Shown: positions 1-64,000 of the stretch, piece by piece
How positions within the stretch are numbered: the stretch's first letter is position 1
Layout of the letters: the number at the start of each line of letters is the position of its first letter
Assembly: GCF_024298765.1 (NCBI RefSeq)
Contig: NZ_CP101210.1
Length of the DNA: 64,000 nucleotides
Reading direction: 5' to 3' (one strand)
Source: Escherichia coli
GTDB lineage: Bacteria > Pseudomonadota > Gammaproteobacteria > Enterobacterales > Enterobacteriaceae
Position numbers and translations under genes: made by a program
The notes under the pieces: model-generated
What the model was told of the DNA's origin: nothing
What the model saw: only the letters and a program-made list of their open reading frames with translations
Database searches by the model: none

Positions 1-1109
1 CCAAACGCCTCTTTCATCCGATCCTCACTGACCACAAAGGCGCGAAGCTGGTCGGCATCATCAACACCGCGCGCCACCATTCCCTGGCGTTCGGTATTAA
101 TTTGCCAGCGTAAATCCTGACGCTGGGTTTCGCCTGCCAGATGCAGCGGTAATTCCGGCGTTTTGATTTTCACCAGCATCGCCGGGAGTTTCAGCGGCGT
201 GTTATTGCCGAGAAGATTTTTTGCCAGCACCATCGCGCTAAGTTGAATCGGCTGGAGGAACGGCAATACCTGACCGTTAATTTCCGCGCAATCGCCCAGC
301 GCATAAATATCGGCATTACTGGTTTGCAGATAACTATCGACGCAAACGCCGCGATTAATCGTCAGCCCGGCGCGTCGTGCCAGGGCGGTTTCCGGGCGCA
401 GTCCGGTGGCGGCAATTACCGCATCCACTTCGATGCTGCGCTGGCGGTCCAGCGTTGCCAGAATGCCAGAATCCGTTTTTTCCAGCCCCTGCAACTGAGA
501 TTTTAACAGCAGATGAACGCCCATCTCCGTCAACCGATGCTGCAAGCGGCTGCTTACTTCCGGTGGCATTAACGCTGCCAGAATACTGGCAGCGTTGTCG
601 ATTAGCGTGACCGCTTTGCCTGCACGACAAAAATCCATCGCCAGTTCGCTACCAATCAAGCCACCGCCAACAATCAACACGCGTCGGGCATTCCGCAGTT
701 GCGTTTCACAGGCGCGATACTCTTGCTGACTATTTAACGTCAGCATTAACTCACGCCCGGGCACTGGCGGGACAAAGGCGCTGGCACCGGTTGCCAGCAC
801 CAGCTTGTCGTATTGCCACTGATTATTCTGACTTTTCACCACATGGGCTTCGGCATCGATATCCGTTACCCAGGTGTGCGGAAACAGGCGCAGATTAAAC
901 TGCTCGGCAAATTCACCTGCCGTCTGGCGGGTAAGGTCGTCGGCACGTTGCCCCTGACTGATAACATGGCTGAGGTCAGGTTTGTTGTACTCATCCATGC
1001 TGTCGGCGGCAATCAGGGTTAATGGAATACTGGCGTCCTGTTTGCGAATATTTTTCACCAGTTGGCGGGCGGCGAAGCCCGAACCAATGATCACAATGCC
1101 GTTGCTCAT
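1..1109 (-). CDS. norW: NADH:flavorubredoxin reductase NorW, 3' end truncated by window start
   Basis: Reverse strand translation from ATG at ~1109 begins [14 protein letters not shown]; start overlaps norV stop (ATGA); synteny with norV/norR. Confidence 0.85.
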
Positions 1110-2545
1110 TTTGCCTCCGATGCCAGTTCGTCAAAGACGTCTTTGCCGAGAGAGCATTCCGGGCACAGGAAGTTATCCGGGACTTCACGCCACGGCGTTC
1201 CTGGCGCAACGTCCTGCATTGGCTCGCCTTTTGCCGGATCGTAAATCCACTGGCAGACGCTGCATTGCATCCGTGGGCCGAGGTCAGCCGTCGTGGCGGC
1301 AGAGGTTTCTTCTTCAACCACCGTATTCACCGTGCTCTGTGGCAGCGGCGCGAGCGCCCACTGACGGGCGATTTCGCGACCGTGTTCACGACATAACTCC
1401 AGAGCGTCCTGGTCCGGTCGCCATTTGGCTTTCAGGCTAAGCGACATTTCGAAACCCGCATCCTGCAGGCGCGTGGAAAGACGATCCACCGCACCGCCGC
1501 TCCAGCCGTGAGAGCCGAAAGCGCTGGCGCGTTTGTTACGGAAGCGTAATCCGGTCATCTCCTCCACCAGCCCGGCGATTTTCGGCATCATCACGTTATT
1601 CATCGTCGAAGTGCCGACCAGCACGCCTTTTGAGCGGAAGACATTGGTCAGGATTTCGTTTTTATCGCTTCGGGCGACGTTGAAAATTTTCACCGCTACG
1701 CGTGGGTCGGTTTCCGCAATACCCTGGGCTATAGCATCGGCCATCATGCGGGTATTATTCGACATGGTGTCGTAGAAAATGGTGATTCTGTCTTCCTGAT
1801 AATCCGCCGCCCATTTCAGGTACAGCTCGACAATTTGCGTCGGGTTATCGCGCCATACCACGCCGTGAGAGGTCGCTATCATATCGACTGGTAAGTTAAA
1901 GCCCAGGATCTCGGTAATTTTCGGCGTTACCAGGCGGCTGAACGGCGTCAGGATATTGGCGTAGTAACGCTGGCACTGCTCGAAAAGCTCCGTCTGATCC
2001 ACTTCATCGTTGAACAGATGCTCGTCGCAGTAGTGCTGACCGAAAGCATCGTTACTGAACAGCACCGCGTCGCCTGTCAGGTAAGTCATCATGCTGTCCG
2101 GCCAGTGCAGCATTGGCGTTTCGACAAAAATGAGTTGTTTGCCGTTGCCGATATCCAGCGTGTCGCCAGTTTTCACTACATTAAAATTCCACTCCGGATG
2201 ATGGTGATGACCATTTATCGAGTCGATAGCGTTGGCAGTACAGTAGATCGGCGTATCGGGAATTTGTGCCATCAGTTCGGTCAGCGCCCCGGCGTGGTCC
2301 TCTTCAGCATGGTTAATTACGATGTAATCGATATCCGCCAGATCGATTTCATTACGCAGGTTCTGCACAAATTCGCGGCTGAATTTATGGTCGACGGTGT
2401 CGATCAGCACGTTTTTTTCTTCGCGGATGAGGTAGCTGTTGTAGCTGCTGCCGCGCAGCGTTTTATATTCTGTACCGTGAAAATCACGCACTTCCCAGTC
2501 ACGTTGACCAACCCAATGAATGTTATTTTTCACCACAATAGACAT
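1106..2545 (-). CDS. norV: Anaerobic nitric oxide reductase flavorubredoxin NorV
   Basis: 479-aa ORF; metallo-beta-lactamase-like, flavodoxin-like and C-terminal rubredoxin CxxC...CxxC; divergent from norR. Confidence 0.93.
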
Positions 2546-2591
2546 AGCAACCTCAATTTATTCAGCGTGTTCTAAAAAGATGTCTTGCTAA

Positions 2592-2608
2592 TTGCAGATT
2601 GCGTGCCA
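2592..2608 (-). promoter_or_regulatory. sigma54 (-24/-12) promoter of norVW
   Basis: Reverse strand reads TGGCACGCAATCTGCAA (TGGCAC-N5-TTGCA class) upstream of norV. Confidence 0.7.
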
Positions 2609-2663
2609 GTTTTTTATCTAATTGTTTTTACTCTATAAATAAAATTGTGCTCATTAATGAGTA

Positions 2664-2719
2664 GTCAAAATGACTATCAATAAAATGGTCGATATGACAA
2701 TATCTATAGTCAAATTGAC
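2664..2719. promoter_or_regulatory. Three NorR enhancer binding sites (GT-N7-AC)
   Basis: gtcaaaatgac (2664-2674), gtcgatatgac (2688-2698), gtcaaattgac (2709-2719) in the norR-norV intergenic region. Confidence 0.75.
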
Positions 2720-2731
2720 AGTGAGGCAAAG

Positions 2732-4246
2732 ATGAGTTTTTCCGTTGATGTGCTGGCGAATATCGCCATCGAATTGCAGCGTGGGATTGGTCATCAGGAT
2801 CGTTTTCAGCGCCTGATCACCACGCTGCGTCAGGTGCTGGAGTGCGATGCGTCTGCGTTGCTACGTTACGACTCGCGGCAGTTTATTCCGCTTGCCATCG
2901 ACGGGCTGGCGAAGGATGTACTCGGTAGACGCTTTGCGCTGGAAGGTCATCCACGGCTGGAAGCGATTGCCCGCGCGGGTGATGTGGTGCGCTTTCCCGC
3001 AGACAGCGAATTGCCCGATCCTTATGACGGTTTGATTCCAGGGCAGGAGAGTCTGAAGGTTCACGCCTGCGTTGGTTTGCCGTTGTTTGCCGGGCAAAAC
3101 CTGATCGGTGCCTTGACGCTCGACGGGATGCAGCCCGATCAGTTCGATGTTTTCAGCGACGAAGAGCTACGGCTGATTGCCGCACTGGCGGCGGGAGCGT
3201 TAAGCAATGCATTGCTGATTGAACAACTGGAAAGCCAGAATATGCTGCCAGGCGATGCCGCGCCGTTTGAAGCGGTGAAACAGACGCAGATGATTGGTTT
3301 GTCCCCTGGCATGACGCAATTGAAAAAAGAGATTGAGATTGTGGCGGCATCCGATCTCAACGTTTTAATTAGCGGTGAGACGGGAACCGGTAAGGAGCTG
3401 GTGGCGAAAGCGATTCATGAAGCCTCGCCACGGGCGGTGAATCCGCTGGTCTATCTCAACTGTGCCGCACTGCCGGAAAGTGTGGCGGAAAGTGAGTTGT
3501 TCGGGCATGTGAAAGGGGCGTTTACTGGTGCTATCAGTAACCGCAGCGGGAAGTTTGAAATGGCGGATAACGGCACGCTGTTTCTCGATGAGATCGGCGA
3601 GTTGTCGTTGGCATTGCAGGCCAAGCTGCTGAGGGTGTTGCAGTATGGCGATATTCAACGCGTTGGCGATGACCGCAGTTTGCGGGTCGATGTGCGCGTG
3701 CTGGCGGCGACTAACCGTGACTTACGCGAAGAGGTACTGGCAGGGCGATTTCGCGCTGACTTGTTCCACCGCCTGAGCGTGTTTCCACTTTCAGTGCCGC
3801 CGCTGCGTGAGCGGGGCGATGATGTCATTCTGCTGGCGGGGTATTTCTGCGAGCAGTGTCGTTTGCGGCTGGGGCTCTCCCGAGTGGTATTAAGTGCCGG
3901 AGCGCGAAATTTACTGCAACACTACAATTTTCCGGGGAACGTTCGTGAACTGGAACATGCTATTCATCGGGCGGTAGTGCTGGCGAGAGCAACCCGCAGC
4001 GGCGATGAAGTGATTCTTGAGGCGCAACATTTTGCTTTTCCTGAGGTGACGTTGCCGCCGCCAGAAGCGGCGGCGGTGCCCGTTGTTAAGCAAAACCTGC
4101 GTGAAGCGACAGAAGCGTTCCAGCGTGAAACCATTCGTCAGGCACTGGCGCAAAATCATCACAACTGGGCCGCCTGTGCGCGGATGCTGGAAACCGACGT
4201 CGCCAACCTGCATCGGCTGGCGAAACGTCTGGGGCTGAAGGATTAA
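2732..4246 (+). CDS. norR: Sigma54-dependent NO-responsive transcriptional activator NorR
   Basis: 504-aa ORF; GAF N-terminus, AAA+ sigma54 activation domain ([14 protein letters not shown]), C-terminal HTH. Confidence 0.93.
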
Positions 4247-5208
4247 ATAATCCCGGCCTGATAGAAATCCTGCAGGTTAATTGCGCCGGTGAGTTTGCCG
4301 TTTTCATCCACTACCGGTGCGGCGGTGATTTTGCGTTTCATCAGGATTTCTTTGGCGTCGATGGCACGGCTTTGCGATTGCAACGTGGTGCCGCCGACCG
4401 TCATCGCTTCATTGACTGGCGTGGTGAGTGCGCCGCCGCCAACCAGCCAGCGACGTAAATCACCGTCGGTAAAGACGCCTTTCACCAGTCGTTGATCATC
4501 GCACACTGCCACCAGACCTAAACCGGTGCGGCTAAGTTCCAGCATCGCGTCCATCACGCTGGCGGTTAACGCCACCTGCGGGATGGCATCGTCACGACGC
4601 ATAAGATGATGCACTTTGTTCAGCAAGCGAGCGCCCAGTGCCCCGGCTGGGTGGGAGCGGGCAAAATCTTCTTCATTAAAACCACGCGCCTGCATGACTG
4701 CCATCGCCAGCGCGTCGCCCATCATCAGGGTATTCACGGTGCTGGAGGTCGGCGCAAGGTGCATCGGGCAGGCTTCGCGTTCTACGGAGATATCCAGCAC
4801 CGCTTTCGCCGCCAGGCCCAGCGGTGACGTCGGTTTTCCGGTCATTGCCAGCAGCGCGATAGATTTGTCTTCCAGACGCGGAATAATGAGATCCAGTTCC
4901 TTCGCGCCACCGGAATAAGAGATAAACAGCATCACATCGCGGCTTTCAATCATCCCCAGATCGCCGTGCAGTGCTTCTGCCGGATGGACAAAAAAAGCCG
5001 GTGTGCCGGTGCTGGCAAGCGTTGCGGCGATTTTCTTACCAATGTGGCCCGATTTGCCAATTCCCGAAACCACCACTTTGCCTTCGCAGTGCAGGATGAT
5101 ATTGGCGGCGCGAACGAAATCATCGCCCAGACGTTCCGGTAAATGGCTTGCTTCCTGCAACTCCAGCATTAACGTCTGACGTCCCGCGTTCAGTAGTGCT
5201 TCACTCAT
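4243..5208 (-). CDS. gutQ: Arabinose-5-phosphate isomerase GutQ (SIS + CBS domains)
   Basis: 321-aa ORF; SIS motif [13 protein letters not shown]; position at the end of the srl/gut operon. Confidence 0.9.
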
Positions 5209-5974
5209 TGCTCTCTCCGGTTATGATCACGTCGATCCCTTTTTCTTCCAGCGCCTGACGAAACGCTGGATCGATACCTGCGTCGGTAATCAGCTTATCG
5301 ACGCTTTCAAGACTACAAACCACGTTGGGGCTTTTACGACCAAACTTCGATGAGTCAGCCATCAAAATCACTTCGCGCGCGGCATTACACATCGCCTTAC
5401 TGACGGTATAGACCTCGTTAAAGGTGGTTACGCCCGCATTGAGATCGATGCCGTCGGTGCCCATAAACAATTTATCGAAGGTGAAATGCTCGAAGGCATT
5501 CTCTGCCAGTTGCCCGTGAAATGAGGCCGATTTTTTGCGAAATGTTCCGCCTGGCATCAGGATAGTTTGTTCGTTATCCAGTTCGGATAGCGCATTGACG
5601 ATGTGCAGGCTGTTGGTCATCACCGTGATGTTATTAAAGCGCGATAGCAGAGGCACCATCTGCAACACGGTACTGCCAGCATCAAGAATTATTGAGTCGC
5701 CATCATGAATAAAACCAACGGCAGCTTCTGCAATCAGCTCTTTTTTGTGGGTGTTGATAAGCGTTTTATGATCGATAGGCGGATCGGATTCCTCTTTGTT
5801 CAACACCACGCCGCCATAAGTACGAATGACGGTTCCGGCATGTTCCAGAATGACCAGATCTTTGCGAATGGTTGTGCCTGTGGTGTCAAAGTATTGCGCC
5901 AATTCTTCAACCGAGCATTTACCCTGCTTTTGTAGATACTCCAGAATGGCGGCCTGACGCTGACGAGGTTTCAT
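5201..5974 (-). CDS. srlR: DeoR-family glucitol operon repressor
   Basis: 257-aa ORF; N-terminal HTH, DeoR-type C-terminal domain; synteny. Confidence 0.9.
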
Positions 5975-6040
5975 GGGCGTGATTACCTGATTTAGGTTTC
6001 AAAATGATAACTTCGCAAGCAAGTAACATTCACAACGAAA

Positions 6041-6400
6041 TTATCCACGTTTCAGTTTAAGCGCCAATGATAGAGCATTCTGTGATAGTGGATCATGGGG
6101 AAAGATCACATCGGGCTGTAAATCACCCGCATGCATGCCGGTAATTGCGGGAATTTTTTGCGGTCGGGCGAAGACGGTCAGTCCTTTCATAAACAAGGTG
6201 TCGACGATGCGCTGCTGATCGTCCAGCGCAATAGCGACCACGACCCGCGGTTTAAAGCGCCCGCTGGAACGGCCCACGCCAACCCTCCCTTGCTGGCATA
6301 GCGTGTCGAAGGCACGGTTAAAACGAGAAATTTGCCAACCGCCTAAGGCCAGTTGCGCACACCAGGCGATAACGGCGACGGTGATGAGTGCGGATACCAT
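6041..6400 (-). CDS. gutM: Glucitol operon activator GutM
   Basis: 119-aa ORF between srlD and srlR; synteny. Confidence 0.85.
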   Translation of the reverse strand: MVSALITVAVIAWCAQLALGGWQISRFNRAFDTLCQQGRVGVGRSSGRFKPRVVVAIALDDQQRIVDTLFMKGLTVFARPQKIPAITGMHAGDLQPDVIFPHDPLSQNALSLALKLKRG

Positions 6401-6431
6401 AACTTCTCCGTAATGTAGTGGCGGAAGTCCT

Positions 6432-6460
6432 GTAGGCCTGATAAGCGTAGCGCATCAGGC
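6432..6460. repeat. REP (repetitive extragenic palindromic) element
   Basis: gtaggcctgataagcgtagcgcatcaggc palindromic unit in the gutM-srlD spacer. Confidence 0.7.
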
Positions 6461-6505
6461 ATTCTATTAGTCGCGCGGAGATCCTTAACGGATCTCCGCT
6501 GTTAA

Positions 6506-7660
<1,155 letters not shown>

Positions 7661-7670
7661 GTTTCAGCCT

Positions 7671-9208
<1,538 letters not shown>

Positions 9209-9445
9209 TTATTGTTTTATTACCAAACGGCAACCTAATCTAATCAGATTGAAAGATTTAAAAGTGTTATTTTGATCGCAAAATGAAAGATAAATATTTT
9301 AATTTGAAAGTTTGAGTAAAAGGATAGCGAGGAGAATGAGTTGAGTTATGTAAAGTCCGTATCGGGCAGTGACTACCGCTTCCTTGTGCGGGGCGTGATG
9401 CTTTACCATACTTGCCCTTGGTTGAATCTGTTAAATGGACCCCTC

Positions 9446-10531
9446 ATGTTCAAGCGTCGTTATGTAACATTGCTTCCCCTTTTTGTGTTGCTTGCCGCCT
9501 GTAGCAGCAAGCCAAAACCTACTGAGACTGAAACGACCACCGGAACGCCGTCTGGCGGCTTCCTGCTTGAGCCGCAGCACAATGTGATGCAGATGGGCGG
9601 CGATTTCGCTAATAACCCGAATGCCCAGCAGTTCATCGACAAAATGGTGAACAAACACGGTTTCGATCGTCAGCAGTTGCAGGAAATTCTCTCCCAGGCG
9701 AAACGTCTGGATTCGGTACTGCGGCTGATGGATAACCAGGCACCAACGACATCGGTGAAACCGCCATCAGGTCCGAACGGCGCATGGCTGCGTTATCGCA
9801 AAAAATTTATTACGCCGGACAATGTACAGAACGGTGTGGTTTTCTGGAATCAGTATGAAGATGCGTTGAATCGCGCGTGGCAGGTGTATGGCGTACCGCC
9901 GGAAATTATCGTCGGGATTATCGGCGTTGAAACCCGCTGGGGGCGCGTGATGGGGAAAACTCGCATCCTCGATGCGCTGGCAACGCTGTCATTTAACTAC
10001 CCACGCCGCGCGGAGTATTTCTCTGGCGAGCTGGAAACCTTCCTGTTGATGGCGCGCGACGAGCAGGACGATCCGCTCAATCTGAAAGGTTCCTTTGCCG
10101 GGGCGATGGGCTACGGACAGTTTATGCCGTCGTCTTACAAACAATATGCAGTGGATTTCAGCGGCGATGGGCATATCAACCTGTGGGATCCGGTTGATGC
10201 GATCGGTAGCGTGGCGAACTATTTCAAAGCGCACGGCTGGGTGAAAGGCGATCAGGTCGCGGTAATGGCAAACGGTCAGGCTCCAGGCTTGCCAAATGGC
10301 TTCAAAACCAGGTACAGCATTTCGCAGCTTGCCGCGGCAGGTTTAACGCCACAGCAGCCGCTGGGCAACCATCAACAAGCCAGCCTGCTGCGTCTGGATG
10401 TCGGTACCGGTTACCAGTACTGGTACGGTCTGCCGAACTTCTACACCATTACCCGTTATAACCACAGCACCCATTACGCAATGGCGGTCTGGCAGTTAGG
10501 ACAAGCCGTGGCGCTGGCGCGCGTGCAGTAA
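9446..10531 (+). CDS. mltB: Membrane-bound lytic murein transglycosylase B
   Basis: ORF 9341-10531; start placed at MFKRRYVTLLPLFVLLAAC (lipobox) to give 361 aa. Confidence 0.88.
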   Translation: MFKRRYVTLLPLFVLLAACSSKPKPTETETTTGTPSGGFLLEPQHNVMQMGGDFANNPNAQQFIDKMVNKHGFDRQQLQEILSQAKRLDSVLRLMDNQAPTTSVKPPSGPNGAWLRYRKKFITPDNVQNGVVFWNQYEDALNRAWQVYGVPPEIIVGIIGVETRWGRVMGKTRILDALATLSFNYPRRAEYFSGELETFLLMARDEQDDPLNLKGSFAGAMGYGQFMPSSYKQYAVDFSGDGHINLWDPVDAIGSVANYFKAHGWVKGDQVAVMANGQAPGLPNGFKTRYSISQLAAAGLTPQQPLGNHQQASLLRLDVGTGYQYWYGLPNFYTITRYNHSTHYAMAVWQLGQAVALARVQ

Positions 10532-10675
10532 CTATTTGCAAGAGGGGGGCGTGAGCTTCCCTCTGGCTAATCAGCTTTTTTCTGAATCCTCCTCGTAAAA
10601 TTGCAACGCCAACACCATCTTCCTGACGAAAGTGCTATCTTGTCCGGCATAAATTTTTGACTGACAGAGGTTGTG

Positions 10676-11173
10676 ATGACTGACAGTGAACTGATGCAGT
10701 TAAGCGAACAGGTTGGGCAGGCGCTGAAAGCCCGTGGCGCAACCGTAACAACTGCTGAGTCTTGTACCGGCGGTTGGGTAGCGAAAGTGATTACCGATAT
10801 TGCCGGCAGTTCCGCCTGGTTTGAACGCGGATTTGTCACCTACAGTAACGAAGCGAAAGCGCAAATGATCGGAGTACGCGAAGAGACGCTGGCGCAGCAT
10901 GGCGCGGTGAGCGAACCCGTCGTGGTGGAAATGGCGATAGGCGCACTGAAAGCGGCTCGTGCTGATTACGCCGTGTCTATTAGTGGTATCGCCGGGCCGG
11001 ATGGCGGCAGTGAAGAGAAGCCTGTCGGCACCGTCTGGTTTGCTTTTGCCACTGCCCGCGGTGAAGGCATTACCCGGCGGGAATGCTTCAGCGGCGACCG
11101 TGATGCGGTGCGCCGTCAGGCTACTGCGTATGCATTGCAGACCTTGTGGCAACAATTTCTACAAAACACTTGA
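10676..11173 (+). CDS. pncC: NMN amidohydrolase PncC (CinA C-terminal domain family)
   Basis: 165-aa ORF immediately upstream of recA; synteny. Confidence 0.88.
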   Translation: MTDSELMQLSEQVGQALKARGATVTTAESCTGGWVAKVITDIAGSSAWFERGFVTYSNEAKAQMIGVREETLAQHGAVSEPVVVEMAIGALKAARADYAVSISGIAGPDGGSEEKPVGTVWFAFATARGEGITRRECFSGDRDAVRRQATAYALQTLWQQFLQNT

Positions 11174-12314
<1,141 letters not shown>

Positions 12315-12334
12315 TCGTCTTGTTTGATACACAA

Positions 12335-12365
12335 GGGTCGCATCTGCGGCCCTTTTGCTTTTTAA
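12335..12365 (+). terminator. Rho-independent terminator downstream of recA
   Basis: GC-rich hairpin gggtcgcatctgcggccc followed by T-rich tract. Confidence 0.6.
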
Positions 12366-12381
12366 GTTGTAAGGATATGCC

Positions 12382-12882
12382 ATGACAGAATCAACGTCCC
12401 GTCGCCCGGCATATGCTCGCCTGTTGGATCGTGCGGTACGCATTCTGGCGGTGCGCGATCACAGTGAGCAAGAACTGCGACGTAAACTCGCGGCACCGAT
12501 TATGGGCAAAAATGGCCCAGAAGAGATTGATGCTACGGCAGAAGATTACGAGCGCGTTATTGCCTGGTGCCATGAACATGGCTATCTCGATGACAGCCGA
12601 TTTGTTGCGCGCTTTATCGCCAGCCGTAGCCGCAAAGGTTATGGACCTGCGCGTATTCGCCAGGAACTGAATCAGAAAGGTATTTCCCGCGAAGCGACAG
12701 AAAAAGCGATGCGTGAATGTGACATCGACTGGTGCGCACTGGCGCGCGATCAGGCGACGCGAAAATATGGTGAACCTTTGCCAACTGTCTTTTCAGAAAA
12801 AGTTAAGATCCAGCGTTTTCTGCTCTATCGTGGCTATCTGATGGAAGATATCCAGGATATTTGGCGAAATTTTGCCGACTGA
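12382..12882 (+). CDS. recX: RecA regulator RecX
   Basis: 166-aa ORF immediately downstream of recA; synteny. Confidence 0.93.
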
Positions 12883-13009
12883 ACGCATACGGTATTTTAC
12901 TTCCCAGTCAAGAAAACTTATCTTATTCCCACTTTTCAGTTACCAGCCCGGCGGTTAAGACACGCTGGAGCTGGTGGCGATATTTCGTTAGCTTGATTTC
13001 AGGATAATT

Positions 13010-15640
13010 ATGAGCAAGAGCACCGCTGAGATCCGTCAGGCGTTTCTCGACTTTTTCCATAGTAAGGGACATCAGGTAGTTGCCAGCAGCTCCCTGGTAC
13101 CCCATAACGACCCAACTTTGTTGTTTACCAACGCCGGGATGAACCAGTTCAAGGATGTGTTCCTTGGGCTCGACAAGCGTAATTATTCCCGCGCTACCAC
13201 TTCCCAACGCTGCGTGCGTGCGGGTGGTAAACACAACGACCTGGAAAACGTCGGTTACACCGCGCGTCACCATACCTTCTTCGAAATGCTGGGCAACTTC
13301 AGCTTCGGCGACTATTTCAAACACGATGCCATTCAGTTTGCATGGGAACTGCTGACCAGCGAAAAATGGTTTGCCCTGCCGAAAGAGCGTCTGTGGGTTA
13401 CCGTCTATGAAAGCGACGACGAAGCCTACGAAATCTGGGAAAAAGAAGTAGGGATCCCGCGCGAACGTATTATTCGCATCGGCGATAACAAAGGTGCGCC
13501 ATACGCATCTGACAACTTCTGGCAGATGGGTGACACTGGTCCGTGCGGCCCGTGCACCGAAATCTTCTACGATCACGGCGACCACATTTGGGGTGGCCCT
13601 CCGGGAAGTCCGGAAGAAGACGGCGACCGCTACATTGAGATCTGGAACATCGTCTTCATGCAGTTCAACCGCCAGGCCGATGGCACGATGGAACCGCTGC
13701 CGAAGCCGTCTGTAGATACCGGTATGGGTCTGGAGCGTATTGCTGCGGTGCTGCAACACGTTAACTCTAACTATGACATCGACCTGTTCCGCACGTTGAT
13801 CCAGGCGGTAGCGAAAGTCACTGGCGCAACCGATCTGAGCAATAAATCGCTGCGCGTAATCGCTGACCACATTCGTTCTTGTGCCTTCCTGATCGCGGAT
13901 GGCGTAATGCCGTCCAATGAAAACCGTGGTTATGTACTGCGTCGTATCATTCGTCGCGCAGTGCGTCACGGTAATATGCTCGGCGCGAAAGAAACCTTCT
14001 TCTACAAACTGGTTGGTCCGCTGATCGACGTTATGGGCTCTGCGGGTGAAGACCTGAAACGCCAGCAGGCGCAGGTTGAGCAGGTGCTGAAGACTGAAGA
14101 AGAGCAGTTTGCTCGTACTCTGGAGCGCGGTCTGGCGTTGCTGGATGAAGAGCTGGCAAAACTTTCTGGTGATACGCTGGATGGTGAAACTGCTTTCCGT
14201 CTGTACGACACCTATGGCTTCCCGGTTGACCTGACGGCTGACGTTTGTCGTGAGCGCAACATCAAAGTTGACGAAGCTGGTTTTGAAGCAGCAATGGAAG
14301 AGCAGCGTCGTCGCGCGCGCGAAGCCAGCGGCTTTGGTGCCGATTACAACGCAATGATCCGTGTTGACAGTGCATCTGAATTTAAAGGCTATGACCATCT
14401 GGAACTGAACGGCAAAGTGACCGCGCTGTTTGTTGATGGTAAAGCGGTTGATGCCATCAATGCAGGCCAGGAAGCTGTGGTCGTGCTGGATCAAACGCCA
14501 TTCTATGCGGAATCCGGCGGTCAGGTTGGTGATAAAGGCGAACTGAAAGGCGCTAACTTCTCCTTCGTGGTGGAAGATACGCAGAAATACGGCCAGGCGA
14601 TTGGTCACATCGGTAAACTTGCTGCGGGTTCTCTGAAAGTGGGCGACGCTGTGCAGGCTGATGTTGATGAGGCTCGTCGCGCCCGTATTCGTCTGAATCA
14701 CTCCGCAACGCACCTGATGCACGCTGCGCTGCGCCAGGTTCTGGGTACTCATGTATCGCAGAAAGGTTCACTGGTTAACGACAAGGTGCTGCGCTTCGAC
14801 TTCTCACACAACGAAGCGATGAAACCGGAAGAGATTCGTGCGGTCGAAGACCTGGTGAACGCACAGATTCGTCGCAATTTGCCGATCGAAACCAACATCA
14901 TGGATCTCGAAGCGGCGAAAGCGAAAGGTGCGATGGCGCTGTTCGGCGAGAAGTATGATGAGCGCGTACGCGTGCTGAGCATGGGCGATTTCTCCACCGA
15001 GCTGTGTGGCGGTACTCACGCCAGCCGCACTGGTGATATTGGTCTGTTCCGCATCATCTCTGAATCGGGTACTGCTGCAGGCGTTCGTCGTATTGAAGCG
15101 GTAACCGGAGAAGGCGCTATCGCCACCGTTCATGCAGACAGCGATCGCTTAAGCGAAGTCGCACATCTGCTGAAAGGCGATAGCAATAATCTGGCTGATA
15201 AAGTGCGCTCAGTACTGGAACGTACGCGTCAGTTAGAAAAAGAACTACAACAGCTTAAAGAACAAGCTGCCGCACAGGAGAGCGCAAATCTTTCCAGTAA
15301 GGCAATTGATGTTAATGGTGTTAAGCTGTTGGTTAGCGAGCTTAGCGGTGTTGAGCCGAAAATGTTGCGTACCATGGTTGACGATTTAAAAAATCAGCTG
15401 GGGTCGACAATTATCGTGCTGGCAACGGTAGCCGAAGGTAAGGTTTCTCTGATTGCAGGCGTATCTAAGGACGTCACAGATCGTGTGAAAGCAGGGGAAC
15501 TGATTGGTATGGTCGCTCAGCAGGTGGGCGGCAAGGGTGGTGGACGTCCTGACATGGCGCAAGCCGGTGGTACGGATGCTGCGGCCTTACCTGCAGCGTT
15601 AGCCAGTGTGAAAGGCTGGGTCAGCGCGAAATTGCAATAA
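13010..15640 (+). CDS. alaS: Alanine--tRNA ligase
   Basis: 876-aa ORF; class II aaRS motifs; synteny recX-alaS-csrA. Confidence 0.97.
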
Positions 15641-15874
15641 TATAAGCGTAAGGCAATGCCGTGGACTCGCTTCACGGCATTCGCATTAACGCTATCGACA
15701 ACGATAAAGTCAGGTTGAAGTTGTGTATATCGGCTAAACTTAGGTTTAACAGAATGTAATGCCATGACTGCTTAGATGTAATGTGTTTGTCATTGCTTAC
15801 TTTTTGGCGTTATATGATGGATAATGCCGGGATACAGAGAGACCCGACTCTTTTAATCTTTCAAGGAGCAAAGA

Positions 15875-16060
15875 ATGCTGATTCTGACTCGTCGAGTTGG
15901 TGAGACCCTCATGATTGGGGATGAGGTCACCGTGACAGTTTTAGGGGTAAAGGGCAACCAGGTACGTATTGGCGTAAATGCCCCGAAGGAAGTTTCTGTT
16001 CACCGTGAAGAGATCTACCAGCGTATCCAGGCTGAAAAATCCCAGCAGTCCAGTTACTAA
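15875..16060 (+). CDS. csrA: Carbon storage regulator CsrA
   Basis: 61-aa [51 protein letters not shown]... Confidence 0.98.
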
Positions 16061-16375
16061 TCTTTCCGCGTCTCATCTTTATCGGTGAGACGCACCCTCA
16101 AAATTTCTCCTTCACTCTATAGTCTTTTCGCTTTACTCCCGTTCATTCAACTTAAGTCTCCATTTTTTTACATTACTGCTATCTGTCAGACCTCCATTTT
16201 TCTGTTGATAAAACACTCTTTTTGACGTTTTTACAGACTAATTGAACGTGAAGTGTGCAAACGATAAAAGTGTGGGAAAAATTGTTTGACTTATAAGTCT
16301 CAGAAAGTAATATGTGCGCCACGCAGCGACGATGAGCGATAAACAAGTTCTTCGAAGCACTCGTAAGAGGCGTGT

Positions 16376-16468
16376 GGTGAGGTGGCCGAGAGGCTGAAGG
16401 CGCTCCCCTGCTAAGGGAGTATGCGGTCAAAAGCTGCATCCGGGGTTCGAATCCCCGCCTCACCGCCA
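16376..16468 (+). tRNA. serV: tRNA-Ser (anticodon GCU)
   Basis: 93-nt sequence GGTGAGGTGGCCGAGAGG...CCGCCTCACCGCCA with long variable arm; anticodon loop CT-GCT-AA. Confidence 0.92.
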
Positions 16469-16471
16469 TTT

Positions 16472-16548
16472 GCATCCGTAGCTCAGCTGGATAGAGTACT
16501 CGGCTACGAACCGAGCGGTCGGAGGTTCGAATCCTCCCGGATGCACCA
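16472..16548 (+). tRNA. argV: tRNA-Arg (anticodon ACG), copy 1
   Basis: 77-nt GCATCCGTAGCTCAGCTGGATAGAGTACTCGGCTACGAACCGAGCGGTCGGAGGTTCGAATCCTCCCGGATGCACCA. Confidence 0.93.
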
Positions 16549-16746
16549 TATTCTACGTACCTTCAGCGATGAAGGTATGGAAGAGGTGGCGGTAATAACC
16601 GCAGGCACCAGGGAGGATAACGTTGCTTTAGCAACGGCCCGAAGGGCGAGCCGCAAGGCGAGTAATCCTCCCGGATGCACCATCTCTTACTTGATAGGGC
16701 TTTAGTAGCGGTATCAAAAAATCTGCAGTAAAGTAAGTTTCCCGAT
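16549..16746 (+). repeat. tRNA-cluster spacer repeat ending in a duplicated tRNA-Arg 3' end
   Basis: Hairpins cttcagcgatgaag and gttgctttagcaac, then cctcccggatgcacca without a preceding tRNA body; near-identical copy at 17103-17236. Confidence 0.7.
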
Positions 16747-16823
16747 GCATCCGTAGCTCAGCTGGATAGAGTACTCGGCTACGAACCGAGCGGTCGGAGG
16801 TTCGAATCCTCCCGGATGCACCA
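16747..16823 (+). tRNA. argY: tRNA-Arg (anticodon ACG), copy 2
   Basis: Identical 77-nt tRNA-Arg sequence. Confidence 0.92.
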
Positions 16824-16885
16824 TCTCTTACTTGATATGGCTTTAGTAGCGGTATCAATATCAGCAGTAAAATAAATTTTCCGAT

Positions 16886-16962
16886 GCATCCGTAGCTCAG
16901 CTGGATAGAGTACTCGGCTACGAACCGAGCGGTCGGAGGTTCGAATCCTCCCGGATGCACCA
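16886..16962 (+). tRNA. argZ: tRNA-Arg (anticodon ACG), copy 3
   Basis: Identical 77-nt tRNA-Arg sequence. Confidence 0.92.
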
Positions 16963-17025
16963 TCTCTTACTTGATATGGCCTTAGTAGCGATATCAATAT
17001 CAGCAGTAAAATAAATTTTCCCGAT

Positions 17026-17102
17026 GCATCCGTAGCTCAGCTGGATAGAGTACTCGGCTACGAACCGAGCGGTCGGAGGTTCGAATCCTCCCGGATGCAC
17101 CA
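17026..17102 (+). tRNA. argQ: tRNA-Arg (anticodon ACG), copy 4
   Basis: Identical 77-nt tRNA-Arg sequence. Confidence 0.92.
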
Positions 17103-17236
17103 TATTATCCGAAATCTTCAGCAATGAAGATATCGAAGAGGTAGCGGTATTAACCGCAGGCACCAGGGAGGATAACGTTGCTTTAGCAACGGCCCGAAGG
17201 GCGAGCCGCAAGGCGAGTAATCCTCCCGGATGCACC
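17103..17236 (+). repeat. Second copy of the tRNA-cluster spacer repeat
   Basis: Near-identical to 16549-16690 including the terminal cctcccggatgcacca. Confidence 0.7.
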
Positions 17237-17384
17237 ATCTTCTCCAAAAAATTTCCTTCAAAAATATCTCATTTCTAAATAACTACTTTATCCATTTCCT
17301 GAATTTTCTTCTCCTTCGCCATCAGCGACAAAATCAAGCAATTACGCTAAAGTAGCGTCATATTTTTCGACTTGCGAGAAGACC

Positions 17385-17951
17385 ATGTACGAGCGTTATG
17401 CAGGTTTAATTTTTGATATGGATGGCACAATCCTGGATACGGAGCCTACGCACCGTAAAGCGTGGCGCGAAGTATTAGGGCACTACGGTCTTCAGTACGA
17501 TGTTCAGGCGATGATTGCGCTTAATGGCTCGCCCACCTGGCGTATTGCTCAGGCAATTATTGAGCTGAATCAGGCCGATCTCGACCCGCATGCGTTAGCG
17601 CGTGAAAAAACAGAAGCAGTAAGAAGTATGCTGCTGGATAGTGTCGAGCCGCTTCCTCTTGTTGAAGTGGTGAAAAGCTGGCATGGTCGTCGCCCAATGG
17701 CTGTAGGAACGGGGAGTGAAAGCGCCATCGCTGAGGCATTGCTGGCACACCTGGGATTACGCCGTTATTTTGACGCCGTCGTCGCTGCCGATCACGTCAA
17801 ACACCATAAACCCGCGCCAGACACATTTTTGTTGTGCGCGCAGCGTATGGGCGTGCAACCGACGCAGTGTGTGGTCTTTGAAGATGCCGATTTCGGTATT
17901 CAGGCGGCCCGTGCAGCAGGCATGGACGCCGTGGATGTTCGCTTGCTGTGA
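17385..17951 (+). CDS. yqaB: HAD-family sugar phosphatase YqaB
   Basis: 188-aa ORF; HAD motif I in LIFDMDGTILDTE; synteny. Confidence 0.88.
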   Translation: MYERYAGLIFDMDGTILDTEPTHRKAWREVLGHYGLQYDVQAMIALNGSPTWRIAQAIIELNQADLDPHALAREKTEAVRSMLLDSVEPLPLVEVVKSWHGRRPMAVGTGSESAIAEALLAHLGLRRYFDAVVAADHVKHHKPAPDTFLLCAQRMGVQPTQCVVFEDADFGIQAARAAGMDAVDVRLL

Positions 17952-18376
17952 GTGAAGCGTTATCGCTTTTCTCGTTGTTTGCCAGTAGTTTTCTCAGCGC
18001 TACACTATTACCCGGCAACTCCGAAGTCGTGCTGGTGGCAATGTTGCTTTCCGGGATCAGTCATCCCTGGGTTTTAGTTTTAACAGCAACAATGGGTAAT
18101 AGCCTTGGAGGGTTAACTAACGTTATCCTTGGGCGTTTCTTTCCATTGCGTAAAACATCGCGCTGGCAAGAGAAAGCTACCGGCTGGCTGAAACGCTATG
18201 GTGCAGTCACACTATTATTAAGCTGGATGCCCGTGGTTGGCGATTTACTGTGTCTGTTAGCGGGATGGATGCGCATCTCCTGGGGGCCGGTAATCTTTTT
18301 TTTGTGCCTTGGTAAAGCGTTACGCTATGTTGCAGTTGCAGCAGCGACCGTTCAGGGCATGATGTGGTGGCACTAA
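17948..18376 (+). CDS. yqaA: DedA/SNARE-associated family inner membrane protein YqaA
   Basis: 142-aa hydrophobic ORF overlapping the yqaB stop; synteny. Confidence 0.85.
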   Translation: MSEALSLFSLFASSFLSATLLPGNSEVVLVAMLLSGISHPWVLVLTATMGNSLGGLTNVILGRFFPLRKTSRWQEKATGWLKRYGAVTLLLSWMPVVGDLLCLLAGWMRISWGPVIFFLCLGKALRYVAVAAATVQGMMWWH

Positions 18377-18421
18377 TTGTAGGCCTGCACATATGGTCAC
18401 CATTACAGTTATGCTAATTAA

Positions 18422-20005
<1,584 letters not shown>

Positions 20006-20013
20006 CAGAAAAG

Positions 20014-20086
20014 AAAAAGGCCACTCGTGAGTGGCCAAAATTTCATCTCTGAATTCAGGGATGATGATAACAAATGCGCGTCTTTC
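20014..20086 (-). ncRNA. micA: MicA (SraD) small regulatory RNA
   Basis: Reverse strand reads GAAAGACGCGCATTTGTTATCATCATCCCTGAATTCAGAGATGAAATTTTGGCCACTCACGAGTGGCCTTTTT with terminal hairpin; lies between gshA and luxS. Confidence 0.9.
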
Positions 20087-20154
20087 ATATACTCAGACTC
20101 GCCTGGGAAGAAAGAGTTCAGAAAATTTTTAAAAAAATTACCGGAGGTGGCTAA

Positions 20155-20670
20155 ATGCCGTTGTTAGATAGCTTCACAGTCGATCATACCCGGATGGAAG
20201 CGCCTGCAGTTCGGGTGGCGAAAACAATGAACACCCCGCATGGCGACGCAATCACCGTGTTCGATCTGCGCTTCTGCGTGCCGAACAAAGAAGTGATGCC
20301 AGAAAGAGGGATCCATACCCTGGAGCACCTGTTTGCTGGTTTTATGCGTAACCATCTTAACGGTAATGGTGTAGAGATTATCGATATCTCGCCAATGGGC
20401 TGCCGCACCGGTTTTTATATGAGTCTGATTGGTACGCCAGATGAGCAGCGTGTCGCTGATGCCTGGAAAGCGGCAATGGAAGACGTGCTGAAAGTGCAGG
20501 ATCAGAATCAGATCCCGGAACTGAACGTCTACCAGTGTGGCACTTACCAGATGCACTCGTTGCAGGAAGCGCAGGATATTGCGCGTAACATTCTGGAACG
20601 TGACGTGCGCATCAACAGCAACGAAGAACTGGCGCTGCCGAAAGAGAAGTTGCAGGAACTGCACATTTAG
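20155..20670 (+). CDS. luxS: S-ribosylhomocysteine lyase LuxS
   Basis: 171-aa [17 protein letters not shown]...; HxxEH metal motif. Confidence 0.96.
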
Positions 20671-20696
20671 TCAGTAAACTATCTTCACAATTAATT

Positions 20697-20730
20697 GAAA
20701 AAAGCCAGTTCAAATGAACTGGCTTAGTTG
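20697..20730 (-). terminator. Rho-independent terminator of emrRAB (possibly bidirectional with luxS)
   Basis: Hairpin gccagttcaaatgaactggc flanked by an A-tract (T-tract on the reverse strand). Confidence 0.6.
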
Positions 20731-20733
20731 TAC

Positions 20734-22272
20734 TTAGTGCGCACCACCTCCGCCGCCACCTGCGCCAAATGGCGGTTTAGCAAACCACACCAGCCCCAGC
20801 AAGACGAGGAATATCCCGGCTGACATCCAGAAGATCTCATTAGCGGAAATAATCAGCCCCTGATTGGTTATCTGCTGGGCAATCCAGCCTGATGCCTGCT
20901 GTTGCGTCATACCAAGCCCTTCCAGTTGACTGTACATCGCCTGAGCATTCGGGTTGAACGGATTTACCGACTCAGTCAACTGCGCATGGTGCATCGACTC
21001 GCGGTTGGTCCACATGGTGGTGGTGATGGATGTGCCGATAGACCCCGCCAGCGTTCGCGTAAAGTTAGAGAGGCTCGATGCCGCCGCCAGTCGTTCCGGT
21101 GGCAAACCAGACAGCGTAATGGTGGTCAGCGGCATAAAGAAGCAGGCCACCGCAAACCCCTGGATAAACTGCGGCCAGGCCGACGCGCCAAAATCCATAC
21201 CTGGTTCAAAGGTATAGGCACGCCAGTAGAAGCAGACGGCATACATAATAAAGCTGAAGGTTACCAGCCGCCGCATATCCAGTTTATGCGCGAAGCGGCC
21301 GATAATCGGCGACAGGATCACCGGAATAATTCCTACCGGCGCAGAGGCCAGACCTGCCCACGTTGCCGTGTAACCGTAGACCTCCTGCAACAACTGCGGC
21401 AGCAGAACAATAGCGCCGAAGTAGAGCATATACGCGAGGCTGATACACAAACAGCCGATGGTGAAGTTGCGCGACTTAAACAACGACAGATCGACTATCG
21501 GGTTATCGTCGGTCAGCTCCCAGACAATCAGGAAGCAGATAGCCACCACTGCCACCACGGTAAGGATGATAATTTCCTGTGATGAGAACCAGTCCAGCTC
21601 TTTACCGCGGTCGAGCATAATCTGCAGGCTACCGATACCAATAACCAGCAGTGCCAGCCCCACGGCATCAATCCGCCGCCGTTCGGTGCGGGTTTCGCGT
21701 CCGCGCAGGGTTTGCAGTGTCATCAACACCACCGCCACGCCAATCGGTACGTTGATGAAGAATATCCAGCCCCAGTGGTAATTATCGCTGATATACCCGC
21801 CGAGGATCGGGCCGCAAATTGGCGCGACAATCACCGTCATCGACCACAACGCCAGCGCGATCGAGCGTTTGGCTGGCGGGTAGTTATTCAGCAATAGACT
21901 TTGCGAAAGCGGAATTAACGGCCCGGCGACAATCCCCTGAATCACGCGGAAGAAGATCAGCATATTCAGGCTGCTGGAGACACCACACGCCCACGACGCA
22001 ATAGCAAAGGCGATGGTGGACCAGAGGAACAGTTTCACTTCCCCGACGCGCTTTGCCAGCCAGCCGGTAAGCGGGATCGAGATGGCATTCGCCACCCCGA
22101 AAGAAGTGATTACCCACGTTCCCTGGCTGAGCGATGAGCCCAGATTCCCGGCGATAGTGGGGATCGCCACGTTAGCAATGGTGGAGTCCAGCACCTGCAT
22201 GAATGTCGCCAGTGACAGCGCAATCGTCATAATGACCAGTTGCGCGCCTTCCAGCGGTTTTTGCTGTTGCAT
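20734..22272 (-). CDS. emrB: Multidrug efflux MFS transporter EmrB
   Basis: ORF 515 aa; 512 aa from MQQQKPLEG; 14-TMS-like hydrophobicity; C-terminal polyglycine. Confidence 0.93.
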   Translation of the reverse strand: MQQQKPLEGAQLVIMTIALSLATFMQVLDSTIANVAIPTIAGNLGSSLSQGTWVITSFGVANAISIPLTGWLAKRVGEVKLFLWSTIAFAIASWACGVSSSLNMLIFFRVIQGIVAGPLIPLSQSLLLNNYPPAKRSIALALWSMTVIVAPICGPILGGYISDNYHWGWIFFINVPIGVAVVLMTLQTLRGRETRTERRRIDAVGLALLVIGIGSLQIMLDRGKELDWFSSQEIIILTVVAVVAICFLIVWELTDDNPIVDLSLFKSRNFTIGCLCISLAYMLYFGAIVLLPQLLQEVYGYTATWAGLASAPVGIIPVILSPIIGRFAHKLDMRRLVTFSFIMYAVCFYWRAYTFEPGMDFGASAWPQFIQGFAVACFFMPLTTITLSGLPPERLAAASSLSNFTRTLAGSIGTSITTTMWTNRESMHHAQLTESVNPFNPNAQAMYSQLEGLGMTQQQASGWIAQQITNQGLIISANEIFWMSAGIFLVLLGLVWFAKPPFGAGGGGGGAH

Positions 22273-22288
22273 CACACGCACCTCTGGA

Positions 22289-23461
22289 TTAGCCAGCGTT
22301 AGCTTTTACGATATCGTCGATCAGTTTATTGACAGGTGCCAGGCTGATTTCACGCGCGGTGCTTACCGCTACCGGTGTGGAACGTACTTTATTTGCCAGT
22401 ACCTGACCGTCACGGTTAGTGGTATTGACGCTCACCAGCGTGGATAAACCGATACGCAGCGGGTATTGCTCCAGCTGTTTCTGGTCCAGTTCAATACGAA
22501 CAGGCAGACGCTGAACGACTTTGATCCAGTTACCGGTGGCGTTTTGCGCCGGAAGCAGTGAGAACGCGCTACCTGTGCCCATATCCAGACCAACCACTTT
22601 ACCGGTGTATTTCACATCATCGCCGTAAATATCGGTGGTGATGGTGACCGGTTGACCGATACGCATATTGGCAATCTGCGTCTCTTTAAAGTTGGCATCC
22701 ACCCACATATTGGTGGCTGGAACGACCGCCATCAGCGGCGTCGTTGGGCTAATTTGCGCCCCAGGCTGTACCGCGCGGCGGGAGACATAACCGGTCATCG
22801 GACTGACAATACGGGTACGCTCCAGCGCCAGCCAGGCGTTACGTACTTCGGTGGCAGCCTGTTGTACGGCAGGCTGATCTTCCAGTTTAGTCCCCAGAAT
22901 CATCGCCTGATTGGCATTGTATTGTTGAATAGCGACGTCCAGTTGCGCCTGGGCACTGGTGACGGCGTCGCGGGCGTGTTGCAACTCTTCGCGACCAATC
23001 AGGTTGGCATTGCCCAGCGGCACACGGCGGTTGTAGTCGCTTTGTGCTTTCGCGAGGGCGATTTTTTGCACCTCAATATTCGCCTGCAACTGTTTGCTGT
23101 TAATCATCAGCTGGTGGGTTTGGCGAACGCTGGAAGCCAGTGCAGTTTTGGCTTTTTCAAACGCCTGGCGAGCATCTGTCGGGTCGAGAGTGACCAGCAC
23201 ATCGCCTTCTTTTACAAAATCGGTGTTATCGGCCCAGACTTTCGTCACGCTGCCAGACACCTGAGACATAATTTGAATCTGATTCCCTGCCACGTATGCG
23301 TCATCAGTTTCTTCGAAATGACGCAGTACCAAAAACCAATAAATCCCTATCGCTACGGCAATAATTATAAAGAGCAAGGTGAGAAGGAGGAGCAGACGCT
23401 TACGTTTGCCGCTCTTCTTTACCGGTTGCTGCGGGGTTTGAGTCTCCGCATTTGCGCTCAT
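22289..23461 (-). CDS. emrA: Multidrug efflux membrane fusion protein EmrA
   Basis: ORF 394 aa; 390 aa from MSANAETQ; single N-terminal TM then coiled-coil/barrel periplasmic adaptor. Confidence 0.93.
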   Translation of the reverse strand: MSANAETQTPQQPVKKSGKRKRLLLLLTLLFIIIAVAIGIYWFLVLRHFEETDDAYVAGNQIQIMSQVSGSVTKVWADNTDFVKEGDVLVTLDPTDARQAFEKAKTALASSVRQTHQLMINSKQLQANIEVQKIALAKAQSDYNRRVPLGNANLIGREELQHARDAVTSAQAQLDVAIQQYNANQAMILGTKLEDQPAVQQAATEVRNAWLALERTRIVSPMTGYVSRRAVQPGAQISPTTPLMAVVPATNMWVDANFKETQIANMRIGQPVTITTDIYGDDVKYTGKVVGLDMGTGSAFSLLPAQNATGNWIKVVQRLPVRIELDQKQLEQYPLRIGLSTLVSVNTTNRDGQVLANKVRSTPVAVSTAREISLAPVNKLIDDIVKANAG

Positions 23462-23587
23462 ATTGTTCTCCACGATCTTCTTAACTCATCGGCTGAGCCG
23501 ACCTGCTTGCCAAAAAGGCCAGCATGTTGCGATGCTGGCCAGTCATTTTTTCTTTTATAAATCTGGATTTTTGAGCGAGATGACGCG

Positions 23588-24118
23588 TTAGCTCATCGCT
23601 TCGAGAACCACACCGTCTTGTTCCATCTGGTCGAGACGGGAGAGCAATTTGCGGGTGATTTGCTCGAGCTGATCTTTTTCTGTTGTGCTGAGCGCGGACC
23701 AGAGTTGATGCAGGCAGTTATGCTGCGGTGGTAAAACCTCGCGCAAAAACTCGTGACCTTTTTCCGTTAATTGCAGATGCAGGCAGCGGCGATCGTTATC
23801 GCTTTCACGACGTTCGATCCAACCGCGTTTTTCCAGTTCATCGGCAATACGCGTCGCGTTGGTACGGGATGATCCAAGAGCACAACTCAATTCAGAAGGC
23901 TGAATACTGTGGTTTTCCTGAGACTCCAGCGTAATCAACGCCATAAACAACGTCTCGTTAATCCCCTGAGCCTTCAGCATTTTATTGCGGTTCTCCAGCA
24001 GCTTGCTTTGCATGTGCATGCAAAGACGAGTCAGAAGGATCTCCTGATAAGGAAAATCTTCGTGGCGGCTGGCGCGAAATTTTAGCATTTGTTCAATGGG
24101 CGTAAACGAACTATCCAT
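23588..24118 (-). CDS. mprA: MarR-family repressor EmrR (MprA)
   Basis: 176-aa ORF upstream of emrA; winged-helix MarR-like. Confidence 0.9.
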
Positions 24119-24208
24119 TTGGGTATGACCTCATTAATTTCAGCCGATATAGTAACGACAGTGACAAATAAAGTAAATGTATTGTTTTAGAAAAATGATT
24201 CTTGTGGG

Positions 24209-24544
24209 TTATATAATCGCCATCACTTTCCAGGCGAGCCCGTAGGCCAGCGCACTAAGCAGTGTTGGGATGATAATGCTGCGTGTTTTATAGAAACTGG
24301 CACCCAGTACCGCGAAGCCGACCAGCGTGGGCACGAAACGGCGTGTATCGTGCATCACTTCTGGTGCGGTAGAGACAACCAGCAGAGCGCATATCGAGGC
24401 GATGCCAATGGTGTCGAGCAATATGCCTATCGCGCCACGTTTGGTTGGGCGGGCATTACCCACACGCAGGCGCAGCGGCAAATAGCGGAAGCAATAATTC
24501 GCCGTGCCAACCAGTAACCCAAGCAGCAGAACCTCATAGCTCAT
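24209..24544 (-). CDS. ygaH: L-valine exporter small subunit YgaH (AzlD family)
   Basis: 111-aa hydrophobic ORF overlapping the ygaZ stop. Confidence 0.85.
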
Positions 24545-25271
24545 CGGGCGCTCCTTGCCAGAATGCCTGGATTAACGCAGTGAGGCAGCCACAGACAATG
24601 CCTGCCAGAATGGCGACGGGAATAGAAAATAGCGTTACGCCTGCAAGGGCACCAACTAACGCTGCGGTAACGCAAAGAGATTGTTTGCGCTGGAAAGAGG
24701 CGAGCAGGAAACTCATAAAGAGTGCCGGAAGCATAAAACCTAATGCTGCTTCAACGGCGGGATATCCTTGCAGCAAGCCGCTGCCGGAGAATGCCCCTAT
24801 TACCGTACCAAATACCCACGATGACCATGAACTGAAGGCAATGCCGATCATCCAGTTCTCGCTCCAGCGGCGATTATTGCGTACCAGTTTTGCGGTTGCG
24901 GCGGCAAAAACCTCATCCGTCAGGCCAAATGCCCACAGGGCGGTTTTCGATTTTTGCAGACGCTGAATAATACGGCTACGCAGTGACGGGCCATACAAAA
25001 CATGGCGAACATCCATTGCCATGACGGTCAGTGCAGCAACCCACAAACTACTCCCGGCTGCCAGCATCGCGGTAATGACGAACTGGCTCGCGCCTGCATA
25101 AATGATGCAGGAGAAAAAAACGCTTTCGAGAGGAGAGAATCCCAGACGGGTCGCATTCAGACCGAACGCAAAGGCCACCGGAATATAACTAATAACAATC
25201 GGTAAACTGTCTTTGCATCCTTCCATGAAGGTCGCCGAACCAGGAGCAGGCTGTGGAGTAGGGCTTTCCAT
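24534..25271 (-). CDS. ygaZ: L-valine exporter subunit YgaZ (AzlC family)
   Basis: 245-aa membrane ORF; synteny. Confidence 0.85.
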
Positions 25272-25394
25272 AGAGTGTACGCTTAACGATTGTTAATATT
25301 ATAAATAGACTGAATGAATATCTTAACCTTATCAGACTGATGGGCTTCTTAACACCCTTATAAGTGTAAAGCCACGAAAACGGTTGCTGATTGC

Positions 25395-26579
25395 TTAATT
25401 TGCGGCTTCCTGACGATGAAAACCTCGCCACCAGACCAGTAAGTTAACCAGGGCAATCGTCGCGCCAGCCAGACAAACGCCAGCCCAACCGCCATGTTGC
25501 CAGGCTGAGGCTGAAATTAGCGAACCGGCGGCACCGCCAATAAAGTAGCTGGTCATGTAACCTGCGGTCAGGCGATTACGCGCATCAGGGTGTATTCGAT
25601 AAATTACCGTCTGGTTAGTGATATGCACGCCCTGCACGGTGAGGTCCAGCACCAGGATGCCGATAATCAGCGCCAGTACGGAAGTGTGACCAAACCAGAT
25701 TGCCAGCCATGAAAGTAACAGCAGCAGCAGACCGAAAGTTGTGGTGTGGTGCGATTTGCCCTTATCGGCAAAACCGCCCGCCGGACGAGCACCCAACGCT
25801 CCGGCAGCTCCCGCAAGTCCAAACAGACCAATGACGCCATCGCTGTAGTTAAAAGGTGGAGCGGCAAGCAAAAAGGCCATTGAGGTCCAGAGAATGCTGA
25901 AGTTGGCAAAGGTCAGGCAGCCCAGCAACGCACGGGTGCGCAGGATCTTATCGCTGATAAACATGCTGAAAACGGAACCAAGCAACTGTGGGTAGTTGAG
26001 GTGGGTTTCTGATTTCATTTGTGGCAGACCACGCCATAATGCCAGCGTCATCAGTGCCATTAACACCGAGGCAACCCAAAAGACTGTGCGCCAGCCGCCG
26101 AGGTTTGCCAGCAACCCGGCAACGGTTCGTGCCAGCAAGATCCCCAACAGCAGACCGCTCATAATGGTGCCGACCACTTTGCCGCGTTTGTCCGGTGAAG
26201 CCAGCGTCGCTGCCAGCGGAACCAGAATTTGTGCCACGACCGAGAATAAACCGGTTAATGCCGTACCGAGGATCATCATCGCCAGCGACTGACTGCTGGC
26301 AGTGATTAACATGCCGCATGCCGCCAGTAAGGTCATCGAGACAATCAGGCGGCGGCGTTCAAACATATCACCGAGGGGAACAAGAAACAGCAGACCTGCG
26401 GCATAGCCCAACTGCGCGGCGGTAACAATAAAGCCTGCCGAACTGGCGGAAAGGGAAAAGTTACGCGCGATGGTGTCGAGCAATGGCTGGGCGTAATAGT
26501 TACTGGCTACCGCCAGGCCGGTGGCGATAGACATCAGCACGATCAGCGCCGGGCTAAGCTCATGATTAGGTTTAGTCAT
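25395..26579 (-). CDS. ygaY: MFS transporter YgaY (intact here)
   Basis: 394-aa uninterrupted ORF with MFS-type hydrophobicity; position matches ygaY. Confidence 0.8.
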   Translation of the reverse strand: MTKPNHELSPALIVLMSIATGLAVASNYYAQPLLDTIARNFSLSASSAGFIVTAAQLGYAAGLLFLVPLGDMFERRRLIVSMTLLAACGMLITASSQSLAMMILGTALTGLFSVVAQILVPLAATLASPDKRGKVVGTIMSGLLLGILLARTVAGLLANLGGWRTVFWVASVLMALMTLALWRGLPQMKSETHLNYPQLLGSVFSMFISDKILRTRALLGCLTFANFSILWTSMAFLLAAPPFNYSDGVIGLFGLAGAAGALGARPAGGFADKGKSHHTTTFGLLLLLLSWLAIWFGHTSVLALIIGILVLDLTVQGVHITNQTVIYRIHPDARNRLTAGYMTSYFIGGAAGSLISASAWQHGGWAGVCLAGATIALVNLLVWWRGFHRQEAAN

Positions 26580-26687
26580 TATTTTTGTTCATCAGGTGAT
26601 GATTAAGCTGGAAATCAATAATAGCGGATGTTGATGAATATGGGATGAAAGATAGATTGTTGAAATGTGCGGTGTGGTTTGTAGGTA

Positions 26688-26760
26688 TGATAAGACGCAC
26701 CAGCGTCGCATCAGGCATTGTGTACAGAGCGGCGGATGAGGCAAAAACGCCTTATCCGCC
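26688..26760. repeat. REP/BIME palindromic elements
   Basis: tgataagacgcaccagcgtcgcatcaggc and ggcggatgaggcaaaaacgccttatccgcc between ygaY and proX. Confidence 0.7.
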
Positions 26761-26770
26761 CGAATAAAAA

Positions 26771-27763
26771 TTACTTCTGCGCTGCCAGCGCCTCATTCAC
26801 CCAGCCATCGAACTGCTGCTGGTGGGCTTTGATCCAGCCATCAACGTGGCCCTGAATATCGCCTTCTGAGGCTTTGCCGTCATGCATAATGGCGTTCTGG
26901 GCGTTAATATCAGCCACTGGTAACTGCATAATGGCAAACAGTTTCGCTGCTGCCGGGTTTTTCTCGGCCCAGGCTTTGTTGGCAACGATATGCATGGTAC
27001 TGACCGGGAAGCCGTAATTCGCGCCATTCGGCAGTTTGGTATCGGCATTTTTATCGCCCGGCAGTGCGGAGAACGGCACCTGCAACCAGACCACATCTTT
27101 CCCCGGTTTCAGTTCGTTACTCACCCAGTACGGCGTCCAGGTGTAGTAAAACACCGGCTTACCCTCTTTGTAACGACTGATGGTGTCAGCCATCATCGCT
27201 GCGTAGTTCCCCTGATTATGCGTCACGGTATTGGTCAGTCCATACGCGGCAAGCTGGTGGTTGATCGCACCTTCGCAGCCCCAGCCTGGGTTACAGCCGG
27301 TTAAATCCGCTTTACCGTCGCCGTTGGTATCGAACAGTTTGGCGATCTTCGGATCTTTAAGTTGCGCGATGTTGGTAATTTTGTACTGGTCGGCAGTTTT
27401 CTTATCGATCAGGTAACCCTGTGCCGCGCCGTTAACAAATACTCCTTCACGATAAAATTTCTTATCGCCACCGGCAGCTTCGTACATGTTGTCATGCAGT
27501 GGCGTCCAGTTCACTGCGGTGAAGGTTGCATCGCCGGAAGCAAGCGAGGTGTAGCCAACGTTGTAATCCACTTCGCTGGGTTTATTGACGGTATAACCTA
27601 ATTTCTCCAGCGCGCGGCTGACCAGCAGCGTCTGGAAAGTTTCTTCGGTGATGGTGCTCTGAACCGGATTAACAGTAATGCCTTTGCCCGGCAGGTCGGC
27701 AGCAAAAGTTTGTGTAGAGATAAGCGTGGCAAACGCTGTCGCAAAAAGTACGCTATGTCGCAT
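26771..27763 (-). CDS. proX: Glycine betaine/proline ABC transporter periplasmic binding protein ProX
   Basis: ORF 26771-27805; start placed at [21 protein letters not shown] (signal peptide) to give 330 aa. Confidence 0.92.
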
Positions 27764-27820
27764 TGTTATTCCTTTTTTTGGCAGGGTGATAATGCCCGGC
27801 GTCACCGGGCAAGTGCAGAG

Positions 27821-28885
27821 TTACTTAATGAATGGGCGGGTCAGCAGACCGACAGGGCCAGTGGTGTACCAGCGACGGTTGCCGCGACTGCGTGAGTCGC
27901 GCCCAACGGCCTGCGTCAGGCGGTCGAGGATAATGGCGAGGATCACAATCCCGACGCCGCCAACGGTGGCAAGCCCCATATCCAGACGACCGATACCGCG
28001 AAGCACCATCTGACCCAGCCCGCCGACGGCAATCATCGAGGCGATGACCACCATAGAAAGGGCCAGCATCAGCGTCTGGTTAACGCCCGCCATAATGGTC
28101 GGCATCGCCAGCGGTAACTGAACTTTGAACAGCATCTGGCGCGGGCTGGCACCGAATGAGCGCGAGGCTTCAATCAGATCCGCCGGAACCTGGTTAATTC
28201 CCAGAATCGTCAGACGGATAATCGGCGGCAGAGCAAAGATGATCGTCACCACCACGCCCGGCACGTTACCGATACCAAACAGCATGACGATTGGTACCAG
28301 ATAAACAAACGCGGGCGTGGTCTGCATGGCATCAAGCAGTGGACGAATAATTTTCGCCGCTCGCGGACTTCTCGCCAGCCAGATCCCCAACGGCAAACCG
28401 ATGACGATACAGAACAGCAGGGCGGTTAGCACCAGCGCCAGAGTAACCATTGCCTGTGACCAGGCACCGATTGCGCCGATGGCAATCAGCGAAACCAGTG
28501 TCGCCACGCCCATTCCGACACCGGAAATTTGCCAGGCGATGAGAGCGAAAACGATAATCGCCACCGGAGCGGGCATACCCAGCAGCAATTGCTGGAAACC
28601 GTTGAGGATGTAATCAACCGGAACGCGCACGCCCTGAAAGACGGGACGAAAATGGGTAACGACCCAGTCGATCCCTTCAGTGACCCAACTGTCGAGCGGG
28701 ATCAGCGTTTTATGGAACGGATCGAGAATATTAAAATGCTCGACGTTTGGCGCAGGCGTACTGGTCAGCCAGTCAGCACCACCGCCGTCAGTCGGTGCAG
28801 CAGCCGGTGTACCCCAGGCGTCTGCGGACTGTGCGGCACTGTCCGCCGCTGGCGTGGTATCCCACGGATTATTTTGATCAGCCAT
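27821..28885 (-). CDS. proW: Glycine betaine/proline ABC transporter permease ProW
   Basis: 354-aa membrane ORF; synteny. Confidence 0.93.
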
Positions 28886-30080
28886 TATTTACCCCCTCAC
28901 GATCTAAAGCGCGCAGCAGCATTCCTTTCGAAATGATGCCGACATACTGTTGGTCCTCATCGACCACGGGCACCGCACAGGGGGCCTGTCCGACATGAGA
29001 GAGCAACTCGCTAAGAGGCGTTTGTGCATCGACCGCTAACGGCGCATCAATCAGCGCCGCATCAAGACCTTGCTGCTGCGTTAACGCGGCTTTAAGCGAA
29101 TCGATAGACACAGCGCCGACAAACTTATTACCGCGTTCGATGACGTAGCCATATTCGCGATCTTCATCCTGCAATAATTTCAGTGCCGAACGCGGGCCGA
29201 AGCCGGGGGTTTTACGAATTAAGCCGTTTGGTGTACGACGGGCAATATCTTTCGCACTGAACACCTGGCTAATATCGACGCCACGGAAGAAGGTACGGAC
29301 ATAATCATTCGCCGGATTATTGAGAATTTCATCCGGTGTGCCGACCTGTACTACTTCACCATTTTGCATAATGGCAATTCGGTCGCCAATACGCATGGCT
29401 TCATCGAGATCGTGGGAAATAAAGACAATGGTGCGCTGATGTTTCGCCTGTAATTTTACCAGCTCATCCTGCATCTCGGTGCGAATTAATGGATCGAGCG
29501 CCGAGAAGGCTTCGTCCATTAATAATATATCCGGATTAATCGCTAACGCGCGGGCTAATCCCACTCGTTGACGCATCCCGCCAGAGAGTTCATCCGGGTA
29601 GCTGTGGGCATAATTTTCCAGCCCGACCTGACGCAGTGCATCAAGGGCCTTTTCCCGGCGTTCTTCGGCATTAATTCCGGCCAGTTCCATACCGAACGCA
29701 GTATTGTCCAGCACGGTCATATGCGGCATTAAGGCAAAGGACTGGAAGACCATCGCAATCTTTTTTCTGCGCACCTCACGGAGTTCGGCGTCGGATATTT
29801 TGGCAATATCCACACCATCAATCAGCACTTGCCCGCGGGTGGGTTCAATCAGGCGATTGAGAAGGCGTACCATTGTGGATTTACCCGAACCGGATAATCC
29901 CATGATGACAAATATCTCGCCTTCTTCAATGGCCAGACTGGCGTCTTTTACGCCAAGCGATAGCCCAGTTTTTTCCAGAATTTGTTCTTTTGAAAGTCCT
30001 TGTTCGATATATTTGAAAGCTCGCTGTGGATGCTCACCAAATATTTTATAAAGATTTTTAATTTCTAATTTAATTGCCAT
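28878..30080 (-). CDS. proV: Glycine betaine/proline ABC transporter ATPase ProV
   Basis: 400-aa ORF; Walker [13 protein letters not shown] signature [10 protein letters not shown]-terminal CBS domains. Confidence 0.95.
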
Positions 30081-30435
30081 GCAATAGAAAGATTCCTGTT
30101 ATTTGTTTATGTCGATACATTACCCAATGGAAATAGTCACTTTTTTCTACCCTAACATACTGAGAATCTGAGGCAACCCCTGAGGGCAAATGTGGCATGA
30201 ATATTGATGTGAGCAAATCGCCGGAATTTCCCATGATATAAGGGCTGAGAGCAAATCGAGAAAAGTTGATATTTTTTGTCAAAGATAGCAAAAAAACGCC
30301 TGAATATTGTGGTTTCAGGCGAATAATGCAACAGAGTATCAGTGTAGATCACCACAAATTATTTACGTGATATAAAGCTATTTGGCGGGAATTATTTCCC
30401 TGCAGCGGGTAGTGATATTTTTGAAAATAACCCCC

Positions 30436-31404
<969 letters not shown>

Positions 31405-33549
31405 TTAAAGTGCACAGGAGACGCAGCCTTCAATTTCAGTGCCTTCCAGCGCCATCTGACGCAGGCGAATGTAATAGAGCGTTTTGATACCCTTGCGCCA
31501 GGCGTAAATCTGCGCTTTGTTGATATCGCGAGTGGTGGCGGTATCGGGGAAAAACAGCGTCAGCGACAGCCCCTGATCGACATGGCGAGTCGCTTCCGCG
31601 TAGGTGTCGATGATCTTTTCTGCGCCAATTTCGTAAGCGTCCTGATACAGCGCCAGATTCTCGTTAGTCATAAACGGGGCAGGGTAGTAAACGCGTCCTG
31701 TTTTGCCCTCTTTGCGTATCTCTACTTTCGCCACAATCGGATGAATACTCGACGTAGCATGGTTGATATAAGAGATAGAACCGGTTGGCGGCACCGCCTG
31801 AAGATTCTGGTTGTAAATGCCGTAGCGCATCACGTCGTCGCGCAGCTGCGCCCACATCTCACGGGTAGGTAACGTAATACCGCTACGGGTAAACAGTTCG
31901 CCAACTTTCGCCGTTTTCGGCTGCCAGTTCCCTTGCAGATATTGGCTAAAATATTCACCACTGGCATAGCGTGACTGTTTGAACCCGGCGAAGGTTTCAC
32001 CGCGTTCGCGCGCCAGCAACATCGAGGTACGCAGTGCGTGCCAGGTGATGGTATAGAAATAGAGATTGGTGAAATCGAGTGCTTCCGGCGATCCATAAGC
32101 GATGCCTTCTCGCGCCAGATAACCGTGTAAATTCATCTGCCCCAGTCCGATGGCGTGTGAGGCGGCATTTCCGGCTTCGATGGACGGCACGCTGCGGATA
32201 TGACTCATATCTGACACCGCCGTTAAACCGCGCACGGCAGTCTCTACCGTGCGGGCAAAGTCGGGGGAATCCATGGTGTGGGCAATATTCAACGAACCTA
32301 AATTGCAGGAAATATCATGGCCTGTGCGGGCATAGTCGAGATTCTCGTCATACTCTGAGGCGCTGTTAACCTGCAAAATTTCTGAGCAGAGATTGCTCAT
32401 ATTTATGCGCCCGGCGATAGGGTTAGCACGGTTAACCGTGTCTTCATACATGATGTAGGGATAGCCGGACTCAAACTGGATTTCTGCCAGTCGCTGGAAG
32501 AAATCACGGGCGTTGATGTATTTTTTGCGGATGCGTTCATTGGCAACCAGTTCGGCATAGTGTTCACTGATGGCGACATCGGCAAATGGCTTGCCATAAA
32601 CTCGCTCTATGTCATAGGGCGAAAACAGCGCCATCTGCGCATTCTCTTTTGCCAGATGGAAAGTGATATCCGGGATCACCACGCCCAGCGACAGTGTTTT
32701 AATGCGGATTTTCTCGTCGGCATTTTCCCGTTTCGTATCGAGAAAACGCAGAATATCGGGATGATGGGCATGTAAATAGACTGCGCCAGCACCCTGACGC
32801 GCGCCGAGCTGGTTGGCATAGGAAAATGCGTCTTCCAGCATTTTCATCACCGGAATCACGCCAGAAGATTGATTTTCAATACGTTTAATTGGCGCGCCCG
32901 CTTCCCGCAGATTCGACAGCAAAAATGCAACGCCGCCGCCGCGTTTCGACAGTTGCAGTGCGGAATTTACTGCCCGGCCAATCGACTCCATATTGTCTTC
33001 AATACGCAGCAAAAAACAGGAAACCAGTTCGCCGCGCTGCTGCTTACCACAGTTGAGGAATGTCGGTGTTGCAGGCTGAAAGCGTCCTGACAGCATCTCA
33101 TCGGTCAGTTGCGTCGCCAGTGTTTCATCGCCTTGTGCCAGCGTCAGCGCCACCATCGTGACTCGATCGGCAAAATCTTCCAGATAACGTTTACCGTCGA
33201 ATGTCTTCAACGTATAGCTGGTGTAAAACTTCCATGCTCCGAGGAATGTCTGAAAACGAAAACCGCTGGCGTGTGCGTGGGCAAACAGCGTAATGACAAA
33301 GTCGCGAGAGTACCGATTAAGAACGCTTTCATCATAGTAACCTTCGTTGACCAGCCAGTTCAGGCGCTGCTGTTGGCTACTGAAGGTCACACTGTTCGGA
33401 CGCACATGCGTCGTCATAAAGGCGTCTACTGCCTGGCGATCTTTATCGAACTGAATGCGACCTGCGCTATCGTAAAGGTTAAGCATCGCATTCAGCGCGT
33501 GGTAATCCATAGTTTCCTGCGTCAGGCGTTCTGCGGTTGTCGTTGCCAA
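31405..33549 (-). CDS. nrdE: Class Ib ribonucleotide reductase alpha subunit NrdE
   Basis: 714-aa ORF with C-terminal cysteines; synteny. Confidence 0.95.
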
Positions 33550-33932
33550 AATTCGGTTACTCCTTTACGAACGTTTTCGATATCGCTTTGCGTACCCATG
33601 AGTTCAAAGCGGTACAGCCATGGCACGCCGCATTTCCGGGCAATCACATCTCCGGCGCGGCCATATGCCTCACCAAAGTTGCGATTACCCGAAGCAATAA
33701 CGCCGCGCAGCAACGCCCGGTTATGCTCGTCGTTTAAAAAGCGAATGACCTGTCGTGGCACCGCGCCAGCCGTACCGCCGCCGCCGTAAGAGGGCACGAT
33801 CAGGATGTAAGGCTCGTCTACCTGAATCCGTTCCCGCTCATTGAGCGGGATGCGCACCGCGGGTAGCCCTAAACGTTCGATAAAACGCTGCGTATTTTCG
33901 GAGCTGCTGGAAAAGTAGACGAGCTGGCTCAT
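33522..33932 (-). CDS. nrdI: Flavodoxin-like NrdI
   Basis: 136-aa ORF overlapping the nrdE start; synteny. Confidence 0.92.
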
Positions 33933-34174
33933 GCACTGGCAGCGTGTGGCGCTGGATGCAGACGATTGATCATGTCCGGGCGGAAACCAGACCAGCTAAG
34001 ATCGCCTGCAATCACAACCGGCAACTGACGAAAGCCCTGAGCACGCAGCGCTTCCGCCGCTTCAGGAACGCGATCGACATTAATCATTTCAAAGTCAAAG
34101 CCCCGGTTTTCCATCGCCCGTTTGGTGGCGTGGCACTGAACGCAATCGTTACGAGTGTAAATAGTAATGCGCAT
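33929..34174 (-). CDS. nrdH: Glutaredoxin-like protein NrdH
   Basis: 81-aa ORF with redox motif CVQC. Confidence 0.93.
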
Positions 34175-34421
34175 GATTCGTATTTCCGTTTAAAATGAAG
34201 ATACGGCGCGATGATACGCGTCGGGTTGTCTCTCTGTTGATACAGAGATACTAGATGTAGTTGAAAAAAGATTCAACCATACAATATATAGCAAATAGTG
34301 GTCGAAATTACCCTGGGTATAAGCGTGACGGGGTAGGGGGATTTTTGTGATTCACCAGGCAAAAAGAAACCCCGAAGCCAGGCTTCGGGGTCAAAGACGC
34401 GTATTTATTATCATTATTGCA

Positions 34422-34751
34422 CTACGATTTGCGCATGCTTAACAGTGCGCCGATAAAAATACCTACCGCAGCTGCTGTACCCACGCTACACCAGGGTCTT
34501 TCACGAACAAAAGAATCCGCGCAGCCAACGGCATCACGCGCGGCTTGCTGGACGCGAGTACGACCATGCATTCGCGCCCTGGTTTCTTTCAGTAGAGCCT
34601 GCGCTTTACTGCGTGCGGCTTCAGCTTCCCCTTTGGCGTCGCTGCCCCAGGACTTCAATACAGATTCGAGACTATCAGCTAATTGATTGACATCATTCTG
34701 GATATCCTGCACGCCATCATCAACGTCGTTGCGGTTCGGTCGGTTAAACAT
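34422..34751 (-). CDS. ygaM: DUF883/ElaB-family ribosome-associated membrane protein YgaM
   Basis: 109 aa from MFNRPNRND; C-terminal TM anchor. Confidence 0.82.
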   Translation of the reverse strand: MFNRPNRNDVDDGVQDIQNDVNQLADSLESVLKSWGSDAKGEAEAARSKAQALLKETRARMHGRTRVQQAARDAVGCADSFVRERPWCSVGTAAAVGIFIGALLSMRKS

Positions 34752-34902
34752 ATGATCCCCCATTAGAATTCGATGTAATTTTCAGTGTAGACCATAATTT
34801 TCTTAACTGAGGTTCATCGCAGCTTTATGGACTTTTCTGAAAGCGTTGTGAATGCGCAATCAGGTAAGGTAGGCCCGCGGTTGATAATAACGAGGATCAA
34901 AT

Positions 34903-35247
34903 ATGTATTTACGACCAGACGAGGTGGCGCGCGTACTTGAAAAAGTCGGTTTTACTGTCGATGTGGTAACCCAGAAGGCTTATGGTTACCGCCGTGGGGA
35001 AAATTATGTCTATGTTAATCGCGAAGCGCGAATGGGACGTACCGCCCTGGTGATTCATCCAACATTAAAAGAACGTAGTTCAACACTGGCTGAACCCGCT
35101 TCCGATATTAAAACTTGCGATCATTATCAACAATTTCCGCTCTATTTAGCAGGCGAGCGACACGAGCATTACGGTATCCCGCATGGCTTTAGTTCGCGTG
35201 TTGCGCTTGAACGTTATTTGAATGGTTTATTTGGCGAAGCCAGTTAA
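34903..35247 (+). CDS. ygaC: DUF2002-family protein YgaC
   Basis: 114-aa ORF; synteny. Confidence 0.8.
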
Positions 35248-35283
35248 AGACGCGACTGGCGATGCCAGTCGCGAAAAGAAGGG

Positions 35284-35733
35284 TCAGGCTTTTACCTGCT
35301 GGTAACGGCTGACTTTAAACAGTCGGCGGCAATAATCGAGGAAGTAGCCATAAACCGCCCCCATCAACATCGAAACAACGATGTTTGAACTGACCGCCGC
35401 CATAATCTGATGCCAGTCTGCGCCCACCACTAACAAGATCGCCACATACACCGGTGACTGGAACGTCACATAAGCCATGATATCCGCCAGATTTTTTATC
35501 CAGCCCGACGGGCTAACTTTGCGTGCTGCGCGCATAAACAGATCGCGGTACATACCGTATGGCCATGCAATTAAGATGTTTACCGGAATCGCTACCAATC
35601 TGGAATAAAAAGACTGTTCGAAGCTCATTCCGGAGAGGAAAACTTCAATACACATGTTCACGACAGAACAGTAAACAACCATCGCGAACGTATCTGCAAC
35701 TGCATGACGCAAGCGTGACTGCGGTGAGAACAT
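35284..35733 (-). CDS. alaE: L-alanine exporter AlaE
   Basis: ORF 35284-35844; start placed at [10 protein letters not shown] to give 149 aa; hydrophobic. Confidence 0.82.
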
Positions 35734-36399
35734 GCTAATGCTCCTTAATAAAAGCGTAATGGGATGTGAATGGAGATGAAAGCAGTGGATCTCATTGCCA
35801 TCTGCATTTTTGCATAGCGTATATCGCTGGCTATGACTAATCAATTAGTGAAAAATTTTTATTTAATCTGTTTTTGTAGATAAAATATTCCGTAGCGGCG
35901 CGTTTTTTGCACATTGTGGATTTTTACATGCCGATATGATTTATTTTTAATTAAATCAATTGGATATGTGTTTACCTTTATTTTCACTCATGAAGGTTTG
36001 GGGGGGGGTAACGCTATAAGCGTAGAGAATTCGGTGTATGTAGTGATCGGGTCATTTTCAGCATTTTTTATGCCAGATAATGTACATTGACAGCAGAAAG
36101 CACCAGTGATAGATGTTTTCTTTTATTCTGTTGAGTTGCATTTTTATTCACTTTGGTTTTGTCGGGCTTGCGGAATTAGCGAGCAGAGAGCGCCGCTCTG
36201 TTCACCAATAACCTAAATTACTCATCAAAATGGCTAATATATAATCTTGAAATTATTCTGAGGGTTTCAGAAAATAACAGCTGAAATAATCTCGTGCAGG
36301 ACTGTAAATAGATTAAATTTTGTGGAAATATAATAAGTGATCGCTTACACTACGCGACGAAATACTTTTTTGTTTTGGCGTTAAAAGGTTTTCTTTATT

Positions 36400-36804
36400 A
36401 TGTCCGTAATGTTACAAAGTTTAAATAACATTCGCACCCTCCGTGCGATGGCTCGCGAATTCTCCATTGACGTTCTTGAAGAAATGCTCGAAAAATTCAG
36501 GGTTGTCACTAAAGAAAGACGTGAAGAAGAACAACAACAGCAGCGTGAACTGGCAGAGCGCCAGGAAAAAATTAGCACCTGGCTGGAGCTGATGAAAGCT
36601 GACGGAATTAACCCGGAAGAGTTATTGGGTAATAGCTCTGCTGCGGCACCACGCGCTGGTAAAAAACGCCAGCCGCGTCCGGCGAAATATAAATTCATCG
36701 ATGTTAACGGTGAAACTAAAACCTGGACCGGTCAGGGCCGTACACCGAAGCCAATCGCTCAGGCGCTGGCAGAAGGTAAATCTCTCGACGATTTCCTGAT
36801 CTAA
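36400..36804 (+). CDS. stpA: H-NS paralog nucleoid protein StpA
   Basis: 134-aa [36 protein letters not shown]...; C-terminal TWTGQGRTP motif. Confidence 0.95.
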
Positions 36805-36850
36805 TTACTGAGGCCGGATGTTGCTGCTATGGCGCGTCCGGCGTCGCTTC

Positions 36851-37375
36851 TCAAGCTCGTTGGTTCCACGGCATCTTATCTAACAACCTTGCCATCCCAC
36901 AAAAACCGCTAATTCCTGCAAACATTAACCCGGCACCAACAAAGCCGCTTAATAAGAAGAAACCGCTATTTACGGTATAACCTAGTATAACGCCGATTAA
37001 TATTAAACCACCCGCAGCGATCTGCACCTGGCGCATTAACGGCAAGGGTTGAGATTTATTTACCGCTACTGGTAATCCTGCTTTTTTCCAGCCATCAATC
37101 CCATCTTCGAGTAAAAAGATTTCTGCGGGGGCGGCAATCGCTGCTAATTTATCGGCGTTATTACTGGTGCGTTTACCTGCCTGGCAGTGGAATATTATTT
37201 GCTCGCGACGTAATTTAGCCGGAAGACCTGACTGTTTCAGCACGGATAATGGAGCCAGATCTGCTTCAGGAATATGTTCACGAAGATATTCATCAGCGTC
37301 ACGAATATCGATTAACTTTGCGCCGCGTGCGATTAATTCTTGTGCATCATGCGGCGAAATGGTTGTCAAAGCCAT
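36851..37375 (-). CDS. ygaP: Membrane-anchored rhodanese (thiosulfate sulfurtransferase) YgaP
   Basis: 174-aa ORF; rhodanese active-site CQAGKR; C-terminal TMs. Confidence 0.88.
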
Positions 37376-37384
37376 AGTGACTCC

Positions 37385-37684
37385 TTACGGACAATAGACA
37401 TTTTTCAGGGTGGCGATAATGGCATTTACCGCCTCATTTTTAATGGAATATAGAATGCGTTGGGCATCCCGTTGGCTGTCGATAAGCCCTTCGTCCCGCA
37501 TACGAGCGAGATGCTGTGATGTTGCAGAGGCACTTAGTCCGGTAATGCGCGTCAGCTCTCCCGCACTGGTGCCGGGGGAACCGCTAAGCATGCACAGAAT
37601 CAGCAACCGTTTAGGGTGGCTCATTGCTTTCAATAAGGCCGCTGCCTGTTCGGCACTAGCCTGTAATTGCGCGAGTTCAGTCAT
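37385..37684 (-). CDS. ygaV: ArsR-family transcriptional regulator YgaV
   Basis: 99-aa ORF with winged HTH; overlaps the ygaP start. Confidence 0.88.
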   Translation of the reverse strand: MTELAQLQASAEQAAALLKAMSHPKRLLILCMLSGSPGTSAGELTRITGLSASATSQHLARMRDEGLIDSQRDAQRILYSIKNEAVNAIIATLKNVYCP

Positions 37685-37866
37685 AGATATTTAAGTATTT
37701 TCTAAATTAAGTAAACTCTAAATTAAAAATGCAACATATACCAGCCTCAGCAGCGTAAATGAGAGTAAAAGCGTAAGCTGAAACTGGCAGGCTCCGCTAA
37801 AATTACTACGCTTAAGAGATAAAATCTCTTTTTAAACAATGAGTAATTTTCTTATAGGGAGTACAT

Positions 37867-38025
37867 ATGGGTTTCTGGAGAATCGTCATCACCATCATTC
37901 TGCCGCCGCTCGGCGTGCTGCTCGGTAAAGGGTTCGGTTGGGCGTTCATTATTAATATTCTGCTGACACTGCTTGGGTATATCCCCGGTTTGATTCACGC
38001 GTTCTGGGTGCAAACCCGCGATTAA
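37867..38025 (+). CDS. yqaE: Pmp3/UPF0057-family small membrane protein YqaE
   Basis: Hand-translated 52-aa ORF MGFWRIVITIILPPLGVLLGKGFGWAFIINILLTLLGYIPGLIHAFWVQTRD; below the 60-aa ORF-track cutoff. Confidence 0.85.
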   Translation: MGFWRIVITIILPPLGVLLGKGFGWAFIINILLTLLGYIPGLIHAFWVQTRD

Positions 38026-38108
38026 ACCTGTGTTCACCCCCGCGGCGTTAACGCGCCGCGTTCCTCTGCTACACTTTCTGAGTGTTTCCGTTAACGAATG
38101 AGGTAGCT

Positions 38109-38558
38109 ATGGGTCTGTTCAATTTTGTGAAAGATGCCGGAGAAAAACTCTGGGACGCGGTTACAGGTCAGCACGATAAAGACGATCAGGCGAAGAAGGT
38201 GCAGGAGCATCTGAACAAAACCGGTATACCTGATGCCGATAAAGTGAACATTCAAATTGCCGACGGCAAAGCGACGGTCACGGGTGACGGCTTAAGTCAG
38301 GAGGCGAAGGAGAAAATCCTTGTTGCGGTGGGGAATATTTCCGGTATTGCCAGTGTCGATGATCAGGTGAAAACGGCGACACCAGCCACTGCCAGCCAGT
38401 TTTATACCGTTAAGTCTGGCGACACTCTGAGTGCCATTTCCAAACAGGTCTACGGTAACGCTAATCTGTACAATAAAATCTTCGAAGCGAATAAACCGAT
38501 GCTAAAAAGCCCGGATAAAATTTACCCGGGGCAAGTGTTGCGTATTCCTGAAGAGTAG
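38109..38558 (+). CDS. kbp: Potassium-binding protein Kbp (YgaU; BON + LysM)
   Basis: 149 aa from [11 protein letters not shown]; C-terminal LysM ([19 protein letters not shown]). Confidence 0.9.
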
Positions 38559-39221
38559 TTAATTGCCAGCCATCGCCTGCTGGATAATGGGAATTGGCGT
38601 CAGTAAATGCTGGCGCATTAACTCACTGGCGCGCGCGGTATCTCGCGCCAGTACCGTCGCAGTCAGGGTCTGGTGCTGATCGTGTTTATCTTCCAGCATT
38701 TCCACCGAAAGCACTGTTCGCCGCAGCCAGATAAATCGATAACGCGTTGCCAGATCAAACAACCGTTCACGCATTTGCAGCAAATAGTAAGAACCACAGC
38801 CCGCCACAATTGCAGTATGAAACGCCTGATGACGCAGATCCCACTCATCAAGCATTTTCTCACTGGCGTCACAGGCCTCAAGCTTACTGAGCAGATGCGC
38901 CTTCGCAAGAACGTCTGCCTCCCATTCATCGCCACCGCGGGCAATCGCCAGACTCACCAGCATCGCTTCCATATTGGCGCGGGCGTCGAAAATATCGAGC
39001 AGCTCCTGCTCTGACATAGACGCCACCCGATACCCTTTTTGATTCACCACCGTGACCAGTCGTTCTGCCACCAGTTGCGAAAGCGCCTCCCGCAACGGTC
39101 CGACGCCAAGTGCATAACGCGATGTCAGCAAACTCATCCGTAATTTTTCATCCGGCTGAAAATTGCCGCGAATAATATCGTTCTTCAGCCAGCGATAGCC
39201 ATCCAGAGAGGTAATGGTCAT
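38559..39221 (-). CDS. csiR: GntR-family regulator CsiR (GabC)
   Basis: 220 aa from MTITSLDGY; GntR HTH + FCD domain; downstream of gabP. Confidence 0.88.
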   Translation of the reverse strand: MTITSLDGYRWLKNDIIRGNFQPDEKLRMSLLTSRYALGVGPLREALSQLVAERLVTVVNQKGYRVASMSEQELLDIFDARANMEAMLVSLAIARGGDEWEADVLAKAHLLSKLEACDASEKMLDEWDLRHQAFHTAIVAGCGSYYLLQMRERLFDLATRYRFIWLRRTVLSVEMLEDKHDQHQTLTATVLARDTARASELMRQHLLTPIPIIQQAMAGN

Positions 39222-39241
39222 GGTGTGACTCCTGATCATTA

Positions 39242-40642
39242 TCAGCGCGTATTATGAATGGGTGTTTTTTGCCACATTATCAGCTTTTTCCAGCGAGCCA
39301 TAATTGGCACGGTACAGATAATCCCAATCGCTAATAAGCCGGTGGAGAGCACTTCTAACTGTTGCGCCGGGCGGAATAGCATCACTACCAACACAAAGGT
39401 AATAAAACCGATGACCAGCCAGGTGAGCCACGGATAAAGCCACATCCGCAGGCGAATTTCGCTTCCTTCTGCTCGCAGAATTTTGCGCATCCGCAATTGT
39501 GAAACGGCGATGACTAAATAAACCAGCAGGGCGATAGCGCCGGAGCTGTCGATCAGAAATTTAAACACCTTCGCAGGCGCGTAATAGTTCACCACCACCG
39601 TTAAGAATGCCGCGCCGGTGGAGAGTAACACCGCTACGTACGGGGTTTTACTGCGGTTGATTTTACCCATTACCGCGGGAGCATCACCGCGACGGCTTAA
39701 GGAGTAGAGCATCCTGGAAGCGGTATACAGCGCCGAGTTCAGGCAACTGGTTACGGAAAGTAATATCACGCAGTCCATGATTAATTTCGCATGAGGAATA
39801 TTGAGCAATTCCAGAACCGAGCGATAAGAACCAACGGCTTTCAGCCCTGGCATATTCCACGGTATTAATGCCACAACGACAAAAATAGAACACAAATAGA
39901 AAATAGAGATACGCCAGATAACCGAGTTGGTGGCGCGGACAATATGTTTTTCCGGCGTGTCGGATTCCGCGGCGGCAATGGTGACAATTTCTGCGCCCAT
40001 AAACGAGAACATGGTGATCAACATCGCGCTTAATACCGCACCGAAGCCGTTGGGCATAAAGCCGCCGCTATCCCACAATCTTGAAATACCGCTCACGTCG
40101 GCATACGGGTAAAAACCGCTAATTGCGACTGCACCAAGGAAAATAAAGGCCAGGATAGCGATGACTTTACACAGCGCCAGCCAGAACTCAAATTCGCCGT
40201 AGTTTTTAACGCTTAATAAATTACTGCCGGTTAAGGCGAGGGTAATGACGAGGGAAAATAACCAGATGGGAATGCCTGGAACCCACGAGTGCAGGATCAT
40301 GGCGGCGATGTTGGCTTCCAGCGGGATAACCAGTACCCAAAACCACCAGTACAGCCAGCCGATGGTATAGCCCGCCCAACGGCCAATAGCTTTATCGGCA
40401 TAGGTGGAAAACGAACCGGTATCGGGCGTGGCAACTGCCATTTCCGCCAACATCCGCATAATCATAACCACCAGTAATCCGGCGAACAGATAGGCCAGTA
40501 ATACCGCCGGGCCCGCTTCGGCGATGGCGACGCTGGAACCGACAAACAGACTTGCGCCGATAACACCGGCAATAGACAACATGGTGACGTGGCGTGACTT
40601 CAGCCCGCCGCCTAACTCATGTGGTTGCGATGATTGCCCCAT
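39242..40642 (-). CDS. gabP: GABA permease GabP (APC family)
   Basis: 466 aa from MGQSSQPHELGG; 12-TMS-like. Confidence 0.92.
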   Translation of the reverse strand: MGQSSQPHELGGGLKSRHVTMLSIAGVIGASLFVGSSVAIAEAGPAVLLAYLFAGLLVVMIMRMLAEMAVATPDTGSFSTYADKAIGRWAGYTIGWLYWWFWVLVIPLEANIAAMILHSWVPGIPIWLFSLVITLALTGSNLLSVKNYGEFEFWLALCKVIAILAFIFLGAVAISGFYPYADVSGISRLWDSGGFMPNGFGAVLSAMLITMFSFMGAEIVTIAAAESDTPEKHIVRATNSVIWRISIFYLCSIFVVVALIPWNMPGLKAVGSYRSVLELLNIPHAKLIMDCVILLSVTSCLNSALYTASRMLYSLSRRGDAPAVMGKINRSKTPYVAVLLSTGAAFLTVVVNYYAPAKVFKFLIDSSGAIALLVYLVIAVSQLRMRKILRAEGSEIRLRMWLYPWLTWLVIGFITFVLVVMLFRPAQQLEVLSTGLLAIGIICTVPIMARWKKLIMWQKTPIHNTR

Positions 40643-40744
40643 CCTGAATCCTCTCGAAAGTGTGTCACTTGGGAGAGCGCCCCGACATTTCCCGCGTCGG
40701 GTCACGCGTGTAATTGTTATTGGTTCTTTTTACCGGAGAGCGGC

Positions 40745-40870
40745 TCCGCCTTATCCGGCCGACATAGATTTATTCCTGTTCACGTACAGATTGTCGGATG
40801 CAGCGTAAACGCTTTATCCGACCTGGATTCGCGTAGGCCGGACAAGACGCGCAGCGTCGCCTCCGGCATG
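40745..40870. repeat. REP/BIME cluster between gabP and gabT
   Basis: Multiple palindromic units (gccttatccggcc, gtcggatgcagcgtaaacgctttatccgacc, gtaggccggacaagacgcagcgtcgcctccggc). Confidence 0.7.
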
Positions 40871-40879
40871 GGTACGGAT

Positions 40880-42160
40880 CTACTGCTTCGCCTCAGCAAA
40901 ACACTGGCTGATGATTTCCAGACCCTGACGGATCTGAGCGTCTTCAATGGTGAGCGGTACAAGGATGCGCAGCACGTTGTAATACGGGCCGCAGGAGAGA
41001 AGAATCAGGCCTTTATCGCGGGCACGCGCCACGATCTCGGCGGTGAGTTTGGCGTCCGGTTTGCTGTGATCGCCATCTTCAAACAGCTCGATGGCAATCA
41101 TCGCTCCCAGCCCGCGTACATCGCCGATCTCCGGGTGTTTTTCGGCTATCGCCAGCAATCCGTCTTTCAGCTTATGCCCCAGGTCGTTGGCTTTTTGCAG
41201 CAGATTTTCCTGCTCGAATACCTTTAACACTTCCAGCGCTGCCACGCAGGCAATCGGGTTACCGGCATAGGTGCCGCCCAGACCGCCTGGAGCGACGGCA
41301 TCCATCACTTCCGCGCGCCCGGTGACGCCCGCCAGCGGGAAGCCGCCCGCGATCGATTTCGCAAAGGTGGTAAGATCCGGCGCAACGTCCATCTGCTCCA
41401 TCGCAAACAGCGTGCCGGTACGCCCCGCGCCGCTCTGCACTTCATCGGCAATCAGCATGATCCCGTGCTCGTCACACAGCGCGCGTAAACGCTGCATAAA
41501 GGCTGGCGTCGCGGCGTAGAAACCGCCTTCGCCCTGAACCGGCTCAATCACGATGGCGGCGATATCTTCCGGCGCGGCGTCATTTTTGAAGATCCGGTGG
41601 ATGCTGGCGATAGCGTCATCCTCGCTTATGCCGTGCAGCGGGCAAGGATAAAGCGCGCGATAAACATGACCCGGCATCAGCCCCATGCCCGCAGAGTACG
41701 GATTCACCTTGCCGGTCAGCGCCAGCGTGTAATGCGTGCGCCCGTGATACGCACCGCTAAAGGCGATAGTACCGCTACGTTTAGTGGCGGCGCGGGCGAT
41801 TTTCACCGCGTTTTCCACCGCTTCGGAACCGGTCGTAACCAGCAGCGTTTTTTTGGCGAAATCTCCCGGCACCTTCTGATTCATAATCTCGCACAGCTCC
41901 AGATACGGTTCGTAAGCCAGCACCTGGAAGCAGGTGTGCGACAGCTTTTTCAACTGCGCTTCCACCGCCGCAACCACTTTCGGATGCAGGTGCCCGGTAT
42001 TGAGCACCGCAATGCCGCCCGCGAAATCAAGATACTCACGACCTTCAACGTCCCACACCCGGCAGTTTTCCGCGCGGTCAGCGAAAATGGGGTGAATTTG
42101 CCCAACGCCACGAGGAACTGCCTGACTACGGCGCTGCATTAACTCTTTATTGCTGCTCAT
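40880..42160 (-). CDS. gabT: 4-aminobutyrate aminotransferase GabT
   Basis: 426-aa ORF; class III PLP aminotransferase. Confidence 0.95.
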   Translation of the reverse strand: MSSNKELMQRRSQAVPRGVGQIHPIFADRAENCRVWDVEGREYLDFAGGIAVLNTGHLHPKVVAAVEAQLKKLSHTCFQVLAYEPYLELCEIMNQKVPGDFAKKTLLVTTGSEAVENAVKIARAATKRSGTIAFSGAYHGRTHYTLALTGKVNPYSAGMGLMPGHVYRALYPCPLHGISEDDAIASIHRIFKNDAAPEDIAAIVIEPVQGEGGFYAATPAFMQRLRALCDEHGIMLIADEVQSGAGRTGTLFAMEQMDVAPDLTTFAKSIAGGFPLAGVTGRAEVMDAVAPGGLGGTYAGNPIACVAALEVLKVFEQENLLQKANDLGHKLKDGLLAIAEKHPEIGDVRGLGAMIAIELFEDGDHSKPDAKLTAEIVARARDKGLILLSCGPYYNVLRILVPLTIEDAQIRQGLEIISQCFAEAKQ

Positions 42161-42173
42161 TCGCGTTCTCCAG

Positions 42174-43622
42174 TTAAAGACCGATGCACATATATTTGAT
42201 TTCTAAGTAATCTTCGATGCCATACTTCGAACCTTCACGACCCAGACCCGAGGCTTTAATGCCGCCGAACGGGGCCACTTCATTGGAAATAATGCCAGTA
42301 TTAATGCCGACGATGCCGTACTCCAGCGCCTCGCCCACGCGGAAGACGCGGCTTAAATCACGGGCGTAGAAATAGGCGGCAAGGCCAAACTCGGTGTCAT
42401 TGGCCTGCGCAATCACATCGGCTTCATCTTTAAAGCGGAATAGCGGGGCAAGGGGGCCGAACGTCTCTTCTTTCGACACTTTGGCGTTGGCCGGAACGTC
42501 CACCAGAATGGTCGGCTGGAAGAAGTTGCCGCCGCGTTCATCCGCTTTACCGCCGCAAACCACACGCGCACCTTTCTCCAGCGCATCGGCAATATGCTCT
42601 TCCACTTTTGCTACCGCTTTTTCATCAATCAGCGGCCCAATGGTGACGCCATTCTCCAGCCCGTCGCCGATGTGCAGTTTGCTCACCGCCTGCTGCAATT
42701 TTTCGGCAAAGCGGTCATACACGCCGTCCTGCACGTATAAACGGTTGGCGCAGACGCAGGTTTGCCCGGCGTTGCGGAATTTCGAGGCCAGTGCGCCTTC
42801 CACGGCTTTGTCGAGGTCGGCATCGTCAAAGACGATAAACGGCGCGTTGCCGCCCAGTTCCAGCGACACTTTCTTGATGTCTTTCGCGCACTGTTCCATT
42901 AACTGGCGGCCAATTTCGGTCGAGCCGGTAAACGACAGTTTGCGCACCAGCGGGTTGCTGGTCAGTTCGTTACCGACCGCGCCCGCCGAACCGGTGACCA
43001 CGTTAAATACGCCAGCCGGAACGCCTGCGCGAATCGCCAGTTCCGCCAGCGCCAGCGCAGAGAACGGCGTCTGACTGGCAGGTTTCAGCACCATCGTGCA
43101 GCCTGCCGCCAGCGCCGGACCGGCTTTACGGGTAATCATCGCCGCCGGAAAGTTCCACGGCGTGATAGCAGCAGTGACGCCAATCGGCTGCTTGATAACA
43201 ATCAGGCGTTTATCGGCCTGATGACCGGGAATGGTGTCGCCATAAATACGTTTGCCTTCTTCAGCAAACCACTCAATAAAGGAGGCCGCGTAGCTGATTT
43301 CGCCTTTCGCTTCAGCCAGCGGTTTACCCTGTTCGAGGGTCATCAGGCGCGCTAAATCGTCCTGATGCTCCATCATCAAATTGAACCAGTTGCGCAGAAT
43401 GGTGGCGCGTTCTTTGGCGGTGAGCGCGCGCCAGGCGGGCAGAGCGCGGTTGGCGGCGTCGATAGCGGCGCGGGTTTCATCAGCGCCCATTTTCGGCACG
43501 CTACCCAGCTTGTCGCCGTTCGCCGGATTGGTGACGTCGATGACCTCGCCATTGTTGGCGTCCAGCCATTCCCCGTTAATCAACGCCTGCTGGCGGAATA
43601 AGTTACTGTCGTTAAGTTTCAT
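42174..43622 (-). CDS. gabD: Succinate-semialdehyde dehydrogenase GabD
   Basis: 482-aa ORF; aldehyde dehydrogenase family. Confidence 0.95.
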   Translation of the reverse strand: MKLNDSNLFRQQALINGEWLDANNGEVIDVTNPANGDKLGSVPKMGADETRAAIDAANRALPAWRALTAKERATILRNWFNLMMEHQDDLARLMTLEQGKPLAEAKGEISYAASFIEWFAEEGKRIYGDTIPGHQADKRLIVIKQPIGVTAAITPWNFPAAMITRKAGPALAAGCTMVLKPASQTPFSALALAELAIRAGVPAGVFNVVTGSAGAVGNELTSNPLVRKLSFTGSTEIGRQLMEQCAKDIKKVSLELGGNAPFIVFDDADLDKAVEGALASKFRNAGQTCVCANRLYVQDGVYDRFAEKLQQAVSKLHIGDGLENGVTIGPLIDEKAVAKVEEHIADALEKGARVVCGGKADERGGNFFQPTILVDVPANAKVSKEETFGPLAPLFRFKDEADVIAQANDTEFGLAAYFYARDLSRVFRVGEALEYGIVGINTGIISNEVAPFGGIKASGLGREGSKYGIEDYLEIKYMCIGL

Positions 43623-43644
43623 TGTTACGTCCTGTTTTCAAAGG

Positions 43645-44913
43645 TTATTGATTAAATGCGGCGTGTAAGGCATCCACACTACGTGCCGCTCGCAGCGTGC
43701 GTCCGGGGTTACTCTGGCTTGCCAACAGCGTTTGTACCTTGCTGACAATATGCGCACCAATAGGAATTGCTGATGTCGCTGCCGGGGAGGGCGCATTGCA
43801 GGTGTGGATCGTGCGCGGGGTGGTGACAAACAGAAAATCGTCAATCAGCTTGCCGTCCGGCGATACCGCCTGCGCCCGCACACCAGCGGGCCAGGGCTGG
43901 AGATCGCTTAACGAAAGCCGGGGACAATACTTTTGCACCAGCCGCAGATAGCCGCTTTTGCACAGCGAGTTTTTCATCTCGCCCAGTCCTGAGCGTAGAT
44001 GGTTTTGCAGCACCCGGCGAATCCCCGACGAGCCCAAAATCTCCAGCGTGTCGCTAAATGAGAAGTCGCGCTTACGATAGCCTTCGCGTTTGAAAGCCAG
44101 CACCGCGTTTGGCCCGACGGTCACGCTGCCATCGATCATGCGGGTGAGATGCACGCCCAAAAATGGCATCGCGGGGTCGGGAATGGGGTAAATCAGGTGG
44201 TTAACAATCTGGTTATGCTCCGGCGCAAGGCGGAAATACTCGCCACGGAACGGGCAGATAATAAAGCCCGGTTCGAGGCCGAGCATTTTCACCAGCCGGT
44301 CAGCCATCAGCCCGGAACAGCTAATCAGCGTCGATGCTTCATATTCACCGCCCTGACGGGTACGTATCACCACGCCGTTTTTATGCTCACTGAGGGCGCT
44401 GACTTCGGCGTTATAAATAATCTCGCCGCCTCTGGCCTGGAAGATTTTTGCCATCGCCGCCGTCACTTCGCGATAGCTGACAATGCCGCTGGACGGCACA
44501 AAAATGCCGCCGAGCCCGGTGATATTCGGTTCGCGCTCGCGCAGTTCCTCGGCGTTTAGCCACTCGCGCTCGATACCATTCGCCGCCGTACGTTCCCACA
44601 ACGCGCGCATCCGTTCCATTTCGAGTTCAGAGGTGGCGACCAGCATCTTGCCGCAGTTGTCATAGCGAATGCCGTTTTGATCGCAAAAGGCTTTGGTGGC
44701 GCGGTTCCCCGCCAGGCAAAACTGCGCCTTCAGGCTACCGGGCGTGTAATAAACCCCGGCATGGATCACGCCGCTGTTGTGGCCTGTCTGATGACAGGCC
44801 GGACCGGACTCTTTTTCCAGCAACGCAATGCGGGCATCCGGATAAACATCAATCAGTTGCATGGCGGTCGACATGCCGATGATGCCGCCGCCAATAATCA
44901 CAAAATCATACAT
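43645..44913 (-). CDS. lhgO: L-2-hydroxyglutarate oxidase LhgO (YgaF)
   Basis: 422 aa from MYDFVIIGGGIIG (FAD motif); synteny csiD-lhgO-gabDTP. Confidence 0.9.
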   Translation of the reverse strand: MYDFVIIGGGIIGMSTAMQLIDVYPDARIALLEKESGPACHQTGHNSGVIHAGVYYTPGSLKAQFCLAGNRATKAFCDQNGIRYDNCGKMLVATSELEMERMRALWERTAANGIEREWLNAEELREREPNITGLGGIFVPSSGIVSYREVTAAMAKIFQARGGEIIYNAEVSALSEHKNGVVIRTRQGGEYEASTLISCSGLMADRLVKMLGLEPGFIICPFRGEYFRLAPEHNQIVNHLIYPIPDPAMPFLGVHLTRMIDGSVTVGPNAVLAFKREGYRKRDFSFSDTLEILGSSGIRRVLQNHLRSGLGEMKNSLCKSGYLRLVQKYCPRLSLSDLQPWPAGVRAQAVSPDGKLIDDFLFVTTPRTIHTCNAPSPAATSAIPIGAHIVSKVQTLLASQSNPGRTLRAARSVDALHAAFNQ

Positions 44914-44932
44914 CCGCTCAATTCCTTTGCGC

Positions 44933-46009
<1,077 letters not shown>

Positions 46010-46440
46010 TTACATATTGTTTTCTTATTGCGATCAAAAACAACAAATTAATAACAAATAATGTGAGGGATAAGAATTGGGTTGAAAGGAAATGAATAAT
46101 TAAAACAATATATTAAGTGTGCTTATACTCTTTTTCGAACTGGTGGCATTTGTTTAAATGCTATTTAAACTGCTTTTCCAGAGTTCAACTTACTGAGTTC
46201 CGTGTCGACTAATGTGAGTAAGATCAATCGCATCCAACCTATGTTACTTGATGGAATCGATAACAATATTAATGAATATACAGATTCCGGGAAGGCTGGC
46301 TATGGGGGCAAATTATTCTCTTTCTGGCAACGGGTAAATAACAGTGACCATTTGTCGAGAAGCTGATACTGAGCTGAGGGATACTGTATATGTCTGGACT
46401 GTAATTGGATGAATTCTATTCAGGGCGGGTCAGGACCAAT

Positions 46441-46466
46441 AAAAAAGCCCGCATCAGCGGGCTTTA
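46441..46466 (-). terminator. Rho-independent terminator (reverse strand)
   Basis: Hairpin aagcccgc-atca-gcgggctt preceded by A6 on the top strand (T6 after the hairpin on the reverse strand). Confidence 0.6.
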
Positions 46467-46592
46467 ATGTCATAGGGAGTCGCGACTCCGTTGCGTATCC
46501 TTTTTTGTCTCCTCACCGTCTGGTCGGTGTCCTGCTGAGACTTATAACTTCCTGTTTTTGTTGGTGTAGTCCTTACACCGTCCAATCATGAT

Positions 46593-46624
46593 TGGTGGAG
46601 CTGGCGGGAGTTGAACCCGTGTCC
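46593..46624 (-). other. att core: duplicated 3' end of tmRNA (ssrA), 32 nt, no tmRNA body
   Basis: Reverse strand reads GGACACGGGTTCAACTCCCGCCAGCTCCACCA, one mismatch to the remembered E. coli ssrA 3' terminus; upstream sequence does not continue as ssrA. Confidence 0.7.
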
Positions 46625-47050
46625 ATAGTTATGTAATTCATTGAATTTAAATAGCCAAATATTGTTGATTTTACAAGCGGCTCTTTTGCGGAACTTTTTC
46701 TGTCCTGTTACTGTCTTACTATTTATTTTAAAATAGTTTCATTTGGAATTAATGGTTTGTGGTTGCAGTTTCGGAGATAGATAGCATTTTTTGCTAAAAA
46801 ATATTTTTATAAAAAATGTGTGTAAAAATGATGTTATGCACAGATTTATGCACAGAGGCTTTGTGATAAACCAGATTGTTTTGGATAAGTTTGTTTTTTT
46901 GTGATTTGTCAACAATATTATTGACTCTTGTTACTAAAGTGAGTGTTTTCTAAGGTGGTCAGAAGTTGTCCCTTCATGTAATCTTATTAGCCATAAAGAA
47001 CAAAAAATAATTCAACATCATTACCAACTATTTGTAAGATAAGGTTTTTA

Positions 47051-47866
47051 ATGTTGCAGCCAGCAAAAAAAGCATCAGTTATTAGCGCGCGGCTAACGAA
47101 ATACCTCAAAGATGGAGTGAGGATTGATGACTTTAGCTTTAGAAGGATGTTACGTGAGATTGAAGCACTTAGAGATCCTGTCTCTGAGGACTATCTTTTA
47201 GCGTTGGTCTATGGTGCACATGGCCAAGTGAATGAGGCGATAGGCTTCTTTGAGCGTTCCTTGCAGGTATGCCATAATGAGGTTGTTGCAAAGAATTTTC
47301 TTGTTTTCTTGTCAGATTACGGTACGTTGAAGAAAAGCTTTGAAACAAGCATTAAGCTTGCTGAAAGCTTCATATCCCCGTTTATTTATCTTCAAGCTTA
47401 TGAAAACTCCCTCTTTATGGGGAAGATGGCGTTGGCGGAGAAGTATTTCCAGTCATACTCTAAATTGTTCGGAGATAAGGAGCCTGAAAAAATGGACAAC
47501 AATCTTGATGAAGTTGTTTCCCAGGTCGAATCCTTTAAGCAACGTGCCGATCTTTCTGGTTTAGAATATGAACTTATTTTCAATAATGTAGCCAATGTCA
47601 TGGATTCTCAGAAGGTTCATCTTTCGGGAATGCGTTTTTATAATATTTCGGAAGAGAAAGTGAATGCGATTGTATTCATGACAAAGTCTTCTGATGCTGA
47701 ACAAATCGCTGATATGAATATTGAGCTTGCTTTTTCAATGGCTGAGCACGATTGTTTAGTCGGTAAAGATTTTGCTGTTTGGTTTGAATGTAAAGACACA
47801 CATATTGAGCAGAATGCTATCTCCGAATTAGGTCTGATTACCCGGAGGGTTGCACATGCCGGTTAA
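47051..47866 (+). CDS. Hypothetical protein, gene 1 of a two-gene cargo operon between att core and int
   Basis: 271-aa ORF, about 40 percent GC by eye, no TM, no recognizable catalytic motif; stop overlaps the start of the next ORF. Confidence 0.6.
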   Translation: MLQPAKKASVISARLTKYLKDGVRIDDFSFRRMLREIEALRDPVSEDYLLALVYGAHGQVNEAIGFFERSLQVCHNEVVAKNFLVFLSDYGTLKKSFETSIKLAESFISPFIYLQAYENSLFMGKMALAEKYFQSYSKLFGDKEPEKMDNNLDEVVSQVESFKQRADLSGLEYELIFNNVANVMDSQKVHLSGMRFYNISEEKVNAIVFMTKSSDAEQIADMNIELAFSMAEHDCLVGKDFAVWFECKDTHIEQNAISELGLITRRVAHAG

Positions 47867-48239
47867 TAGTCAAGATTTTCTCGGTTTTGCAAAAGACTGT
47901 CATCAACGTAATGACGAAATCGGCTATCGAAATGCTATAGCAAGATCCTACTATGGCGCTTACCATCATGTCTTGCCTTGTATGGTAAACGGGCCGAAAG
48001 ACAGTCATCAGGGGCTAATCAATTATTTGCAGGGCGATGCTTCAAGAGGAAGTGAAGTATATGAAGCTAGATATCTAAAAGGGATTAGTTTTATCCTGAG
48101 TCAACTTAAAGCTCAGAGGATTGTTGCAGACTATCGACTTGATCAATCGGTCACTTCTAAACAGTCTGAAGTTGCGATTCTAACAACTGAGAGGCTCTTT
48201 GCTAAGTGTACGGAAATGCTTAAATCGAGAGCCTCCTAA
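47856..48239 (+). CDS. Hypothetical protein, gene 2 of the cargo operon (unverified HEPN-like R-x6-H motif)
   Basis: ATG at 47856 preceded by SD ggaggg; about 127 aa; motif RSYYGAYHH; terminator hairpin aaagccacttaagtggcttttttt immediately after. Confidence 0.55.
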   Translation: MPVNSQDFLGFAKDCHQRNDEIGYRNAIARSYYGAYHHVLPCMVNGPKDSHQGLINYLQGDASRGSEVYEARYLKGISFILSQLKAQRIVADYRLDQSVTSKQSEVAILTTERLFAKCTEMLKSRAS

Positions 48240-48252
48240 TTGATAAAGCCAC

Positions 48253-49425
48253 TTAAGTGGCTTTTTTTGTGATATTGCTGGTCGTATTACCGTCATATTC
48301 CTTTAAATATAAACCATAATGACGAAATAACATTTCCGGCCCTTTATGCCCCATTTGAGCTGCAAGCCAAAACAGGTTTGCTCCCCGGCTGATATGGCGG
48401 GTGGCGAATGTATGCCTAGTTTGATATGGATTTCTGTAACGAATACCTGCTTTTCGCAATGTTGGCACCCATGCTTTTTTCCTGATTGCATCAGCACTTG
48501 CCCAAGGCTTATTGGTCTTTGGATCTTCAAAGACAGTAGTATCCTTCATGAATGTAAATGGCTTCTGATTTATCAGCGCCAACATTGCCTCTTCTGTCAG
48601 TTCAACTTTCCGAGTACCTGCTTTTGTCTTTGTCCCTTTGATAACACCGACAACACTTGCGCTCTGGACATGGGCAGTTTTTCCAACAAAGTCGATATCA
48701 CGCCATCGAAGGGCACATAATTCAGAACTACGCAGGCCTGTATGTATAGCGAACCGGAACAGATTTTCCCATTGTTTGTTTCCGGCTGCTGCTAGTAATG
48801 CATCAACTTCTGCTGGTGATAGCGGATCAACTACGTAGCTGCTTTCTGCTTCTGACTTATCACTTTGGTAGCGCGAAGCTGTTACTAACGATACGGGGTT
48901 AATTTGAAGTACCCCATCGGTCACGGCTTCATCAAGTGCTGACCGCAGGAAAGATAACTGGTTGCGAATTGTTTTTAAGGTCGTTTTCTGATTTTGAATC
49001 CACGCTTTCAGGGTTGCTGGTGTTAATTCACTTGCAGGGCAAATGTGAAGTGAGGCTAACGCACTACGGCATTTTTTATAGCCACCAATCGTAGAGGGTG
49101 AAAGTTTTCTTGTTTCGCAGATTTCAAGATATTCGTCCAGGTACATCTTTACCGTTTTGCCTGCAGCAGCATTACCAAAAATTTTCAAACGAGCAGAACG
49201 GGGAAAATATTCTGCATAAATGAATGTTCCCCTTTCGATCTTATTATGGATTTCGCCGAGTGTACGCTCGGCGTATTTAATGTTCTTTGGTGTTACTTCC
49301 AGATTGGAAAGCGGCTCACGACATCTAACTCCTTTGTAGGTGAAAGTTATATTGATCGTTTCTCCCTGGCGGTGTTTCCTGATTGTTACGCCGCGCGGTA
49401 GTTTGAGCAGTTTTGTCTGGCCCAT
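48253..49425 (-). CDS. int: Phage integrase (tyrosine recombinase)
   Basis: 390-aa ORF with N-terminal arm-binding-like domain and C-terminal catalytic region (RHTFATRH ... LFRHYGLY). Confidence 0.9.
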   Translation of the reverse strand: MGQTKLLKLPRGVTIRKHRQGETINITFTYKGVRCREPLSNLEVTPKNIKYAERTLGEIHNKIERGTFIYAEYFPRSARLKIFGNAAAGKTVKMYLDEYLEICETRKLSPSTIGGYKKCRSALASLHICPASELTPATLKAWIQNQKTTLKTIRNQLSFLRSALDEAVTDGVLQINPVSLVTASRYQSDKSEAESSYVVDPLSPAEVDALLAAAGNKQWENLFRFAIHTGLRSSELCALRWRDIDFVGKTAHVQSASVVGVIKGTKTKAGTRKVELTEEAMLALINQKPFTFMKDTTVFEDPKTNKPWASADAIRKKAWVPTLRKAGIRYRNPYQTRHTFATRHISRGANLFWLAAQMGHKGPEMLFRHYGLYLKEYDGNTTSNITKKAT

Positions 49426-49592
49426 TTTGCAACCTCACTAAGATCAATCCACCTCTCCTTAACGCCTTCAACCTTTAAAACCTGAACACCTTCACGCCAA
49501 ACACCGCGCTGTACACGTTTGTTTATTGCTTCAGGAGTTTCGCCAGTTTCTTTGCAATAAGTTGAGATAGGAACACAATCGAGGTTCAGCAT
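49386..49592 (-). CDS. Excisionase-like small DNA-binding protein
   Basis: Small ORF overlapping the int start; start placed at MLNLD with SD GGAG; position typical for xis. Confidence 0.5.
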   Translation of the reverse strand: MLNLDCVPISTYCKETGETPEAINKRVQRGVWREGVQVLKVEGVKERWIDLSEVAKWARQNCSNYRAA

Positions 49593-49633
49593 ACGTTTCT
49601 CCATTATCCCGTCTGCACACGGGAGCAACATTA

Positions 49634-50524
49634 TTAACGAATAGTGTCGTTACTTTGAAGTACAGCAAATGCCATTAATACTTCTAAAGTATATCTTCTA
49701 TAAAATTTAACAAAACCAACATAGAAAACATAGACGAAGAAAAAGCTAAGCATTATTGAAAGTAAACTATAAAGATAATCACTATGAGTACATAATCGAT
49801 AAATAAAGGTTGGAACTGATACCCAAAATGAAATTATAAAGATTAAACATATGTTTCTGCAAAAACCATATAATGCAACATAGTTTTGAATTTTTGTTTG
49901 ATGTTGTTTTGAAAACTCATAAACATAATGATATGCCAATCTGAAGAGATCATCATCAAGTCCGTTTTTATCTTGTAATAATTGGCGATTTGTTATGAAC
50001 TTTTTCTCATAACCTTCTTTGATCATTAACCATGTTGTATTAGCTAAATGAAATGGTAGAGATTGAGAATAACATAGTTTTTGTGTTATAAAATCCCATA
50101 GTATTATTGGGCATAATACGCATTTGATTATGCGATTCTTTATTTTTGTTTTTTTATCAGCGCTTCTCTCATCGCATGATGGGCTACAAATGCTTTCTGA
50201 GGTATCTATCAATTTTTTAAATAGATATTTGGAAGGATATCCTAATTCTTTATTCATGTATTTTTCGATAAAAAATGCTGACGTGATAGAAATAAAATGT
50301 CCAGCTATATAAGATATAATAACTATTGAAGCGTAGTTCAAAATGCCAAAGATTTGACTTTGACCTCTGAGCAATTCACTTAAGTCAATAACAATATCTA
50401 GATCGAATGTCAAACCACAGAAATACATTAATAGGATAAAAAAACCACCTGGTATTAAATATCCAAGAAAGTCATAGAATGAGAATGGATTTTGATTCAT
50501 TGTTGCTCTCCAATAATTTTTCAA
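49634..50524 (-). CDS. Hypothetical polytopic membrane protein (very AT-rich cargo gene)
   Basis: 296-aa ORF with hydrophobic segments at both ends; roughly 30 percent GC by eye; sits between xis and the YfdR-like gene. Confidence 0.6.
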   Translation of the reverse strand: MKNYWRATMNQNPFSFYDFLGYLIPGGFFILLMYFCGLTFDLDIVIDLSELLRGQSQIFGILNYASIVIISYIAGHFISITSAFFIEKYMNKELGYPSKYLFKKLIDTSESICSPSCDERSADKKTKIKNRIIKCVLCPIILWDFITQKLCYSQSLPFHLANTTWLMIKEGYEKKFITNRQLLQDKNGLDDDLFRLAYHYVYEFSKQHQTKIQNYVALYGFCRNICLIFIISFWVSVPTFIYRLCTHSDYLYSLLSIMLSFFFVYVFYVGFVKFYRRYTLEVLMAFAVLQSNDTIR

Positions 50525-50608
50525 TTTGTAATATAACCTATATCTATATGTTAATAAATTACTTATATGTTCTTTTATGGCAGAGTTTGAATTCGTACGT
50601 GCTGATTT

Positions 50609-51145
50609 TTACGACTCAGTTAACTCTTTAAAGCGTTCCATAAACATCCCATAGGTATGGCCTGGCGACAGTGGAATAACTTTGAACATCTCTGTTGCCG
50701 GGATACCTTCCAGTACGGGCCAGAAAGAGCCATCATCAAGCCCGAGATCGCGGCGTTCGGTTGCCAGCATGATGAGATCGGCATATTTCACGGGCGTACT
50801 CATAACCGGGGGTAACCCGTATTTCTCACGGATTACGGCGTCTATTTTTTCTTCCATCCGTTTATAGTCAGGAAGAAGGCGTTTCAGTGGAGCCGGGATG
50901 TCCTGGCAATACGCTTCTGTTGCATCATGCATTAACGCTTCAAAAGCAAATTCCTGCGGTACCAGCTGGCTGCAAAGCACCGCATGTTGGGCGACGCTGT
51001 AGAAGTGTGAAAGATGGCCGGCAAAGCGACAGATATTTGAAAGGGAAACCGCGATATCGTTAATATCGATGTTGTCTTTATTTATCCTGTCATAATAAAA
51101 ATGTTTCCCGGAAAAAGTTTTAATAAATGACATTTTGTTCTCCAC
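50609..51145 (-). CDS. HD-domain phosphohydrolase (YfdR-like 5'-deoxynucleotidase family)
   Basis: 178-aa ORF with H...HD motif (AQHAVL ... LMHDATEAY); same size as CPS-53 YfdR. Confidence 0.7.
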   Translation of the reverse strand: MENKMSFIKTFSGKHFYYDRINKDNIDINDIAVSLSNICRFAGHLSHFYSVAQHAVLCSQLVPQEFAFEALMHDATEAYCQDIPAPLKRLLPDYKRMEEKIDAVIREKYGLPPVMSTPVKYADLIMLATERRDLGLDDGSFWPVLEGIPATEMFKVIPLSPGHTYGMFMERFKELTES

Positions 51146-51261
51146 GTTATATGCGCTGCACCGCGCTGAATTTTGGTTAAAGAAAACCCTCGCCTTCAGG
51201 CGATTATTGAGTCAATTACGTTTCCATAAATGCCCCCGCAGGGGCATTTGCAGTAATGAAA

Positions 51262-52086
51262 TCAGGCGGTGAAAGTCCCAATAAAGGTTTCTACTTTGCT
51301 GTCCTTGAATTTCTCAACAAGCAGATCACGAAATTCGTTAGCCATATCTTCCTGCACCGCTTCCAGCTGAATAATGCGCAGAACCAGTACAGGACGATCG
51401 CCAGTGATAATGCTGAGGCGTAATTTAAACGGACGTTCTTTCAGACCTTCAAACGGAACGCATTTAAACTCAAATGCCACTGGCATAATGTCTTTGGTCT
51501 TCGCTTCGACAGACTCCATCAGGGAGCGTTTGCCGCTGAAGTCATTATCTTCAAAATCAGCAGTCTGGTTTGCTTCAATCGTGATTTTACGGACCGCCGC
51601 AGCCGCTTTTGTTGCCTGAATGGTGTCACCATTAGCATCAAAGCCCACAAGATAGTCGGCCCAGTCTTCGATCCATTCTGCCAGTGATTTCTGGGAGTTA
51701 CGCTCTCCATTAACAGACAACAGAGCAGAGAACGGTGCTGTCTTTTTCAGTTTGAGAGTGGCGGTGTTATCTGCGTGACCTGGTTCATCAATAGTACCCA
51801 GGTTAAGCACACTGACGGCACGCATATTATCAGCATCGATAAAGCAGCGGGTGCCTTCATCTGCAAGATCTTTAGAATAACGGGTAAAGTCATCAATGCT
51901 GGCAGTGGAAAGCGCACCACGGAAACGGAAGCGATTTAAATTAAATTTTTCCAGATCATGAATGCGGAAATTCTCAGGCAATGCCACAGCATCGGCACCA
52001 ATCTTACTGATAATTTCATTAACACCCTGAGCAGAAATAAGAGCATGGATTTGATTAATTGCGGTTGCGTCTAAGTTCTGAGACAT
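51262..52086 (-). CDS. Phage protein, YfdQ-like (DUF2303 family)
   Basis: 274-aa ORF adjacent to the YfdR-like gene; size and neighbourhood match CPS-53 YfdQ (from memory). Confidence 0.6.
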
Positions 52087-52151
52087 AATAAGTCCTCACT
52101 ATATAAAGATATTCAGTGATGAGATAAATAATCAGTTAATTAAGAACGATA

Positions 52152-52514
52152 TTAATGACCTGCTGCGCGGAGTTTTCCGTCAGGCTCACCGGCAAGAGTC
52201 AGTAATTGTCCCTGGTCTTCCTGCAGAATAGTCAGGCGACCACCGCGATTGACATACATCGGCGTTTCGGTGGTGTCTTCTTCGGAAATTTTCCCACGGT
52301 TAGTCGGGCGAACATATGAGAGTTTGTGTTTGATTTTCACACGGTTCTCATCAAATGGTTCGATTTCCAGGTTGAGTGAGACCTTACCTTTGGTTTTCGT
52401 GTTCATCACACCGGAAGCGACTTCACTGAGAACTGCGCCGATTTTGGTTTCAAATACGCCGCCGTCCAGCTCCCCGATAAATGCCTGCACATCAGTACTG
52501 CGTTCGCTAGCCAT
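52152..52514 (-). CDS. Phage hypothetical protein, possibly YfdP-like
   Basis: Start placed at MASERSTDVQ (ATG ~52514) with SD AGGAG; about 120 aa; the longer ORF-track extension runs through an 18-bp inverted repeat. Confidence 0.55.
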   Translation of the reverse strand: MASERSTDVQAFIGELDGGVFETKIGAVLSEVASGVMNTKTKGKVSLNLEIEPFDENRVKIKHKLSYVRPTNRGKISEEDTTETPMYVNRGGRLTILQEDQGQLLTLAGEPDGKLRAAGH

Positions 52515-52857
52515 TTTGCTGCTCCTCATCATATCGACCCTGCAAGGCCGATTAGTTTCTCCACAAAACAGAGAAGAACACCTGCGGTGGCAGCCGCCCG
52601 GATGGATTGGGTTATGAGCCCGTCGTCCGATGATGTTCTTCTCTGTTTTGTAAAAAGAGCGGTACCAGCCGGAAGCAAGTGTACAAACTGGTACCGCCAA
52701 AGCAGTGGCTGTTGTGGTGACCGGTGCTGATCTCCGGCTTGCGGTTATTTCAGACTCTCACGGGCGTTTAATTGCCCCGCCGAACAGCTCTTTTCCGCAA
52801 TAGCTGCAATGTCTTTCGCGCATCAGCCTGCGCATTCACCACAACTCTAAAAACAAA

Positions 52858-52908
52858 TGTAGGATATCCAACGTGTGGGTGTCAAGAGTTTATGTTGGTT
52901 ATCCTACA
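52858..52908. promoter_or_regulatory. OL-like operator pair (repressor binding palindromes)
   Basis: tgtaggatatccaac (52858-52872) and tgttggttatcctaca (52893-52908); same half-site family as the OR sites. Confidence 0.6.
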
Positions 52909-52925
52909 TAAAAAGATAGGCTCAT

Positions 52926-52951
52926 AAAAAAACCGGGGATACCCCGGTTTT
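52926..52951 (-). terminator. Rho-independent terminator downstream of the cI-like gene (bidirectional-capable)
   Basis: ccgggg-ata-ccccgg hairpin flanked by A7 and T4. Confidence 0.65.
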
Positions 52952-52971
52952 GCGATAGTGAGGAAGATGTG

Positions 52972-53625
52972 TCAAAAATCCATTATTACTTGTTTGACAA
53001 GACCAACTATTCTGCAGTTCTCACCGCATTCAATAGTTTTATAGTTAGGATTTAGTGGGACGAGATACCTGTTCGGCCAGTCCTCAACAAATTTTTTGAG
53101 TGTCGCTTCTTGCCCACCATTGATATGGGCAACAACGATTTTTCCGTTAATACACTCTGTATCAATAATATCTGGCTCTACGATAACGATAGAACCTTCT
53201 GGTATCGATGGTGAGCCGAGGGGATTGGTCATTGAATCACCACGGACCCGTAGTGCAAATGCCATTTCTGATACAAGGGCGGTAGTATAAACCCACTCTT
53301 CAGCATCTTCTTTCCTGACACCAGGCTCCGTCATTGTCCATGAACCCGCCTGAACCCACGAGATGAGGGGGACTTTTTTAACTGCGAATATTTCAGGTTT
53401 TAGATTTATCTTTGGTTCAGGCGAGCCTTTTCCGCTAACAAGCCACAGAGGATCGCATTTAAGTGCGTTGGCTAGGGCTTGAAGGTTGGCTCCATTTGGT
53501 TGGTAGTCGTCCTTTTCCCATCCAGTAACCGTGACACGGTTCACACCAGTCAAATCAGCCAGTGCTTGTTGTGTCAGGTTCAGTTCTTTTCGCCTTTGGC
53601 GAATACGATCACTCATGTTCATCAT
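52972..53625 (-). CDS. CI-like prophage repressor (HTH + S24 LexA-type peptidase domain)
   Basis: 217-aa ORF; N-terminal HTH (LNLTQQALADLTGVNRVTVTGWE), C-terminal GDSM serine motif; divergent from the cro-like gene. Confidence 0.88.
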   Translation of the reverse strand: MMNMSDRIRQRRKELNLTQQALADLTGVNRVTVTGWEKDDYQPNGANLQALANALKCDPLWLVSGKGSPEPKINLKPEIFAVKKVPLISWVQAGSWTMTEPGVRKEDAEEWVYTTALVSEMAFALRVRGDSMTNPLGSPSIPEGSIVIVEPDIIDTECINGKIVVAHINGGQEATLKKFVEDWPNRYLVPLNPNYKTIECGENCRIVGLVKQVIMDF

Positions 53626-53689
53626 GTAGGCAATCCTACCACATGCTCATGTAGGATTCTTGACATTGATATGTTGGATATCCTACATT
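53625..53689. promoter_or_regulatory. OR-like operators and PR/PRM region
   Basis: Palindromes tgtaggcaatcctacc (53625-53640), tgtaggattcttgaca (53650-53665), tgttggatatcctaca (53672-53687); TTGACA -35 at 53660-53665; first operator abuts the cI start codon. Confidence 0.6.
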
Positions 53690-53720
53690 TCTGCTTAACG
53701 TAATTTAACGGGAGACAGAA

Positions 53721-53918
53721 ATGCGGAAATCCGACGTGATTAATTATTTCGGCGGAGTTTGTAAAACCGCCGAAGCCCTAGGTATTAAGCATCCGTCTGT
53801 TTCAGAGTGGCCTGAGATTATTCCTGAAGGCCGAGCGTACCAGTTAGAAAAAATTACTAACGGGAAACTGAAAGTTGACGTGTCTTTATATCAAAAGACT
53901 AACAGTGCTGCGGCATAA
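53721..53918 (+). CDS. Cro-like small DNA-binding protein
   Basis: 65-aa ORF divergent from the repressor with operators between them. Confidence 0.7.
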   Translation: MRKSDVINYFGGVCKTAEALGIKHPSVSEWPEIIPEGRAYQLEKITNGKLKVDVSLYQKTNSAAA

Positions 53919-53945
53919 AAACACCACAGAAATGAGGAATTAACC

Positions 53946-54530
53946 GTGGGTAAAGAACCTGAATGGAAAGTTGATAAACAACCAGCATGGCTGGTGGCAG
54001 CAATACGAAGAACGATTGCTGATTTACCTCATGGCTATGAGGAAGCAGCAGAAATTCTTGGTTTGTATAAATCTGATGATATCACCCCAGCAAAAGATCA
54101 ATTGCATAACAGACTGCGTAGCGGTGGGGATCAAATTTTTCCACTTGAGTGGGCCATGGTTTTACAGGATGCCAGTGGTACCAGGCATGTAACAGATGCA
54201 ATAGCCCGTCGTAGTAATGGGGTGTTTGTGCCGCTGGTGGTCATTGATGACATTGACAATGGTGACATTAATCAGCGGCTGATGGAGTCAATAGAATGGA
54301 TTGGCAAGCATTCCCAGTACTTACGCAAGGCAACTGCTGATGGAGTTATTGACCAAGCTGAGCGTGAGCAAATCGAAGAGAACAGCTACCAAGTAATGGC
54401 GAAGTGGCAGGAGCATTTAACACTGTTATTTCGTGTTTTTTGTGCGCCGGAAAAGAGTAACGCCCGCGAGTGTGCAGCTCCGGGCGTCGTGGCGTCGATT
54501 GCTTCTGGTTGTGGAGAAACTAACGCATGA
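53946..54530 (+). CDS. Phage regulatory protein, CII-like (tentative)
   Basis: 194-aa ORF directly after cro in the cII position; family assignment from position and vague similarity only. Confidence 0.45.
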
Positions 54531-54865
54531 ACAGTTTAACAACACACTACCGTCGTTCGCAACTGATTGCGCTTCCTGTACCGGGTGGAAAAGCGAAGGT
54601 GGAGTATTGCTATGCAGTGAATGTACCAGGTGATAGGGAAATTGTAACCCACAGCTTTGCAGAGTGGGCTGTGGGTGATTTCAACCGGCAGAAGGAGACA
54701 GTCCTTTGCGACAAGTTAACCGCTGGTTCAAAGATCACTACGGAGTGCCCGTCAGAGTCATTCGTTGGGAGCCGGAAACACAACGGGTTATCTACCTCCG
54801 TGAAGGCTATGAACATGAATGCTTCAGTCCGCTCGAACAGTTTCGTCGTAAATTCAGGGAAATAG
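54527..54865 (+). CDS. Hypothetical phage protein (C-terminal part doubtful)
   Basis: 112-aa ORF starting at the ATGA overlap with the upstream stop; the last ~50 aa are low-complexity and overlap ORF 54706-54918 out of frame. Confidence 0.35.
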
Positions 54866-54918
54866 AGGTCGGTCATGAGCCTGTTAATGACATCCCAGCC
54901 CATTGTGATAAATCGTGA
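54706..54918 (+). CDS. Hypothetical phage protein (TTG start)
   Basis: 70-aa ORF with strong SD gaaggaga about 7 nt upstream of TTG; protein-like composition; overlaps the O-like gene start. Confidence 0.45.
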
Positions 54919-55867
54919 TCTTGCATGCCGTATTGGTCTGAATGAGGCAATTGTGTTGCAGCAGCTTCATTACTGGCTGAATGAAACGAATTCAGGCACT
55001 GAGCATGGCGGAATTCGCTGGGTTTATAACACGACAGAACAGTGGCTGGAGCAGTTTCCGTTCTGGTCAGAGTCCACTCTGAAACGCACATTTGCAAGCC
55101 TGAAATCACTTGGGGTTTTGCGTCGCGAGCAACTCAATAAATCGAAGCGTGACATGACCAACTTCTACACGATCAACTATGAAAGTGAGCTTTTAGAAGA
55201 GGTCAAAGTGAACGAATCCATCAGGTCAAAATGCACTTCTCCATCGGGTCAAAGTGACCTGATGGATGAGCGCAAAATGACACGATCCATTGGTTCAAAA
55301 CGACACGCTGTCATCGGGTCAAAATGGCCCAATGATCTTACAGAGAATACAACAGAGATTACTACAGAGAATAAAACCTCTTCTCGTCCGGACGCTTCGC
55401 AACCGGACACGCAGATGGCTGAACAGGATTTTTTAACTCGCCATCCTGATGCGGTTGTATTCAGCCCTAAAAAGCGCCAGTGGGGAACGCAGGATGATTT
55501 GACCTGCGCACAGTGGCTCTGGAAAAAAATCATCGCTCTGTACGAGCAGGCCGCCGAATGTGACGGCGAAGTGGTACGTCCTAAAGAACCGAACTGGACA
55601 GCCTGGGCAAACGAAATTCGCCTGATGTGTGTACAGGATGGGCGTACTCACAAACAAATCTGCGAGATGTACAGCCGCGTCAGCCGCGATCCGTTCTGGT
55701 GCCGTAACGTGCTCAGCCCGTCGAAGCTGCGGGAAAAATGGGATGAGCTTTCCCTGCGCTTATCGCCGTCCGTCAGCACGTACACAGAAAAACGCGAAGA
55801 TCCGTACTTCAAAGCCAGTTACGACAACGTGGACTACAGCCAGATCCCGGCAGGATTCAGGGGGTGA
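54875..55867 (+). CDS. Replication initiation protein, lambda O-like, with internal iterons
   Basis: 330-aa ORF; N-terminal O-like domain; four to five direct DNA repeats of the ggtcaaaatg type at ~55196-55330. Confidence 0.8.
   Translation: MSLLMTSQPIVINRDLACRIGLNEAIVLQQLHYWLNETNSGTEHGGIRWVYNTTEQWLEQFPFWSESTLKRTFASLKSLGVLRREQLNKSKRDMTNFYTINYESELLEEVKVNESIRSKCTSPSGQSDLMDERKMTRSIGSKRHAVIGSKWPNDLTENTTEITTENKTSSRPDASQPDTQMAEQDFLTRHPDAVVFSPKKRQWGTQDDLTCAQWLWKKIIALYEQAAECDGEVVRPKEPNWTAWANEIRLMCVQDGRTHKQICEMYSRVSRDPFWCRNVLSPSKLREKWDELSLRLSPSVSTYTEKREDPYFKASYDNVDYSQIPAGFRG
55196..55330. repeat. Origin iterons inside the O-like gene
   Basis: Direct repeats gaggtcaaagtg, caggtcaaaatg, cgggtcaaagtg, tggttcaaaacg, cgggtcaaaatg spaced ~20-25 bp. 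Confidence 0.7.
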
Positions 55868-55869
55868 TC

Positions 55870-55962
55870 ATGAGTCTTTTGAATGAAGTTCAGAAATTCA
55901 TTGAAGCCCATCCGGGGTGTACTTCCGGAGACATTGCGGATGCTTTTTACGTGGGGGCTTAA
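55870..55962 (+). CDS. Small ORF (30 aa) translationally coupled between the O-like gene and the methyltransferase
   Basis: ATG at 55870 preceded by SD aggggg; stop overlaps the methyltransferase ATG (TAATG). Confidence 0.3.
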   Translation: MSLLNEVQKFIEAHPGCTSGDIADAFYVGA

Positions 55963-56615
55963 TGAGTAATAAATATTGTCAGGCGCTGGTGGAGCTGCGG
56001 AACAAACCATCCCATGAACTGAAGGAGGTGGGCGATCAGTGGCGCACGCCGGACAGCATTTTCTGGGGAATTAACACCTTGTTTGGCCCGTTTGTTCTGG
56101 ATCTGTTCACTGACGGTGATAACGCCAAATGTGCCGCGTATTACACGGCGGAAGACAACGCGCTGGCGCATGACTGGTCAGAACGCCTTGCGGAGCTTAA
56201 AGGTGCTGCCTTTGGCAATCCCCCATACAGTCGCGCCAGTCAGCATGAGGGGCAATACATCACCGGCATGCGTTACATCATGAAACATGCCAGTGCCATG
56301 CGTGATAAGGGCGGGCGCTATGTTTTCCTGATCAAAGCTGCCACCAGCGAAGTGTGGTGGCCGGAAGATGCGGACCATATTGCTTTTATTCGCGGGCGTA
56401 TTGGTTTTGAACTGCCTGCCTGGTTTATCCCGAAAGATGAGAAGCAGGTGCCGATAGGCGCTTTCTTCGCTGGTGCTATTGCTGTTTTTGACAAGACCTG
56501 GAAGGGACCGGCAATCAGCTACATCGGGCGCGATGAACTTGAGGCATGTGGTGAGGCCTTTCTGGCGCAGGTTCGCCAGCAGGCAGAAAAACTGGTCAGG
56601 GAGATGGTGGCATGA
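55962..56615 (+). CDS. Phage DNA N6-adenine methyltransferase (Dam-like)
   Basis: About 218 aa from MSNKYCQALVEL; motif IV FGNPPYS. Confidence 0.85.
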   Translation: MSNKYCQALVELRNKPSHELKEVGDQWRTPDSIFWGINTLFGPFVLDLFTDGDNAKCAAYYTAEDNALAHDWSERLAELKGAAFGNPPYSRASQHEGQYITGMRYIMKHASAMRDKGGRYVFLIKAATSEVWWPEDADHIAFIRGRIGFELPAWFIPKDEKQVPIGAFFAGAIAVFDKTWKGPAISYIGRDELEACGEAFLAQVRQQAEKLVREMVA

Positions 56616-57001
56616 AGCTGATCCTGCCTTTTCCGCCCAGCGTGAACACGTACTGGCGACACCCCAACAAAGGGGCGTTTGCTGGTAAGAGCCTGATAAG
56701 CGCGGCGGGGCGAAAATTCCAGAGCGCGGCGTGCGCAGCAATAGTTGAGCAGTTACGTCGTCTGCCGAAACCAACGTCGGCACCTGCTTCAGTGGAGATC
56801 GTGTTGTTTCCTCCGGATAACCGGATCCGCGATCTGGACAACTATAACAAGGCGCTGTTTGACGCCCTGACCCACGCGGGTGTGTGGGAAGACGACAGTC
56901 AGGTGAAAAGAATGCTGGTGGAGTGGGGACCGGTTATCCCGGGAGGGAAGGTCGAGATCACTATCAGTAAGTACGAGAAAACGGCGGGTGCAGCCGCCTG
57001 A
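56612..57001 (+). CDS. rusA: Holliday junction resolvase RusA-like
   Basis: 129-aa ORF; RusA-like pattern (PPSVNTYWRH ... DLDNYNKALFDALTHAGVWEDDSQV). Confidence 0.85.
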   Translation: MKLILPFPPSVNTYWRHPNKGAFAGKSLISAAGRKFQSAACAAIVEQLRRLPKPTSAPASVEIVLFPPDNRIRDLDNYNKALFDALTHAGVWEDDSQVKRMLVEWGPVIPGGKVEITISKYEKTAGAAA

Positions 57002-57020
57002 TTAAGAGGAGAAACGAAGT

Positions 57021-57818
57021 ATGAATAATCTGATGGTCATTGATGGTATTGAAGTTCGTCGTGATGCTTATGGTCGTTACAGCCTGAACGATCTGCACAG
57101 GTCTGCCGGTTCTCTGGATAAGCATAAGCCTGCATTCTGGCTCCGCAATGAGCAAACTGAACGTTTAATAAGCGAGTTGCAGATTTGCAACTCGGTCAAT
57201 ATAGAGCCAGTTAACGTTATTCGTGGCGGAAATAACCAGGGGACGTATGTCTGCAAAGAACTGGTGTATGCCTATGCAATGTGGATCAGCCCGTCATTCC
57301 ATCTGAAGGTGATCCGTACTTTCGACATGGTAACCAGCGCACCGGAAAAATTATCCGGACAGGCTGCTGACAAGATGCAGGCTGGTGTGATCCTGCTGGA
57401 CTTTATGCGCCGGGAATTAAACCTGTCTAACTCATCAGTGCTTGGAGCCTGTCAGAAGCTTCAGGAGGCTGTTGGCTTACCGAATCTGGCACCGCGCTAT
57501 GCCATTGATGCTCCTGCTGATGCACTCGATGGCTCAAGCCGCCCGACACTGTCACTGAGTGCACTGCTGAAGCAGTATGGTATCCGCCTGACAGCTAATC
57601 AGGCATATCACCAGATGGCGAAGCTGGGGATCGTTGAACAACGTGAACGATACAGCCGCACTGCGATTAACAACATCAAAAAATTCTGGTCGCTGACGGC
57701 GAAAGGCTGCATGTTCGGCAAGAACATCACCAGTCCCGCAAATCCGCGCGAGACGCAGCCGCATTTCTTCGAATCCCGATTCCCTGAGCTGTTAAAGCTG
57801 CTCGATACCGTTCATTGA
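57021..57818 (+). CDS. KilA-N domain protein (antirepressor-like)
   Basis: 265-aa ORF; N-terminal KilA-N-like region (VRRDAYGRYSLNDLHRSAG ... KPAFWLRNEQTERLI). Confidence 0.7.
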   Translation: MNNLMVIDGIEVRRDAYGRYSLNDLHRSAGSLDKHKPAFWLRNEQTERLISELQICNSVNIEPVNVIRGGNNQGTYVCKELVYAYAMWISPSFHLKVIRTFDMVTSAPEKLSGQAADKMQAGVILLDFMRRELNLSNSSVLGACQKLQEAVGLPNLAPRYAIDAPADALDGSSRPTLSLSALLKQYGIRLTANQAYHQMAKLGIVEQRERYSRTAINNIKKFWSLTAKGCMFGKNITSPANPRETQPHFFESRFPELLKLLDTVH

Positions 57819-57819
57819 G

Positions 57820-58815
57820 GTGACCGTGAGAGCACTACTGACCCCTGAAATTGCCCCGCGTATGGGGATCGTATTGTTCAGACCAGGTTCAGAGCTGATG
57901 CCCTTGTTTATGCAGGGGCGTGTCCTGCTGGAGCCTGAGCCGGAACGTTATTCATCTTTCGCCAGTGGTGCCGTTCCGGCGGCATCACAACCGCTGGCGG
58001 ATGATCCTGCCGTTCGGGCCGTGTTCCGCAATGAGGCAGTGATCCGTCGTGCTGGTGGCGTGGAATGTCTTGAAAGCTGGTTACTTCGTGAAAAAGGCTG
58101 CCAGTGGCCTCATTCCGGCTGGCACAGCGAGAACATGACAACAATGCGACACGCTCCGGGCGCAATCCGTCTGTGCTGGCACTGCGATAACCAGCTGCGC
58201 GATCAGTTCACGGAACGGCTGGAATCAATGGCAACGGATAACTGTGCCCGCTGGGTGTTGTCTGTTGTGCGTCGGGATCTCGGTTTTGATGACAGTCATG
58301 TTGTGACAATGCCGGAACTGTGCTGGTGGCTGATTCGTAATGATCTGGCGGATGCCTTACCGGAAAGTGCAGCCCGTAAGGCACTGAGATTACCGAAGCC
58401 TGTTGTGCCGTCTGTTACCCGGGAAAGTGACCTTGTGCCTTCGGTTCCTGCCACCAGCATCATCCAGGATAAGGCGAAAAAGGTGCTGGCGCTGAAAGTG
58501 GATCCGGAGTCGCCGGAGTCTTTTATGTTACGCCCAAAACGTCGCCGCTGGGTTAATGAAAAGTACACGCGCTGGGTTAAGACACAGCCGTGTGCATGTT
58601 GTGGAAAGCCCGCTGATGATCCCCACCACCTGATAGGTCACGGTCAGGGTGGAATGGGAACAAAAGCGCATGACCTCTTTGTGTTGCCTTTGTGCAGAAA
58701 GCATCACGACGAGCTGCATGCGGATACCGTGGCATTTGAAGAGAAGTATGGCTCTCAGCTGGAGCTGATATTTCGTTTTATCGATCGTGCGCTGGCAATT
58801 GGCGTATTGGCGTAA
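57820..58815 (+). CDS. DUF968-family phage protein (YdfU-like)
   Basis: 331-aa ORF with GTG start; C-terminal Cys/His-rich region (QPCACCGKPADDPHHLIGHG ... CRKHHDELH); usual position between rusA and Q. Confidence 0.65.
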   Translation: MTVRALLTPEIAPRMGIVLFRPGSELMPLFMQGRVLLEPEPERYSSFASGAVPAASQPLADDPAVRAVFRNEAVIRRAGGVECLESWLLREKGCQWPHSGWHSENMTTMRHAPGAIRLCWHCDNQLRDQFTERLESMATDNCARWVLSVVRRDLGFDDSHVVTMPELCWWLIRNDLADALPESAARKALRLPKPVVPSVTRESDLVPSVPATSIIQDKAKKVLALKVDPESPESFMLRPKRRRWVNEKYTRWVKTQPCACCGKPADDPHHLIGHGQGGMGTKAHDLFVLPLCRKHHDELHADTVAFEEKYGSQLELIFRFIDRALAIGVLA

Positions 58816-58828
58816 GTGGAGAACGAGC

Positions 58829-59581
58829 ATGAACCTTGAAGCCTTACCAAAATATTACTCCCCAAAATCTCCAAAATTGAGCGATGACGCACCGGCGACA
58901 GGCTCTGGTGGTTTAACAATTACGGATGTAATGGCTGCGCAGGGGATGGTGCAGTCGAAAGCACCGCTTGGGTTTGCCTTATTCCTGGCAAAAGTTGGTG
59001 TTCAGGATCCTCAGTTTGCGATTGAAGGTCTGCTCAATTACGCGATGGCACTGGATAACCCGACATTGAATAAATTGAGTGAAGAAACCCGGCTACAGAT
59101 CATTCCTTACCTTGTGAATTTTGCCTTTGCTGATTATTCCAGGTCTGCGGCAAGTAAGGCTCGCTGTGAGCATTGTGCTGGTACTGGATTTCATAATGTA
59201 TTGCGCGAGGTGGTGAAACACTCCAGAAGCGGGGAATCTGTTATCAAGGAAGAGTGGGTGAAGGAACTATGTCAGCATTGTCATGGTAAGGGAGAAGTCA
59301 GCACAGCGTGCAGAGGGTGTAAGGGTAAAGGTATTGTCCTGGATGAAAAAAGAACCCGGCTTCATGGTACGCCTGTTTATAAGATTTGTGGGCGTTGCAA
59401 TGGTAACCGTTTTAGCCGTTTACCAACCACACTGGCGCGGCATCATGTCCAGAAGCTGGTACCAGACCTGACGGATTATCAGTGGTACAAAGGATATGCA
59501 GATGTCATTGATAAACTGGTTACAAAGTGCTGGCAGGAAGAAGCATATGCAGAGACACAATTGAGAAAAGTGACAAGATAA
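58829..59581 (+). CDS. Late gene antiterminator Q
   Basis: Start at MNLEALPKYY with SD ggaga; zinc-finger-like CEHCAGTG ... CQHCHGKG ... CRGCKGKG ... CGRCNG; followed by late promoter/terminator region. Confidence 0.8.
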   Translation: MNLEALPKYYSPKSPKLSDDAPATGSGGLTITDVMAAQGMVQSKAPLGFALFLAKVGVQDPQFAIEGLLNYAMALDNPTLNKLSEETRLQIIPYLVNFAFADYSRSAASKARCEHCAGTGFHNVLREVVKHSRSGESVIKEEWVKELCQHCHGKGEVSTACRGCKGKGIVLDEKRTRLHGTPVYKICGRCNGNRFSRLPTTLARHHVQKLVPDLTDYQWYKGYADVIDKLVTKCWQEEAYAETQLRKVTR

Positions 59582-59691
59582 ATGATTTTCGCCGAAGATG
59601 GCGACATGATGCTTGCATTTTTCAAAAAATCTGGTTAGGATTCTCCTAACGATGGGCTTTGTATGTCTGCCGTTAACGAAATCATAACAAA

Positions 59692-59713
59692 CCTCGCTTC
59701 GGCGGGGTTTTTG
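59692..59713 (+). terminator. tR'-like rho-independent terminator after the late promoter
   Basis: Hairpin cctcgc-ttcg-gcgggg followed by tttttgctttt. Confidence 0.7.
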
Positions 59714-59731
59714 CTTTTCTGGAGGTCAATA

Positions 59732-59989
59732 ATGCAGGGCGAAAAGCAGCAGCCATATTTTTTTAACCCTGGTATGACTGTTGAACAGCTTGAAGACTGG
59801 CTGGAGCAGCAAAAGCTTCATCTAAGCCGCTATAACCGTCTGGTAAAAGAAAAAGCAGAGCTTGAAGAACGGCTCAGTGATATTTCTGTGGAAATTGAAC
59901 GAATGTCTGCTGGTGGTTTTAACGGAAAGTTGAGTTTCCCCTGGGAGTCAAGTTCGCTTCTGAGAAATCATCAACAGGGTAGTGTTTGA
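59732..59989 (+). CDS. Hypothetical small protein (85 aa) immediately downstream of tR'
   Basis: ATG at 59732 with SD ggagg; coiled-coil-like (LEQQKLHLSRYNRLVKEKAELEERLSDISVEIERM). Confidence 0.5.
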   Translation: MQGEKQQPYFFNPGMTVEQLEDWLEQQKLHLSRYNRLVKEKAELEERLSDISVEIERMSAGGFNGKLSFPWESSSLLRNHQQGSV

Positions 59990-60068
59990 CTGAAATAATA
60001 AACAGACTGTCATTAAGATCCCTTCCCCTCATATCTGAGAGGACCAACAGCAATTAAGAGGGGGCTAA

Positions 60069-60455
60069 ATGTCCGATCCGATTTCCGGTACTGGGCTGGC
60101 TGGTGGTGCCCTGACGGGTGCCAGTGTTTATGGACTGCTGACCGGAACTGATTACGGCGTTGTATTTGGCGCATTTGCAGGGGCTGTATTCTACATAGCA
60201 ACAGCAGCAGATCTGAGTGCATCGCGTCGACTGGCATATTTTATCGTGTCATATATTGCCGGGATTCTTTGCTCTGGGTTGGTTGGCTCCAAGCTGGCGA
60301 ACTTGACCGGATACAGTGATAAACCTCTGGATGCTATTGGTGCCGTAATCGTCTCTGCTTTAGCCGTTAAAATCCTGACGTTCCTGAATAATCAGGATAT
60401 CGGCTCGCTGGTGGCGCTCATAACGCGCCGGGGAGGTTCAGGTGGAGCTAAATGA
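60069..60455 (+). CDS. Putative holin (multi-TM small membrane protein)
   Basis: 128-aa ORF with about three hydrophobic helices; first gene of the lysis cassette; SD agaggggg. Confidence 0.6.
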   Translation: MSDPISGTGLAGGALTGASVYGLLTGTDYGVVFGAFAGAVFYIATAADLSASRRLAYFIVSYIAGILCSGLVGSKLANLTGYSDKPLDAIGAVIVSALAVKILTFLNNQDIGSLVALITRRGGSGGAK

Positions 60456-60723
60456 CCCGACAGCAACTATAAATGCGCTGTTATGTGCTTGTGTTGTTAT
60501 TACTCTGATGTTTTATCGTCGTGGTGATTCGCGGCATCGTCCTTGGGTTTCACGTTTAGCCTGGCTGATTACTGTTACATACAGTGCTGTTCCGTTGGCC
60601 TATCTCTGTGGGATTTATCCTCATTCCTCATGGCCCATTATCGTGGCGAACACTATTTTTCTTTCCGTGCTGGTGGCCGTCAGAGGCAACGTTGCACGTC
60701 TGGTTGATCATCTGAGGCACTAA
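60442..60723 (+). CDS. Putative second holin/antiholin-like membrane protein
   Basis: 93-aa ORF with three hydrophobic segments; overlaps neighbours at both ends. Confidence 0.55.
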   Translation: MELNDPTATINALLCACVVITLMFYRRGDSRHRPWVSRLAWLITVTYSAVPLAYLCGIYPHSSWPIIVANTIFLSVLVAVRGNVARLVDHLRH

Positions 60724-61337
60724 TGAACCAACAATTATTTCAAAAGGCGGCTGGTATTAGCGCCGGGCTGGCTGCGCGCTGGTTTCCGCACATTGATGCG
60801 GCGATGAAGGAATTCGGCATTACAGCACCAGCGGATCAGGCAATGTTTATCGCTCAGGTAGGCCATGAGTCGATGGGGTTTAGCGCCGTAGTTGAAAATT
60901 TTAACTACACACCATCTGCGCTGGTGGCGACGTTCGGAAAGAGGATCACACAGCAGCAGGCTGATGCCCTTGGCAGAACATCCGGACATGCAGCTCGTCA
61001 GGATGCTATTGCCAATCTGGTGTATAGCAACCGACTGGGTAACAAAGCACCAGGTGATGGCTGGAAATATCGTGGTAGAGGATTAATTCAAATCACTGGC
61101 CTCCATAATTATCGCATCTGTGGCGCGGCGCTGAAGTTAGATCTGGTGACTTCACCTGAACAACTGGAACAGGAACTACAGGCTGCGCGCTCAGCTGCAT
61201 GGTTCTACACCTCTAAAGGTTGCATGATCTACGGTGCCGATATTAACCGTGTTACGCGCATCATTAACGGCGGTCTGAACGGTATTGAGGATCGTAAGGT
61301 CCGATACAACAAGGCGCGGGCGGCGCTGCTGGTATGA
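60723..61337 (+). CDS. Endolysin, glycoside hydrolase family 19 (chitinase-like)
   Basis: 204-aa ORF; GH19-like catalytic region (FIAQVGHESMGF ... YRGRGLIQITG); ATGA overlap with upstream gene. Confidence 0.8.
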   Translation: MNQQLFQKAAGISAGLAARWFPHIDAAMKEFGITAPADQAMFIAQVGHESMGFSAVVENFNYTPSALVATFGKRITQQQADALGRTSGHAARQDAIANLVYSNRLGNKAPGDGWKYRGRGLIQITGLHNYRICGAALKLDLVTSPEQLEQELQAARSAAWFYTSKGCMIYGADINRVTRIINGGLNGIEDRKVRYNKARAALLV

Positions 61338-61726
61338 AGATGAGTTATTGGGCGCTCATTTTAACGTTTATTGCTTGTGTCGCTGGTGGTCTTGTCTGGT
61401 CAGCGAATCACTATCATGGAAAGTTTCTGGAGGAGCAGAAGCGTGCTGATGCTGCGGAACAGCGAGCTGATTCTACTGAGGCTATCACCGCGAATGTTCT
61501 GCGTACTATGGCAATAACGAACATCATTCAGGAGGCGAATCAACATGCAAAACAGCAGATCGCACTGGAGTCACAGAGAACCCAGGAAGATATCAAAGTG
61601 GCTGTTGCGGATGATGATTGTGCTTCACGTCCTGTGCCTGCTGCCGCTGCTGACCGGTTGCGGAAGTACGCGAACAGTTTACGTCCAGGTTCCGGTAGTT
61701 CCGTTACCAGCCAGCCTGACGGCTGA
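61334..61726 (+). CDS. Rz-like inner-membrane spanin (i-spanin)
   Basis: 130-aa ORF; N-terminal TM then coiled-coil periplasmic domain; follows the endolysin. Confidence 0.75.
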   Translation: MKMSYWALILTFIACVAGGLVWSANHYHGKFLEEQKRADAAEQRADSTEAITANVLRTMAITNIIQEANQHAKQQIALESQRTQEDIKVAVADDDCASRPVPAAAADRLRKYANSLRPGSGSSVTSQPDG

Positions 61727-61880
61727 AACCCCTCAGCCTGATTTACCTGATCATTTTACGTGGGGCTCGAGCTTAGATCTGAATGTCGCCTTGTTGTCTG
61801 CATTGGCGCAGTGTAATACCGATAAAGCTGACATCAGAAGGATTGAAGTTGAGCGTGGTCACATCATGCAAAAAAAATGA
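61611..61880 (+). CDS. Rz1-like outer-membrane lipoprotein spanin (o-spanin), overlapping Rz in another frame
   Basis: Start at MMIVLHVLCLLPLLTGCGS (lipobox LTGC); proline-rich; overlaps the Rz 3' end. Confidence 0.7.
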   Translation: MMIVLHVLCLLPLLTGCGSTRTVYVQVPVVPLPASLTAETPQPDLPDHFTWGSSLDLNVALLSALAQCNTDKADIRRIEVERGHIMQKK

Positions 61881-61972
61881 TGTTAACTTTGTTTTGTTCC
61901 TTGATTTGATATGTGATGGCCCAATAGATACAAAGCACCTGATTTTGGTGACTCTTTTAAAGGGCTTTACAC

Positions 61973-62293
61973 ATGAAAGATGGTATCTATTTTGTTGTTT
62001 TCAGAAGCAATCAACGTGATTTTGGTAATGGTACCGTAGTTGTCAAAAACAATGCAGTAAATGGCGGAGATTTTGGTTTTACGTATCAGGGAAAAATTGA
62101 CGGTAGCCAACTTATTCTGCGCGTATCGCAGCATGATTTAAATGTCACCTCGGTTTTCCCTGGGGTAAAGAACTTTGAATTGAGTCTTTCTTTGCAGGAA
62201 CGAGGACGTGATTACCTGTTAAATGGATCTGTGGTCGGAATGCCTCAGATGCAAATTTCAATTAGTGCAAAATACATTGGTGATCTGATTTAG
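61973..62293 (+). CDS. GrlR-like (lipocalin-fold) family protein, tentative
   Basis: 106-aa ORF starting MKDGIYFVVFRSN, reminiscent of GrlR-family proteins from memory; followed by terminator aaccgcctccgggcggtttttta. Confidence 0.45.
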   Translation: MKDGIYFVVFRSNQRDFGNGTVVVKNNAVNGGDFGFTYQGKIDGSQLILRVSQHDLNVTSVFPGVKNFELSLSLQERGRDYLLNGSVVGMPQMQISISAKYIGDLI

Positions 62294-62385
62294 TTTATCG
62301 AGATGATAATTGAACCGCCTCCGGGCGGTTTTTTATTGCCATTTCTATGGTCTGTTCCATCGTAATAACTTAAAGGGAAGCATTA

Positions 62386-62736
62386 ATGCCGCCACGAACC
62401 CCGAAAGCCTGCCGTGTTCGCGGCTGCCGCCATACCACTACTGACCCTTCAGGCTACTGCGAAAGCCACAAAAGCGAAGGCTGGAAGCAATACAAACCTG
62501 GACAATCCCGTCATCAGCGCGGCTACGGTTCGAAGTGGGACAGTATCCGCGCTCGTGTTCTGAAGCGTGACAAAGGCCTGTGTCAGTTATGTCTGCGTGC
62601 TGGTGTGGTGCGTGAGGCGAAAACTGTTGACCACATCATCCCTAAAGCGCATGGCGGCACTGATGCCGACTGTAATCTGCAGAGTCTGTGCTGGCCGTGT
62701 CATAAGGCGAAGACGGCCCGTGAACGGTTGAAGTGA
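62386..62736 (+). CDS. HNH endonuclease (terminase-associated)
   Basis: 116-aa ORF; zinc/HNH motifs CRVRGCRH ... CQLCLRAG ... VDHIIPKAHGGTD ... NLQSLCWPCH; directly upstream of terminase. Confidence 0.85.
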   Translation: MPPRTPKACRVRGCRHTTTDPSGYCESHKSEGWKQYKPGQSRHQRGYGSKWDSIRARVLKRDKGLCQLCLRAGVVREAKTVDHIIPKAHGGTDADCNLQSLCWPCHKAKTARERLK

Positions 62737-62861
62737 TAATGATTCTCAACTGCCTGAGGGGAGGGGCGGGTCAAATCCCTGCGGCCTGACGTCTTCCGGA
62801 CTGCCCGCCCCATCGTTTTTTTATACCCGCGAAAAATGAAATTTAACCAGGAGTGCCGCAT

Positions 62862-63356
62862 ATGGCTGGAACGGCGGGGCGTTCCGGGCGTCGCCCCAAG
62901 CCAACGGCGCGCAAGGCGCTGGCCGGAAACCCCGGCAAGCGAGCCCTGAATAAAGATGAACCTGTTTTTACGCCCATCAAAGGTGTTGAGCCACCGGAGT
63001 GGTTCGCTGAAGAAGATCTCCCTCTCGCCACGATCATGTGGCAACTGACAACCAAAGAACTCTGCGGTCAGGGCCTGCTGTGCGTGACTGACCTCGCGGT
63101 GCTTGAGCGGTGGTGCGTGGCCTATGAGTTCTGGCGACGTGCCGTGAAAAATATTGCCAGCCAGGGCAACACCATTACCGGTGCAATGGGCGGTATGGTC
63201 AAAAACCCGGAGCTGACCGCCAAGAAAGAACAGGAGTCCGAGATGAGCAGCACGGGGGCAATGCTCGGACTCGACCCCAGCAGCCGCCAGCGTCTGATTG
63301 GCCTGGCGGGGAAGAAGAAAGCCACTAACCCGTTTCTGAAAATCATCGAGTCATGA
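62862..63356 (+). CDS. Terminase small subunit (P27-like family)
   Basis: Start at [14 protein letters not shown]; typical N-terminal basic region; stop overlaps the large-subunit ATG. Confidence 0.8.
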
Positions 63357-64000
63357 GCCGGAAATCTTACCCCAACGTAAATGCTGCCAATCAGTATGCC
63401 CGGGATGTCGTGCGCGGAAAGATTGTTGCCTGCCAGTTTGTGATTCAGGCCTGCCAGCGCCATCTTGATGACCTGATGGCGGAAAAAAGTAAGTCGTTTC
63501 GTTACCGCTTCGACAAGGACCTGGCTGAACGGGCCGCGAAATTTATTCAGCTGTTGCCGCACACCAAGGGTGAGTGGGCATTCAAACGGATGCCCATCAC
63601 GCTGGAGCCGTGGCAGCTATTTGTGATCTGCTGTGCGTTTGGCTGGGTCAATAAAGGCACCCGGTTGCGCCGCTTCCGGGAGGTGTATACCGAAATCCCC
63701 CGTAAGAACGGCAAATCAGCAATCTCTGCCGGTGTTGCCCTGTATTGTTTTGCCTGTGATAACGAGTTTGGCGCGGAAGTGTATTCCGGTGCCACGACAG
63801 AGAAACAGGCGTGGGAAGTCTTTCGCCCGGCGCGACTGATGTGTAAACGCACACCCATGCTGACGGAAGCGTTCGGGATTGAGGTTAACGCCTCAAACAT
63901 GAACCGTCCGGAGGATGGCGCGCGGTTTGAACCGCTGATCGGCAACCCCGGTGATGGTTCATCACCCCACTGTGCCGTGGTTGATGAATATCACGAGCAT
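63353..64000 (+). CDS. Terminase large subunit, 5' part (truncated by window end)
   Basis: Hand-translated [29 protein letters not shown]... with Walker A-like [11 protein letters not shown]; open to the window end. Confidence 0.8.

Follow-up and report, generated by a model that had tools for sequence, protein, structure and literature searches.

Organization of the norR-norV locus

The stretch of DNA analyzed here, referred to as the window, is 64,000 nucleotides long. Its first genes are norW, norV, and norR, with norV and norR transcribed divergently from a common spacer. The 3' part of norW, which encodes NADH:flavorubredoxin reductase, occupies positions 1 to 1109 on the minus strand according to the RefSeq annotation of strain 104, and the gene extends beyond the window start. 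The intact norV gene (1106 to 2545, minus strand) encodes flavorubredoxin NO reductase, a protein of 479 amino acids. It was identified from its ORF, from the RefSeq annotation, and from its Pfam domains, which are ODP/Lactamase_B (metallo-beta-lactamase-like), Flavodoxin_1, and Rubredoxin. The norW start overlaps the norV stop, and the downstream operon expected for the promoter described below, an intact norV followed by norW, is present.

On the other side of the spacer, norR (2732 to 4246, plus strand) is also intact and encodes an NO-sensing sigma-54 enhancer-binding protein of 504 amino acids, as indicated by its ORF, Pfam domains, and RefSeq annotation. Pfam assigned GAF, Sigma54_activat (AAA+), and AAA_lid_14 domains to the product; a C-terminal HTH_8 domain was not listed at E ≤ 0.001, despite the annotation of the protein as NorR. 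A GAGG motif at 2723 to 2726 on the plus strand probably serves as the norR Shine-Dalgarno sequence, and the CCTCAC block on the opposite strand was conserved in at least 95% of the sequences compared.

The norV-norR spacer spans 2546 to 2731 (186 bp, 69% A+T). No Rfam match indicative of a hidden RNA was obtained between 2300 and 3000, even at a permissive threshold. Small ORFs of 21 to 46 amino acids overlap the spacer; these are merely mechanical, and no peptide gene is proposed. A search for sigma-70 promoter sequences that could serve norR returned a single weak match, on the minus strand, which scored no better than matches in shuffled sequences, and no norR promoter was assigned.

The window is E. 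coli chromosome. A 501-bp stretch around the spacer elements was 100% identical to many RefSeq complete genomes. The same stretch, annotated as norR/norV, was matched at ≥95% identity in 5,425 of 5,426 complete E. coli genomes. Strain 104 was collinear with the window up to position 46624, with seven mismatches. ATCC 11775 was considered as a reference and rejected; it is identical over the 501 bp and differs from the window elsewhere, and strain 104 matches better.

Several other features of the window were recorded in passing. Position 46624 corresponds in strain 104 to a point roughly 32 bp inside the 3' end of ssrA; beyond it, an island or prophage continues through positions 46625 to 64000. 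It carries an integrase ORF (48253 to 49425, minus strand) and lambdoid-type genes that are partly common to ATCC 11775. No intact tmRNA gene was found in the window, and the segment looks like a prophage integrated at ssrA. In ATCC 11775, a two-gene insertion (locus L082, 20589 to 22405) encoding an ATP-binding protein and an RNA ligase family protein separates luxS from emrB. The window does not have this insertion at the corresponding junction (20670 to 20734), which is the site of a small variable island. Downstream of csrA, positions 16376 to 17102 hold genes for tRNA-Ser(GCT) and four tRNA-Arg(ACG), and the gap after the first tRNA-Arg gene is about 135 bp longer in the window than in ATCC 11775. 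ARAGORN also called an antisense tRNA-Arg(TCG) at 16492 to 16563, overlapping this cluster, and this call is likely spurious.

Three NorR sites in the spacer

A first-pass annotation made from the sequence alone had read three GT-N7-AC sites in the norR-norV spacer and had noted the span from 2592 to 2719, which starts one base beyond the -12 element of the promoter and ends with the last base of NorR site 3. Exactly three such repeats were found in 2546 to 2731, where it had placed them, and all three have the extended form GTC-N5-GAC. Site 1, GTCAAAATGAC, is the promoter-proximal repeat (2664 to 2674; -82 to -92 relative to the norV start described below). It is identical to the wild-type form of the Site1 mutagenic primers used in K-12 and is contained in the 21-bp NorR1 oligonucleotide. 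Site 2, GTCGATATGAC, lies at 2688 to 2698 (-106 to -116), and site 3, GTCAAATTGAC, the repeat nearest norR, lies at 2709 to 2719 (-127 to -137). These two match the wild-type forms of the Site2 and Site3 mutagenic primers, respectively. The norR ATG lies 12 bp beyond the end of site 3.

We asked how informative these repeats are as patterns. The window contains 201 copies of the bare GT-N7-AC core. Clusters of three within 56 bp were also found near 10404 to 10410 and at 13224, inside genes (mltB and alaS), and were obtained in 118 of 200 first-order Markov simulations. The four-base core is statistically uninformative alone and, given the number of window copies and the frequency of triplets in simulations, would be an unreliable signal elsewhere. 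Triplets of GTC-N5-GAC within 56 bp, on the other hand, occurred in none of the 200 simulations. The diagnostic pattern is the GTC-N5-GAC form together with the 21- and 24-bp spacing and the fixed distance to the TGGCAC element.

A fourth palindrome, GTCA-N3-TGAC, lies inside norV at 2498 to 2508. It was examined as an extra NorR site and rejected, as it is a codon string for GQRDW and appears or disappears by synonymous changes in roughly a third of related loci. This copy, synonymously variable between species, is probably a coincidence. In the window as a whole, GTCA-N3-TGAC occurs six times, against 0.84 expected, and a count of six was reached in none of 100 shuffles. The four copies outside the enhancer are all in coding sequence, at 2498 to 2508 (norV), 15926 to 15936 (csrA), 22226 to 22236 (emrB), and 55248 to 55258 (a prophage ORF).

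The sigma-54 promoter norVp and the DNA between promoter and enhancer

The first-pass annotation had also reported a readable -24/-12 element in the spacer, and this element was found in the place given. It is TGGCAC-GCAAT-CTGCA at 2608 to 2593 on the minus strand, which is the norV sense strand, and it has canonical spacing and faces norV; the strand is a detail that we add to the earlier description. The full 17-mer of the sigma-54 promoter norVp, CTGGCACGCAATCTGCA, reads from 2609 to 2593, with GG at 2607/2606 as -25/-24 and GC at 2595/2594 as -13/-12. The description of the promoter as canonical was accurate except at the -12 element, where CTGCA differs by one mismatch from TTGCW. When the window was scanned for TGGCAC-N5-TTGCW with up to one mismatch, norVp was the sole match. 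Chance alone would supply 3.4 such matches per window, and the consensus match is not significant on its own.

Transcription of norV probably starts at 2582 on the minus strand, a position suggested by the placement of the -12 element, by the numbering of published footprints, and by the promoter-to-gene distance from ChIP-seq. This start would lie 12 nt downstream of the -12 C and give norV a 5' leader of 37 nt (2546 to 2582, minus strand). With +1 at 2582, position -137 corresponds to the G at 2719, the outer edge of site 3, and -84 corresponds to the G at 2666, in the inner half of site 1.

Between the promoter and the enhancer lies an AT-rich loop (2610 to 2663). In K-12, IHF has been reported to bind between the transcription start and the NorR sites, and the loop corresponds to this region. 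A scan of 2610 to 2663 for WATCARNNNNTTR gave best matches with two mismatches. The best IHF-like core, AAACAATTAGATA, reads from 2627 to 2615 on the minus strand with two mismatches, and a single-nucleotide difference from K-12 falls inside it.

Identity to experimentally mapped K-12 elements

Comparison with published norV promoter maps, the check that the first-pass annotation had proposed, showed that the window sites are the same elements that were mutated, footprinted, and detected by ChIP-seq, with no mismatch in any site. Tucker et al. 2010 (PMC2831303) used mutagenic primers that change GT..AC to GG..CC at NorR sites 1, 2, and 3. The window repeats are the exact sequences mutated in that study and are also found within its 21-bp and 66-bp binding oligonucleotides; the 66-bp NorR123 oligonucleotide is identical to window DNA except for one inter-site SNP. 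In the same work, methylation protection revealed G residues that were protected or enhanced, with -137 and -84, counted from the norV start, as the outer limits. Every one of the three sites was essential in K-12, in vivo and in vitro; with any single site mutated, norV-lacZ was no longer induced and open complexes no longer formed (Tucker et al. 2010, PMC2831303).

In the ChIP-seq data of Bonocora et al. 2015 (PMC4591121), the sigma-54 peak for norV is assigned the motif CTGGCACGCAATCTGCA and is listed as an EcoCyc-confirmed promoter at a distance of 37, the same length as the 37-nt leader that we computed. Genomic SELEX with NorR in K-12 identified the norR-norV spacer as the single strong target, and the spacer was also a target in RpoN gSELEX.

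Alignment of the spacer with that of K-12 MG1655 revealed four SNPs, which spare all three NorR sites and the -24/-12 element. The DNA separating site 1 from site 2 holds one, the DNA immediately promoter-side of site 1 holds two, and the IHF-like block adjacent to the -24 element holds the fourth, so that three of the four fall within the loop.

Conservation across Enterobacterales and E. coli

Conservation of the control region was analyzed by a protein-seeded scan that included one genome per species and recovered 80 norR loci from Enterobacterales, with Escherichia, Klebsiella, Xenorhabdus, and Leminorella among the genera represented. The upstream DNA was long enough for comparison in 78 of them; counts out of 79 refer to these 78 loci plus the window. 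In 76 of the 78 loci, three GTC-N5-GAC sites were present with unchanged 21/24-bp spacing and unchanged distances to the norR ATG. The -24 hexamer was TGGCAC in 75 of 79 sequences and TGGCAT in the other four, and its distance to site 1 was 64 to 67 bp in all but one of the 79. Per-column conservation peaked at the three NorR sites, at TGGCACGCAA (the -24 element), and at the TG of the -12 element. Further peaks coincided with the IHF-like block abutting the -24 element, with CATC at the probable transcription start, and with the norR ribosome-binding site.

The -12 element fell into two main classes. CTGCA was found in 32 of 79 sequences, namely, the window and 31 loci from Escherichia, Citrobacter, Salmonella, Kluyvera, and relatives. 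In 40 of 79, mostly from Enterobacter, Klebsiella, and Kosakonia and also from Raoultella, Lelliottia, and others, the element was TTGAT, in which GA replaces the near-invariant GC. The -24 TGGCAC was kept in both classes. Genera also differed in the loop: in most of those outside Escherichia, a perfect IHF core, AATCAATAAATTA, occupies the aligned position immediately upstream of the -24 element, whereas in Escherichia (the window and K-12) this core is degenerate, with two mismatches. Other Enterobacterales, such as Salmonella, Citrobacter, Klebsiella, and Enterobacter, share with the window the three GTC-N5-GAC sites, their offsets from the norR ATG, and the -24 TGGCAC, and differ from it in the frequent TTGAT -12 element and the usually perfect IHF core. 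This comparative picture of enterobacterial norR-norVW control regions had already been published in outline (Rodionov et al. 2005).

One exception was noted within E. coli. Isolate AF3 (NZ_OZ547117.1; locus L086, 2461 to 2601), from a blood culture, was the only one of the 5,426 complete genomes with an apparent, precise 45-bp spacer deletion (24 + 21 bp). The apparent deletion aligns to window positions 2675 to 2719, merges sites 1 and 3 into one GTCAAAATGAC, and leaves the enhancer two sites short. Since each NorR site is essential in K-12, AF3 should fail to induce norVW if this putative deletion is real.

Discussion

The first-pass annotation had interpreted the spacer as the NorR enhancer and sigma-54 promoter of norVW with the known architecture. 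Identity to the K-12 sites, conservation across Enterobacterales, and intact flanking genes bear this out, and no observation spoke against it. Judged from its sequence, the spacer is almost certainly the native E. coli norR-norVW divergent control region, predicted to work by the same mechanism as in K-12. The position, orientation, and conservation of the elements and their identity to mapped sites are far beyond chance. This enhancer-promoter pair is already known, and the allele found here is a common natural one.

For the mechanism we rely on published work on K-12, whose sequence is the same at every site and whose norVW transcription is known to depend on NO, NorR, and RpoN. Three NorR dimers would bind the three GTC-N5-GAC inverted repeats, with centers near -87, -111, and -132. 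Binding to DNA would promote assembly of a hexameric AAA+ ring of NorR, poised at the promoter and stabilized by flanking DNA. Sigma-54 RNA polymerase would occupy the minus-strand -24/-12 element as a closed complex, and bending of the AT-rich, IHF-bound DNA would bring the NorR ring and the polymerase into contact. Binding of NO to the ferrous iron of the NorR GAF domain would then relieve repression of the ATPase, and ATP hydrolysis would drive open-complex formation, with norVW transcribed leftwards from about 2582.

Sequence differences outside the sites could modify the output of this system. A slight quantitative difference from K-12 is possible because the four SNPs lie in inter-site or loop DNA, three of them where IHF has been reported. 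More broadly, the lineage-specific loop/IHF SNPs, or the Escherichia-type combination of CTGCA with a degenerate IHF core as opposed to the TTGAT with a perfect core seen in most other enterics, might tune the basal leakiness of norVW or the amplitude of its response to NO. We consider such tuning unlikely; if it did occur, it would represent natural variation in a textbook enhancer-promoter pair and not a new mechanism. The narrower proposal, that the window allele behaves measurably differently from K-12 owing to its four spacer SNPs, is very unlikely. The SNPs are outside the sites, yet they lie inside DNA that must bend or wrap, and flanking DNA is reported to help stabilize the NorR oligomer. 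Against this, the exact 140-bp allele is common to many strains (491 complete genomes at ≥99% identity), few columns of the cross-species alignment are less conserved than those with the SNPs, and the K-12 version of the Escherichia IHF-like core is itself degenerate.

The three sites might instead function mainly as operators through which NorR represses norR, with norVW activation as a secondary effect. The geometry allows for such a role: 12 bp separate site 3 from the norR ATG, so that a NorR complex would also overlie the DNA upstream of norR, and the sites take up the sole DNA available for a norR promoter. In the genomic SELEX literature, NorR is also described as a regulator of both norR and norVW. 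As the primary function, this is very improbable. Mutation of any one site leaves norV-lacZ uninduced and no open complex formed, the enhancer-to--24 distance of 64 to 67 bp, fixed in all but one sequence, is a constraint of the kind that activation imposes, and the sigma-70 scan yielded no norR promoter. Autoregulation of norR is best seen as an additional role of the NorR sites rather than an alternative to norVW activation.

A chance origin of the motifs in AT-rich intergenic DNA, without any regulatory role, has a negligible probability: the abundance of the GT-N7-AC core, the frequency of its simulated triplets, and the expected number of near-consensus sigma-54 matches are compatible with it, but the GTC-N5-GAC triplet never arose in simulations, position and spacing are fixed in nearly all of the Enterobacterales loci compared, sigma-54 occupancy was seen by ChIP-seq (PMC4591121), and published mutagenesis of essential K-12 sites identical to those of the window already refutes it.

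With the native norVW control region as the accepted assignment, the locus serves as the intended positive control for the reading of regulatory sites. It also provides a calibration point, as a tool-free reading located the promoter and three enhancer sites within one base of the mapped elements.

Comparison with known systems

The closest counterpart is the K-12 promoter norVp with NorR sites 1 to 3 (Tucker et al. 2004, 2010; Justino et al. 2005). The two are identical in the three 11-bp sites with their 24- and 21-bp spacing, the 17-bp sigma-54 element, the enhancer-promoter distance, the 37-nt leader, and the divergent norR, and they differ by the four SNPs in the non-site spacer DNA of the window. 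A more distant relative is the NorR/norAB system of Ralstonia eutropha, for which the comparison is drawn from the literature. It has a regulator of the same family, and its sigma-54 promoter is preceded by three tandem GT-N7-AC-type sites, none of which is dispensable. In contrast to norVW, its target is a haem b3-iron NO reductase, and its NorR has ~40% identity to E. coli NorR. NtrC and glnAp2 likewise combine a sigma-54 promoter, upstream sites, an AAA+ enhancer-binding protein, and DNA looping. For NtrC, however, two sites suffice and control is exerted via oligomerization after phosphorylation, whereas for NorR three sites are a strict requirement and regulation acts on a complex that has already formed on the DNA.

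Follow-up and report, generated by a model that had tools for sequence, protein, structure and literature searches.

In this work we identify two spacer elements in the tRNA-Arg gene cluster of Escherichia coli, here termed E1 and E2, as tRNA-linked repeats (TLRs) lying at the raV and raQ positions of the K-12 serV-argVYZQ operon, an assignment that is near certain. It is equally near certain that they form a divergent Arg(ACG) branch of the family to which the RtT RNA of the tyrT operon and the 5S-linked RrA, RrB and RrF RNAs belong. E1 and E2 belong to an already known repeat family, and what had been observed at this locus is real and was rightly placed and described. As recounted by Stenum et al. 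2021 (PMC8144298), TLRs were first seen at tyrT in 1978 (Egan & Landy), and Rudd's catalogue of 1999 counts 22 of them spread over ten loci in K-12. What defines a TLR is that its 3'-terminal 18-19 bp are identical to those ending the tRNA or rRNA gene upstream of it; TLRs 'thus far ... have no known function' (PMC8144298). Those of the K-12 arg operon are named raQ, raZ and raV and figure in a strain-table entry, 'delta(argY/Z/Q, raQ/Z/V)', among the 22 TLR deletions; a K-12 strain deleted for all 22 exists (PMC8144298). An earlier claim that rtT RNA takes part in the stringent response or in the recovery that follows starvation for amino acids was, as told in PMC8144298, withdrawn by its own authors.

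Since the elements have long been described, named in K-12 and deleted experimentally, they hold little value as a discovery, and our additions are modest. These comprise the finding that the Arg(ACG) branch falls just below the Rfam threshold for RtT, explicit covariation for the copied tRNA tail as the 3' strand of a conserved helix that closes the domain, a survey of how copy number varies in E. coli, and the occurrence of the core behind other tRNAs in six more genera. Taken whole, the explanation presented here, which combines TLR identity and anatomy with a proposed route of processing, is in our judgement very probably correct.

Two TLRs in the serV-argVYZQ operon

The window, by which we mean the entire 64-kb stretch of DNA analysed, carries the gene order alaS-csrA-serV-argV-argY-argZ-argQ-yqaB-yqaA-gshA, that of the E. 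coli csrA-serV-argVYZQ-yqaB locus (Table 1). All four of its tRNA-Arg(ACG) genes are identical according to ARAGORN and Rfam. E1 and E2 stand directly 3' of a tRNA gene, on the same strand and within the tRNA operon, and their last 19 bases repeat exactly those at the 3' end of the gene they follow. Each is composed of a 115-nt insert directly after the CCA of tRNA-Arg, followed by a second copy of the last 19 nt of the tRNA, and 19-nt direct repeats of the tRNA 3' segment consequently bracket each insert. The original prediction had placed an exact tRNA-Arg 3' end at the close of both elements, which is upheld, and had given its length as 16 nt, which is too short: the shared tail, AATCCTCCCGGATGCACCA, matches at 19 of 19 positions in both. 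Six copies of this 19-mer are present in the window, where shuffles predict 0.00: one in each of the four tRNA-Arg genes and one at the end of each of E1 and E2. E1 is followed by an ordinary 62-nt inter-tRNA spacer, the same as that after tRNA-Arg copies 2 and 3, so that the TLR can be read as an insert of 115 nt, cleanly placed right behind the CCA, together with a direct repeat of 19 nt.

The description of two near-identical spacers of about 135 bp is likewise borne out, with 125 of 135 aligned columns identical between the 134-nt E1 and the 135-nt E2. The ten differences all lie in the first 47 nt, the final 76 nt are identical, and the alignment holds a 1-nt indel near the 5' end. Furthermore, the elements were rightly said to lack a tRNA body. 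Neither is called as a cloverleaf by ARAGORN or the Rfam tRNA model, and only the 3' strand of the acceptor and T stems has been copied, on which grounds we rejected a tRNA gene or pseudogene. Also set aside were a minus-strand 'tRNA-Arg(tcg)' called by ARAGORN at 16492-16563, an antisense image of the real tRNA, and Rfam matches to 'Plastid-ycf2' and 'Plastid-psbl-rps4', which are antisense images of real tRNAs far under the cut-offs.

As far as consensus sites can tell, E1 and E2 would both lie inside the tRNA transcription unit, with a promoter-like site 5' of serV and the sole terminator-like hairpin of the unit 3' of E2; such sites are no commoner in the locus than in shuffles. This hairpin likely marks the end of the unit.

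Table 1. Coordinates of the tRNA genes, TLRs and associated features in the window.
Feature	Position	Strand	Basis or remark
Promoter-like site 5' of serV (TTGACT, 16-nt spacer, TAATAT)	16286..16313	+	Consensus match only
tRNA-Ser(GCU), serV	16376..16468	+	ARAGORN and Rfam
tRNA-Arg(ACG) copy 1, argV position	16472..16548	+	ARAGORN and Rfam; donor of the 19-nt tail
TLR E1, whole 134-nt element; K-12 raV position	16549..16682	+	Begins at the base after the CCA of tRNA-Arg copy 1
E1 5' hairpin H1, GUACCUUCAG/CGAUGAAGGUAU region	16556..16579	+	Predicted fold; E1/E2 alignment
E1 hairpin H2, GCGGU-AAUA-ACCGC	16589..16602	+	Predicted fold and covariation
E1 closing-stem domain	16603..16682	+	Arg model R1, 105.7 bits; fold, covariation; partial Rfam RtT match
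E1 closing-stem 5' arm, GCACCAGGGAGGAU	16605-16618	+	
E1 hairpin C, AACGUUGC..GCAACG	16621-16636	+	
E1 hairpin D, GCCC-GAA-GGGC	16637-16647	+	
E1 variable hairpin E	16650-16659	+	
E1 tail, exact 19-nt copy of the tRNA-Arg 3' end	16664..16682	+	T-loop AAU, T-stem 3' strand, acceptor 3' strand, ACCA
tRNA-Arg(ACG) copy 2	16747..16823	+	ARAGORN and Rfam; followed by an 'empty' 62-nt spacer (repeat family D2)
tRNA-Arg(ACG) copy 3	16886..16962	+	ARAGORN and Rfam; 'empty' here, followed by a TLR (raZ) in K-12
tRNA-Arg(ACG) copy 4, argQ position	17026..17102	+	ARAGORN and Rfam
TLR E2, whole 135-nt element; K-12 raQ position	17103..17237	+	Begins at the base after the CCA of tRNA-Arg copy 4
E2 closing-stem domain	17158-17237	+	
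E2 tail copy	17219-17237	+	
Terminator-like hairpin and U-run between E2 and yqaB	17344..17358	+	Consensus match only

Comparison with K-12 places the elements within the named set. Common to raV, raZ, raQ and our pair are the locus, the place directly after tRNA-Arg and the 19-nt identity to the tRNA 3' end, and E1 differs from raV by a single nucleotide. K-12 carries three elements (after argV, argZ and argQ; 86-106 bits with the Arg covariance model introduced below) and the window strain two, the spot after the third tRNA-Arg being empty. In addition, raQ of K-12 has diverged in hairpins C and E, whereas the 3' half of E2 in the window is identical to E1.

A conserved helix closed by the copied tRNA tail

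The conserved hairpins that had been reported in the elements are supported by structure prediction: E1 and E2 fold at -63 and -58.3 kcal/mol, respectively, corresponding to z-scores of -6.4 and -6.6 relative to dinucleotide shuffles. The predicted fold joins the tail, AUCCUCCCGGAUGC, to the upstream arm GCACCAGGGAGGAU by base-pairing and leaves ACCA alone single-stranded, and three small hairpins sit between the two strands of this closing helix, namely AACGUUGC..GCAACG, GCCC-GAA-GGGC and one that is variable. The arm reads as the 5' acceptor strand of a tRNA (GCAUCCG) fused straight to a T-stem strand (GGAGG), and the closing helix therefore resembles stacked acceptor and T stems ending in a tRNA-like 3' end.

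We aligned 23 different Arg(ACG) elements, drawn from about 12 genera, and derived a consensus fold. The comparison across Enterobacteriaceae that the original prediction had called for, with wholly different spacers as the outcome that would count against it, instead finds elements conserved in both sequence and structure. The consensus comprises 29 pairs, 96.5% of cells hold a standard pair, and at 10 pairs both sides have changed. These values were attained by none of 500 shuffles, a control that overstates significance because the sequences are related. When the partner column is slid by 1-3 positions, the proportion paired falls to 29-52%; together with the individual compensations described below, this is the stronger evidence and is independent of sequence relatedness.

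The compensations involve the copied tail itself. In Hafnia, for example, the tRNA-Arg gene ends in AUCUUCCUGGGUGC, the tail of the element matches it, and the arm, GGGAAGAU, compensates. In Pantoea and Serratia both the tRNA and the tail of the element carry AUCCUCCU; the Pantoea arm, AGGAGGAU, compensates, whereas that of Serratia, CGGAGGAU, leaves a mismatch there. In a drifted Citrobacter copy UGC in the tail has become UAU and GCA in the arm AUG, and three outer pairs are thereby kept. The copied tRNA tail is, in short, the 3' strand of a closing helix that is kept by compensatory substitutions. Similar changes are seen elsewhere in the element: at one pair of the variable hairpin ten sequences have C-G and ten others G-C, and H2 (helix 1 of the Arg alignment) shows changes on both sides in four of its four pairs. 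H1 carries compensating changes in E2 relative to E1 (C>U with G>A). For the 5' third of the Arg elements, MAFFT does not align the structure consistently from genus to genus, H1 being present in Enterobacter-type sequences but displaced by three columns, and our claim of covariation in H1 is therefore confined to the comparison of E1 with E2.

A crude, ungapped matrix of arm-versus-tail complementarity across tRNA classes, since replaced by the structure-aware Arg alignment, favoured the cognate tail for Tyr and Lys and, narrowly, for Arg (8.0 versus 7.7 for the Pro tail). This matrix was uninformative for Pro and 5S, and for Glu it was confounded by a palindromic tail and a search window overlapping the tRNA.

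One core behind several stable-RNA genes

E1 and E2 have a 19-nt core in common with the Tyr, Lys, Pro, Glu and 5S-linked elements. Scanning one genome per species for this core, GCAACGRCCCGAAGGGYGA, returned at least 120 loci, and a list of 171 matches was compiled from the scan loci, the window and E. coli loci. Among these 171 listed matches the nearest upstream tRNA on the same strand is Tyr in 51, Lys in 37, Arg(ACG) in 27, Pro in 8, Glu in 3, Arg(CCG) in 2 and Ser in 1; in the remaining 42 it is absent or too far away, as at contig edges, in 5S-linked copies or in chance matches. Most of the tRNA-linked matches listed end in 15-19 nt identical to the 3' end of their own tRNA. A further class of core matches ends in AACTGCCAGGCAT, which we take to be the 3' end of 5S rRNA, the contig in these cases stopping before any 5S gene. 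This class fits the published description of 5S-linked TLRs (PMC8144298).

A covariance model, R1, built from the Arg closing-stem domain only, has just two hits in the window, E1 and E2, both at 105.7 bits, and recovers the Lys, Pro, Glu, Arg(CCG), Tyr and 5S-linked elements with E-values of 1e-18 to 2e-4. Its scores descend from the Lys elements of E. coli (64-78 bits) and the Arg element of Yersinia (66) through the Lys elements of Klebsiella (45-51), Pro (41-45), Arg(CCG) (41-43) and Glu (36-38) to the Tyr RtT (about 29.5; E about 2e-5) and the 5S-linked elements (26-29). Core matches outside the Gammaproteobacteria (Rhizobiaceae, Actinacidiphila, Clostridia, Shinella, Archangiaceae, Minwuia, Sandarakinorhabdus and Kaiparowitsia) score at most 13.7 bits with this model and were rejected as chance. 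The core was also found behind other tRNAs in Gilliamella, Zophobihabitans, Photobacterium, Aestuariibacter, Marinobacterium and Amphritea, genera that presumably fall outside the Enterobacterales. Across the Gammaproteobacteria one core follows Tyr, Lys, Pro, Glu and Arg tRNA genes as well as 5S rRNA, and its tail is in every case that of the gene it stands behind.

The relationship to the RtT RNA (rttR; Rfam RF00391) is one of common parts in the same order, AACGTTGC..GCAACG, GCCCGAAGGGC, a small variable hairpin and GAGTAATCC, or, written as RNA, AACGUUGC..GCAACG, GCCC-GAA-GGGC, the variable hairpin and GAGUMAUCC. In both, the tail is copied from the element's own upstream tRNA and is used in the closing helix, the RtT of tyrT-tyrV following tRNA-Tyr and bearing a Tyr tail where the Arg elements bear that of tRNA-Arg. 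They differ in that RtT holds two extra hairpins within the closing helix, whereas the Arg elements hold two outside it, on the 5' side, and in that RtT contains the tpr ORF, of which the Arg elements have no likeness. RrA, RrB and RrF are 5S-linked TLR small RNAs located between terminators T1 and T2 of rrnA, rrnB and rrnD (PMC8144298). With the Arg elements they have in common the core hairpins and a tail that copies the 3' end of the upstream stable RNA and pairs with an upstream arm; in a 5S-linked copy, for example, a GGCAGUU arm pairs with AACUGCC. Unlike the Arg elements, they lie behind 5S rRNA with two flanking terminators. Their processing to discrete RNAs and their binding of Hfq and CsrA have been demonstrated, while the 19 tRNA-linked TLRs score below 0.01 in a CsrA-binding predictor (PMC8144298).

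In a 3-kb search the Rfam RtT model gives full-length matches on exactly E1 and E2, at 29.2 and 26.8 bits, and E1 searched alone scores 34.7 bits (E = 1.9e-5) over model positions 46-130 only. The 3' two-thirds (hairpins C and D and the tail) aligns well, and the 5' third of the model finds no counterpart inside the Arg closing helix. At 27-35 bits, E1 and E2 do not reach the curated gathering cut-off of 45 bits. The Arg(ACG) elements of two further genomes and the one 5S-linked locus tested also fall under it, whereas the Lys, Pro, Glu and Arg(CCG) elements pass (52-101 bits), and the tyrT-tyrV RtT units of K-12 score 133-138 bits. None of the genomes examined carries NCBI pipeline annotation in its arg spacers, which a sub-threshold RtT score would explain if the pipeline uses the Rfam cut-offs.

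We searched 5,426 complete E. coli genomes with the 115 nt of E1 that precede its tRNA tail. Matches were found in 5,156 genomes, at one to six copies each (median 2), giving 10,557 copies, all of them chromosomal and none annotated. With the Arg(ACG) branch and the one tested 5S-linked locus lying under the RtT cut-off, some 10,500 copies in complete E. coli genomes go unannotated, and such Arg(ACG) TLRs will keep being 'rediscovered' by sequence scans.

Five architectures of the operon were examined, each with four tRNA-Arg genes and with one to four TLRs. FDAARGOS_403 has four TLRs, one after every tRNA-Arg; K-12 has three, after the first, third and fourth; the window strain and strain 104 have two, after the first and fourth; and N3 and EcPF7 have one, after the fourth, N3 with an additional truncated remnant after the third. 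The spot after the last tRNA-Arg is filled in all five. Recombination or gene conversion among the tandem tRNA/TLR units is plausibly enough to explain this polymorphism, and would also account for the identity of the 3' half of E2 to E1 in the window while raQ of K-12 diverged. Such repeats offer a recombination substrate within an important tRNA operon, and natural strains that carry one to four copies in an otherwise identical operon provide a ready test of their effect on tRNA-Arg maturation.

Proposed processing and competing accounts of origin

The anatomy of the elements suggests how they may be handled in the cell. The arg TLRs would be transcribed as part of the tRNA operon, RNase E would cleave directly behind the CCA of the TLR, within the U-rich trailer, and the tRNA 3' exonucleases would then trim the cut RNA back to the helix, because the element recreates the terminal helix, CCA and U-rich trailer of the neighbouring tRNA. 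A structured RNA of about 80-135 nt would be released, and the next tRNA would keep its standard leader. We regard this account of processing as evenly balanced between right and wrong. The generally accepted model for tRNA operons, as outlined in PMC2241853, has RNase E cut inside the polycistronic transcript and RNase P act afterwards. In the 173-nt form of RrB the 3' end lies 3 nt past the repeat, and the authors of that study proposed, for the 5S-linked TLR only, that RNase E recognises the repeat like 5S rRNA (PMC8144298). The 3'ETS-leuZ RNA (PMC8144298) may be likened to the arg TLRs as an RNA that tRNA-processing nucleases free from a tRNA operon's spacer or trailer. This is a functional analogy only. 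3'ETS-leuZ has no sequence kinship with the arg TLRs and no copied tRNA tail, and its role as a small-RNA sponge has been demonstrated. In the searchable literature we found neither mapped RNA ends nor Northern blots for raV, raZ or raQ and, on the expression or processing of arg-operon spacers, rttR or 'RtT-like' elements, nothing relevant beyond PMC8144298. Copy number would shift through recombination between tandem tRNA/TLR units, and concerted evolution would keep the tail identical to the tRNA, with the 5' arm following by compensatory change.

TLRs are conserved across the Gammaproteobacteria with helices that are clearly selected, yet the family is without known function. The viability of a strain lacking all 22 suggests that it is dispensable, and this viability together with the variable occupancy of the operon argues against an essential role. 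One view would make TLRs mimics of the stacked acceptor and T stems of the neighbouring tRNA (a 'minihelix'), or of the 5S terminal helix, and not passive spacers. The three-hairpin core would take the place of the T-loop, and the helix would be held matched to the host gene by compensatory evolution. In such a role TLRs may be true substrates of RNase P, RNase E, RNase T/PH and the CCA-adding enzyme, and perhaps competitors; if so, the output of spacer RNA would be coupled to tRNA maturation. Alternatively, the core may be a mobile but non-autonomous unit inserting some 19 nt from the 3' end in genes for stable RNAs. What our data show is the helix with its covariation and a core spread over several tRNA species; enzyme recognition and mobility are putative, and we consider the pair doubtful.

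That the elements might instead be neutral debris of tandem duplication, that is, pseudo-tRNA fragments with neither selected structure nor role in a recombining array, strikes us as unlikely. The Arg element of Yersinia does hold about 35 nt of tRNA-Arg body (32 of 37 positions identical) and the Tyr RtT a piece resembling a T-arm, so that an ultimate origin by partial gene duplication is plausible. Copy number is also unstable, as the remnant in N3 illustrates, and all 22 K-12 copies can be deleted and have no known function (PMC8144298). Against debris stand a core conserved across orders of the Gammaproteobacteria on the elements of at least six tRNA species, helices maintained by compensatory substitutions, folds far more stable than those of shuffles, and a site after the last tRNA-Arg that is occupied in each of the five E. 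coli architectures. The original prediction of tandem-duplication relics holds to the extent that copy number fits tandem recombination and that relatives retain pieces of the tRNA body; it fails in that a named, conserved family with a helix under compensatory substitution is more than a relic.

The same prediction had raised an integrase-mediated origin, given that tRNA 3' ends are attachment targets. On this account a small element carrying its own tRNA 3' end entered the T-loop region of the tRNA, leaving the 19-nt end as an att scar and the 115-nt insert as its remnant. The geometry of an intact tRNA, an insert and a direct repeat running from the T-loop to the CCA is a fitting one, and tyrosine integrases that target the T-loop are said, in work attributed to Williams in 2002, to leave such direct repeats at tRNA genes. 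Filled and empty sites coexist in one operon and vary between strains, which tandem tRNA recombination explains equally well, and a homologous core beside different tRNA species implies past movement between loci. The insert is, however, just 115 nt long and has no credible ORF, and the neighbourhood holds alaS, csrA, tRNAs, yqaB, yqaA and gshA, with only csrA and yqaB adjoining the operon, and no integrase or mobile-element gene or remnant. The elements occupy the same chromosomal locus in about 12 genera, and all of the copies in the E. coli census are chromosomal. Moreover, the same core with a 5S tail stands behind 5S rRNA genes, which to our knowledge are not a typical integrase target, and the insert carries an arm complementary to the supposed scar and kept so by compensatory change, for which an att relic would have no need. 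We judge integration to be very unlikely and, as an origin of the elements, unsupported.

Finally, small protein genes, by analogy with tpr (the 29-aa 'protamine-like protein' annotated in K-12 within rttR, inside the tyrT RtT unit), have a negligible claim: although E1 lies inside a 94-aa open frame (16421-16705), this sole frame starts in tRNA-Ser and reads through tRNA-Arg, no plus-strand ORF of at least 30 aa overlaps the body of E2, the 1-nt indel between E1 and E2 breaks the frame, the frame equivalent to tpr meets a stop (GGA UAA) in the Arg elements by our own reading of the sequence, and substitutions track base-pairing and not codon positions.

Variation among TLR copies in the arg operon

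In the window strain, the 76-nt 3' half of E2, the tRNA-linked repeat (TLR) after the fourth tRNA-Arg(ACG), is identical to that of E1, its counterpart after the first, whereas in K-12 raQ, which occupies the same position as E2, hairpins C and E have diverged (GCGCCAGC and GAACGTCAGTGAGTC). Gene conversion among TLR copies inside the operon of the window lineage is therefore suggested by these sequence comparisons. E. coli strain N3 carries a truncated TLR 3' of its third tRNA-Arg: core and tail copy are both deleted, and the 5' hairpin region (TATTCTCCGTAATCATCAGTGATGATGG...) runs straight into the normal spacer between tRNAs. This unit is either a copy in decay or a recombination product.

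Positions of TLR copies and associated features
Feature	Sequence	Position
GGA motif AUGGAAGAGG, H1-H2 linker of E1	window	16576-16590
GGA motif AGGGAGGAU, closing stem of E1	window	16608-16618
E2	window	17103-17237
Minus-strand 'tRNA-Arg(tcg)' (ARAGORN; rejected)	window	16492-16563 (-)
raQ, E. coli K-12	L003	858-992
Truncated TLR, E. coli N3	L125	1822-1923
Arg-linked element, Yersinia nurmii	L078, reverse-complemented	120-281
CpoB/ybgF thermometer RNA (RF02782)	L046	3984-4122
CpoB/ybgF thermometer RNA (RF02782)	L037	256-394
CpoB/ybgF thermometer RNA (RF02782)	L010	1288-1426
CpoB/ybgF thermometer RNA (RF02782)	L030	44-194

GGA motifs and antisense matches

E1 contains GGA motifs in the linker that joins hairpins H1 and H2 and in its closing stem, and csrA lies directly upstream of the tRNA operon that bears it. 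Even so, a CsrA-binding probability below 0.01 was assigned to all tRNA-linked TLRs by a published predictor (PMC8144298).

The minus-strand tRNA-Arg(tcg) call, which covers part of the genuine tRNA at the argV position and extends into the start of E1, was rejected as a mirror-image artefact of real tRNAs, as were the weak antisense Rfam matches to 'Plastid-ycf2' and 'Plastid-psbl-rps4' found on every tRNA.

Divergent and distant elements

The TLR/RtT core is also present in Marinobacterium (L019), Amphritea (L041), Aestuariibacter (L107), Neptuniibacter (L111), Gilliamella (L017, L018, L074, L075), Zophobihabitans (L030) and Photobacterium (L060, L081), all of them genera from outside Enterobacterales. 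Here the upstream tRNAs are Arg(CCG), Glu, Pro, Lys and Ser, and the exact match between tail and tRNA end has been lost in some elements (L019, L041, L075).

The 162-nt Arg-linked element of Yersinia nurmii begins with a terminator-like hairpin and retains, ahead of the core, about 35 nt of tRNA-Arg body spanning the anticodon arm to the T-loop (32/37 identical); its layout resembles that of a shortened tRNA copy whose T-loop has received the core. Some Tyr-type units of Citrobacter, Kosakonia, Phytobacter and Trabulsiella (L004, L013, L036, L057, L119) have tails that start like the end of tRNA-Tyr (AATCCTTCC..) and continue as unrelated sequence, and may be truncated or terminal members of tyrT-type arrays. 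At two core matches in Pectobacterium zantedeschiae (L051, L052), which score just ~21 bits with the covariance model built from Arg elements, there is no upstream tRNA and a copied tail is not recognisable; an A-run and a hairpin follow the core match.

Upstream of lysT-type tRNA operons bearing Lys-linked TLRs lies the CpoB/ybgF thermometer RNA, which is the usual neighbourhood of that operon.

Follow-up and report, generated by a model that had tools for sequence, protein, structure and literature searches.

The literature in which ygaY is named gives the gene no function: it is treated there as a K-12 pseudogene, as an integration site or as an element of chromatin architecture. The locus is in wide use in K-12 engineering, where inserts are placed in it on the understanding that it is neutral and where it serves as a pseudogene control. 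The Keio deletion of ygaY, for example, serves as a neutral control (bioRxiv 10.1101/072470), and work on the K-12 chromosome describes weak transcription of the locus together with an H-NS-mediated bridge to ygaY (bioRxiv 10.1101/2023.07.10.548347). The reference genome NC_000913.3 carries ygaY (b2681) as an annotated pseudogene of 1178 nt (2808316-2809493), and in another MG1655 record the locus has the PGAP label ‘frameshifted’.

A family has nonetheless been assigned. A TCDB-based table places E. coli YgaY (P76628) at 2.A.1.36.3, within the Acriflavin-sensitivity (YnfM) family (PMC5417439). The founder of TCDB 2.A.1.36 is E. coli YnfM (b1596), for which CCCP-sensitive export of glutarate has been described in E. 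coli BL21 and C. glutamicum (PMC12622518); overexpression of YnfM raises extracellular anthocyanin (C3G) 4.8-fold (PMC12014714). YnfM is the closest characterised sequence relative of YgaY and aligns with it over its full length (406 columns, BLASTP E 2e-20). However, the two proteins are paralogues with only 25% identity, and the substrate of YnfM can therefore not be transferred to YgaY.

The locus described here lies in a stretch of 64,000 nt from an E. coli genome (contig NZ_CP101210.1), referred to below as the window; all coordinates are those of the window unless another record is named. The gene and the two neighbours that anchor it are as follows:

25395..26579, minus strand: uninterrupted ygaY coding sequence of 394 codons, followed by TAA; predicted MFS transporter of the YnfM family (TCDB 2.A.1.36)
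26771..27763, minus strand: proX, the upstream neighbour, a synteny anchor
24534..25271, minus strand: ygaZ, the downstream neighbour, a synteny anchor

A single open reading frame extends from ATG to TAA across the first of these intervals and encodes 394 aa; in the list of reading frames and in the raw sequence alike, the first stop is codon 395. Frames of other phase that overlap the interval all encode 123 aa or fewer, and the chance of a frame staying open for 394 codons is ∼6e-9, that is, (61/64)^394. Upstream on the same strand are proV-proW-proX, and downstream are ygaZ-ygaH-emrR(mprA)-emrA-emrB. Because proX and ygaZ flank the frame on its own strand, it occupies the ygaY position. 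The encoded protein is exactly WP_000165685.1, a RefSeq ‘MFS transporter’ whose coding sequence has precisely matching coordinates in strains 104 and D10 (in both of which the locus is identical), and over the gene the window sequence is identical to many independent assemblies.

Comparison with K-12 reveals a single structural difference, located at a short repeat:

26311..26324, minus strand: perfect tandem GCGGCAT-GCGGCAT at gene nt 256-269 (codons 86-90), within transmembrane (TM) helix 3

In pairwise alignment the K-12 gene (b2681, P76628, TCDB 2.A.1.36.3) occupies the same locus and is 96.5% identical in nucleotide sequence over 1185 nt. The sole indel consists of 7 nt (gene nt 256-262) that are absent from K-12: where the window reads CTG-GCGGCAT-GCGGCAT-GTT, K-12 reads CTG-GCGGCAT-GTT. 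Lacking one GCGGCAT unit, K-12 ygaY is frameshifted; its frame shifts after codon 85, within TM3 (residues 75-94 in the AlphaFold2 model), and stops at codon 89. The product, 88 residues in length, cannot form a transporter. When the 7 nt are restored to the K-12 sequence the 394-codon frame reopens, and the repaired allele differs by 1 nt from that of NCTC86 (in which the tandem is likewise perfect) and by one residue (T178A) from the window protein. The dropping of one unit from a perfect tandem is a classic mark of slipped-strand mispairing, and replication slippage appears to be the cause of the K-12 deletion.

These results settle most of what the initial annotation had proposed. It had described an uninterrupted 394-aa MFS-type frame at the ygaY position, and both elements are borne out: the frame runs from ATG to a stop at codon 395 with a product that scores 139.4 bits against Pfam MFS_1, and the position is secured by synteny with proX and ygaZ, to which the minus strand, missing from that annotation, can be added. 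A frameshift that had escaped notice, one of the two points on which the proposal could have failed, was not found in the window gene, the frame being open throughout. The second such point was the state of the K-12 gene, and the statement that ygaY is disrupted in MG1655 proved accurate: in alignment the K-12 gene is not intact but has the single 7-nt gap, in agreement with the pseudogene annotation and the stop at codon 89.

Short tandem repeats are sometimes miscalled, and a 7-bp difference within one might reflect an error of sequencing or assembly that affects the window or, alternatively, the K-12 reference. Nothing else favours such an error, and the population counts reject it: the collapsed junction is common to 353 independently assembled genomes of the K-12 lineage, the extra 7 nt are found in more than 5000 other genomes, the window gene is shared with the independent assemblies mentioned above, and the MG1655 pseudogene is a curated one. 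We regard the chance of an artefact as negligible.

The distribution of the two forms among genomes points in one direction. Of the 5426 complete genomes of E. coli, 5413 contain ≥80% of the ygaY sequence, and it is always chromosomal. Among 39 full-length matches drawn as an evenly spaced sample, 36 measure 1185 nt; the remaining three, which measure 1178 nt, are K-12 MG1655, BW25113 and a transconjugant. A 64-nt probe for the K-12 junction detects the collapsed form in ∼353 records (∼6.5% of complete genomes), and a synthetic collapsed junction on the SNP background of the window gives a result in agreement. The carriers among the matches listed are all laboratory derivatives of K-12 (MG1655, C600, J53, ER1709, XL1-Blue, BW25113 and evolved MG1655 clones). 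An annotated, intact 1185-nt coding sequence with a protein accession is present in all seven of the diverse strains that were fetched (CFT073, O157:H7 G5295, C, 210205630, E24377A, 2013C-3492 and NCTC86). Beyond E. coli, there are orthologues of 394 aa (93-99% identical) in Shigella, E. fergusonii, E. albertii, E. marmotae, Citrobacter and Salmonella; taken with other E. coli alleles, these relatives are 394 aa long, 93-100% identical in protein sequence and in the same synteny as the window gene.

Given the allele counts and the orthologues in other genera, this comparison of sequences identifies intact ygaY as the ancestral form and the norm for the species: K-12 is the exception. The K-12 pseudogene would then derive from one lineage-specific event, which we consider very probable as part of the overall explanation set out below. 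An intact ygaY is in itself already known, being annotated in thousands of RefSeq genomes, just as the K-12 pseudogene is curated. The initial annotation had framed the case as one of retention by this strain; retention stands, but it is ordinary, and the departure is that of K-12 (353 of ∼5400 complete genomes).

Two further observations concern particular strains. In PCP06021, a seawater isolate (NZ_CM129877.1, 2501-2963), a separate large deletion fuses ygaY nt 1-158 to ygaH. The deletion removes the remainder of ygaY, the whole of ygaZ and the beginning of ygaH, and with them the valine exporter YgaZH. As to the strain of the window, 25 kb of its sequence (15000-39999) is 100% identical to that of D10, 181.1, EC31, the GPEC series, 104 and 2009C-3133, which are mostly avian, dog and human isolates of ExPEC type. 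A value of ≥99% over this segment is attained by no more than 73 of 5425 genomes, indicating that the lineage is fairly distinct and less sampled.

The repeat itself is not uniform among lineages. It is a perfect tandem only where codon 88 is TGC (Cys); in most sampled lineages this codon is GGC (Gly) and the repeat is imperfect. A 58-nt probe for the perfect tandem, ending just past the repeat, returned 1137 records at ≥99% identity, including ∼350 partial matches from K-12, which by subtraction leaves ∼790 genomes with a perfect tandem that has not collapsed. The lineage of the window carries the perfect form on a background 34-35 synonymous sites away from K-12 and NCTC86. Since both lineages have the perfect tandem despite these 34-35 synonymous differences, the G-to-T change at codon 88 would be either convergent or moved by recombination.

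It is conceivable that the perfect pair of GCGGCAT units, as created by Gly88Cys, forms a slippage-prone site at which ygaY is switched off at a raised rate, although we consider this the less likely interpretation. A synthetic collapsed junction built on the SNP background of the window had no exact full-length match among 5426 genomes, and the full-length matches that were obtained, at 95.3%, came only from the K-12 lineage. With no collapse on the window background and no recurrent slippage found, a slippage hotspot or phase variation was rejected as the main reading. A single event in the K-12 lineage is the reading we prefer.

The pattern of substitution within the gene speaks to its maintenance. 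Compared with eight other alleles (Nei-Gojobori method), the window gene shows 23-35 synonymous as against 2-6 nonsynonymous differences; dN/dS ranges from 0.019 to 0.088 in the eight pairwise comparisons, with dS up to 0.12, indicating purifying selection as judged from these alleles. The window allele encodes Cys88 and Thr178; Gly88 and Ala178 are the residues in the orthologues of most lineages sampled. Both positions are variable columns in the 104-sequence family alignment, and both residues occur there naturally. The possibility that the two substitutions are deleterious was rejected, as both columns vary in the family.

The protein belongs to a large family. YgaY matches Pfam MFS_1 (PF07690, clan CL0015) at 139.4 bits (cut-off 33.4; E 1.8e-40) and matches MFS_4 over nearly its full length; when 1.84 billion cluster representatives were searched exhaustively, 1156 clusters were returned at E≤1e-30. 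An AlphaFold2 model based on the 104-sequence alignment has a pLDDT of 95.5 and a pTM of 0.93, and its helix pattern fits 12 TM helices, as in the paired six-helix bundles of the MFS fold. In a Foldseek comparison of the model with the PDB there were 457 matches at E≤0.001, of which the best 50 of 457 are all MFS transporters. By family profile and predicted fold alike, YgaY is a 12-helix MFS transporter.

The closest folds are those of three DHA1 exporters, all drug/metabolite:H+ antiporters of known structure: SotB (6KKI-6KKL), MdfA (4ZOW, 4ZP0, 6EUQ) and NorA (8TTE-8TTH), with TM scores of 0.80-0.85 (0.84 for SotB and MdfA). Superposed on the YgaY model they give an rmsd of 2.4-4.4 Å over ∼380-399 columns, with 15-18% sequence identity. 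A profile search of PDB sequences also places SotB first (2.4e-17, full length), followed by EmrD. The curated families are less informative: 27 NCBIfam MFS models match YgaY, all of them far below their cut-offs. The best full-length matches, again below cut-off, are to the sugar-efflux model PRK03545, to Cmx/CmrA and to Bcr/CflA; the scores are 64.1 bits against 401 for PRK03545, 52 against 303 and 201 for Bcr/CflA, and 40 against 479 for EmrD. As no NCBIfam model reaches its cut-off, a function cannot be transferred to YgaY by rule, and the naming of YgaY from an NCBIfam equivalog was rejected for all 27 models.

Sequence motifs give a mixed picture. The loop between TM2 and TM3 is the following feature:

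26346..26378, minus strand: motif-A-like loop between TM2 and TM3, codons 68-78, PLGDMFERRRL

In MFS proteins motif A (G-x-x-x-D-R/K-x-G-R-R/K) lies in the TM2-TM3 loop, and motif C (G-x-x-x-G-P-x-x-G-G), which is characteristic of DHA-type antiporters, lies in TM5. The corresponding loop of YgaY reads P68-L-G70-D71-M-F-E-R75-R76-R77: across the 104 aligned family sequences P68 does not vary, and G70 and D71 show ≥90% conservation. The basic cluster, too, is conserved in the family, but the spacing departs from that of the textbook motif. In TM5, residues 132-161 (GKVVGTIMSGLLLGILLARTVAGLLANLGG; helix limits from the AlphaFold2 model), no G-P pair of motif C was found in the sequence, which weakens an assignment as an antiporter. 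A simple placement within DHA1 is weakened as well, by family models that stay below cut-off, by the absence of the motif C pair and by an identity to SotB, MdfA and NorA of 15-18%. The structural likeness to these proteins supports the view that YgaY may work as they do, rather than membership of DHA1 (TCDB 2.A.1.2).

Together these features suggest how the protein might act. The intact ancestral gene encodes a 394-residue, 12-helix secondary transporter of the inner membrane, a member of the YnfM family (TCDB 2.A.1.36), which by rocker-switch alternating access would most likely carry a small organic solute out of the cell in exchange for protons. In K-12 this protein has been lost with the removal of one GCGGCAT unit in the TM3 region, presumably by a slipped-strand event, which moves the frame after codon 85 and brings a stop at codon 89. 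The protein is probably a proton-coupled exporter, a reading that draws on analogy with YnfM, the closest characterised relative in sequence, and with SotB, MdfA and NorA, the closest in structure. Export seems somewhat the likelier direction of transport. YgaY is presumably expressed and active, presumably exporting and presumably coupled to protons.

YgaY could instead be functional as an importer, a solute:H+ symporter. The MFS fold leaves the direction of transport open, motif C is unrecognisable in TM5, and the weak, partial matches from NCBIfam and the PDB include aromatic acid/H+ symporters, GlcP, DgoT and GlpT. These symporter matches, however, span only residues ∼20-190, the N-terminal half of the protein, whereas the matches of full length are to exporters (SotB, Cmx/CmrA, Bcr/CflA and EmrD); in addition, efflux of glutarate and raised extracellular C3G have been reported for YnfM (PMC12622518, PMC12014714). 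We judge import to be improbable and retain export as the working interpretation.

A different question is whether the open frame is used at all. The regions on either side of the gene contain the following features:

26580..26770, minus strand: spacer of 191 nt between proX and ygaY; REP-type element after proX, then an AT-rich stretch before the ATG
26684..26761, minus strand: REP325-type repeat, Rfam naRNA4 (CssrE), 60.0 bits, barely above the gathering score of 59.5
25272..25394, minus strand: spacer of 123 nt between ygaY and ygaZ, with the same sequence as in K-12
25326->25298, minus strand: promoter-like TTAAGA-17-TATAAT, the only such site in the scan, which would serve ygaZH

The proX-ygaY spacer is identical to that of K-12 at 185 of 191 nt. 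A consensus scan upstream of ygaY found no sigma-70 promoter, with site counts not above the shuffled expectation and hence uninformative on expression, and inspection of the sequence before the ATG found no clear Shine-Dalgarno element. The naRNA4 (nucleoid-associated ncRNA) element of the spacer is present in K-12 too. A mini-ORF of six codons (ATG AAC AAA AAT AAT GAC TAA; 26572-26592, minus strand) begins 13 nt 5′ of the ygaY ATG and overlaps it out of frame; it is identical in K-12 and could be there by chance.

The gene might, on these grounds, be open yet in effect silent, or cryptic, in the strain of the window too, either repressed by H-NS or promoterless, and on its way to being lost. 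The scan that gave no consensus promoter or Shine-Dalgarno is compatible with silence, as is a spacer so close to that of K-12, where low transcript levels and the H-NS bridge are reported. The gene has also been lost independently in K-12 (by 7 bp) and in PCP06021 (by the large deletion) with no known cost. K-12 and PCP06021 are viable without ygaY and the Keio deletion behaves as a neutral control, from which it follows that ygaY is dispensable under laboratory conditions. Silence is nevertheless difficult to reconcile with the record of selection: a dN/dS of 0.02-0.09 at dS up to 0.12 amounts to sustained purifying selection within E. coli, the length of 394 aa has been kept across several genera, and the frameshift affects only ∼6.5% of complete genomes, essentially a single laboratory lineage. 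A gene that is not expressed would not remain so clean, and we hold a silent gene to be quite unlikely.

We infer that ygaY is functional in this strain, because dN/dS is low (0.02-0.09), the length is conserved across genera, the family-invariant residues are retained and the model is a confident MFS fold. The initial annotation had proposed that, if the K-12 gene is disrupted, the strain keeps a functional transporter which K-12 has lost. The intact frame is a matter of observation, whereas the word ‘functional’ draws on dN/dS, length, residues and model. As a whole, the explanation that an ancestral ygaY persists intact in the window, that it encodes an MFS exporter and that a single slippage event inactivated it in K-12 is one that we consider very likely.

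Other parts of the window offered observations of their own. Relative to E. coli D10 the window has 9 mismatches up to ∼46619, after which the sequences diverge inside the 3′-end of the position that ssrA occupies in D10. From 46620 to 64000 there are genes of lambdoid prophage type (integrase, DNA methyltransferase, DUF968, YfdQ, KilA-N and antitermination). Neither Rfam nor ARAGORN detected a tmRNA in the 64-kb window, and coverage of the 17.6-kb prophage stretch stays below 80% in every complete E. coli genome, the best (FORC_082) covering 76%. The segment 46620-64000 has the appearance of a mosaic prophage that has integrated into the attachment site at ssrA. Ordinary RNA genes were also recorded:

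16376-17102, plus strand: cluster of tRNA-Ser and four tRNA-Arg genes, downstream of csrA
20015-20086, minus strand: MicA sRNA, between gshA and luxS

The finding of an intact ygaY is mostly of bookkeeping value and of minor practical relevance. It does bear on the use of the locus: the assumption that ygaY is a neutral site fails outside K-12, in hosts whose ygaY is unbroken and maintained by purifying selection. Phenotypes that depend on YgaY are not discoverable in K-12, and a suitable background in which to assign a substrate would be the strain of the window or NCTC86, whose allele is 1 nt from the repaired K-12 sequence. A bolder proposal is that ygaY encodes a conserved YnfM-family exporter, of relevance to physiology, for a metabolite such as a dicarboxylate or some other small organic solute, and that this role has been overlooked because the K-12 allele is null; the suggestion is speculative, and we consider it rather unlikely. 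If it were true, transporter inventories and efflux screens based on K-12 would miss a pump of almost all natural E. coli, one that is still kept in the avian/ExPEC-type lineage to which the window belongs.

Follow-up and report, generated by a model that had tools for sequence, protein, structure and literature searches.

We analysed a window of 64,000 nucleotides of Escherichia coli DNA and conclude that its final part, positions 46593-64000, is very probably a temperate lambdoid phage inserted in ssrA, seen from its integrase-proximal end (attR) over its first 17.4 kb. An element integrated into ssrA had been proposed in the initial annotation of this DNA, and the proposal is borne out by an ssrA gene at the far end of the element in relatives, by the unoccupied site in 714 genomes and by the attP of the free phage LLS. 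Prophages and islands at ssrA are textbook knowledge. The finding itself is already known: the same junction occurs in strain CFT073, and the Int/attP family was described for LLS in 2025. In practical terms, what it offers for annotation is an exact boundary, with phage DNA from 46620 at the latest and native DNA resuming, reading leftward, at 46568 at the latest. Coordinates of the features are collected in Table 1.

Table 1. Features around the junction and along the visible part of the prophage
Position	Strand	Feature	Basis
44933..45910	-	glaH (= csiD), chromosomal left flank, outside the element	ORF list; annotated glaH in a 99.7% identical genome
46441..46592	-	native 152-nt ssrA 3′ flank, bacterial B′ side of attR	100% identical to the NC101 unoccupied site
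46593..46624	-	displaced ssrA 3′ fragment (attR core)	alignment to ssrA, shuffles, Rfam fragment match
46625..47050	.	AT-rich non-coding phage arm (P arm) beside the core	sequence
47051..47866	+	cargo gene 1, 271 aa, weak TPR-like matches only	PHROG 17809 (unknown function)
47856..48239	+	cargo gene 2, 127 aa, HEPN-fold protein, overlapping gene 1	homologues' Pfam matches, fold comparison
48253..49425	-, transcribed toward core	tyrosine integrase (Arm-DNA-bind_2, SAM-like, catalytic domains)	Pfam; PHROG 1
49386..49631	-	excisionase (Xis)	PHROG 2917, E=8e-45
49634..52700	-	early-left: 296-aa protein of unknown function, YfdR-like 5′-deoxynucleotidase, YfdQ-like, YfdP-like	PHROGs; relatives' annotation
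52972..53918	.	immunity region	PHROG 4, 811, 409
52972-53625	-	CI-like repressor, 217 aa, HTH + S24/UmuD-like C-terminus, facing the Cro-like gene	
53721-53918	+	Cro-like regulator	
53946..59581	+	early-right: CII-like/YmfL, O-like initiator, DNA methyltransferase (MTase_II), RusA, KilA-N, DUF968/HNH, Q	
58787-59581	+	Q antiterminator	
60069..61880	+	lysis cassette: two holins, endolysin (GH19 per FORC_082 annotation), Rz/Rz1 spanins	
62386..64000	+	packaging start: HNH endonuclease, TerS (P27 family), TerL cut at window end	PHROGs; relatives' annotation

The plus strand at 46593-46624 reads TGGTGGAGCTGGCGGGAGTTGAACCCGtGTCC and matches the reverse-complemented 32-nt 3′ end of E. coli ssrA at 31 of 32 positions: 46593-46619 (27 nt) are identical, position 46620 has A for G (the first base of the T-stem in the RNA sense), and 46621-46624 match again. 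No other match occurs in the window at ≤3 mismatches, and none was obtained in 100 shuffles, which rules out a chance match to the ssrA 3′ end. Neither a tmRNA gene nor a permuted tmRNA was detected in the window by ARAGORN or by Rfam at its gathering threshold; the Rfam tmRNA model gave only a sub-threshold fragment match on the minus strand at 46593-46640 (21 bits, against a gathering score of 47). The near-exact 32-nt copy of the ssrA 3′ end and the lack of a tmRNA body, both described initially, are therefore upheld, and the element has at one end the displaced 3′ fragment of its target gene that forms part of the Islander signature (PMC4383910). Also as described, the core points away from the prophage, and a terminator scan placed an intrinsic-terminator hairpin downstream of it at 46465-46444, on the same minus strand. 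The duplicate as a whole, however, is longer than the 32 nt first given: it spans ~184 bp, made up of the 32 nt of ssrA and ~152 nt of 3′ flank with the terminator, at 94.6% identity. The mismatch at 46620 is common to all four aligned relatives and is the phage-side base. In SFE8, a genome with a tandem array, similarity ends exactly at CCACCA. We infer that the crossover took place within 46593-46619.

The product of a simulated excision is glaH, 683 bp, full ssrA and smpB, and 714 of 5,426 complete E. coli genomes have this arrangement as one unbroken stretch, at 99% identity. In these prophage-free genomes the position therefore holds the whole gene and no orphan 32-mer, so that the proposed junction withstands comparison with them. 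Flanks joined at the core in an unoccupied site, with the flank 100% identical, are a further part of the Islander signature (PMC4383910). The native 152-nt flank in our window has accordingly been parted from ssrA by the insertion. The junction with csiD does differ from that of K-12, as had been stated, but it was not made by the element, since glaH beside ssrA is a common native arrangement found in ~13% of complete E. coli genomes. K-12 has CP4-57 at ssrA, and ~11 kb (ypjA to ygaQ) lie between the end of CP4-57 and glaH, in agreement with the several kb given in the initial annotation. The drop in GC content after csiD was likewise real, from 0.52-0.58 at 41-46 kb to 0.36-0.45 at 46-54 kb, but the low-GC block does not begin at the core: the AT-rich stretch starts by the end of glaH (45911), ahead of the core, and composition alone is thus no marker of the prophage boundary.

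A 32-nt fragment of this kind might instead be the leftover attR of an older, unrelated ssrA island, with the lambdoid prophage using a different attachment site. Tandem ssrA arrays do leave orphan fragments, a CP4-57-like island in SFE8 abuts the same core, and K-12 keeps the 14-nt psaA fragment. However, the phage arm and cargo cassette, present in 43 of the 5,426 genomes as a single copy each, are linked to the core and int in all 43. The left-hand neighbour of the arm and int is one of three (glaH, ypjA or a CP4-57-like island's integrase), and across these flanks similarity begins at 46442 or exactly at 46593. Moreover, deleting the DNA between the two cores recreates the site that is intact in the 714 genomes, and the core also adjoins int in the free phages LLS and phiNP, whose Int is homologous. 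A leftover attR is therefore largely refuted, and we consider it exceedingly improbable.

Insertion of the prophage itself into ssrA is consistent with its integrase. The presence within the element of a tyrosine integrase, with Arm-DNA-bind_2, SAM-like and Phage_integrase domains, is another part of the Islander signature (PMC4383910). At the amino acid level this Int is 92.7% identical to that of Citrobacter phage phiNP (OR565852.1) and 86.9% identical to that of Escherichia phage LLS (PQ299149.1), and it belongs to the ssrA-specific family of these phages, both of which have the core beside int. The Int of LLS, a lambdoid free phage, matches that of an ssrA-integrated prophage, and its attP contains the ssrA 3′ end (PMC12315714, Genome Res 2025). 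The LLS attP region has a flank copy with terminator (85% identical), the ssrA core, one cargo gene, int and xis, in the order of our window. It differs in having an unrelated cargo gene between core and int, in a module whose nucleotide sequence has diverged beyond the reach of megablast, and in a core copy that aligns with ssrA over a somewhat different stretch (29 bp as reported). In phiNP, the int-xis DNA is 83.7% identical, the ssrA core lies ~2.9 kb from int in the same orientation, and the deposited record ends on the core; unlike our element, phiNP comes from another host genus and has an AAA ATPase gene, not a two-gene cassette, in the cargo slot. Whereas a protein-level search for Int relatives reached LLS, phiNP and Kp4866-6, megablast for a deposited phage with the same DNA module returned only phiNP int-xis (84%) and a 58-nt match to LMessi. 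The P arm contains a tandem TTATGCACAGA ×2 at 46834-46856, a candidate arm-type site for Int; it is conserved in E. coli relatives, was not found in LLS or phiNP, and is not significant alone.

Regenerated tDNA and a displaced fragment mark the ends of islands, among whose targets the tmRNA gene shows the strongest enrichment (PMC4383910). CP4-57 of K-12 also targets the ssrA 3′ end, and the 3′ fragment that it leaves behind precedes the same native flank. However, CP4-57 is not lambdoid, its fragment (psaA) is only 14 nt long, and its P4-type IntA has no meaningful similarity to the Int of our window (BLASTP, 24% over 86 residues, E=0.012), which lacks an IntA-like P4-type integrase beside an intact ssrA. 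In addition, intA lies beside the intact ssrA, whereas int in our window sits at the end with the ssrA fragment. As LLS and phiNP show, this is the normal layout for their Int family. The locus illustrates how two unrelated integrase families act on one gene with int placed at opposite ends.

The far end of the element can be seen in relatives. The closest complete genome, NZ_CM142691.1, is 99.7% identical over the junction. In that genome the far end of the same element, 40,674 bp away from the partial core, is an intact ssrA that has the orientation of the fragment and adjoins smpB. CFT073 has the same arrangement, a prophage with the same module ending at ssrA. An intact ssrA at the other end, which the initial annotation had predicted, is thus confirmed in these two relatives, and with it the intact, same-orientation gene of the Islander signature (PMC4383910); our window stops at 64000. 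By analogy, the source strain probably has an intact ssrA at its own far end, outside the window. At no single place in any complete genome of the collection is 46593-64000 covered to 80% or more, which leaves this exact mosaic unsampled and makes its far end an extrapolation. The collection does contain tandem arrays at ssrA, and such arrays are known from tDNA islands (PMC4383910), so that an array might lie between the fragment at 46593 and the intact ssrA, the prophage itself ending at another partial core. We regard this as improbable, given that the glaH-adjacent junctions inspected (NZ_CM142691.1 and CFT073) each show a single element ending directly at ssrA.

The CFT073 prophage, phi-CFT073-smpB, is listed among the curated islands of that strain (c3143-c3206; PMC6315130). 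The integration module of our window is that of phi-CFT073-smpB: the two share the glaH flank, the core, the cargo cassette, int, xis and the yfdRQP early region (98.8% nucleotide identity over 45900-49900), and phi-CFT073-smpB too has ssrA as its insertion site, smpB lies beyond it, and its attL includes a phage-borne copy of the flank and terminator of ssrA. The late genes differ. Those of CFT073 are of the lambda-type siphovirus kind (gpJ, nohA-type terminase), and its immunity region is another one, whereas our window has HNH/P27-type TerS/TerL and a different repressor.

In the reading best supported by these data, the phage attP supplies the final ~30 nt of ssrA as a replacement copy and, as a diverged copy, the ~150-nt 3′ flank and its terminator. 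Such a flank copy with terminator is seen directly in the free phage LLS. Given an attP of this structure, two products would result when strands are exchanged within the 27-nt identity (T-loop to CCA). The first, at the far end outside the window (attL), would be an ssrA that is intact and properly terminated; the second would be the displaced native 3′ end and flank at attR, beside glaH. The phage-borne terminator would then function for ssrA, and the copy of ~150 nt of flank and terminator in attP may have been selected for correct termination and processing of tmRNA in lysogens. The locus thus provides an example of an attP that carries the whole 3′ flank with its terminator, beyond the 3′ end of the gene.

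Genes in the visible 17.4 kb were assigned with PHROGs and Pfam, up to 64000, where the window stops inside the TerL gene. The complete lambdoid order from int to terminase that had been read from the sequence was recovered with these assignments: int-xis, leftward early genes, divergent repressor/cro, cII-like gene, replication, nin-region (RusA), Q, lysis and terminase. The phage body is 99.4% identical to a FORC_082 prophage located between yjjG and prfC, which has a different integrase. The element is a mosaic of an ssrA integration module and a body matching a prophage at another chromosomal site, which is ordinary mosaicism. In relatives that share the packaging module, the heads are of HK97 type and the tails are contractile.

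Cryptic prophages are numerous in E. coli, and with only 17.4 kb visible the element might be a defective or truncated remnant as opposed to a complete, inducible phage. The relatives include damaged copies: the repressor and tape-measure genes are frameshifted in NZ_CM142691.1, as is Q in the FORC_082 relative. However, no recognisable gene in the visible part is interrupted, and their ORFs, among them CI (217 aa), Q, int and xis, have the lengths expected. Furthermore, relatives have a full gene set of 40.7 kb, and LLS and phiNP, phages of the same Int family, are viable. A cryptic remnant is thus rather unlikely, though far from negligible, and the prophage is probably still active.

The cassette at 47051-48239 lies in the cargo slot between core and int. 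Its two genes move as a pair in other prophages: in those of Enterobacter they adjoin a different integrase, and in those of Yersinia they lie between Q and the lysis genes, both of which are classic moron positions. Searched with their own sequences, neither cargo protein (gene 1 or gene 2) has a significant match in Pfam, NCBIfam, PADLOC or, by sequence, the PDB. LLS gene 31 was considered as a relative of cargo gene 1, having the same length (271 aa), yet it is unrelated. For cargo gene 2, 10 of 35 homologues match Pfam HEPN (PF05168) at E≤0.001, and the best PDB fold matches of its AF2 model (pLDDT 93.6) are HEPN proteins (2hsb, TM 0.70); its assignment to HEPN is made only through homologues and fold comparison. 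With respect to a HEPN-MNT module, the HEPN fold is thus present by PF05168 in homologues and by the AF2 fold, and the 271-aa protein has neither a nucleotidyltransferase match nor a PADLOC family that would make it the MNT partner. We tentatively suggest, as a possibility taken jointly with selection on the attP flank copy and with the odds against it, that the pair is an undescribed prophage-encoded anti-phage defence or TA-like module. The two-gene HEPN cassette is uncharacterised and the sole mildly new item at the locus, and it is a reasonable candidate for a defence-system screen.

The prophage begins beside glaH (csiD) at a displaced 3′ end of ssrA, the tmRNA gene. Compared with the 363-nt ssrA of the closest complete genome, this core is the reverse complement of the last 32 nt with a single mismatch at position 46620, such that, along the window, 27 exact nt are followed by the mismatch and 4 matching nt. 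The match is unique in the 64-kb window when up to 3 mismatches are allowed, and occurred in none of 100 dinucleotide-preserving shuffles of the window. The initial annotation had described a 32-nt copy of the ssrA 3′ end without a tmRNA body, and this holds: 31 of 32 positions match, ARAGORN called no tmRNA gene in the window, only the serV-argV tRNA cluster, and Rfam reported no tmRNA there at its gathering threshold. At a permissive threshold, the Rfam tmRNA model gave a 21-bit fragment match on the minus strand at 46593-46640. The terminator hairpin proposed beyond the core was located on the same strand as the ssrA fragment. The proposed drop in GC content is also real, but it begins already in the native glaH-ssrA intergenic region and does not coincide with the core. 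Outside the prophage, GC is 0.42-0.44 at 30001-31000 and 35001-37000, well under the neighbouring chromosome. ARAGORN also called a minus-strand tRNA-Arg(tcg) at 16492-16563, which overlaps tRNA-Arg(acg) on the plus strand (16472-16548); the minus-strand call has no support from Rfam and is probably an artefact.

Features of the int-proximal junction and the visible part of the prophage
Feature	Position	Strand	Remarks
ssrA 3′ fragment (core)	46593-46624		plus-strand sequence TGGTGGAGCTGGCGGGAGTTGAACCCGtGTCC
Intrinsic-terminator hairpin	46465-46444	minus	strong; downstream of core
Two genes of unknown function	47051-47866, 47856-48239	plus	first genes right of core
Tyrosine integrase (int)	48253-49425	minus	Arm-DNA-bind_2, SAM-like and catalytic domains
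Excisionase, then leftward early genes (YfdR/Q/P-like)			right of int
CI-like repressor facing Cro-like gene			after leftward early genes
CII-like, O-like, methyltransferase, RusA, KilA-N, DUF968, Q			in this order after Cro-like gene
Two holins, endolysin, Rz/Rz1			after Q
HNH endonuclease, terminase small subunit, large-subunit start			right end of window

We searched 5,426 complete E. coli genomes by megablast with positions 45900-49900. The whole junction is present in a small set, including NZ_CM142691.1 (99.7%) and all CFT073 assemblies (98.8%). The intact ssrA and second core expected at the far end are both found in NZ_CM142691.1. In that genome the element spans the DNA between the partial core and a second one 40,674 bp away; the second core is the 3′ end of an intact ssrA, annotated and lying on the same strand, and smpB, ratA, bamE and recN follow. 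In CFT073, the core, cargo, int, xis and yfdRQP module adjoins glaH as in the window, and the prophage, catalogued as phi-CFT073-smpB (PMC6315130), ends at ssrA-smpB. The predicted excision product, window 45600-46592 fused to ssrA and smpB, occurs as one uninterrupted stretch, with 99% identity, in 714 of the 5,426 genomes, NC101 among them; hence an unoccupied site with a full ssrA exists, and the 683 bp between glaH and ssrA are the native arrangement rather than a product of insertion. In K-12, ssrA is occupied by CP4-57, and a further ~11 kb (ypjA, pinH, ypjBC, ileY, ygaQ) precede glaH, in agreement with the several kb stated in the initial annotation. That element and junction differ from those of K-12 was correct, but the proximity of csiD to ssrA is itself native. 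The K-12 segment is absent at 45911-46441, between the ssrA flank and glaH, and the same 714 complete genomes have this short form.

One phage arm and int were found beside three distinct left flanks: glaH in this window and CFT073; ypjA in strain EcE.CRE.COL, with similarity to the window from 46442; and the integrase of a CP4-57-like island in the tandem array of strain SFE8, with similarity exactly from 46593. We conclude from these alignments that the prophage boundary is defined three times over by independent left flanks; the boundary called initially was accurate, as were the observation and interpretation behind it. The P arm (AT-rich non-coding phage DNA, 46625-47050) and cargo cassette occur in 43 of the 5,426 genomes, as a single chromosomal copy in each. 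The SFE8 array, at ssrA (L002 4606-8834), has one displaced 32-nt core, flanked on one side by the integrase of the CP4-57-like island, which shares 48% identity with IntA, and on the other by this phage's integrase.

The att anatomy was established by aligning attB (the unoccupied site; NC101), attR (the int-proximal junction; window) and attL (the far end; NZ_CM142691.1). Over 184 nt, window 46442-46624 aligns with the attL region at 94.6% identity, making the attL/attR repeat ~184 bp by alignment rather than the 32 nt first reported; its coordinates are 46441-46624 in the window, 42171-42354 in L001 and 1815-2005 in L016 (comparison loci). Identity to the unoccupied site is 100% for the window's own 152-nt flank (46441-46592), 93.5% for the phage-side copy at attL and 83% for the copy in CFT073. 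Because the difference at 46620, the only one in the core, is common to every relative aligned, we assign it to the phage copy. On the opposite side, the first difference lies 25 nt past CCA, and together the two bound the crossover, as read from sequence, to 51 bp, 46569-46619. The SFE8 array, a target without the native flank, narrows this to 27 nt, CGGGTTCAACTCCCGCCAGCTCCACCA, which spans the T-stem/T-loop through CCA.

The element is an integrase-mediated island in a tRNA/tmRNA gene, a class recognised by its ends, one being a regenerated gene and the other a displaced fragment, with the tmRNA gene as its most enriched target (PMC4383910). A CP4-57-type element was rejected, since IntA is unrelated to the window Int. 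In CP4-57, intA adjoins intact ssrA and the fragment left in K-12 measures just 14 nt, whereas int here is at the fragment end; hence two unrelated integrase families use ssrA, with int oppositely placed. The prophage feature is ordinary, with examples already in the literature and among annotated genomes.

Among deposited phage genomes, Citrobacter phage phiNP and Escherichia phage LLS encode integrases 92.7% and 86.9% identical to the window Int, respectively. A 2025 description of LLS presents it as lambdoid, with an Int matching that of an ssrA-integrated prophage and an attP (the free-phage site) that includes 29 bp copied from the ssrA 3′ end (PMC12315714). Its layout around attP is like the window's, with an ssrA-flank copy (85% identical, ending in a terminator hairpin) followed by the core, one cargo gene, int and xis. 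The phiNP record ends on the core, and its cargo slot, between core and int, holds an AAA ATPase gene instead. In this Int family, as LLS shows directly, attP carries a diverged 152-nt ssrA 3′ flank with a terminator hairpin (copies 83-93%). All phage-borne copies retain the hairpin (predicted -17 to -21 kcal/mol); in the K-12-type bacterial allele it is preserved by a compensatory change from CCCGC/GCGGG to CCCAC/GTGGG. Given the att-site anatomy and the attP layout in LLS and phiNP, regeneration of ssrA from a phage-borne 3′ end and flank is the best-supported mechanism. Int-mediated exchange within the T-loop-to-CCA identity would join the ssrA body to the phage-supplied 3′ end, flank and terminator. 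This end would keep tmRNA expressed, and we infer that the phage terminator serves ssrA; the native 3′ end, flank and terminator would be displaced to the int-proximal junction, which is that in the window. Within the AT-rich phage arm, a perfect tandem of TTATGCACAGA (x2, 46834-46856) is a candidate arm-type Int site; E. coli relatives share it, CFT073 with one mismatch, and it was not found in LLS or phiNP.

The assigned genes follow the lambdoid order from int to terminase that had been proposed, and the prophage is seen up to 64000, where the window end cuts the terminase large-subunit gene. The stretch from yfdR to terminase (window 50614-64000) has 99.4% identity to a prophage of strain FORC_082 (L006 7001-20386). 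That prophage sits between yjjG and prfC, and both its integrase and its int-proximal genes are different, a pattern suggestive of a recent exchange of the integration module. The CFT073 prophage has the window's att/int module but lambda-like late genes, and in none of the complete genomes does a single locus cover at least 80% of the visible prophage. On sequence comparison, we conclude that the phage body has a mosaic make-up. HK97-type heads and contractile tails occur in relatives that share the window's packaging genes, so that 'lambdoid' applies to the early and regulatory regions and need not extend to the virion. A small plus-strand gene between Rz/Rz1 and the HNH endonuclease (61973-62293) is a GrlR-family regulator according to relatives' annotation; its product scores 40 bits against NCBIfam, far under the 205-bit cutoff, and the gene is possibly a moron.

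The cargo genes, between core and int in the window (47051-48239), are conserved as an overlapping pair encoding 271 aa and 127 aa, which adjoins a different integrase in Enterobacter prophages and lies between Q and the lysis genes in Yersinia prophages. Copies of the pair outside the window are at 4244-5387 (L009-L011) and 4241-5387 (L012-L014). PF05168 matches by 10 of 35 homologues, together with an AF2 model (pLDDT 93.6) whose best PDB matches are HEPN proteins, indicate that the 127-aa protein has a HEPN fold. The 271-aa partner has weak TPR-like matches and no recognisable domain; it gave no nucleotidyltransferase match and is not an MNT (minimal nucleotidyltransferase). The pair matches no PADLOC system, and is plausibly a candidate defence or toxin-antitoxin-like cassette.

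Follow-up and report, generated by a model that had tools for sequence, protein, structure and literature searches.

The attP site of phage λ is mapped as a core, the H′ site for IHF, and the arm-type sites P′1–P′3, and the core-to-arm distances at the locus described here resemble those of that map. Sites of the λ type are further characterized by an integrase (Int) with an arm-binding domain, a core that is shared with the bacterial target, and related repeats in the other arm. A second group of described systems centers on DnaA boxes. In E. coli the DnaA-controlled promoters of dnaA, nrdAB, mioC, and other genes carry perfect TTWTNCACA 9-mers, and in box arrays an interval of 2–3 bp between boxes of the same orientation is reported to favor cooperative head-to-tail binding of DnaA (PMC8682772). 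The cores of DARS1 and DARS2, taken for comparison from strain MG1655, hold three clustered boxes, one of them inverted relative to a tandem pair 3 bp apart; boxes I and II are convergent with a 5-bp gap (TTATCCACT-N5-TGTGGATAA), and DARS2 is flanked by IHF and Fis sites. Two further points of reference are the slots for defense genes that are found beside integrases and the HEPN toxin modules, such as HEPN-MNT and AbiV.

The window, i.e., the whole 64-kb stretch of E. coli DNA that was analyzed, carries glaH-lhgO-gabDTP to the left of position 46594. Rightward from there the order is a block of about 430 bp (46625–47050), two overlapping genes on the plus strand (here A and B), the integrase gene on the minus strand, xis, and the early genes. 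Strain CFT073 has the same arrangement, and strain UID2309220027 is 99.6% identical over the query. The genes that border the block are as follows:

47051–47866, plus strand: cassette gene A, 271 amino acid residues, TPR-like helical repeats and a small C-terminal α/β domain (phrog_17809, no assigned function)
47856–48239, plus strand: cassette gene B, 127 residues, HEPN fold, overlapping gene A (phrog_5176, no assigned function)
48253–49425, minus strand: tyrosine integrase, 390 residues, with an N-terminal arm-binding domain (PF12167, Arm-DNA-bind_2, E = 9.7e-24, and PF00589)

The left end of the block adjoins the reverse complement of the ssrA 3′-end (46594–46622), and its right end is the ATG of the 271-residue open reading frame at 47051. 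We read it as two modules set end to end, the P′ arm of the prophage followed by a control region that belongs to the cargo cassette, with DnaA-dependent control of the cassette as the most likely function of the latter (probability roughly 0.65).

The G+C content of the block is 0.28–0.34 (28% overall), compared with about 0.5 in the flanking genes. Its open reading frames are mechanical only (at most 58 residues) and are disrupted in homologues by non-triplet indels. A small conserved reading frame was discarded on the same grounds, and the ATG at 46976 directly precedes a stop codon. The preliminary description of an AT-rich, noncoding block is thus borne out, and all of the motifs that it cited were found as placed. 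TTATGCACAGA occurs at 46834 and 46846, hence “tatgcacag” at 46835 and 46847; TTTGTGAT occurs at 46860 and 46898; and the palindrome GTCAACAATATTATTGAC occupies 46908–46925 with one mismatch. Judged against dinucleotide shuffles of the block, no repeat within this single sequence exceeds expectation: a direct repeat of at least 11 nt was found in 17% of the shuffles, the number of repeated 8-mers was matched by 49%, and an 18-nt palindrome with one mismatch was equaled by 11%. Since the repeats are at chance level within one sequence, real features can be separated only by comparison with relatives. Significance derives from two sources, namely three perfect DnaA-box matches in 36 bp and the conservation of this triad across diverged homologues.

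The shuffle results and the G+C content of 28% would agree with the block being nothing more specific than an AT-rich, H-NS-silenced spacer of horizontally acquired DNA with chance repeats. This description does hold for “tttgtgat” and for an exact 11-nt inverse match (46658–46668 and 46909–46919). The former, taken in the preliminary description for a possible site, is at chance level, is not conserved, and has lost one of its two copies in CFT073; the latter is unconserved in homologues and near chance expectation. For the block as a whole such an explanation is hardly credible, given the blockwise conservation across loci whose proteins are only 34–59% identical and the presence of three perfect DnaA boxes where shuffles of the block contain 0.07 on average (0 of 2000 reach three).

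The portion of the block nearest to ssrA belongs to the attachment site, of which the following elements were recognized:

46594–46622, minus strand: att core at the attL-type, integrase-proximal junction, formed by the displaced ssrA (tmRNA) 3′-end (partial tmRNA match, Rfam E = 2e-6)
46634–46646, minus strand: IHF-like site (H′-like) between the core and the arm repeats, a candidate by sequence with one mismatch to WATCAANNNNTTR
46677–46705, plus strand: P′-arm candidates for arm-type sites of Int, two 11-bp units in tandem, CGGCTCTTTT (46678–46687) and CGGAACTTTT (46689–46698)

No complete tmRNA gene is present within the 64-kb window. In the closest genome the complete ssrA is found approximately 40 kb rightward, at the opposite end of a lambdoid prophage, from which it follows that 46594–46622 represents the displaced 3′-end of ssrA and the att core. 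Their sequence recurs unchanged in the 3′-end of the intact ssrA (locus L007, 23823 onward), which a prophage of this type has at its distal end; identity to ssrA ceases after GAACCCG. The core therefore matches the bacterial target and is duplicated at both prophage ends.

The integrase shares 85–93% amino acid identity with Int of phages phiNP, Kp4866-6, and LLS, each of which has a similar TTGAW/ATGAT element in the place of the IHF-like site. The arm block, TGCGGnTCyTTTnCGGnnCyTTT, accompanies this integrase family regardless of cargo and is located about 55 bp from the core in 13 phage or prophage sequences; its unit consensus is CGGnnCYTTT, and its distance from the core is 55–85 bp. The P arm has a directly oriented copy (L007, 23713–23733), roughly 100 bp away from the 3′-terminus of the intact ssrA, and phiNP possesses the same pair of blocks. 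Local alignment of the P and P′ arms gave a score of 31, which is moderately above that of shuffles (19.6 ± 2.8). The pair of arm blocks, together with the arm-binding domain of Int, constitutes the expected anatomy of a λ-type attP arm.

On sequence criteria, then, the region from 46623 to about 46712 is the P′ arm of a λ-type attP with candidate arm-type sites. By analogy with λ attP, the N-terminal domain of Int would hold the arm repeats while the catalytic domain acts at the core. Like its λ counterpart, the arm presents an IHF-like site and then tandem repeats with a period of about 11 bp. It differs from λ in targeting the ssrA 3′-end, in the sequence of the repeat (CGGnnCYTTT, unrelated to that of λ), and in the cargo module that separates the P′ arm from int; its arm sites are candidates recognized by sequence. 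In itself the arm is ordinary, textbook biology.

The contents of the interval between int and the core vary among the phages. In Citrobacter phage phiNP it accommodates an AAA ATPase gene and further sequence, and in Escherichia phage LLS one unrelated gene of 271 residues. In Klebsiella phage Kp4866-6 it is empty, the int stop codon lying about 70 bp from the core and being overlapped by the arm block, which indicates that cargo has been inserted between the arm sites and int. Prophages of E. coli likewise differ: the slot holds genes for an AAA ATPase and a Dam-type methylase in strain 042, three genes including one for a STAS-like protein in UTI89, DarT with a NADAR antitoxin in H2, and a single 265-residue gene product in 3985. 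None of these other cargos contains a DnaA-box cluster. The integrase is present in 411 of 5426 complete E. coli genomes and the 430-bp block with its cargo in only 43; with relatives carrying other or no cargo, this upholds the earlier suggestion that the cargo operon is a later insertion. What prophages with the same integrase (82–93% amino acid identity) and other or no cargo have in common is the core, the IHF-like element, and the arm block; the sequences diverge after about 46712.

This comparison bears directly on the flagged motifs, which the preliminary description had offered as arm-type sites, IHF sites, or an operator. Candidates for all three kinds are indeed found in the block, with the putative Int and IHF sites at 46634–46705 and not in the motifs that had been singled out. 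That the repeats and the palindrome are themselves attP sites for integrase or IHF that the cargo has separated from int might be argued from their position on the att side of the cargo and from the arm-binding domain of Int. We consider it very improbable: the motifs are missing from the P′ arms of eight same-integrase relatives with other or no cargo and from the P arm, they lie 210–300 bp from the core and thus beyond the conserved arm block, and “tatgcacag” and the palindrome travel with the cassette to places where int and att are lacking (L013, L015). The attP regions of related phages with other or no cargo, a comparison to which the preliminary description had pointed, do not contain the flagged repeats.

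Protein A belongs to a rare family (ten 90% clusters in a large protein database), and the A–B pair occurs in several settings. It occupies the att-int slot of this integrase family in L008–L012, L016, L017, L027, and L028; it follows tail-fiber genes of another prophage in L013 and L014, where neither int nor att is close by; it is chromosomal, between murJ and flgN, in L015; and it is found beside unrelated integrases in Pseudocitrobacter and Enterobacter (L038, L039). The upstream regions of the cassette loci were aligned with the ATG as anchor, and conservation was calculated from 11 diverged loci. Positions 46623–46712 can be aligned only among loci in the att-int slot, whereas a set of blocks between about −270 and the start codon persists in every setting, including those in which protein A retains only 34–59% identity. 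The region from about 46713 to 47050 is the cassette's own portable 5′ control region, in which the following features are distinguished:

46713–46780, no strand: left boundary of the cargo module; AT-rich and variable, the point at which prophages with other cargo diverge, and of differing length among cassette loci
46781–46797, plus strand: conserved block ATAGCAyTTTTTGyTAA (mean column conservation 0.86 in the 11 diverged loci)
46817–46825: conserved block TGTGnATAA
46834–46842 and 46846–46854: conserved blocks TTATnmACA, two copies with a 12-bp period
46817–46827, minus strand: DnaA box 1, inverted; TGTGTGTAA when read in the homologues' register (8/9), TGTGTAAAA when read with a shift of 2 (9/9)
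46834–46842, plus strand: DnaA box 2, TTATGCACA, the first “tatgcacag,” 9/9 to TTWTNCACA
46846–46854, plus strand: DnaA box 3, TTATGCACA, the second “tatgcacag,” 3 bp past box 2, 9/9
46908–46925, no strand: inverted repeat GTCAACAATATTATTGAC, the palindrome mentioned above, with half-sites (A)TGTCAA and TTGAC(AT) in 10 of the 11 loci
46954–46986, plus strand: best conserved promoter-like element, within the GGTGG and TTCATGTAmTCTTA blocks; −35 TGGTCA (46956–46961), 17 bp, −10 TAATCT (46979–46984)
47035–47053, plus strand: ribosome-binding region TAAGATAAGGT and ATG of gene A, conserved in all loci

By their match to the consensus, the two copies of “tatgcacag” are perfect DnaA boxes, and a third, inverted box precedes them. 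The 64-kb window contains five perfect TTWTNCACA sites, three of which fall within 46819–46854. The inverted box is followed by a gap of 8 bp (7–9 bp in homologues) and then by the two direct boxes, whose common orientation and 3-bp interval are those reported to favor cooperative head-to-tail binding (PMC8682772). Across the 11 loci, box positions 1–4 and 7–9 are nearly invariant, and position 5, the N of the consensus, may be G, A, C, or T; box 2 of CFT073 (TTATACACA) differs from that of the window at this position only, and another nearby substitution in that strain removes one copy of “tttgtgat.” Homologues have TGTGTATAA, TGTGCATAA, or TGTGGATAA at the position of box 1, and several display the canonical TTATCCACA and TGTGGATAA. 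The triad is located at −235 to −196 from the cassette start codon, a distance that is fixed in all contexts. In the chromosomal copy L015, boxes 2 and 3 are degenerate.

A wider scan with protein B recovered 70 viral loci. A clade with protein B at 54–61% identity has a perfect TGTGGATAA-N7-TTATCCACA arrangement at −222 and −206, and a separate clade, with protein B at approximately 38% identity, has 7–8 boxes between −265 and −130 (140 bp). The boxes are absent from homologues of Aeromonas, Gilliamella, Thiotrichaceae, and many viral clades, and control by DnaA thus cannot extend to the whole family. Triads of DnaA boxes were also sought in viral contigs, where 29 stretches had the present geometry, 9 the mirrored one, and 52 an all-direct one, all far above chance. 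Several geometries being common, the arrangement itself is little informative, and a special meaning for it was rejected since it is not specially enriched.

Downstream of the boxes, the half-sites GTCAA and TTGAC of the palindrome are separated by 1, 3, 8, or 19–22 nt in the different loci, a variability that argues against a rigid dimer as the binder. TTGACAT was considered as a −35 element and rejected, because it lacks a conserved −10 partner and does not keep a constant distance to the blocks downstream. The only sigma-70-like pair found in the same alignment columns in most homologues is TGGTCA-17-TAATCT, a weak predicted promoter about 70 bp before the ATG; the leader would measure about 60 nt. 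TGTTAGATAAGGT, immediately 5′ of the ATG, is also among the conserved blocks. Scans with position weight matrices and inspection by hand revealed no promoter overlapping the DnaA boxes on either strand that was in register across homologues; a minus-strand candidate, TTTACA-17-TATTTT, is not conserved. RNAalifold applied to 11 homologues found no real covariation and a consensus fold of only −3.95 kcal/mol in 309 columns, the only predicted pairs being the inverted boxes and a 4-bp palindrome, and Rfam (gathering and E-value thresholds) returned no match apart from the tmRNA fragment. A structured RNA, an sRNA, and type III antitoxin repeats were ruled out on these results, which imply that the conserved blocks are sites at the DNA level.

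The AlphaFold model of protein A (pLDDT 87) has its best fold matches among TPR proteins. It evolves rapidly, with 56–59% identity in L012–L015, and far outpaces B (in L013, identity is 59% for A and 87% for B). Protein B is modeled as a helical bundle (pLDDT 92.6), and its top fold match is the HEPN protein 2hsb (TM 0.74), although the structural E-values are modest (0.015). Its R30-x6-H37 is invariant in 13 sequences and fits the HEPN motif R-x4-6-H. By predicted fold and motif, gene B thus encodes a HEPN-domain protein, for which nuclease activity is putative. The bundle, the invariant R-x6-H, and the overlap of the two genes, as in toxin-antitoxin pairs, are properties shared with HEPN-MNT and AbiV; the partner, by comparison, is TPR-like and not a nucleotidyltransferase.

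Searches of Pfam, NCBIfam, PADLOC 2023, and PDB sequences for a known family yielded weak TPR and HEPN hints only, the match in PADLOC 2023 being a weak one to HEPN. The protein accessions of the cassette are not mentioned in any paper in the searchable literature. That the cassette may be a toxin or defense module is suggested by analogy, from the DarTG found elsewhere in the slot, the overlapping genes, and the HEPN fold. In agreement with defense-gene slots beside integrases, sister prophages use this slot for a variety of small operons, among them DarTG-like genes and a pair encoding an AAA ATPase and a methylase, and a HEPN-fold partner is as in many abortive-infection and toxin-antitoxin modules. 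The cassette differs from such cargo in being unmatched in PADLOC 2023 beyond the HEPN hint, and it is a candidate defense cassette only.

One question raised by these proteins is whether the cassette regulates itself. The TTATnCACA repeats and the GTCAA/TTGAC half-sites might be operators of a dedicated regulator other than DnaA, encoded by the cassette, the phage, or elsewhere in the host, in which case the likeness to DnaA boxes would be coincidental. Boxes 1 and 2 do form an inverted repeat of the kind that a dimeric repressor uses, toxin-antitoxin-like operons are often autoregulated, and the half-sites clearly require some other factor. However, no DNA-binding fold is recognizable in predicted A or B, which favors a host factor over self-regulation, and the persistence of the elements in three unrelated genomic contexts makes a phage-specific regulator unlikely. 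The conserved and free positions, moreover, fit the DnaA consensus at all nine places, with canonical boxes in several homologues. For the boxes we therefore judge a dedicated regulator to be unlikely.

The main alternative to DnaA-dependent transcription is a DnaA-titrating or replication-related role. The boxes would then bind DnaA but titrate or modulate it in the manner of datA or DARS, or they would represent a remnant or auxiliary replication element that affects replication of host or phage. They match the consensus, which predicts high affinity, and a very AT-rich tract (46795–46816) adjoins the cluster; the related clade with 7–8 boxes, and the frequency of DnaA-box clusters in viral contigs, would also suit such a role. 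The comparison with DARS speaks against it. The present boxes are divergent (TGTGnATAA-N7–9-TTATnCACA), not convergent as boxes I and II of the DARS core are, and flanking IHF and Fis sites like those of DARS2 are not evident here; a DARS-like element was rejected, as only the tandem pair at 3 bp is common to both. No initiator gene is present, A being TPR-like and not a winged-helix protein, and the fixed distance of the triad from the start codon points to coupling with the operon. A role in titration or replication is accordingly quite unlikely.

DnaA-dependent control of cassette transcription is, as far as sequence can indicate, the most likely function of the boxes. Host DnaA would bind boxes 2 and 3 cooperatively, and box 1 as well, and its binding would set transcription of the cassette, by repression or by activation, such that expression would follow the amount and state of free DnaA. 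The boxes resemble those of the dnaA, nrdAB, and mioC promoters in being perfect 9-mers; they differ from E. coli DnaA-controlled promoters in residing on a mobile prophage cargo cassette and in their distance of about 125–165 bp to the single conserved promoter-like element, which lies downstream. Such a distance is large for a simple repressor, and the promoter-like element is weak.

A bolder proposal is that the mobile TPR and HEPN cassette in its prophage cargo slot is wired to the host replication initiator, with DnaA occupancy of the triad, or of the 7–8 boxes in the sister clade, setting expression of a potentially toxic HEPN effector. We put it forward tentatively, as possible but doubtful. 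Such wiring of a candidate defense cassette to DnaA appears to be undescribed in the searchable literature. If it is real, the module would be turned on or off whenever replication initiation or the pool of free DnaA is disturbed, possible triggers being takeover by a phage, incoming DNA rich in DnaA boxes, and replication arrest. DnaA would then be the sensor input of an abortive-infection or addiction-type system.

Locating the att arm merely tidies the annotation, although with it a swappable cargo slot has been mapped that extends from the P′ arm as far as the final codons of int and could be mined for further defense genes. Of more consequence is that a noncoding block with the look of integrase sites is a control region that travels with an uncharacterized two-gene cassette; the best-conserved feature of this region is a set of consensus DnaA boxes. 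Should DnaA control the cassette, the state of replication initiation would be linked to a probable toxin or defense module carried on prophages.

The content of the cargo slot beside the tyrosine integrase gene (int) swaps among sister prophages, as revealed by comparison of the window with loci L047-L050, L003, L005 and L006. The slot is bounded by the P' arm repeats on one side and by the last 10-25 codons of int on the other, and the C-terminal tail of the integrase varies together with the cargo among the sister prophages compared.

Cargo slot and its occupants in the window and in the sister prophages
Window 46713-48330: cargo slot, as compared with the loci named
Window 47051-48239: cargo cassette of two uncharacterised genes, A and B
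Sister prophages: DarT + NADAR
Sister prophages: AAA ATPase + Dam-type methylase
Sister prophages: three-gene set, STAS-like
Sister prophages: one gene, 265-271 aa
Sister prophages: none (empty)

The product of gene A is predicted to possess TPR-like repeats and a small alpha/beta domain, and that of gene B a HEPN fold; an R-x6-H motif in B is invariant. Gene A diverges far more quickly than gene B: in L013, a copy of the cassette located after the tail-fibre genes of another prophage, identity is 59% for A and 87% for B. A comparison of A and B with PADLOC 2023 revealed no match beyond a weak HEPN one. The cassette may act as a toxin or anti-phage module. An almost identical prophage junction (cassette 99-100%, int 98.7%) is found in L037 (contig DYWT01000267.1), a GTDB record titled as a "Sporosarcina psychrophila" MAG, although the contig probably comes from a member of the Enterobacterales and ended up in this Firmicutes MAG through a binning error.

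Upstream of the cassette, DnaA boxes are more densely clustered in a distant clade (L082, L084-L088, L111; B approximately 38% identical) than in the window, with seven to eight boxes of mixed orientation within 140 bp.

DnaA-box cluster of the distant cassette clade
L082, L084-L088, L111: about -265 to -130 from the gene A start (1983-2125 in L082)

Perfect TGTGGATAA-N6-10-TTATCCACA-N3-TTATCCACA triads are also present in 26 unrelated viral contigs (L120-L145; G+C 30-61%), some adjoining an HNH endonuclease and terminase; that of L129 has a strong extended -10 promoter directly downstream. In MG1655, the left flank of the DARS2 core (L045 5090-5115) carries TTATGTGCAgagTTATAAACAgagg, a tandem of degenerate DnaA-box-like 9-mers with a 12-bp period, which is similar to TTATGCACAgatTTATGCACAgagg of the window.

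The P' arm sequence AATATTGTTGA (46658-46668) recurs without mismatch, in inverted orientation, within the palindrome (46909-46919), 240 bp away; conservation of this match was not found in homologues, and its occurrence is near chance expectation.

Both ends of the prophage hold approximately 160 bp from downstream of the ssrA 3'-end (window 46435-46594; 23660-23822 in L007, a prophage of the same type with complete ssrA); this DNA contains a terminator hairpin as well as an arm-type-like block. The same stretch is present in phages LLS and phiNP, and has matches in 3862 E. coli records. From this distribution, the "bacterial" region downstream of ssrA looks like leftover phage P-arm DNA, which would be the remnant of successive integrations.

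Follow-up and report, generated by a model that had tools for sequence, protein, structure and literature searches.

Few effectors are as common in bacterial immunity and in toxin-antitoxin (TA) systems as HEPN proteins. In the HepT-MntA pair (type II/VII; Shewanella SO_3166/SO_3165; PDB 5YEP, 6M6W, 7AE2), HepT, which has the canonical Rx4H motif, is neutralised enzymatically when a nearby tyrosine is AMPylated, and the toxins RnlA and LsoA of the E. coli defence systems RnlA-RnlB and LsoA-LsoB are large multi-domain proteins that carry the canonical HEPN motifs and are paired with small antitoxins. A further, small HEPN clade, AF0298/UPF0332, is to our knowledge without demonstrated activity and known only as a nucleotidyltransferase partner, and we know of no protein of this type with proven RNase activity. 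Typically their genes neighbour one for a minimal nucleotidyltransferase (MNT), and most of the host organisms are archaea or thermophiles; the proteins have kept the arginine of the HEPN motif, its histidine is replaced, often by aspartate, and a conserved histidine located upstream may provide an alternative active site (PMC3710099). Other HEPN proteins are associated with repeat proteins: the LA2681 HEPN is fused to TPR proteins or encoded in an operon with them, and AbiU2 forms an operon with a Sel1-repeat protein (Anantharaman et al. 2013, PMC3710099).

The locus described here consists of two overlapping genes, A and B, in a prophage of the E. coli chromosome. The window, i.e. the whole stretch of DNA that was analysed, comprises 64,000 nucleotides. 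In this window, the host genes gabDTP-lhgO-csiD (glaH) end at position 45910; AT-rich DNA comes next and leads up to a lambdoid prophage, with the following features:

46593-46640, minus strand: att core, a 3'-end fragment of the tmRNA gene ssrA (partial Rfam tmRNA match, E = 5.7e-6), left border of both prophage and variable slot
46626-47050, plus strand: AT-rich 5' leader of 425 nt (GC about 0.32) that accompanies the cassette
46834-46842 and 46846-46854: two direct repeats of the DnaA-box consensus (TTATGCACA) within the leader
about 46977-46986: conserved TGTAAYCTTA block about 70 nt upstream of A, a possible -10 region
47051-47866, plus strand: gene A, 271 aa
47844-47848, plus strand: Shine-Dalgarno sequence GGAGG for B, read from the sequence, in the 3' end of A and 7 nt before the ATG of B
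47856-48239, plus strand: gene B, 127 aa, ATG start
48245-48264, plus strand: hairpin terminator AAAGCCACTTAAGTGGCTTT with T-run, which ends the A-B operon and overlaps the stop of the convergent int
48253-49425, minus strand: tyrosine integrase (ORF list; RefSeq annotation of identical DNA), right border of the variable slot
49386-49631, minus strand: excisionase (PHROG excisionase)
next in order after the excisionase: yfdR/Q/P-like genes of the prophage
52972-53625: repressor
58787-59581: Q
60069-61726: holin, endolysin and Rz

Positions 46593-46618 match the tmRNA 3' end exactly over 26 nt, and this match was found once in the window and not at all in shuffled sequences. In strain SFE8, which harbours the same prophage next to another left neighbour, the homology begins exactly at 46593, so the A-B pair lies inside the prophage. 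In SFE8, UTI89, R10 and other strains, homology breaks at 46593-46625. Identical A and B proteins are encoded by the uropathogenic strain CFT073, in which B corresponds to c3205. In the ORF list, gene B starts with TTG at 47850 (129 aa); on the basis of the RefSeq annotation of identical DNA and of the conserved N-terminus of the homologues (MPV.S.DF), the start was placed at the ATG at 47856, and the overlap with A (47856-47866) amounts to 11 nt. Overlap, internal Shine-Dalgarno sequence, common terminator and a partner gene upstream of the effector gene together give the gene layout of a type II TA system. The terminator scan of the region yielded 5 sites versus 1.7 expected. The GC content is 0.38-0.42 in genes A and B and 0.32-0.33 in the 5' leader, in comparison to 0.42-0.45 in int and 0.53-0.59 in the csiD/gab neighbours. 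An earlier note on this DNA had described two overlapping, co-oriented ORFs of this size with a Shine-Dalgarno sequence and a shared terminator, located between an att core and the integrase gene, transcribed opposite to the latter and lower in GC than their surroundings. All of these features are present, with A and B on the plus strand converging with int on the minus strand at a terminator common to both; the observation of an overlapping gene pair in a prophage is thus confirmed.

The protein encoded by gene B is a HEPN-fold protein of the AF0298/UPF0332 (HEPN-T) type. Its AlphaFold model is a compact up-and-down bundle of four to five helices, which superposes on solved HEPN domains, and the profile of the B family matched the HEPN proteins 9xbd and 9xbc (2.7e-5 and 1.4e-4) as well as AF0298 in the PDB. 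Matches of the same profile to polyubiquitin entries (E about 1e-10) were discarded, since they are the sum of nine 25-residue repeats with an E-value of about 400 each. At the residue level, a family member aligned with AF0298 and 9xbd shows the same blocks, namely YYAMFH, a histidine and R..[SA]DY. Among 35 sequences with identities down to 31%, the residues A12, E21, R25, R30, Y32, Y33, H37, P47, H51, Y57, E67, R88, D92 and Y93 are invariant. The canonical Rx4-6H motif is not found in B, as the site reads R88-x3-D92-Y93 and the catalytic histidine is missing. This is the pattern of the AF0298/UPF0332 clade, with R88 kept, D92 in place of the histidine and the invariant H37 and H51 towards the N-terminus. 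Some sources name relatives of B UPF0332 or HEPN, and relatives are present on 256 IMG/VR viral contigs. The earlier note had pointed to an R-x6-H pattern in the small protein as weakly HEPN-like. The HEPN fold has been borne out and the pattern is invariant (R30-x6-H37); it lies, however, in helix 2 and not at the canonical site. The further statement that no motif could be assigned still applies to the individual window proteins, for which Pfam gave nothing significant with A or B sequences taken singly, but not to the B family, which was identified as HEPN. The Pfam HEPN model (PF05168) did not match B of the window at E ≤ 10, and 12 of the 35 family members were matched at E ≤ 1e-3 and 28 at E ≤ 0.1.

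B is only about 16% identical to the solved AF0298/UPF0332 proteins (PF05168; PDB 2HSB, TT1696 1UFB, ST0689 1WOL), and it differs from them in its partner, a protein of 250-277 aa with a TPR and an alpha/beta part, and in its hosts, which are gamma-proteobacterial prophages. Judged by its sequence and predicted fold, B is a putative effector and would act as an RNase, or at least as a binder of RNA or nucleotides; it may also be non-catalytic.

In the model of A, N-terminal helices with a TPR-like array cover residues about 4-138, a pair of long helices follows at 145-186 and a beta-beta-alpha-beta domain at 191-247. The models of the two proteins, A and B, reached pLDDT values of 92 and 95. 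The N-terminal part of A consists of tandem helix-turn-helix repeats, in agreement with a TPR, and no relatives of the C-terminal domain were detectable. About 65 full-length relatives of A exist among clusters at 50% identity, and not a single residue, polar or otherwise, is invariant among 67 sequences. In contrast to MntA, A has neither a nucleotidyltransferase fold nor a GS...DxD motif: no nucleotidyltransferase matched in Pfam, NCBIfam or the PDB sequences, and the fold is not that of pol-beta, which sets the pair apart from the HEPN-MNT systems. Compared with RnlA-RnlB and LsoA-LsoB the proportions are reversed, the HEPN protein being minimal here and the partner large. Type II TA systems typically autoregulate via a DNA-binding domain; none was recognisable in A. 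It is proposed that A is the non-enzymatic partner of B, acting as its antitoxin or sensor.

Repeat proteins in such a role have precedents. Like A-B, the LA2681 and AbiU2 systems combine a HEPN effector with an alpha-solenoid repeat partner in the context of biological conflict (PMC3710099). Both are listed with a conserved Rx4-6H and in other HEPN clades and are thus set apart from B by their description; due to this difference in the motif, membership of B in these groups is disfavoured. TPR sensor domains that recognise phage proteins are found in Avs7 and Dsr1 (PMC12803255), and in Avs/STAND NTPases and Dsr1, as in A, the TPR array is the likely module for the recognition of phage proteins (PMC12803255, PMC9122126). 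In contrast to these, A-B possesses no NTPase or oligomerisation module, and sensor and effector are separate small proteins instead of one large fusion.

The pairing of A and B is near-obligate, with A preceding B, and is accompanied by translational coupling and co-divergence. Gene A was located directly upstream of B on the same strand at 24 of the 24 loci first collected and at 71 of 71 assessable IMG/VR loci, so that the order held at 95 of 95 assessable loci in both counts together. These loci were collected via the alignment of B, as the A family is too divergent. The arrangement is retained even with relatives of A that share only 18-22% identity, and pairs were found from Escherichia to Vibrio, Aeromonas and Gilliamella. 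In 11 of 14 unique pairs the genes overlap (by 4-20 nt), and over these 14 pairs the pairwise identities of A and B co-vary (Spearman 0.72). A evolves faster than B in all 91 comparisons, with mean identities of 23% for A and 40% for B. The single exception to the pairing is the Yersinia phage YP3, which encodes a divergent homologue of B without A among its baseplate genes. The co-divergence (rho 0.72) points to a possible interaction of the two proteins, and the interface proposed below is derived from residue conservation. Truncated A clusters were considered as a possible sign of toxicity, but could be traced to contig ends or to the choice of start site. In one A cluster, a homopolymer frameshift (A8 for A7) was seen next to an intact B, which could be a sequencing error.

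A and B form a widespread mobile cassette that is carried as cargo by temperate phages. The earlier note had proposed a check for the same pair elsewhere; it does recur across genera, at different phage positions and outside prophages. At least five different phage positions were observed. In E. coli, Enterobacter and Pseudocitrobacter the cassette lies between att and a convergent integrase gene, as is the case for 24 of 80 IMG/VR loci. Further positions are the interval from the Q/antiterminator gene to the lysis genes, the interval from the lysis genes to the terminase genes, the inside of siphovirus tail clusters (a Serratia marcescens contig, the Klebsiella phage ST405-OXA48phi1.3 and a Xenorhabdus prophage) and, in a P2-like Vibrio phage, the space between the late-control gene and repA. 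Three further settings lie outside recognisable prophages. In three Gilliamella genomes the cassette stands alone between frr (of the rpsB-tsf-pyrH-frr cluster) and a gene for an MFS transporter, in Proteus hauseri it adjoins fliE/fliF, and in Aeromonas veronii it abuts the Bunzi genes BnzA/BnzB in divergent orientation (BnzB 2.6e-67). In Serratia an ApeA-type HEPN gene is located near the cassette.

The position between the tmRNA core and int deserves particular attention. Of 5426 complete E. coli genomes, 411 contain int and xis DNA with 93-99.9% identity to that of the window, and the cassette together with its leader is present in only 43. By alignment, the variable segment is bordered by the tmRNA core (46593-46625) and by the last codons of int (48284-48314). 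Other strains hold the following cargo between these borders:

EC1515: AbiLi and AbiLii (PADLOC 2.2e-99 and 6.4e-29)
0H18: DarT (2.5e-13) and a DUF6977 protein
2015C-3163: a ParA-family protein and two unknown proteins
UTI89 and PU-1: three genes, of which one encodes a STAS-like domain
R10: one unknown gene
AR_0374: an IS4 element only

The cargos of UTI89, R10 and 2015C-3163 received no strong annotation. The AbiL and DarTG-like cargos occupy the same slot beside the same integrase (93-99% identity) and resemble A-B in size and in the two-gene format; their proteins are unrelated to A and B, and the equivalence is one of position only. The slot thus bears the signature of a hotspot for defence and TA cargo, and this constitutes the strongest contextual support for a role of A-B in defence or as a TA system. 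The association with defence genes (AbiL and DarT in the slot, Bunzi adjoining, ApeA near) is qualitative and not an enrichment statistic. Furthermore, prophage cargo slots also carry non-defence morons, and for this reason an association based on the slot is suggestive only.

The leader, which presumably holds the promoter of the A-B operon, is present only in the 43 cassette-carrying E. coli genomes and is absent from the sister prophages with other cargo. Both matches to the consensus TTATNCACA in the 64-kb window lie in the leader (46834 and 46846). The blocks of the leader are kept in att-int copies of the cassette from several genera, including 2-3 sites with the DnaA-box consensus (TTATNCACA) about 200 nt before A. 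Such sites were found neither in sister prophages with the same integrase and other cargo nor in cassettes at other phage positions, and it is therefore unlikely that they are arm sites of the integrase. They may serve as an operator, in control by DnaA or in another role. A consensus sigma-70 promoter was not called in the leader. An RNA partner as in type III TA systems was also considered for the leader and rejected, since it contains no tandem repeats and gave no Rfam match.

PHROGs assigned A and B only to families of unknown function. In NCBIfam no model exists for A or B, and a VapB15 match (0.047) was spurious. With PADLOC, the two proteins gave only weak matches to HEPN_IX and oMTase, the former at 1.4e-3 for B of the window; in PADLOC-DB v2.0.0, B and its relatives matched HEPN_IX at 6e-5 to 3e-3 and PDC-M05B at 0.002, and A and its relatives matched none of the models, which date from 2023, so that no known system was recognised. 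The proteins, the CFT073 locus tags c3204/c3205 and a TPR-HEPN pair were not mentioned in the literature covered, a scope outside of which lies the work of Brenes and Laub (2025, Cell Host Microbe 33:1004), who reportedly screened E. coli prophages for defence systems. A pair of TPR and HEPN proteins is found neither in Rousset 2022 nor in the domain-centric screen published in NAR in 2026. The accessions of A and B do not occur in the DefensePredictor supplements covered (PMC13092281); the DS-28 pair of that work contains another HEPN protein (RNSVAH motif, 163 aa), has the reverse gene order and an unrelated partner. The expectation of an undescribed system therefore holds insofar as no match was found in PADLOC, NCBIfam or the literature covered, and has to be qualified insofar as two-gene conflict modules with HEPN proteins are already known. 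The novelty would then lie in the partner of a two-gene conflict module built on HEPN, rather than in a categorically new kind of system.

Taken together, we see a somewhat better than even chance that the cassette is a TA-like abortive-infection module for phage defence, composed of a HEPN effector and a TPR sensor or antitoxin. The suggestion of a cargo TA or anti-phage module in the earlier note is partly supported by this: the hotspot slot with AbiL and DarT, the pairing and the mobility speak in its favour. In such a module, the pocket of B would be formed by R88, D92 and Y93 together with the invariant His37 and His51 instead of a classical Rx4-6H, and the conserved C-terminal alpha/beta domain of A (helix 216-231, strand 242-247) is predicted to bind B and keep it inactive. 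The fast-evolving TPR array of A would sense a protein of the infecting phage. Upon infection, B would be released or activated and would damage RNA, and the ensuing arrest of translation would make the infection abortive, which would protect the population of lysogens and hence the resident prophage. We infer the binding of A to B, the toxicity of B, its RNase chemistry, the trigger and the protection from the features described above. Caution is advised because the canonical catalytic histidine is absent from B, because no activity is known for the clade and because of the solo homologue in YP3, which is awkward if B is constitutively toxic.

A plain addiction function, in which post-segregational killing stabilises the prophage or the region without any role in defence, is unlikely, though not negligibly so. 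In gene order, gene sizes, overlap and co-divergence the pair resembles a TA locus, the cassette sits beside att and int, where loss of the element would remove it, and like many TA loci it also exists as stand-alone insertions in chromosomes. On the other hand, the same slot holds AbiL and DarT, Bunzi adjoins the cassette in Aeromonas, and a TPR "antitoxin" of 270 aa that outpaces its toxin in evolution resembles a sensor more than a labile antitoxin. Addiction and defence overlap as explanations, since a role in defence has emerged for many TA systems.

The missing histidine and the phage-borne location of the genes would also fit a non-catalytic HEPN protein that binds RNA or nucleotides, the pair serving the phage itself, e.g. 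as a sponge for signalling nucleotides in counter-defence or by regulating RNA of the host or the phage. Sacsin, MtlR and Roquin are examples of HEPN-fold proteins that bind nucleotides or have regulatory roles (PMC3710099), and the solo homologue of B is encoded within the virion gene cluster of YP3. Nevertheless, the invariant residues E21, R25, R30, H37, H51, E67, R88 and D92 exceed what binding usually needs, counter-defence has no obvious use where the cassette is isolated between housekeeping genes in Gilliamella and Proteus, and the slot-mates are defence rather than anti-defence cargo; we therefore assign this explanation a low probability.

The probability is lower still that the pair has nothing to do with conflict and is an accessory of lysogenic conversion or of the phage life cycle, e.g. 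one that modulates host physiology or the control of lysogeny. Moron positions host non-defence cargo in other phages as well, and the DnaA-box-like repeats of the leader could couple expression to the replication status of the host, but neither protein has a feature indicative of a role in metabolism, virulence or the control of transcription, and a HEPN protein combined with a repeat protein is an architecture typical of conflict systems (PMC3710099). Finally, low GC and the annotation as "hypothetical protein" might suggest that these frames in AT-rich DNA are open by chance or are the remains of decaying genes, a reading that is refuted by the cross-genus conservation, the confidently predicted folds and the conserved synteny and can practically be dismissed.

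The cassette is common in enterobacterial prophages, including the ssrA-adjacent one of the uropathogenic strain CFT073 (c3205), and with its leader it measures 1.6 kb and is thus small enough for direct cloning. If its function were confirmed, the cassette would contribute a defence family, a new pairing of sensor and effector and a way to approach the alternative HEPN active site. The slot between core and integrase belongs to an integrase family found in 411 of the 5426 complete E. coli genomes, and is a ready hotspot for the discovery of more systems. The cassette joins the AF0298/UPF0332 clade to a different, non-enzymatic TPR partner. It is possible, at odds somewhat short of even, that an undescribed defence family has been encountered, in which a minimal AF0298/UPF0332 HEPN protein lacking the histidine is under the control of a dedicated, fast-evolving TPR sensor or antitoxin with a new C-terminal fold. 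If this is true, it would provide the first function and the regulatory logic for a large "orphan" clade of HEPN proteins, possibly with a non-canonical active site of Arg, Asp and Tyr plus His, and it would mean that a sensor protein can fully take the place of MNT in the ancestral HEPN-MNT partnership.

The segment from the tmRNA-derived core to the 3' end of the integrase gene (window 46626–48289) is a slot into which different cargo is swapped. In the corresponding loci of other E. coli strains (L032–L038), it contained AbiL, a pair of genes including DarT, or a ParA-family trio. Three genes including one for a STAS-like protein were present in UTI89 and PU-1, a single 259-aa protein with no assigned function in R10, and in one strain IS4 alone.

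Beside the cassette of gene A (TPR-like protein) and gene B (HEPN-fold protein), two copies of a direct repeat were detected in its leader, approximately 200 nt 5' of gene A:
46834–46842, TTATGCACA, copy 1
46846–46854, TTATGCACA, copy 2
The repeat agrees with the DnaA-box consensus TTATNCACA, whose two matches in the 64-kb window are both these copies. In other genera, cassette copies in the att-int slot had pairs of TTATCCACA at homologous positions, in inverted or direct orientation, and DnaA-box-like sites were located in the following comparison loci:
L002, 5019 and 5035
L051, 4022 and 4038
L057, 4016 and 4032
L043, 3965 and 3994
L015, 5048 (one position given)
No such sites were detected in sister prophages, which possess the same integrase and different cargo, or in cassette copies located elsewhere in phage genomes. 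The TTATGCACA repeats are probably not arm sites of the integrase; they could act as an operator or as a DnaA-dependent control element.

Codons 5–7 of gene A comprise a run of seven A residues (window 47065–47071). In one draft E. coli assembly (L120, about 2417–2424) eight A residues were present, and gene A was frameshifted while gene B was intact; this variant could be a sequencing error or the result of slipped-strand variation.

A divergent homologue of gene B was identified in Yersinia phage YP3 (PV092592.1, L031 3501–3866; HMM E=1.6e-20). It retains R, D, Y and one His, and H37 is replaced by Leu. This gene stands alone, with no relative of gene A, and is flanked by a virion structural gene and a baseplate wedge gene. 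Furthermore, a 7.5-kb contig (L014, DYWT01000267.1) labeled as a metagenome-assembled genome of the Firmicute Sporosarcina psychrophila encodes a protein with 100% identity to the gene B product of E. coli, and gene A lies directly 5'. Almost certainly, this contig is E. coli DNA that was mis-binned or entered as contamination.

The DNA that separates the csiD upstream region from the att core (window 46109–46592) differs from that of strain SFE8 and may be what is left of an earlier element linked to ssrA. It contains:
46444–46465, minus strand, strong terminator-like hairpin, with the tmRNA-like fragment ~130 nt upstream
In SFE8, two elements are arranged in tandem at the same tmRNA-derived core, because a second island separates glaH from it:
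L001 11816–19527, second island, with an amylase pseudogene, IS3, a small hypothetical gene, its own integrase and a pair annotated as 'ATP-binding protein' and 'response regulator receiver domain'
L001 33982–35393, Kiwa KwaB-like gene, in the same prophage between Q and holin

Elsewhere in the window, ARAGORN called a tRNA overlapping tRNA-Arg(acg), a plus-strand member of the serV-argVYZQ cluster:
16492–16563, minus strand, tRNA-Arg(tcg)
This call is probably a false positive, since at this cluster Rfam reports only tRNA genes on the plus strand.

A very AT-rich gene is located between the excisionase gene and yfdR:
49634–50524, minus strand, ORF of 296 aa, GC about 0.29
Its predicted product is apparently a multi-pass membrane protein, similar to phrog_12528 (8.8e-174; function not assigned) and weakly matching Csx27 in PADLOC (1.4e-5). 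Csx27 is a membrane protein associated with Cas13b, which bears HEPN. The ORF looks like a second moron of the same prophage. Several of the slot cargos yielded no strong PADLOC match and may represent further uncharacterised systems.
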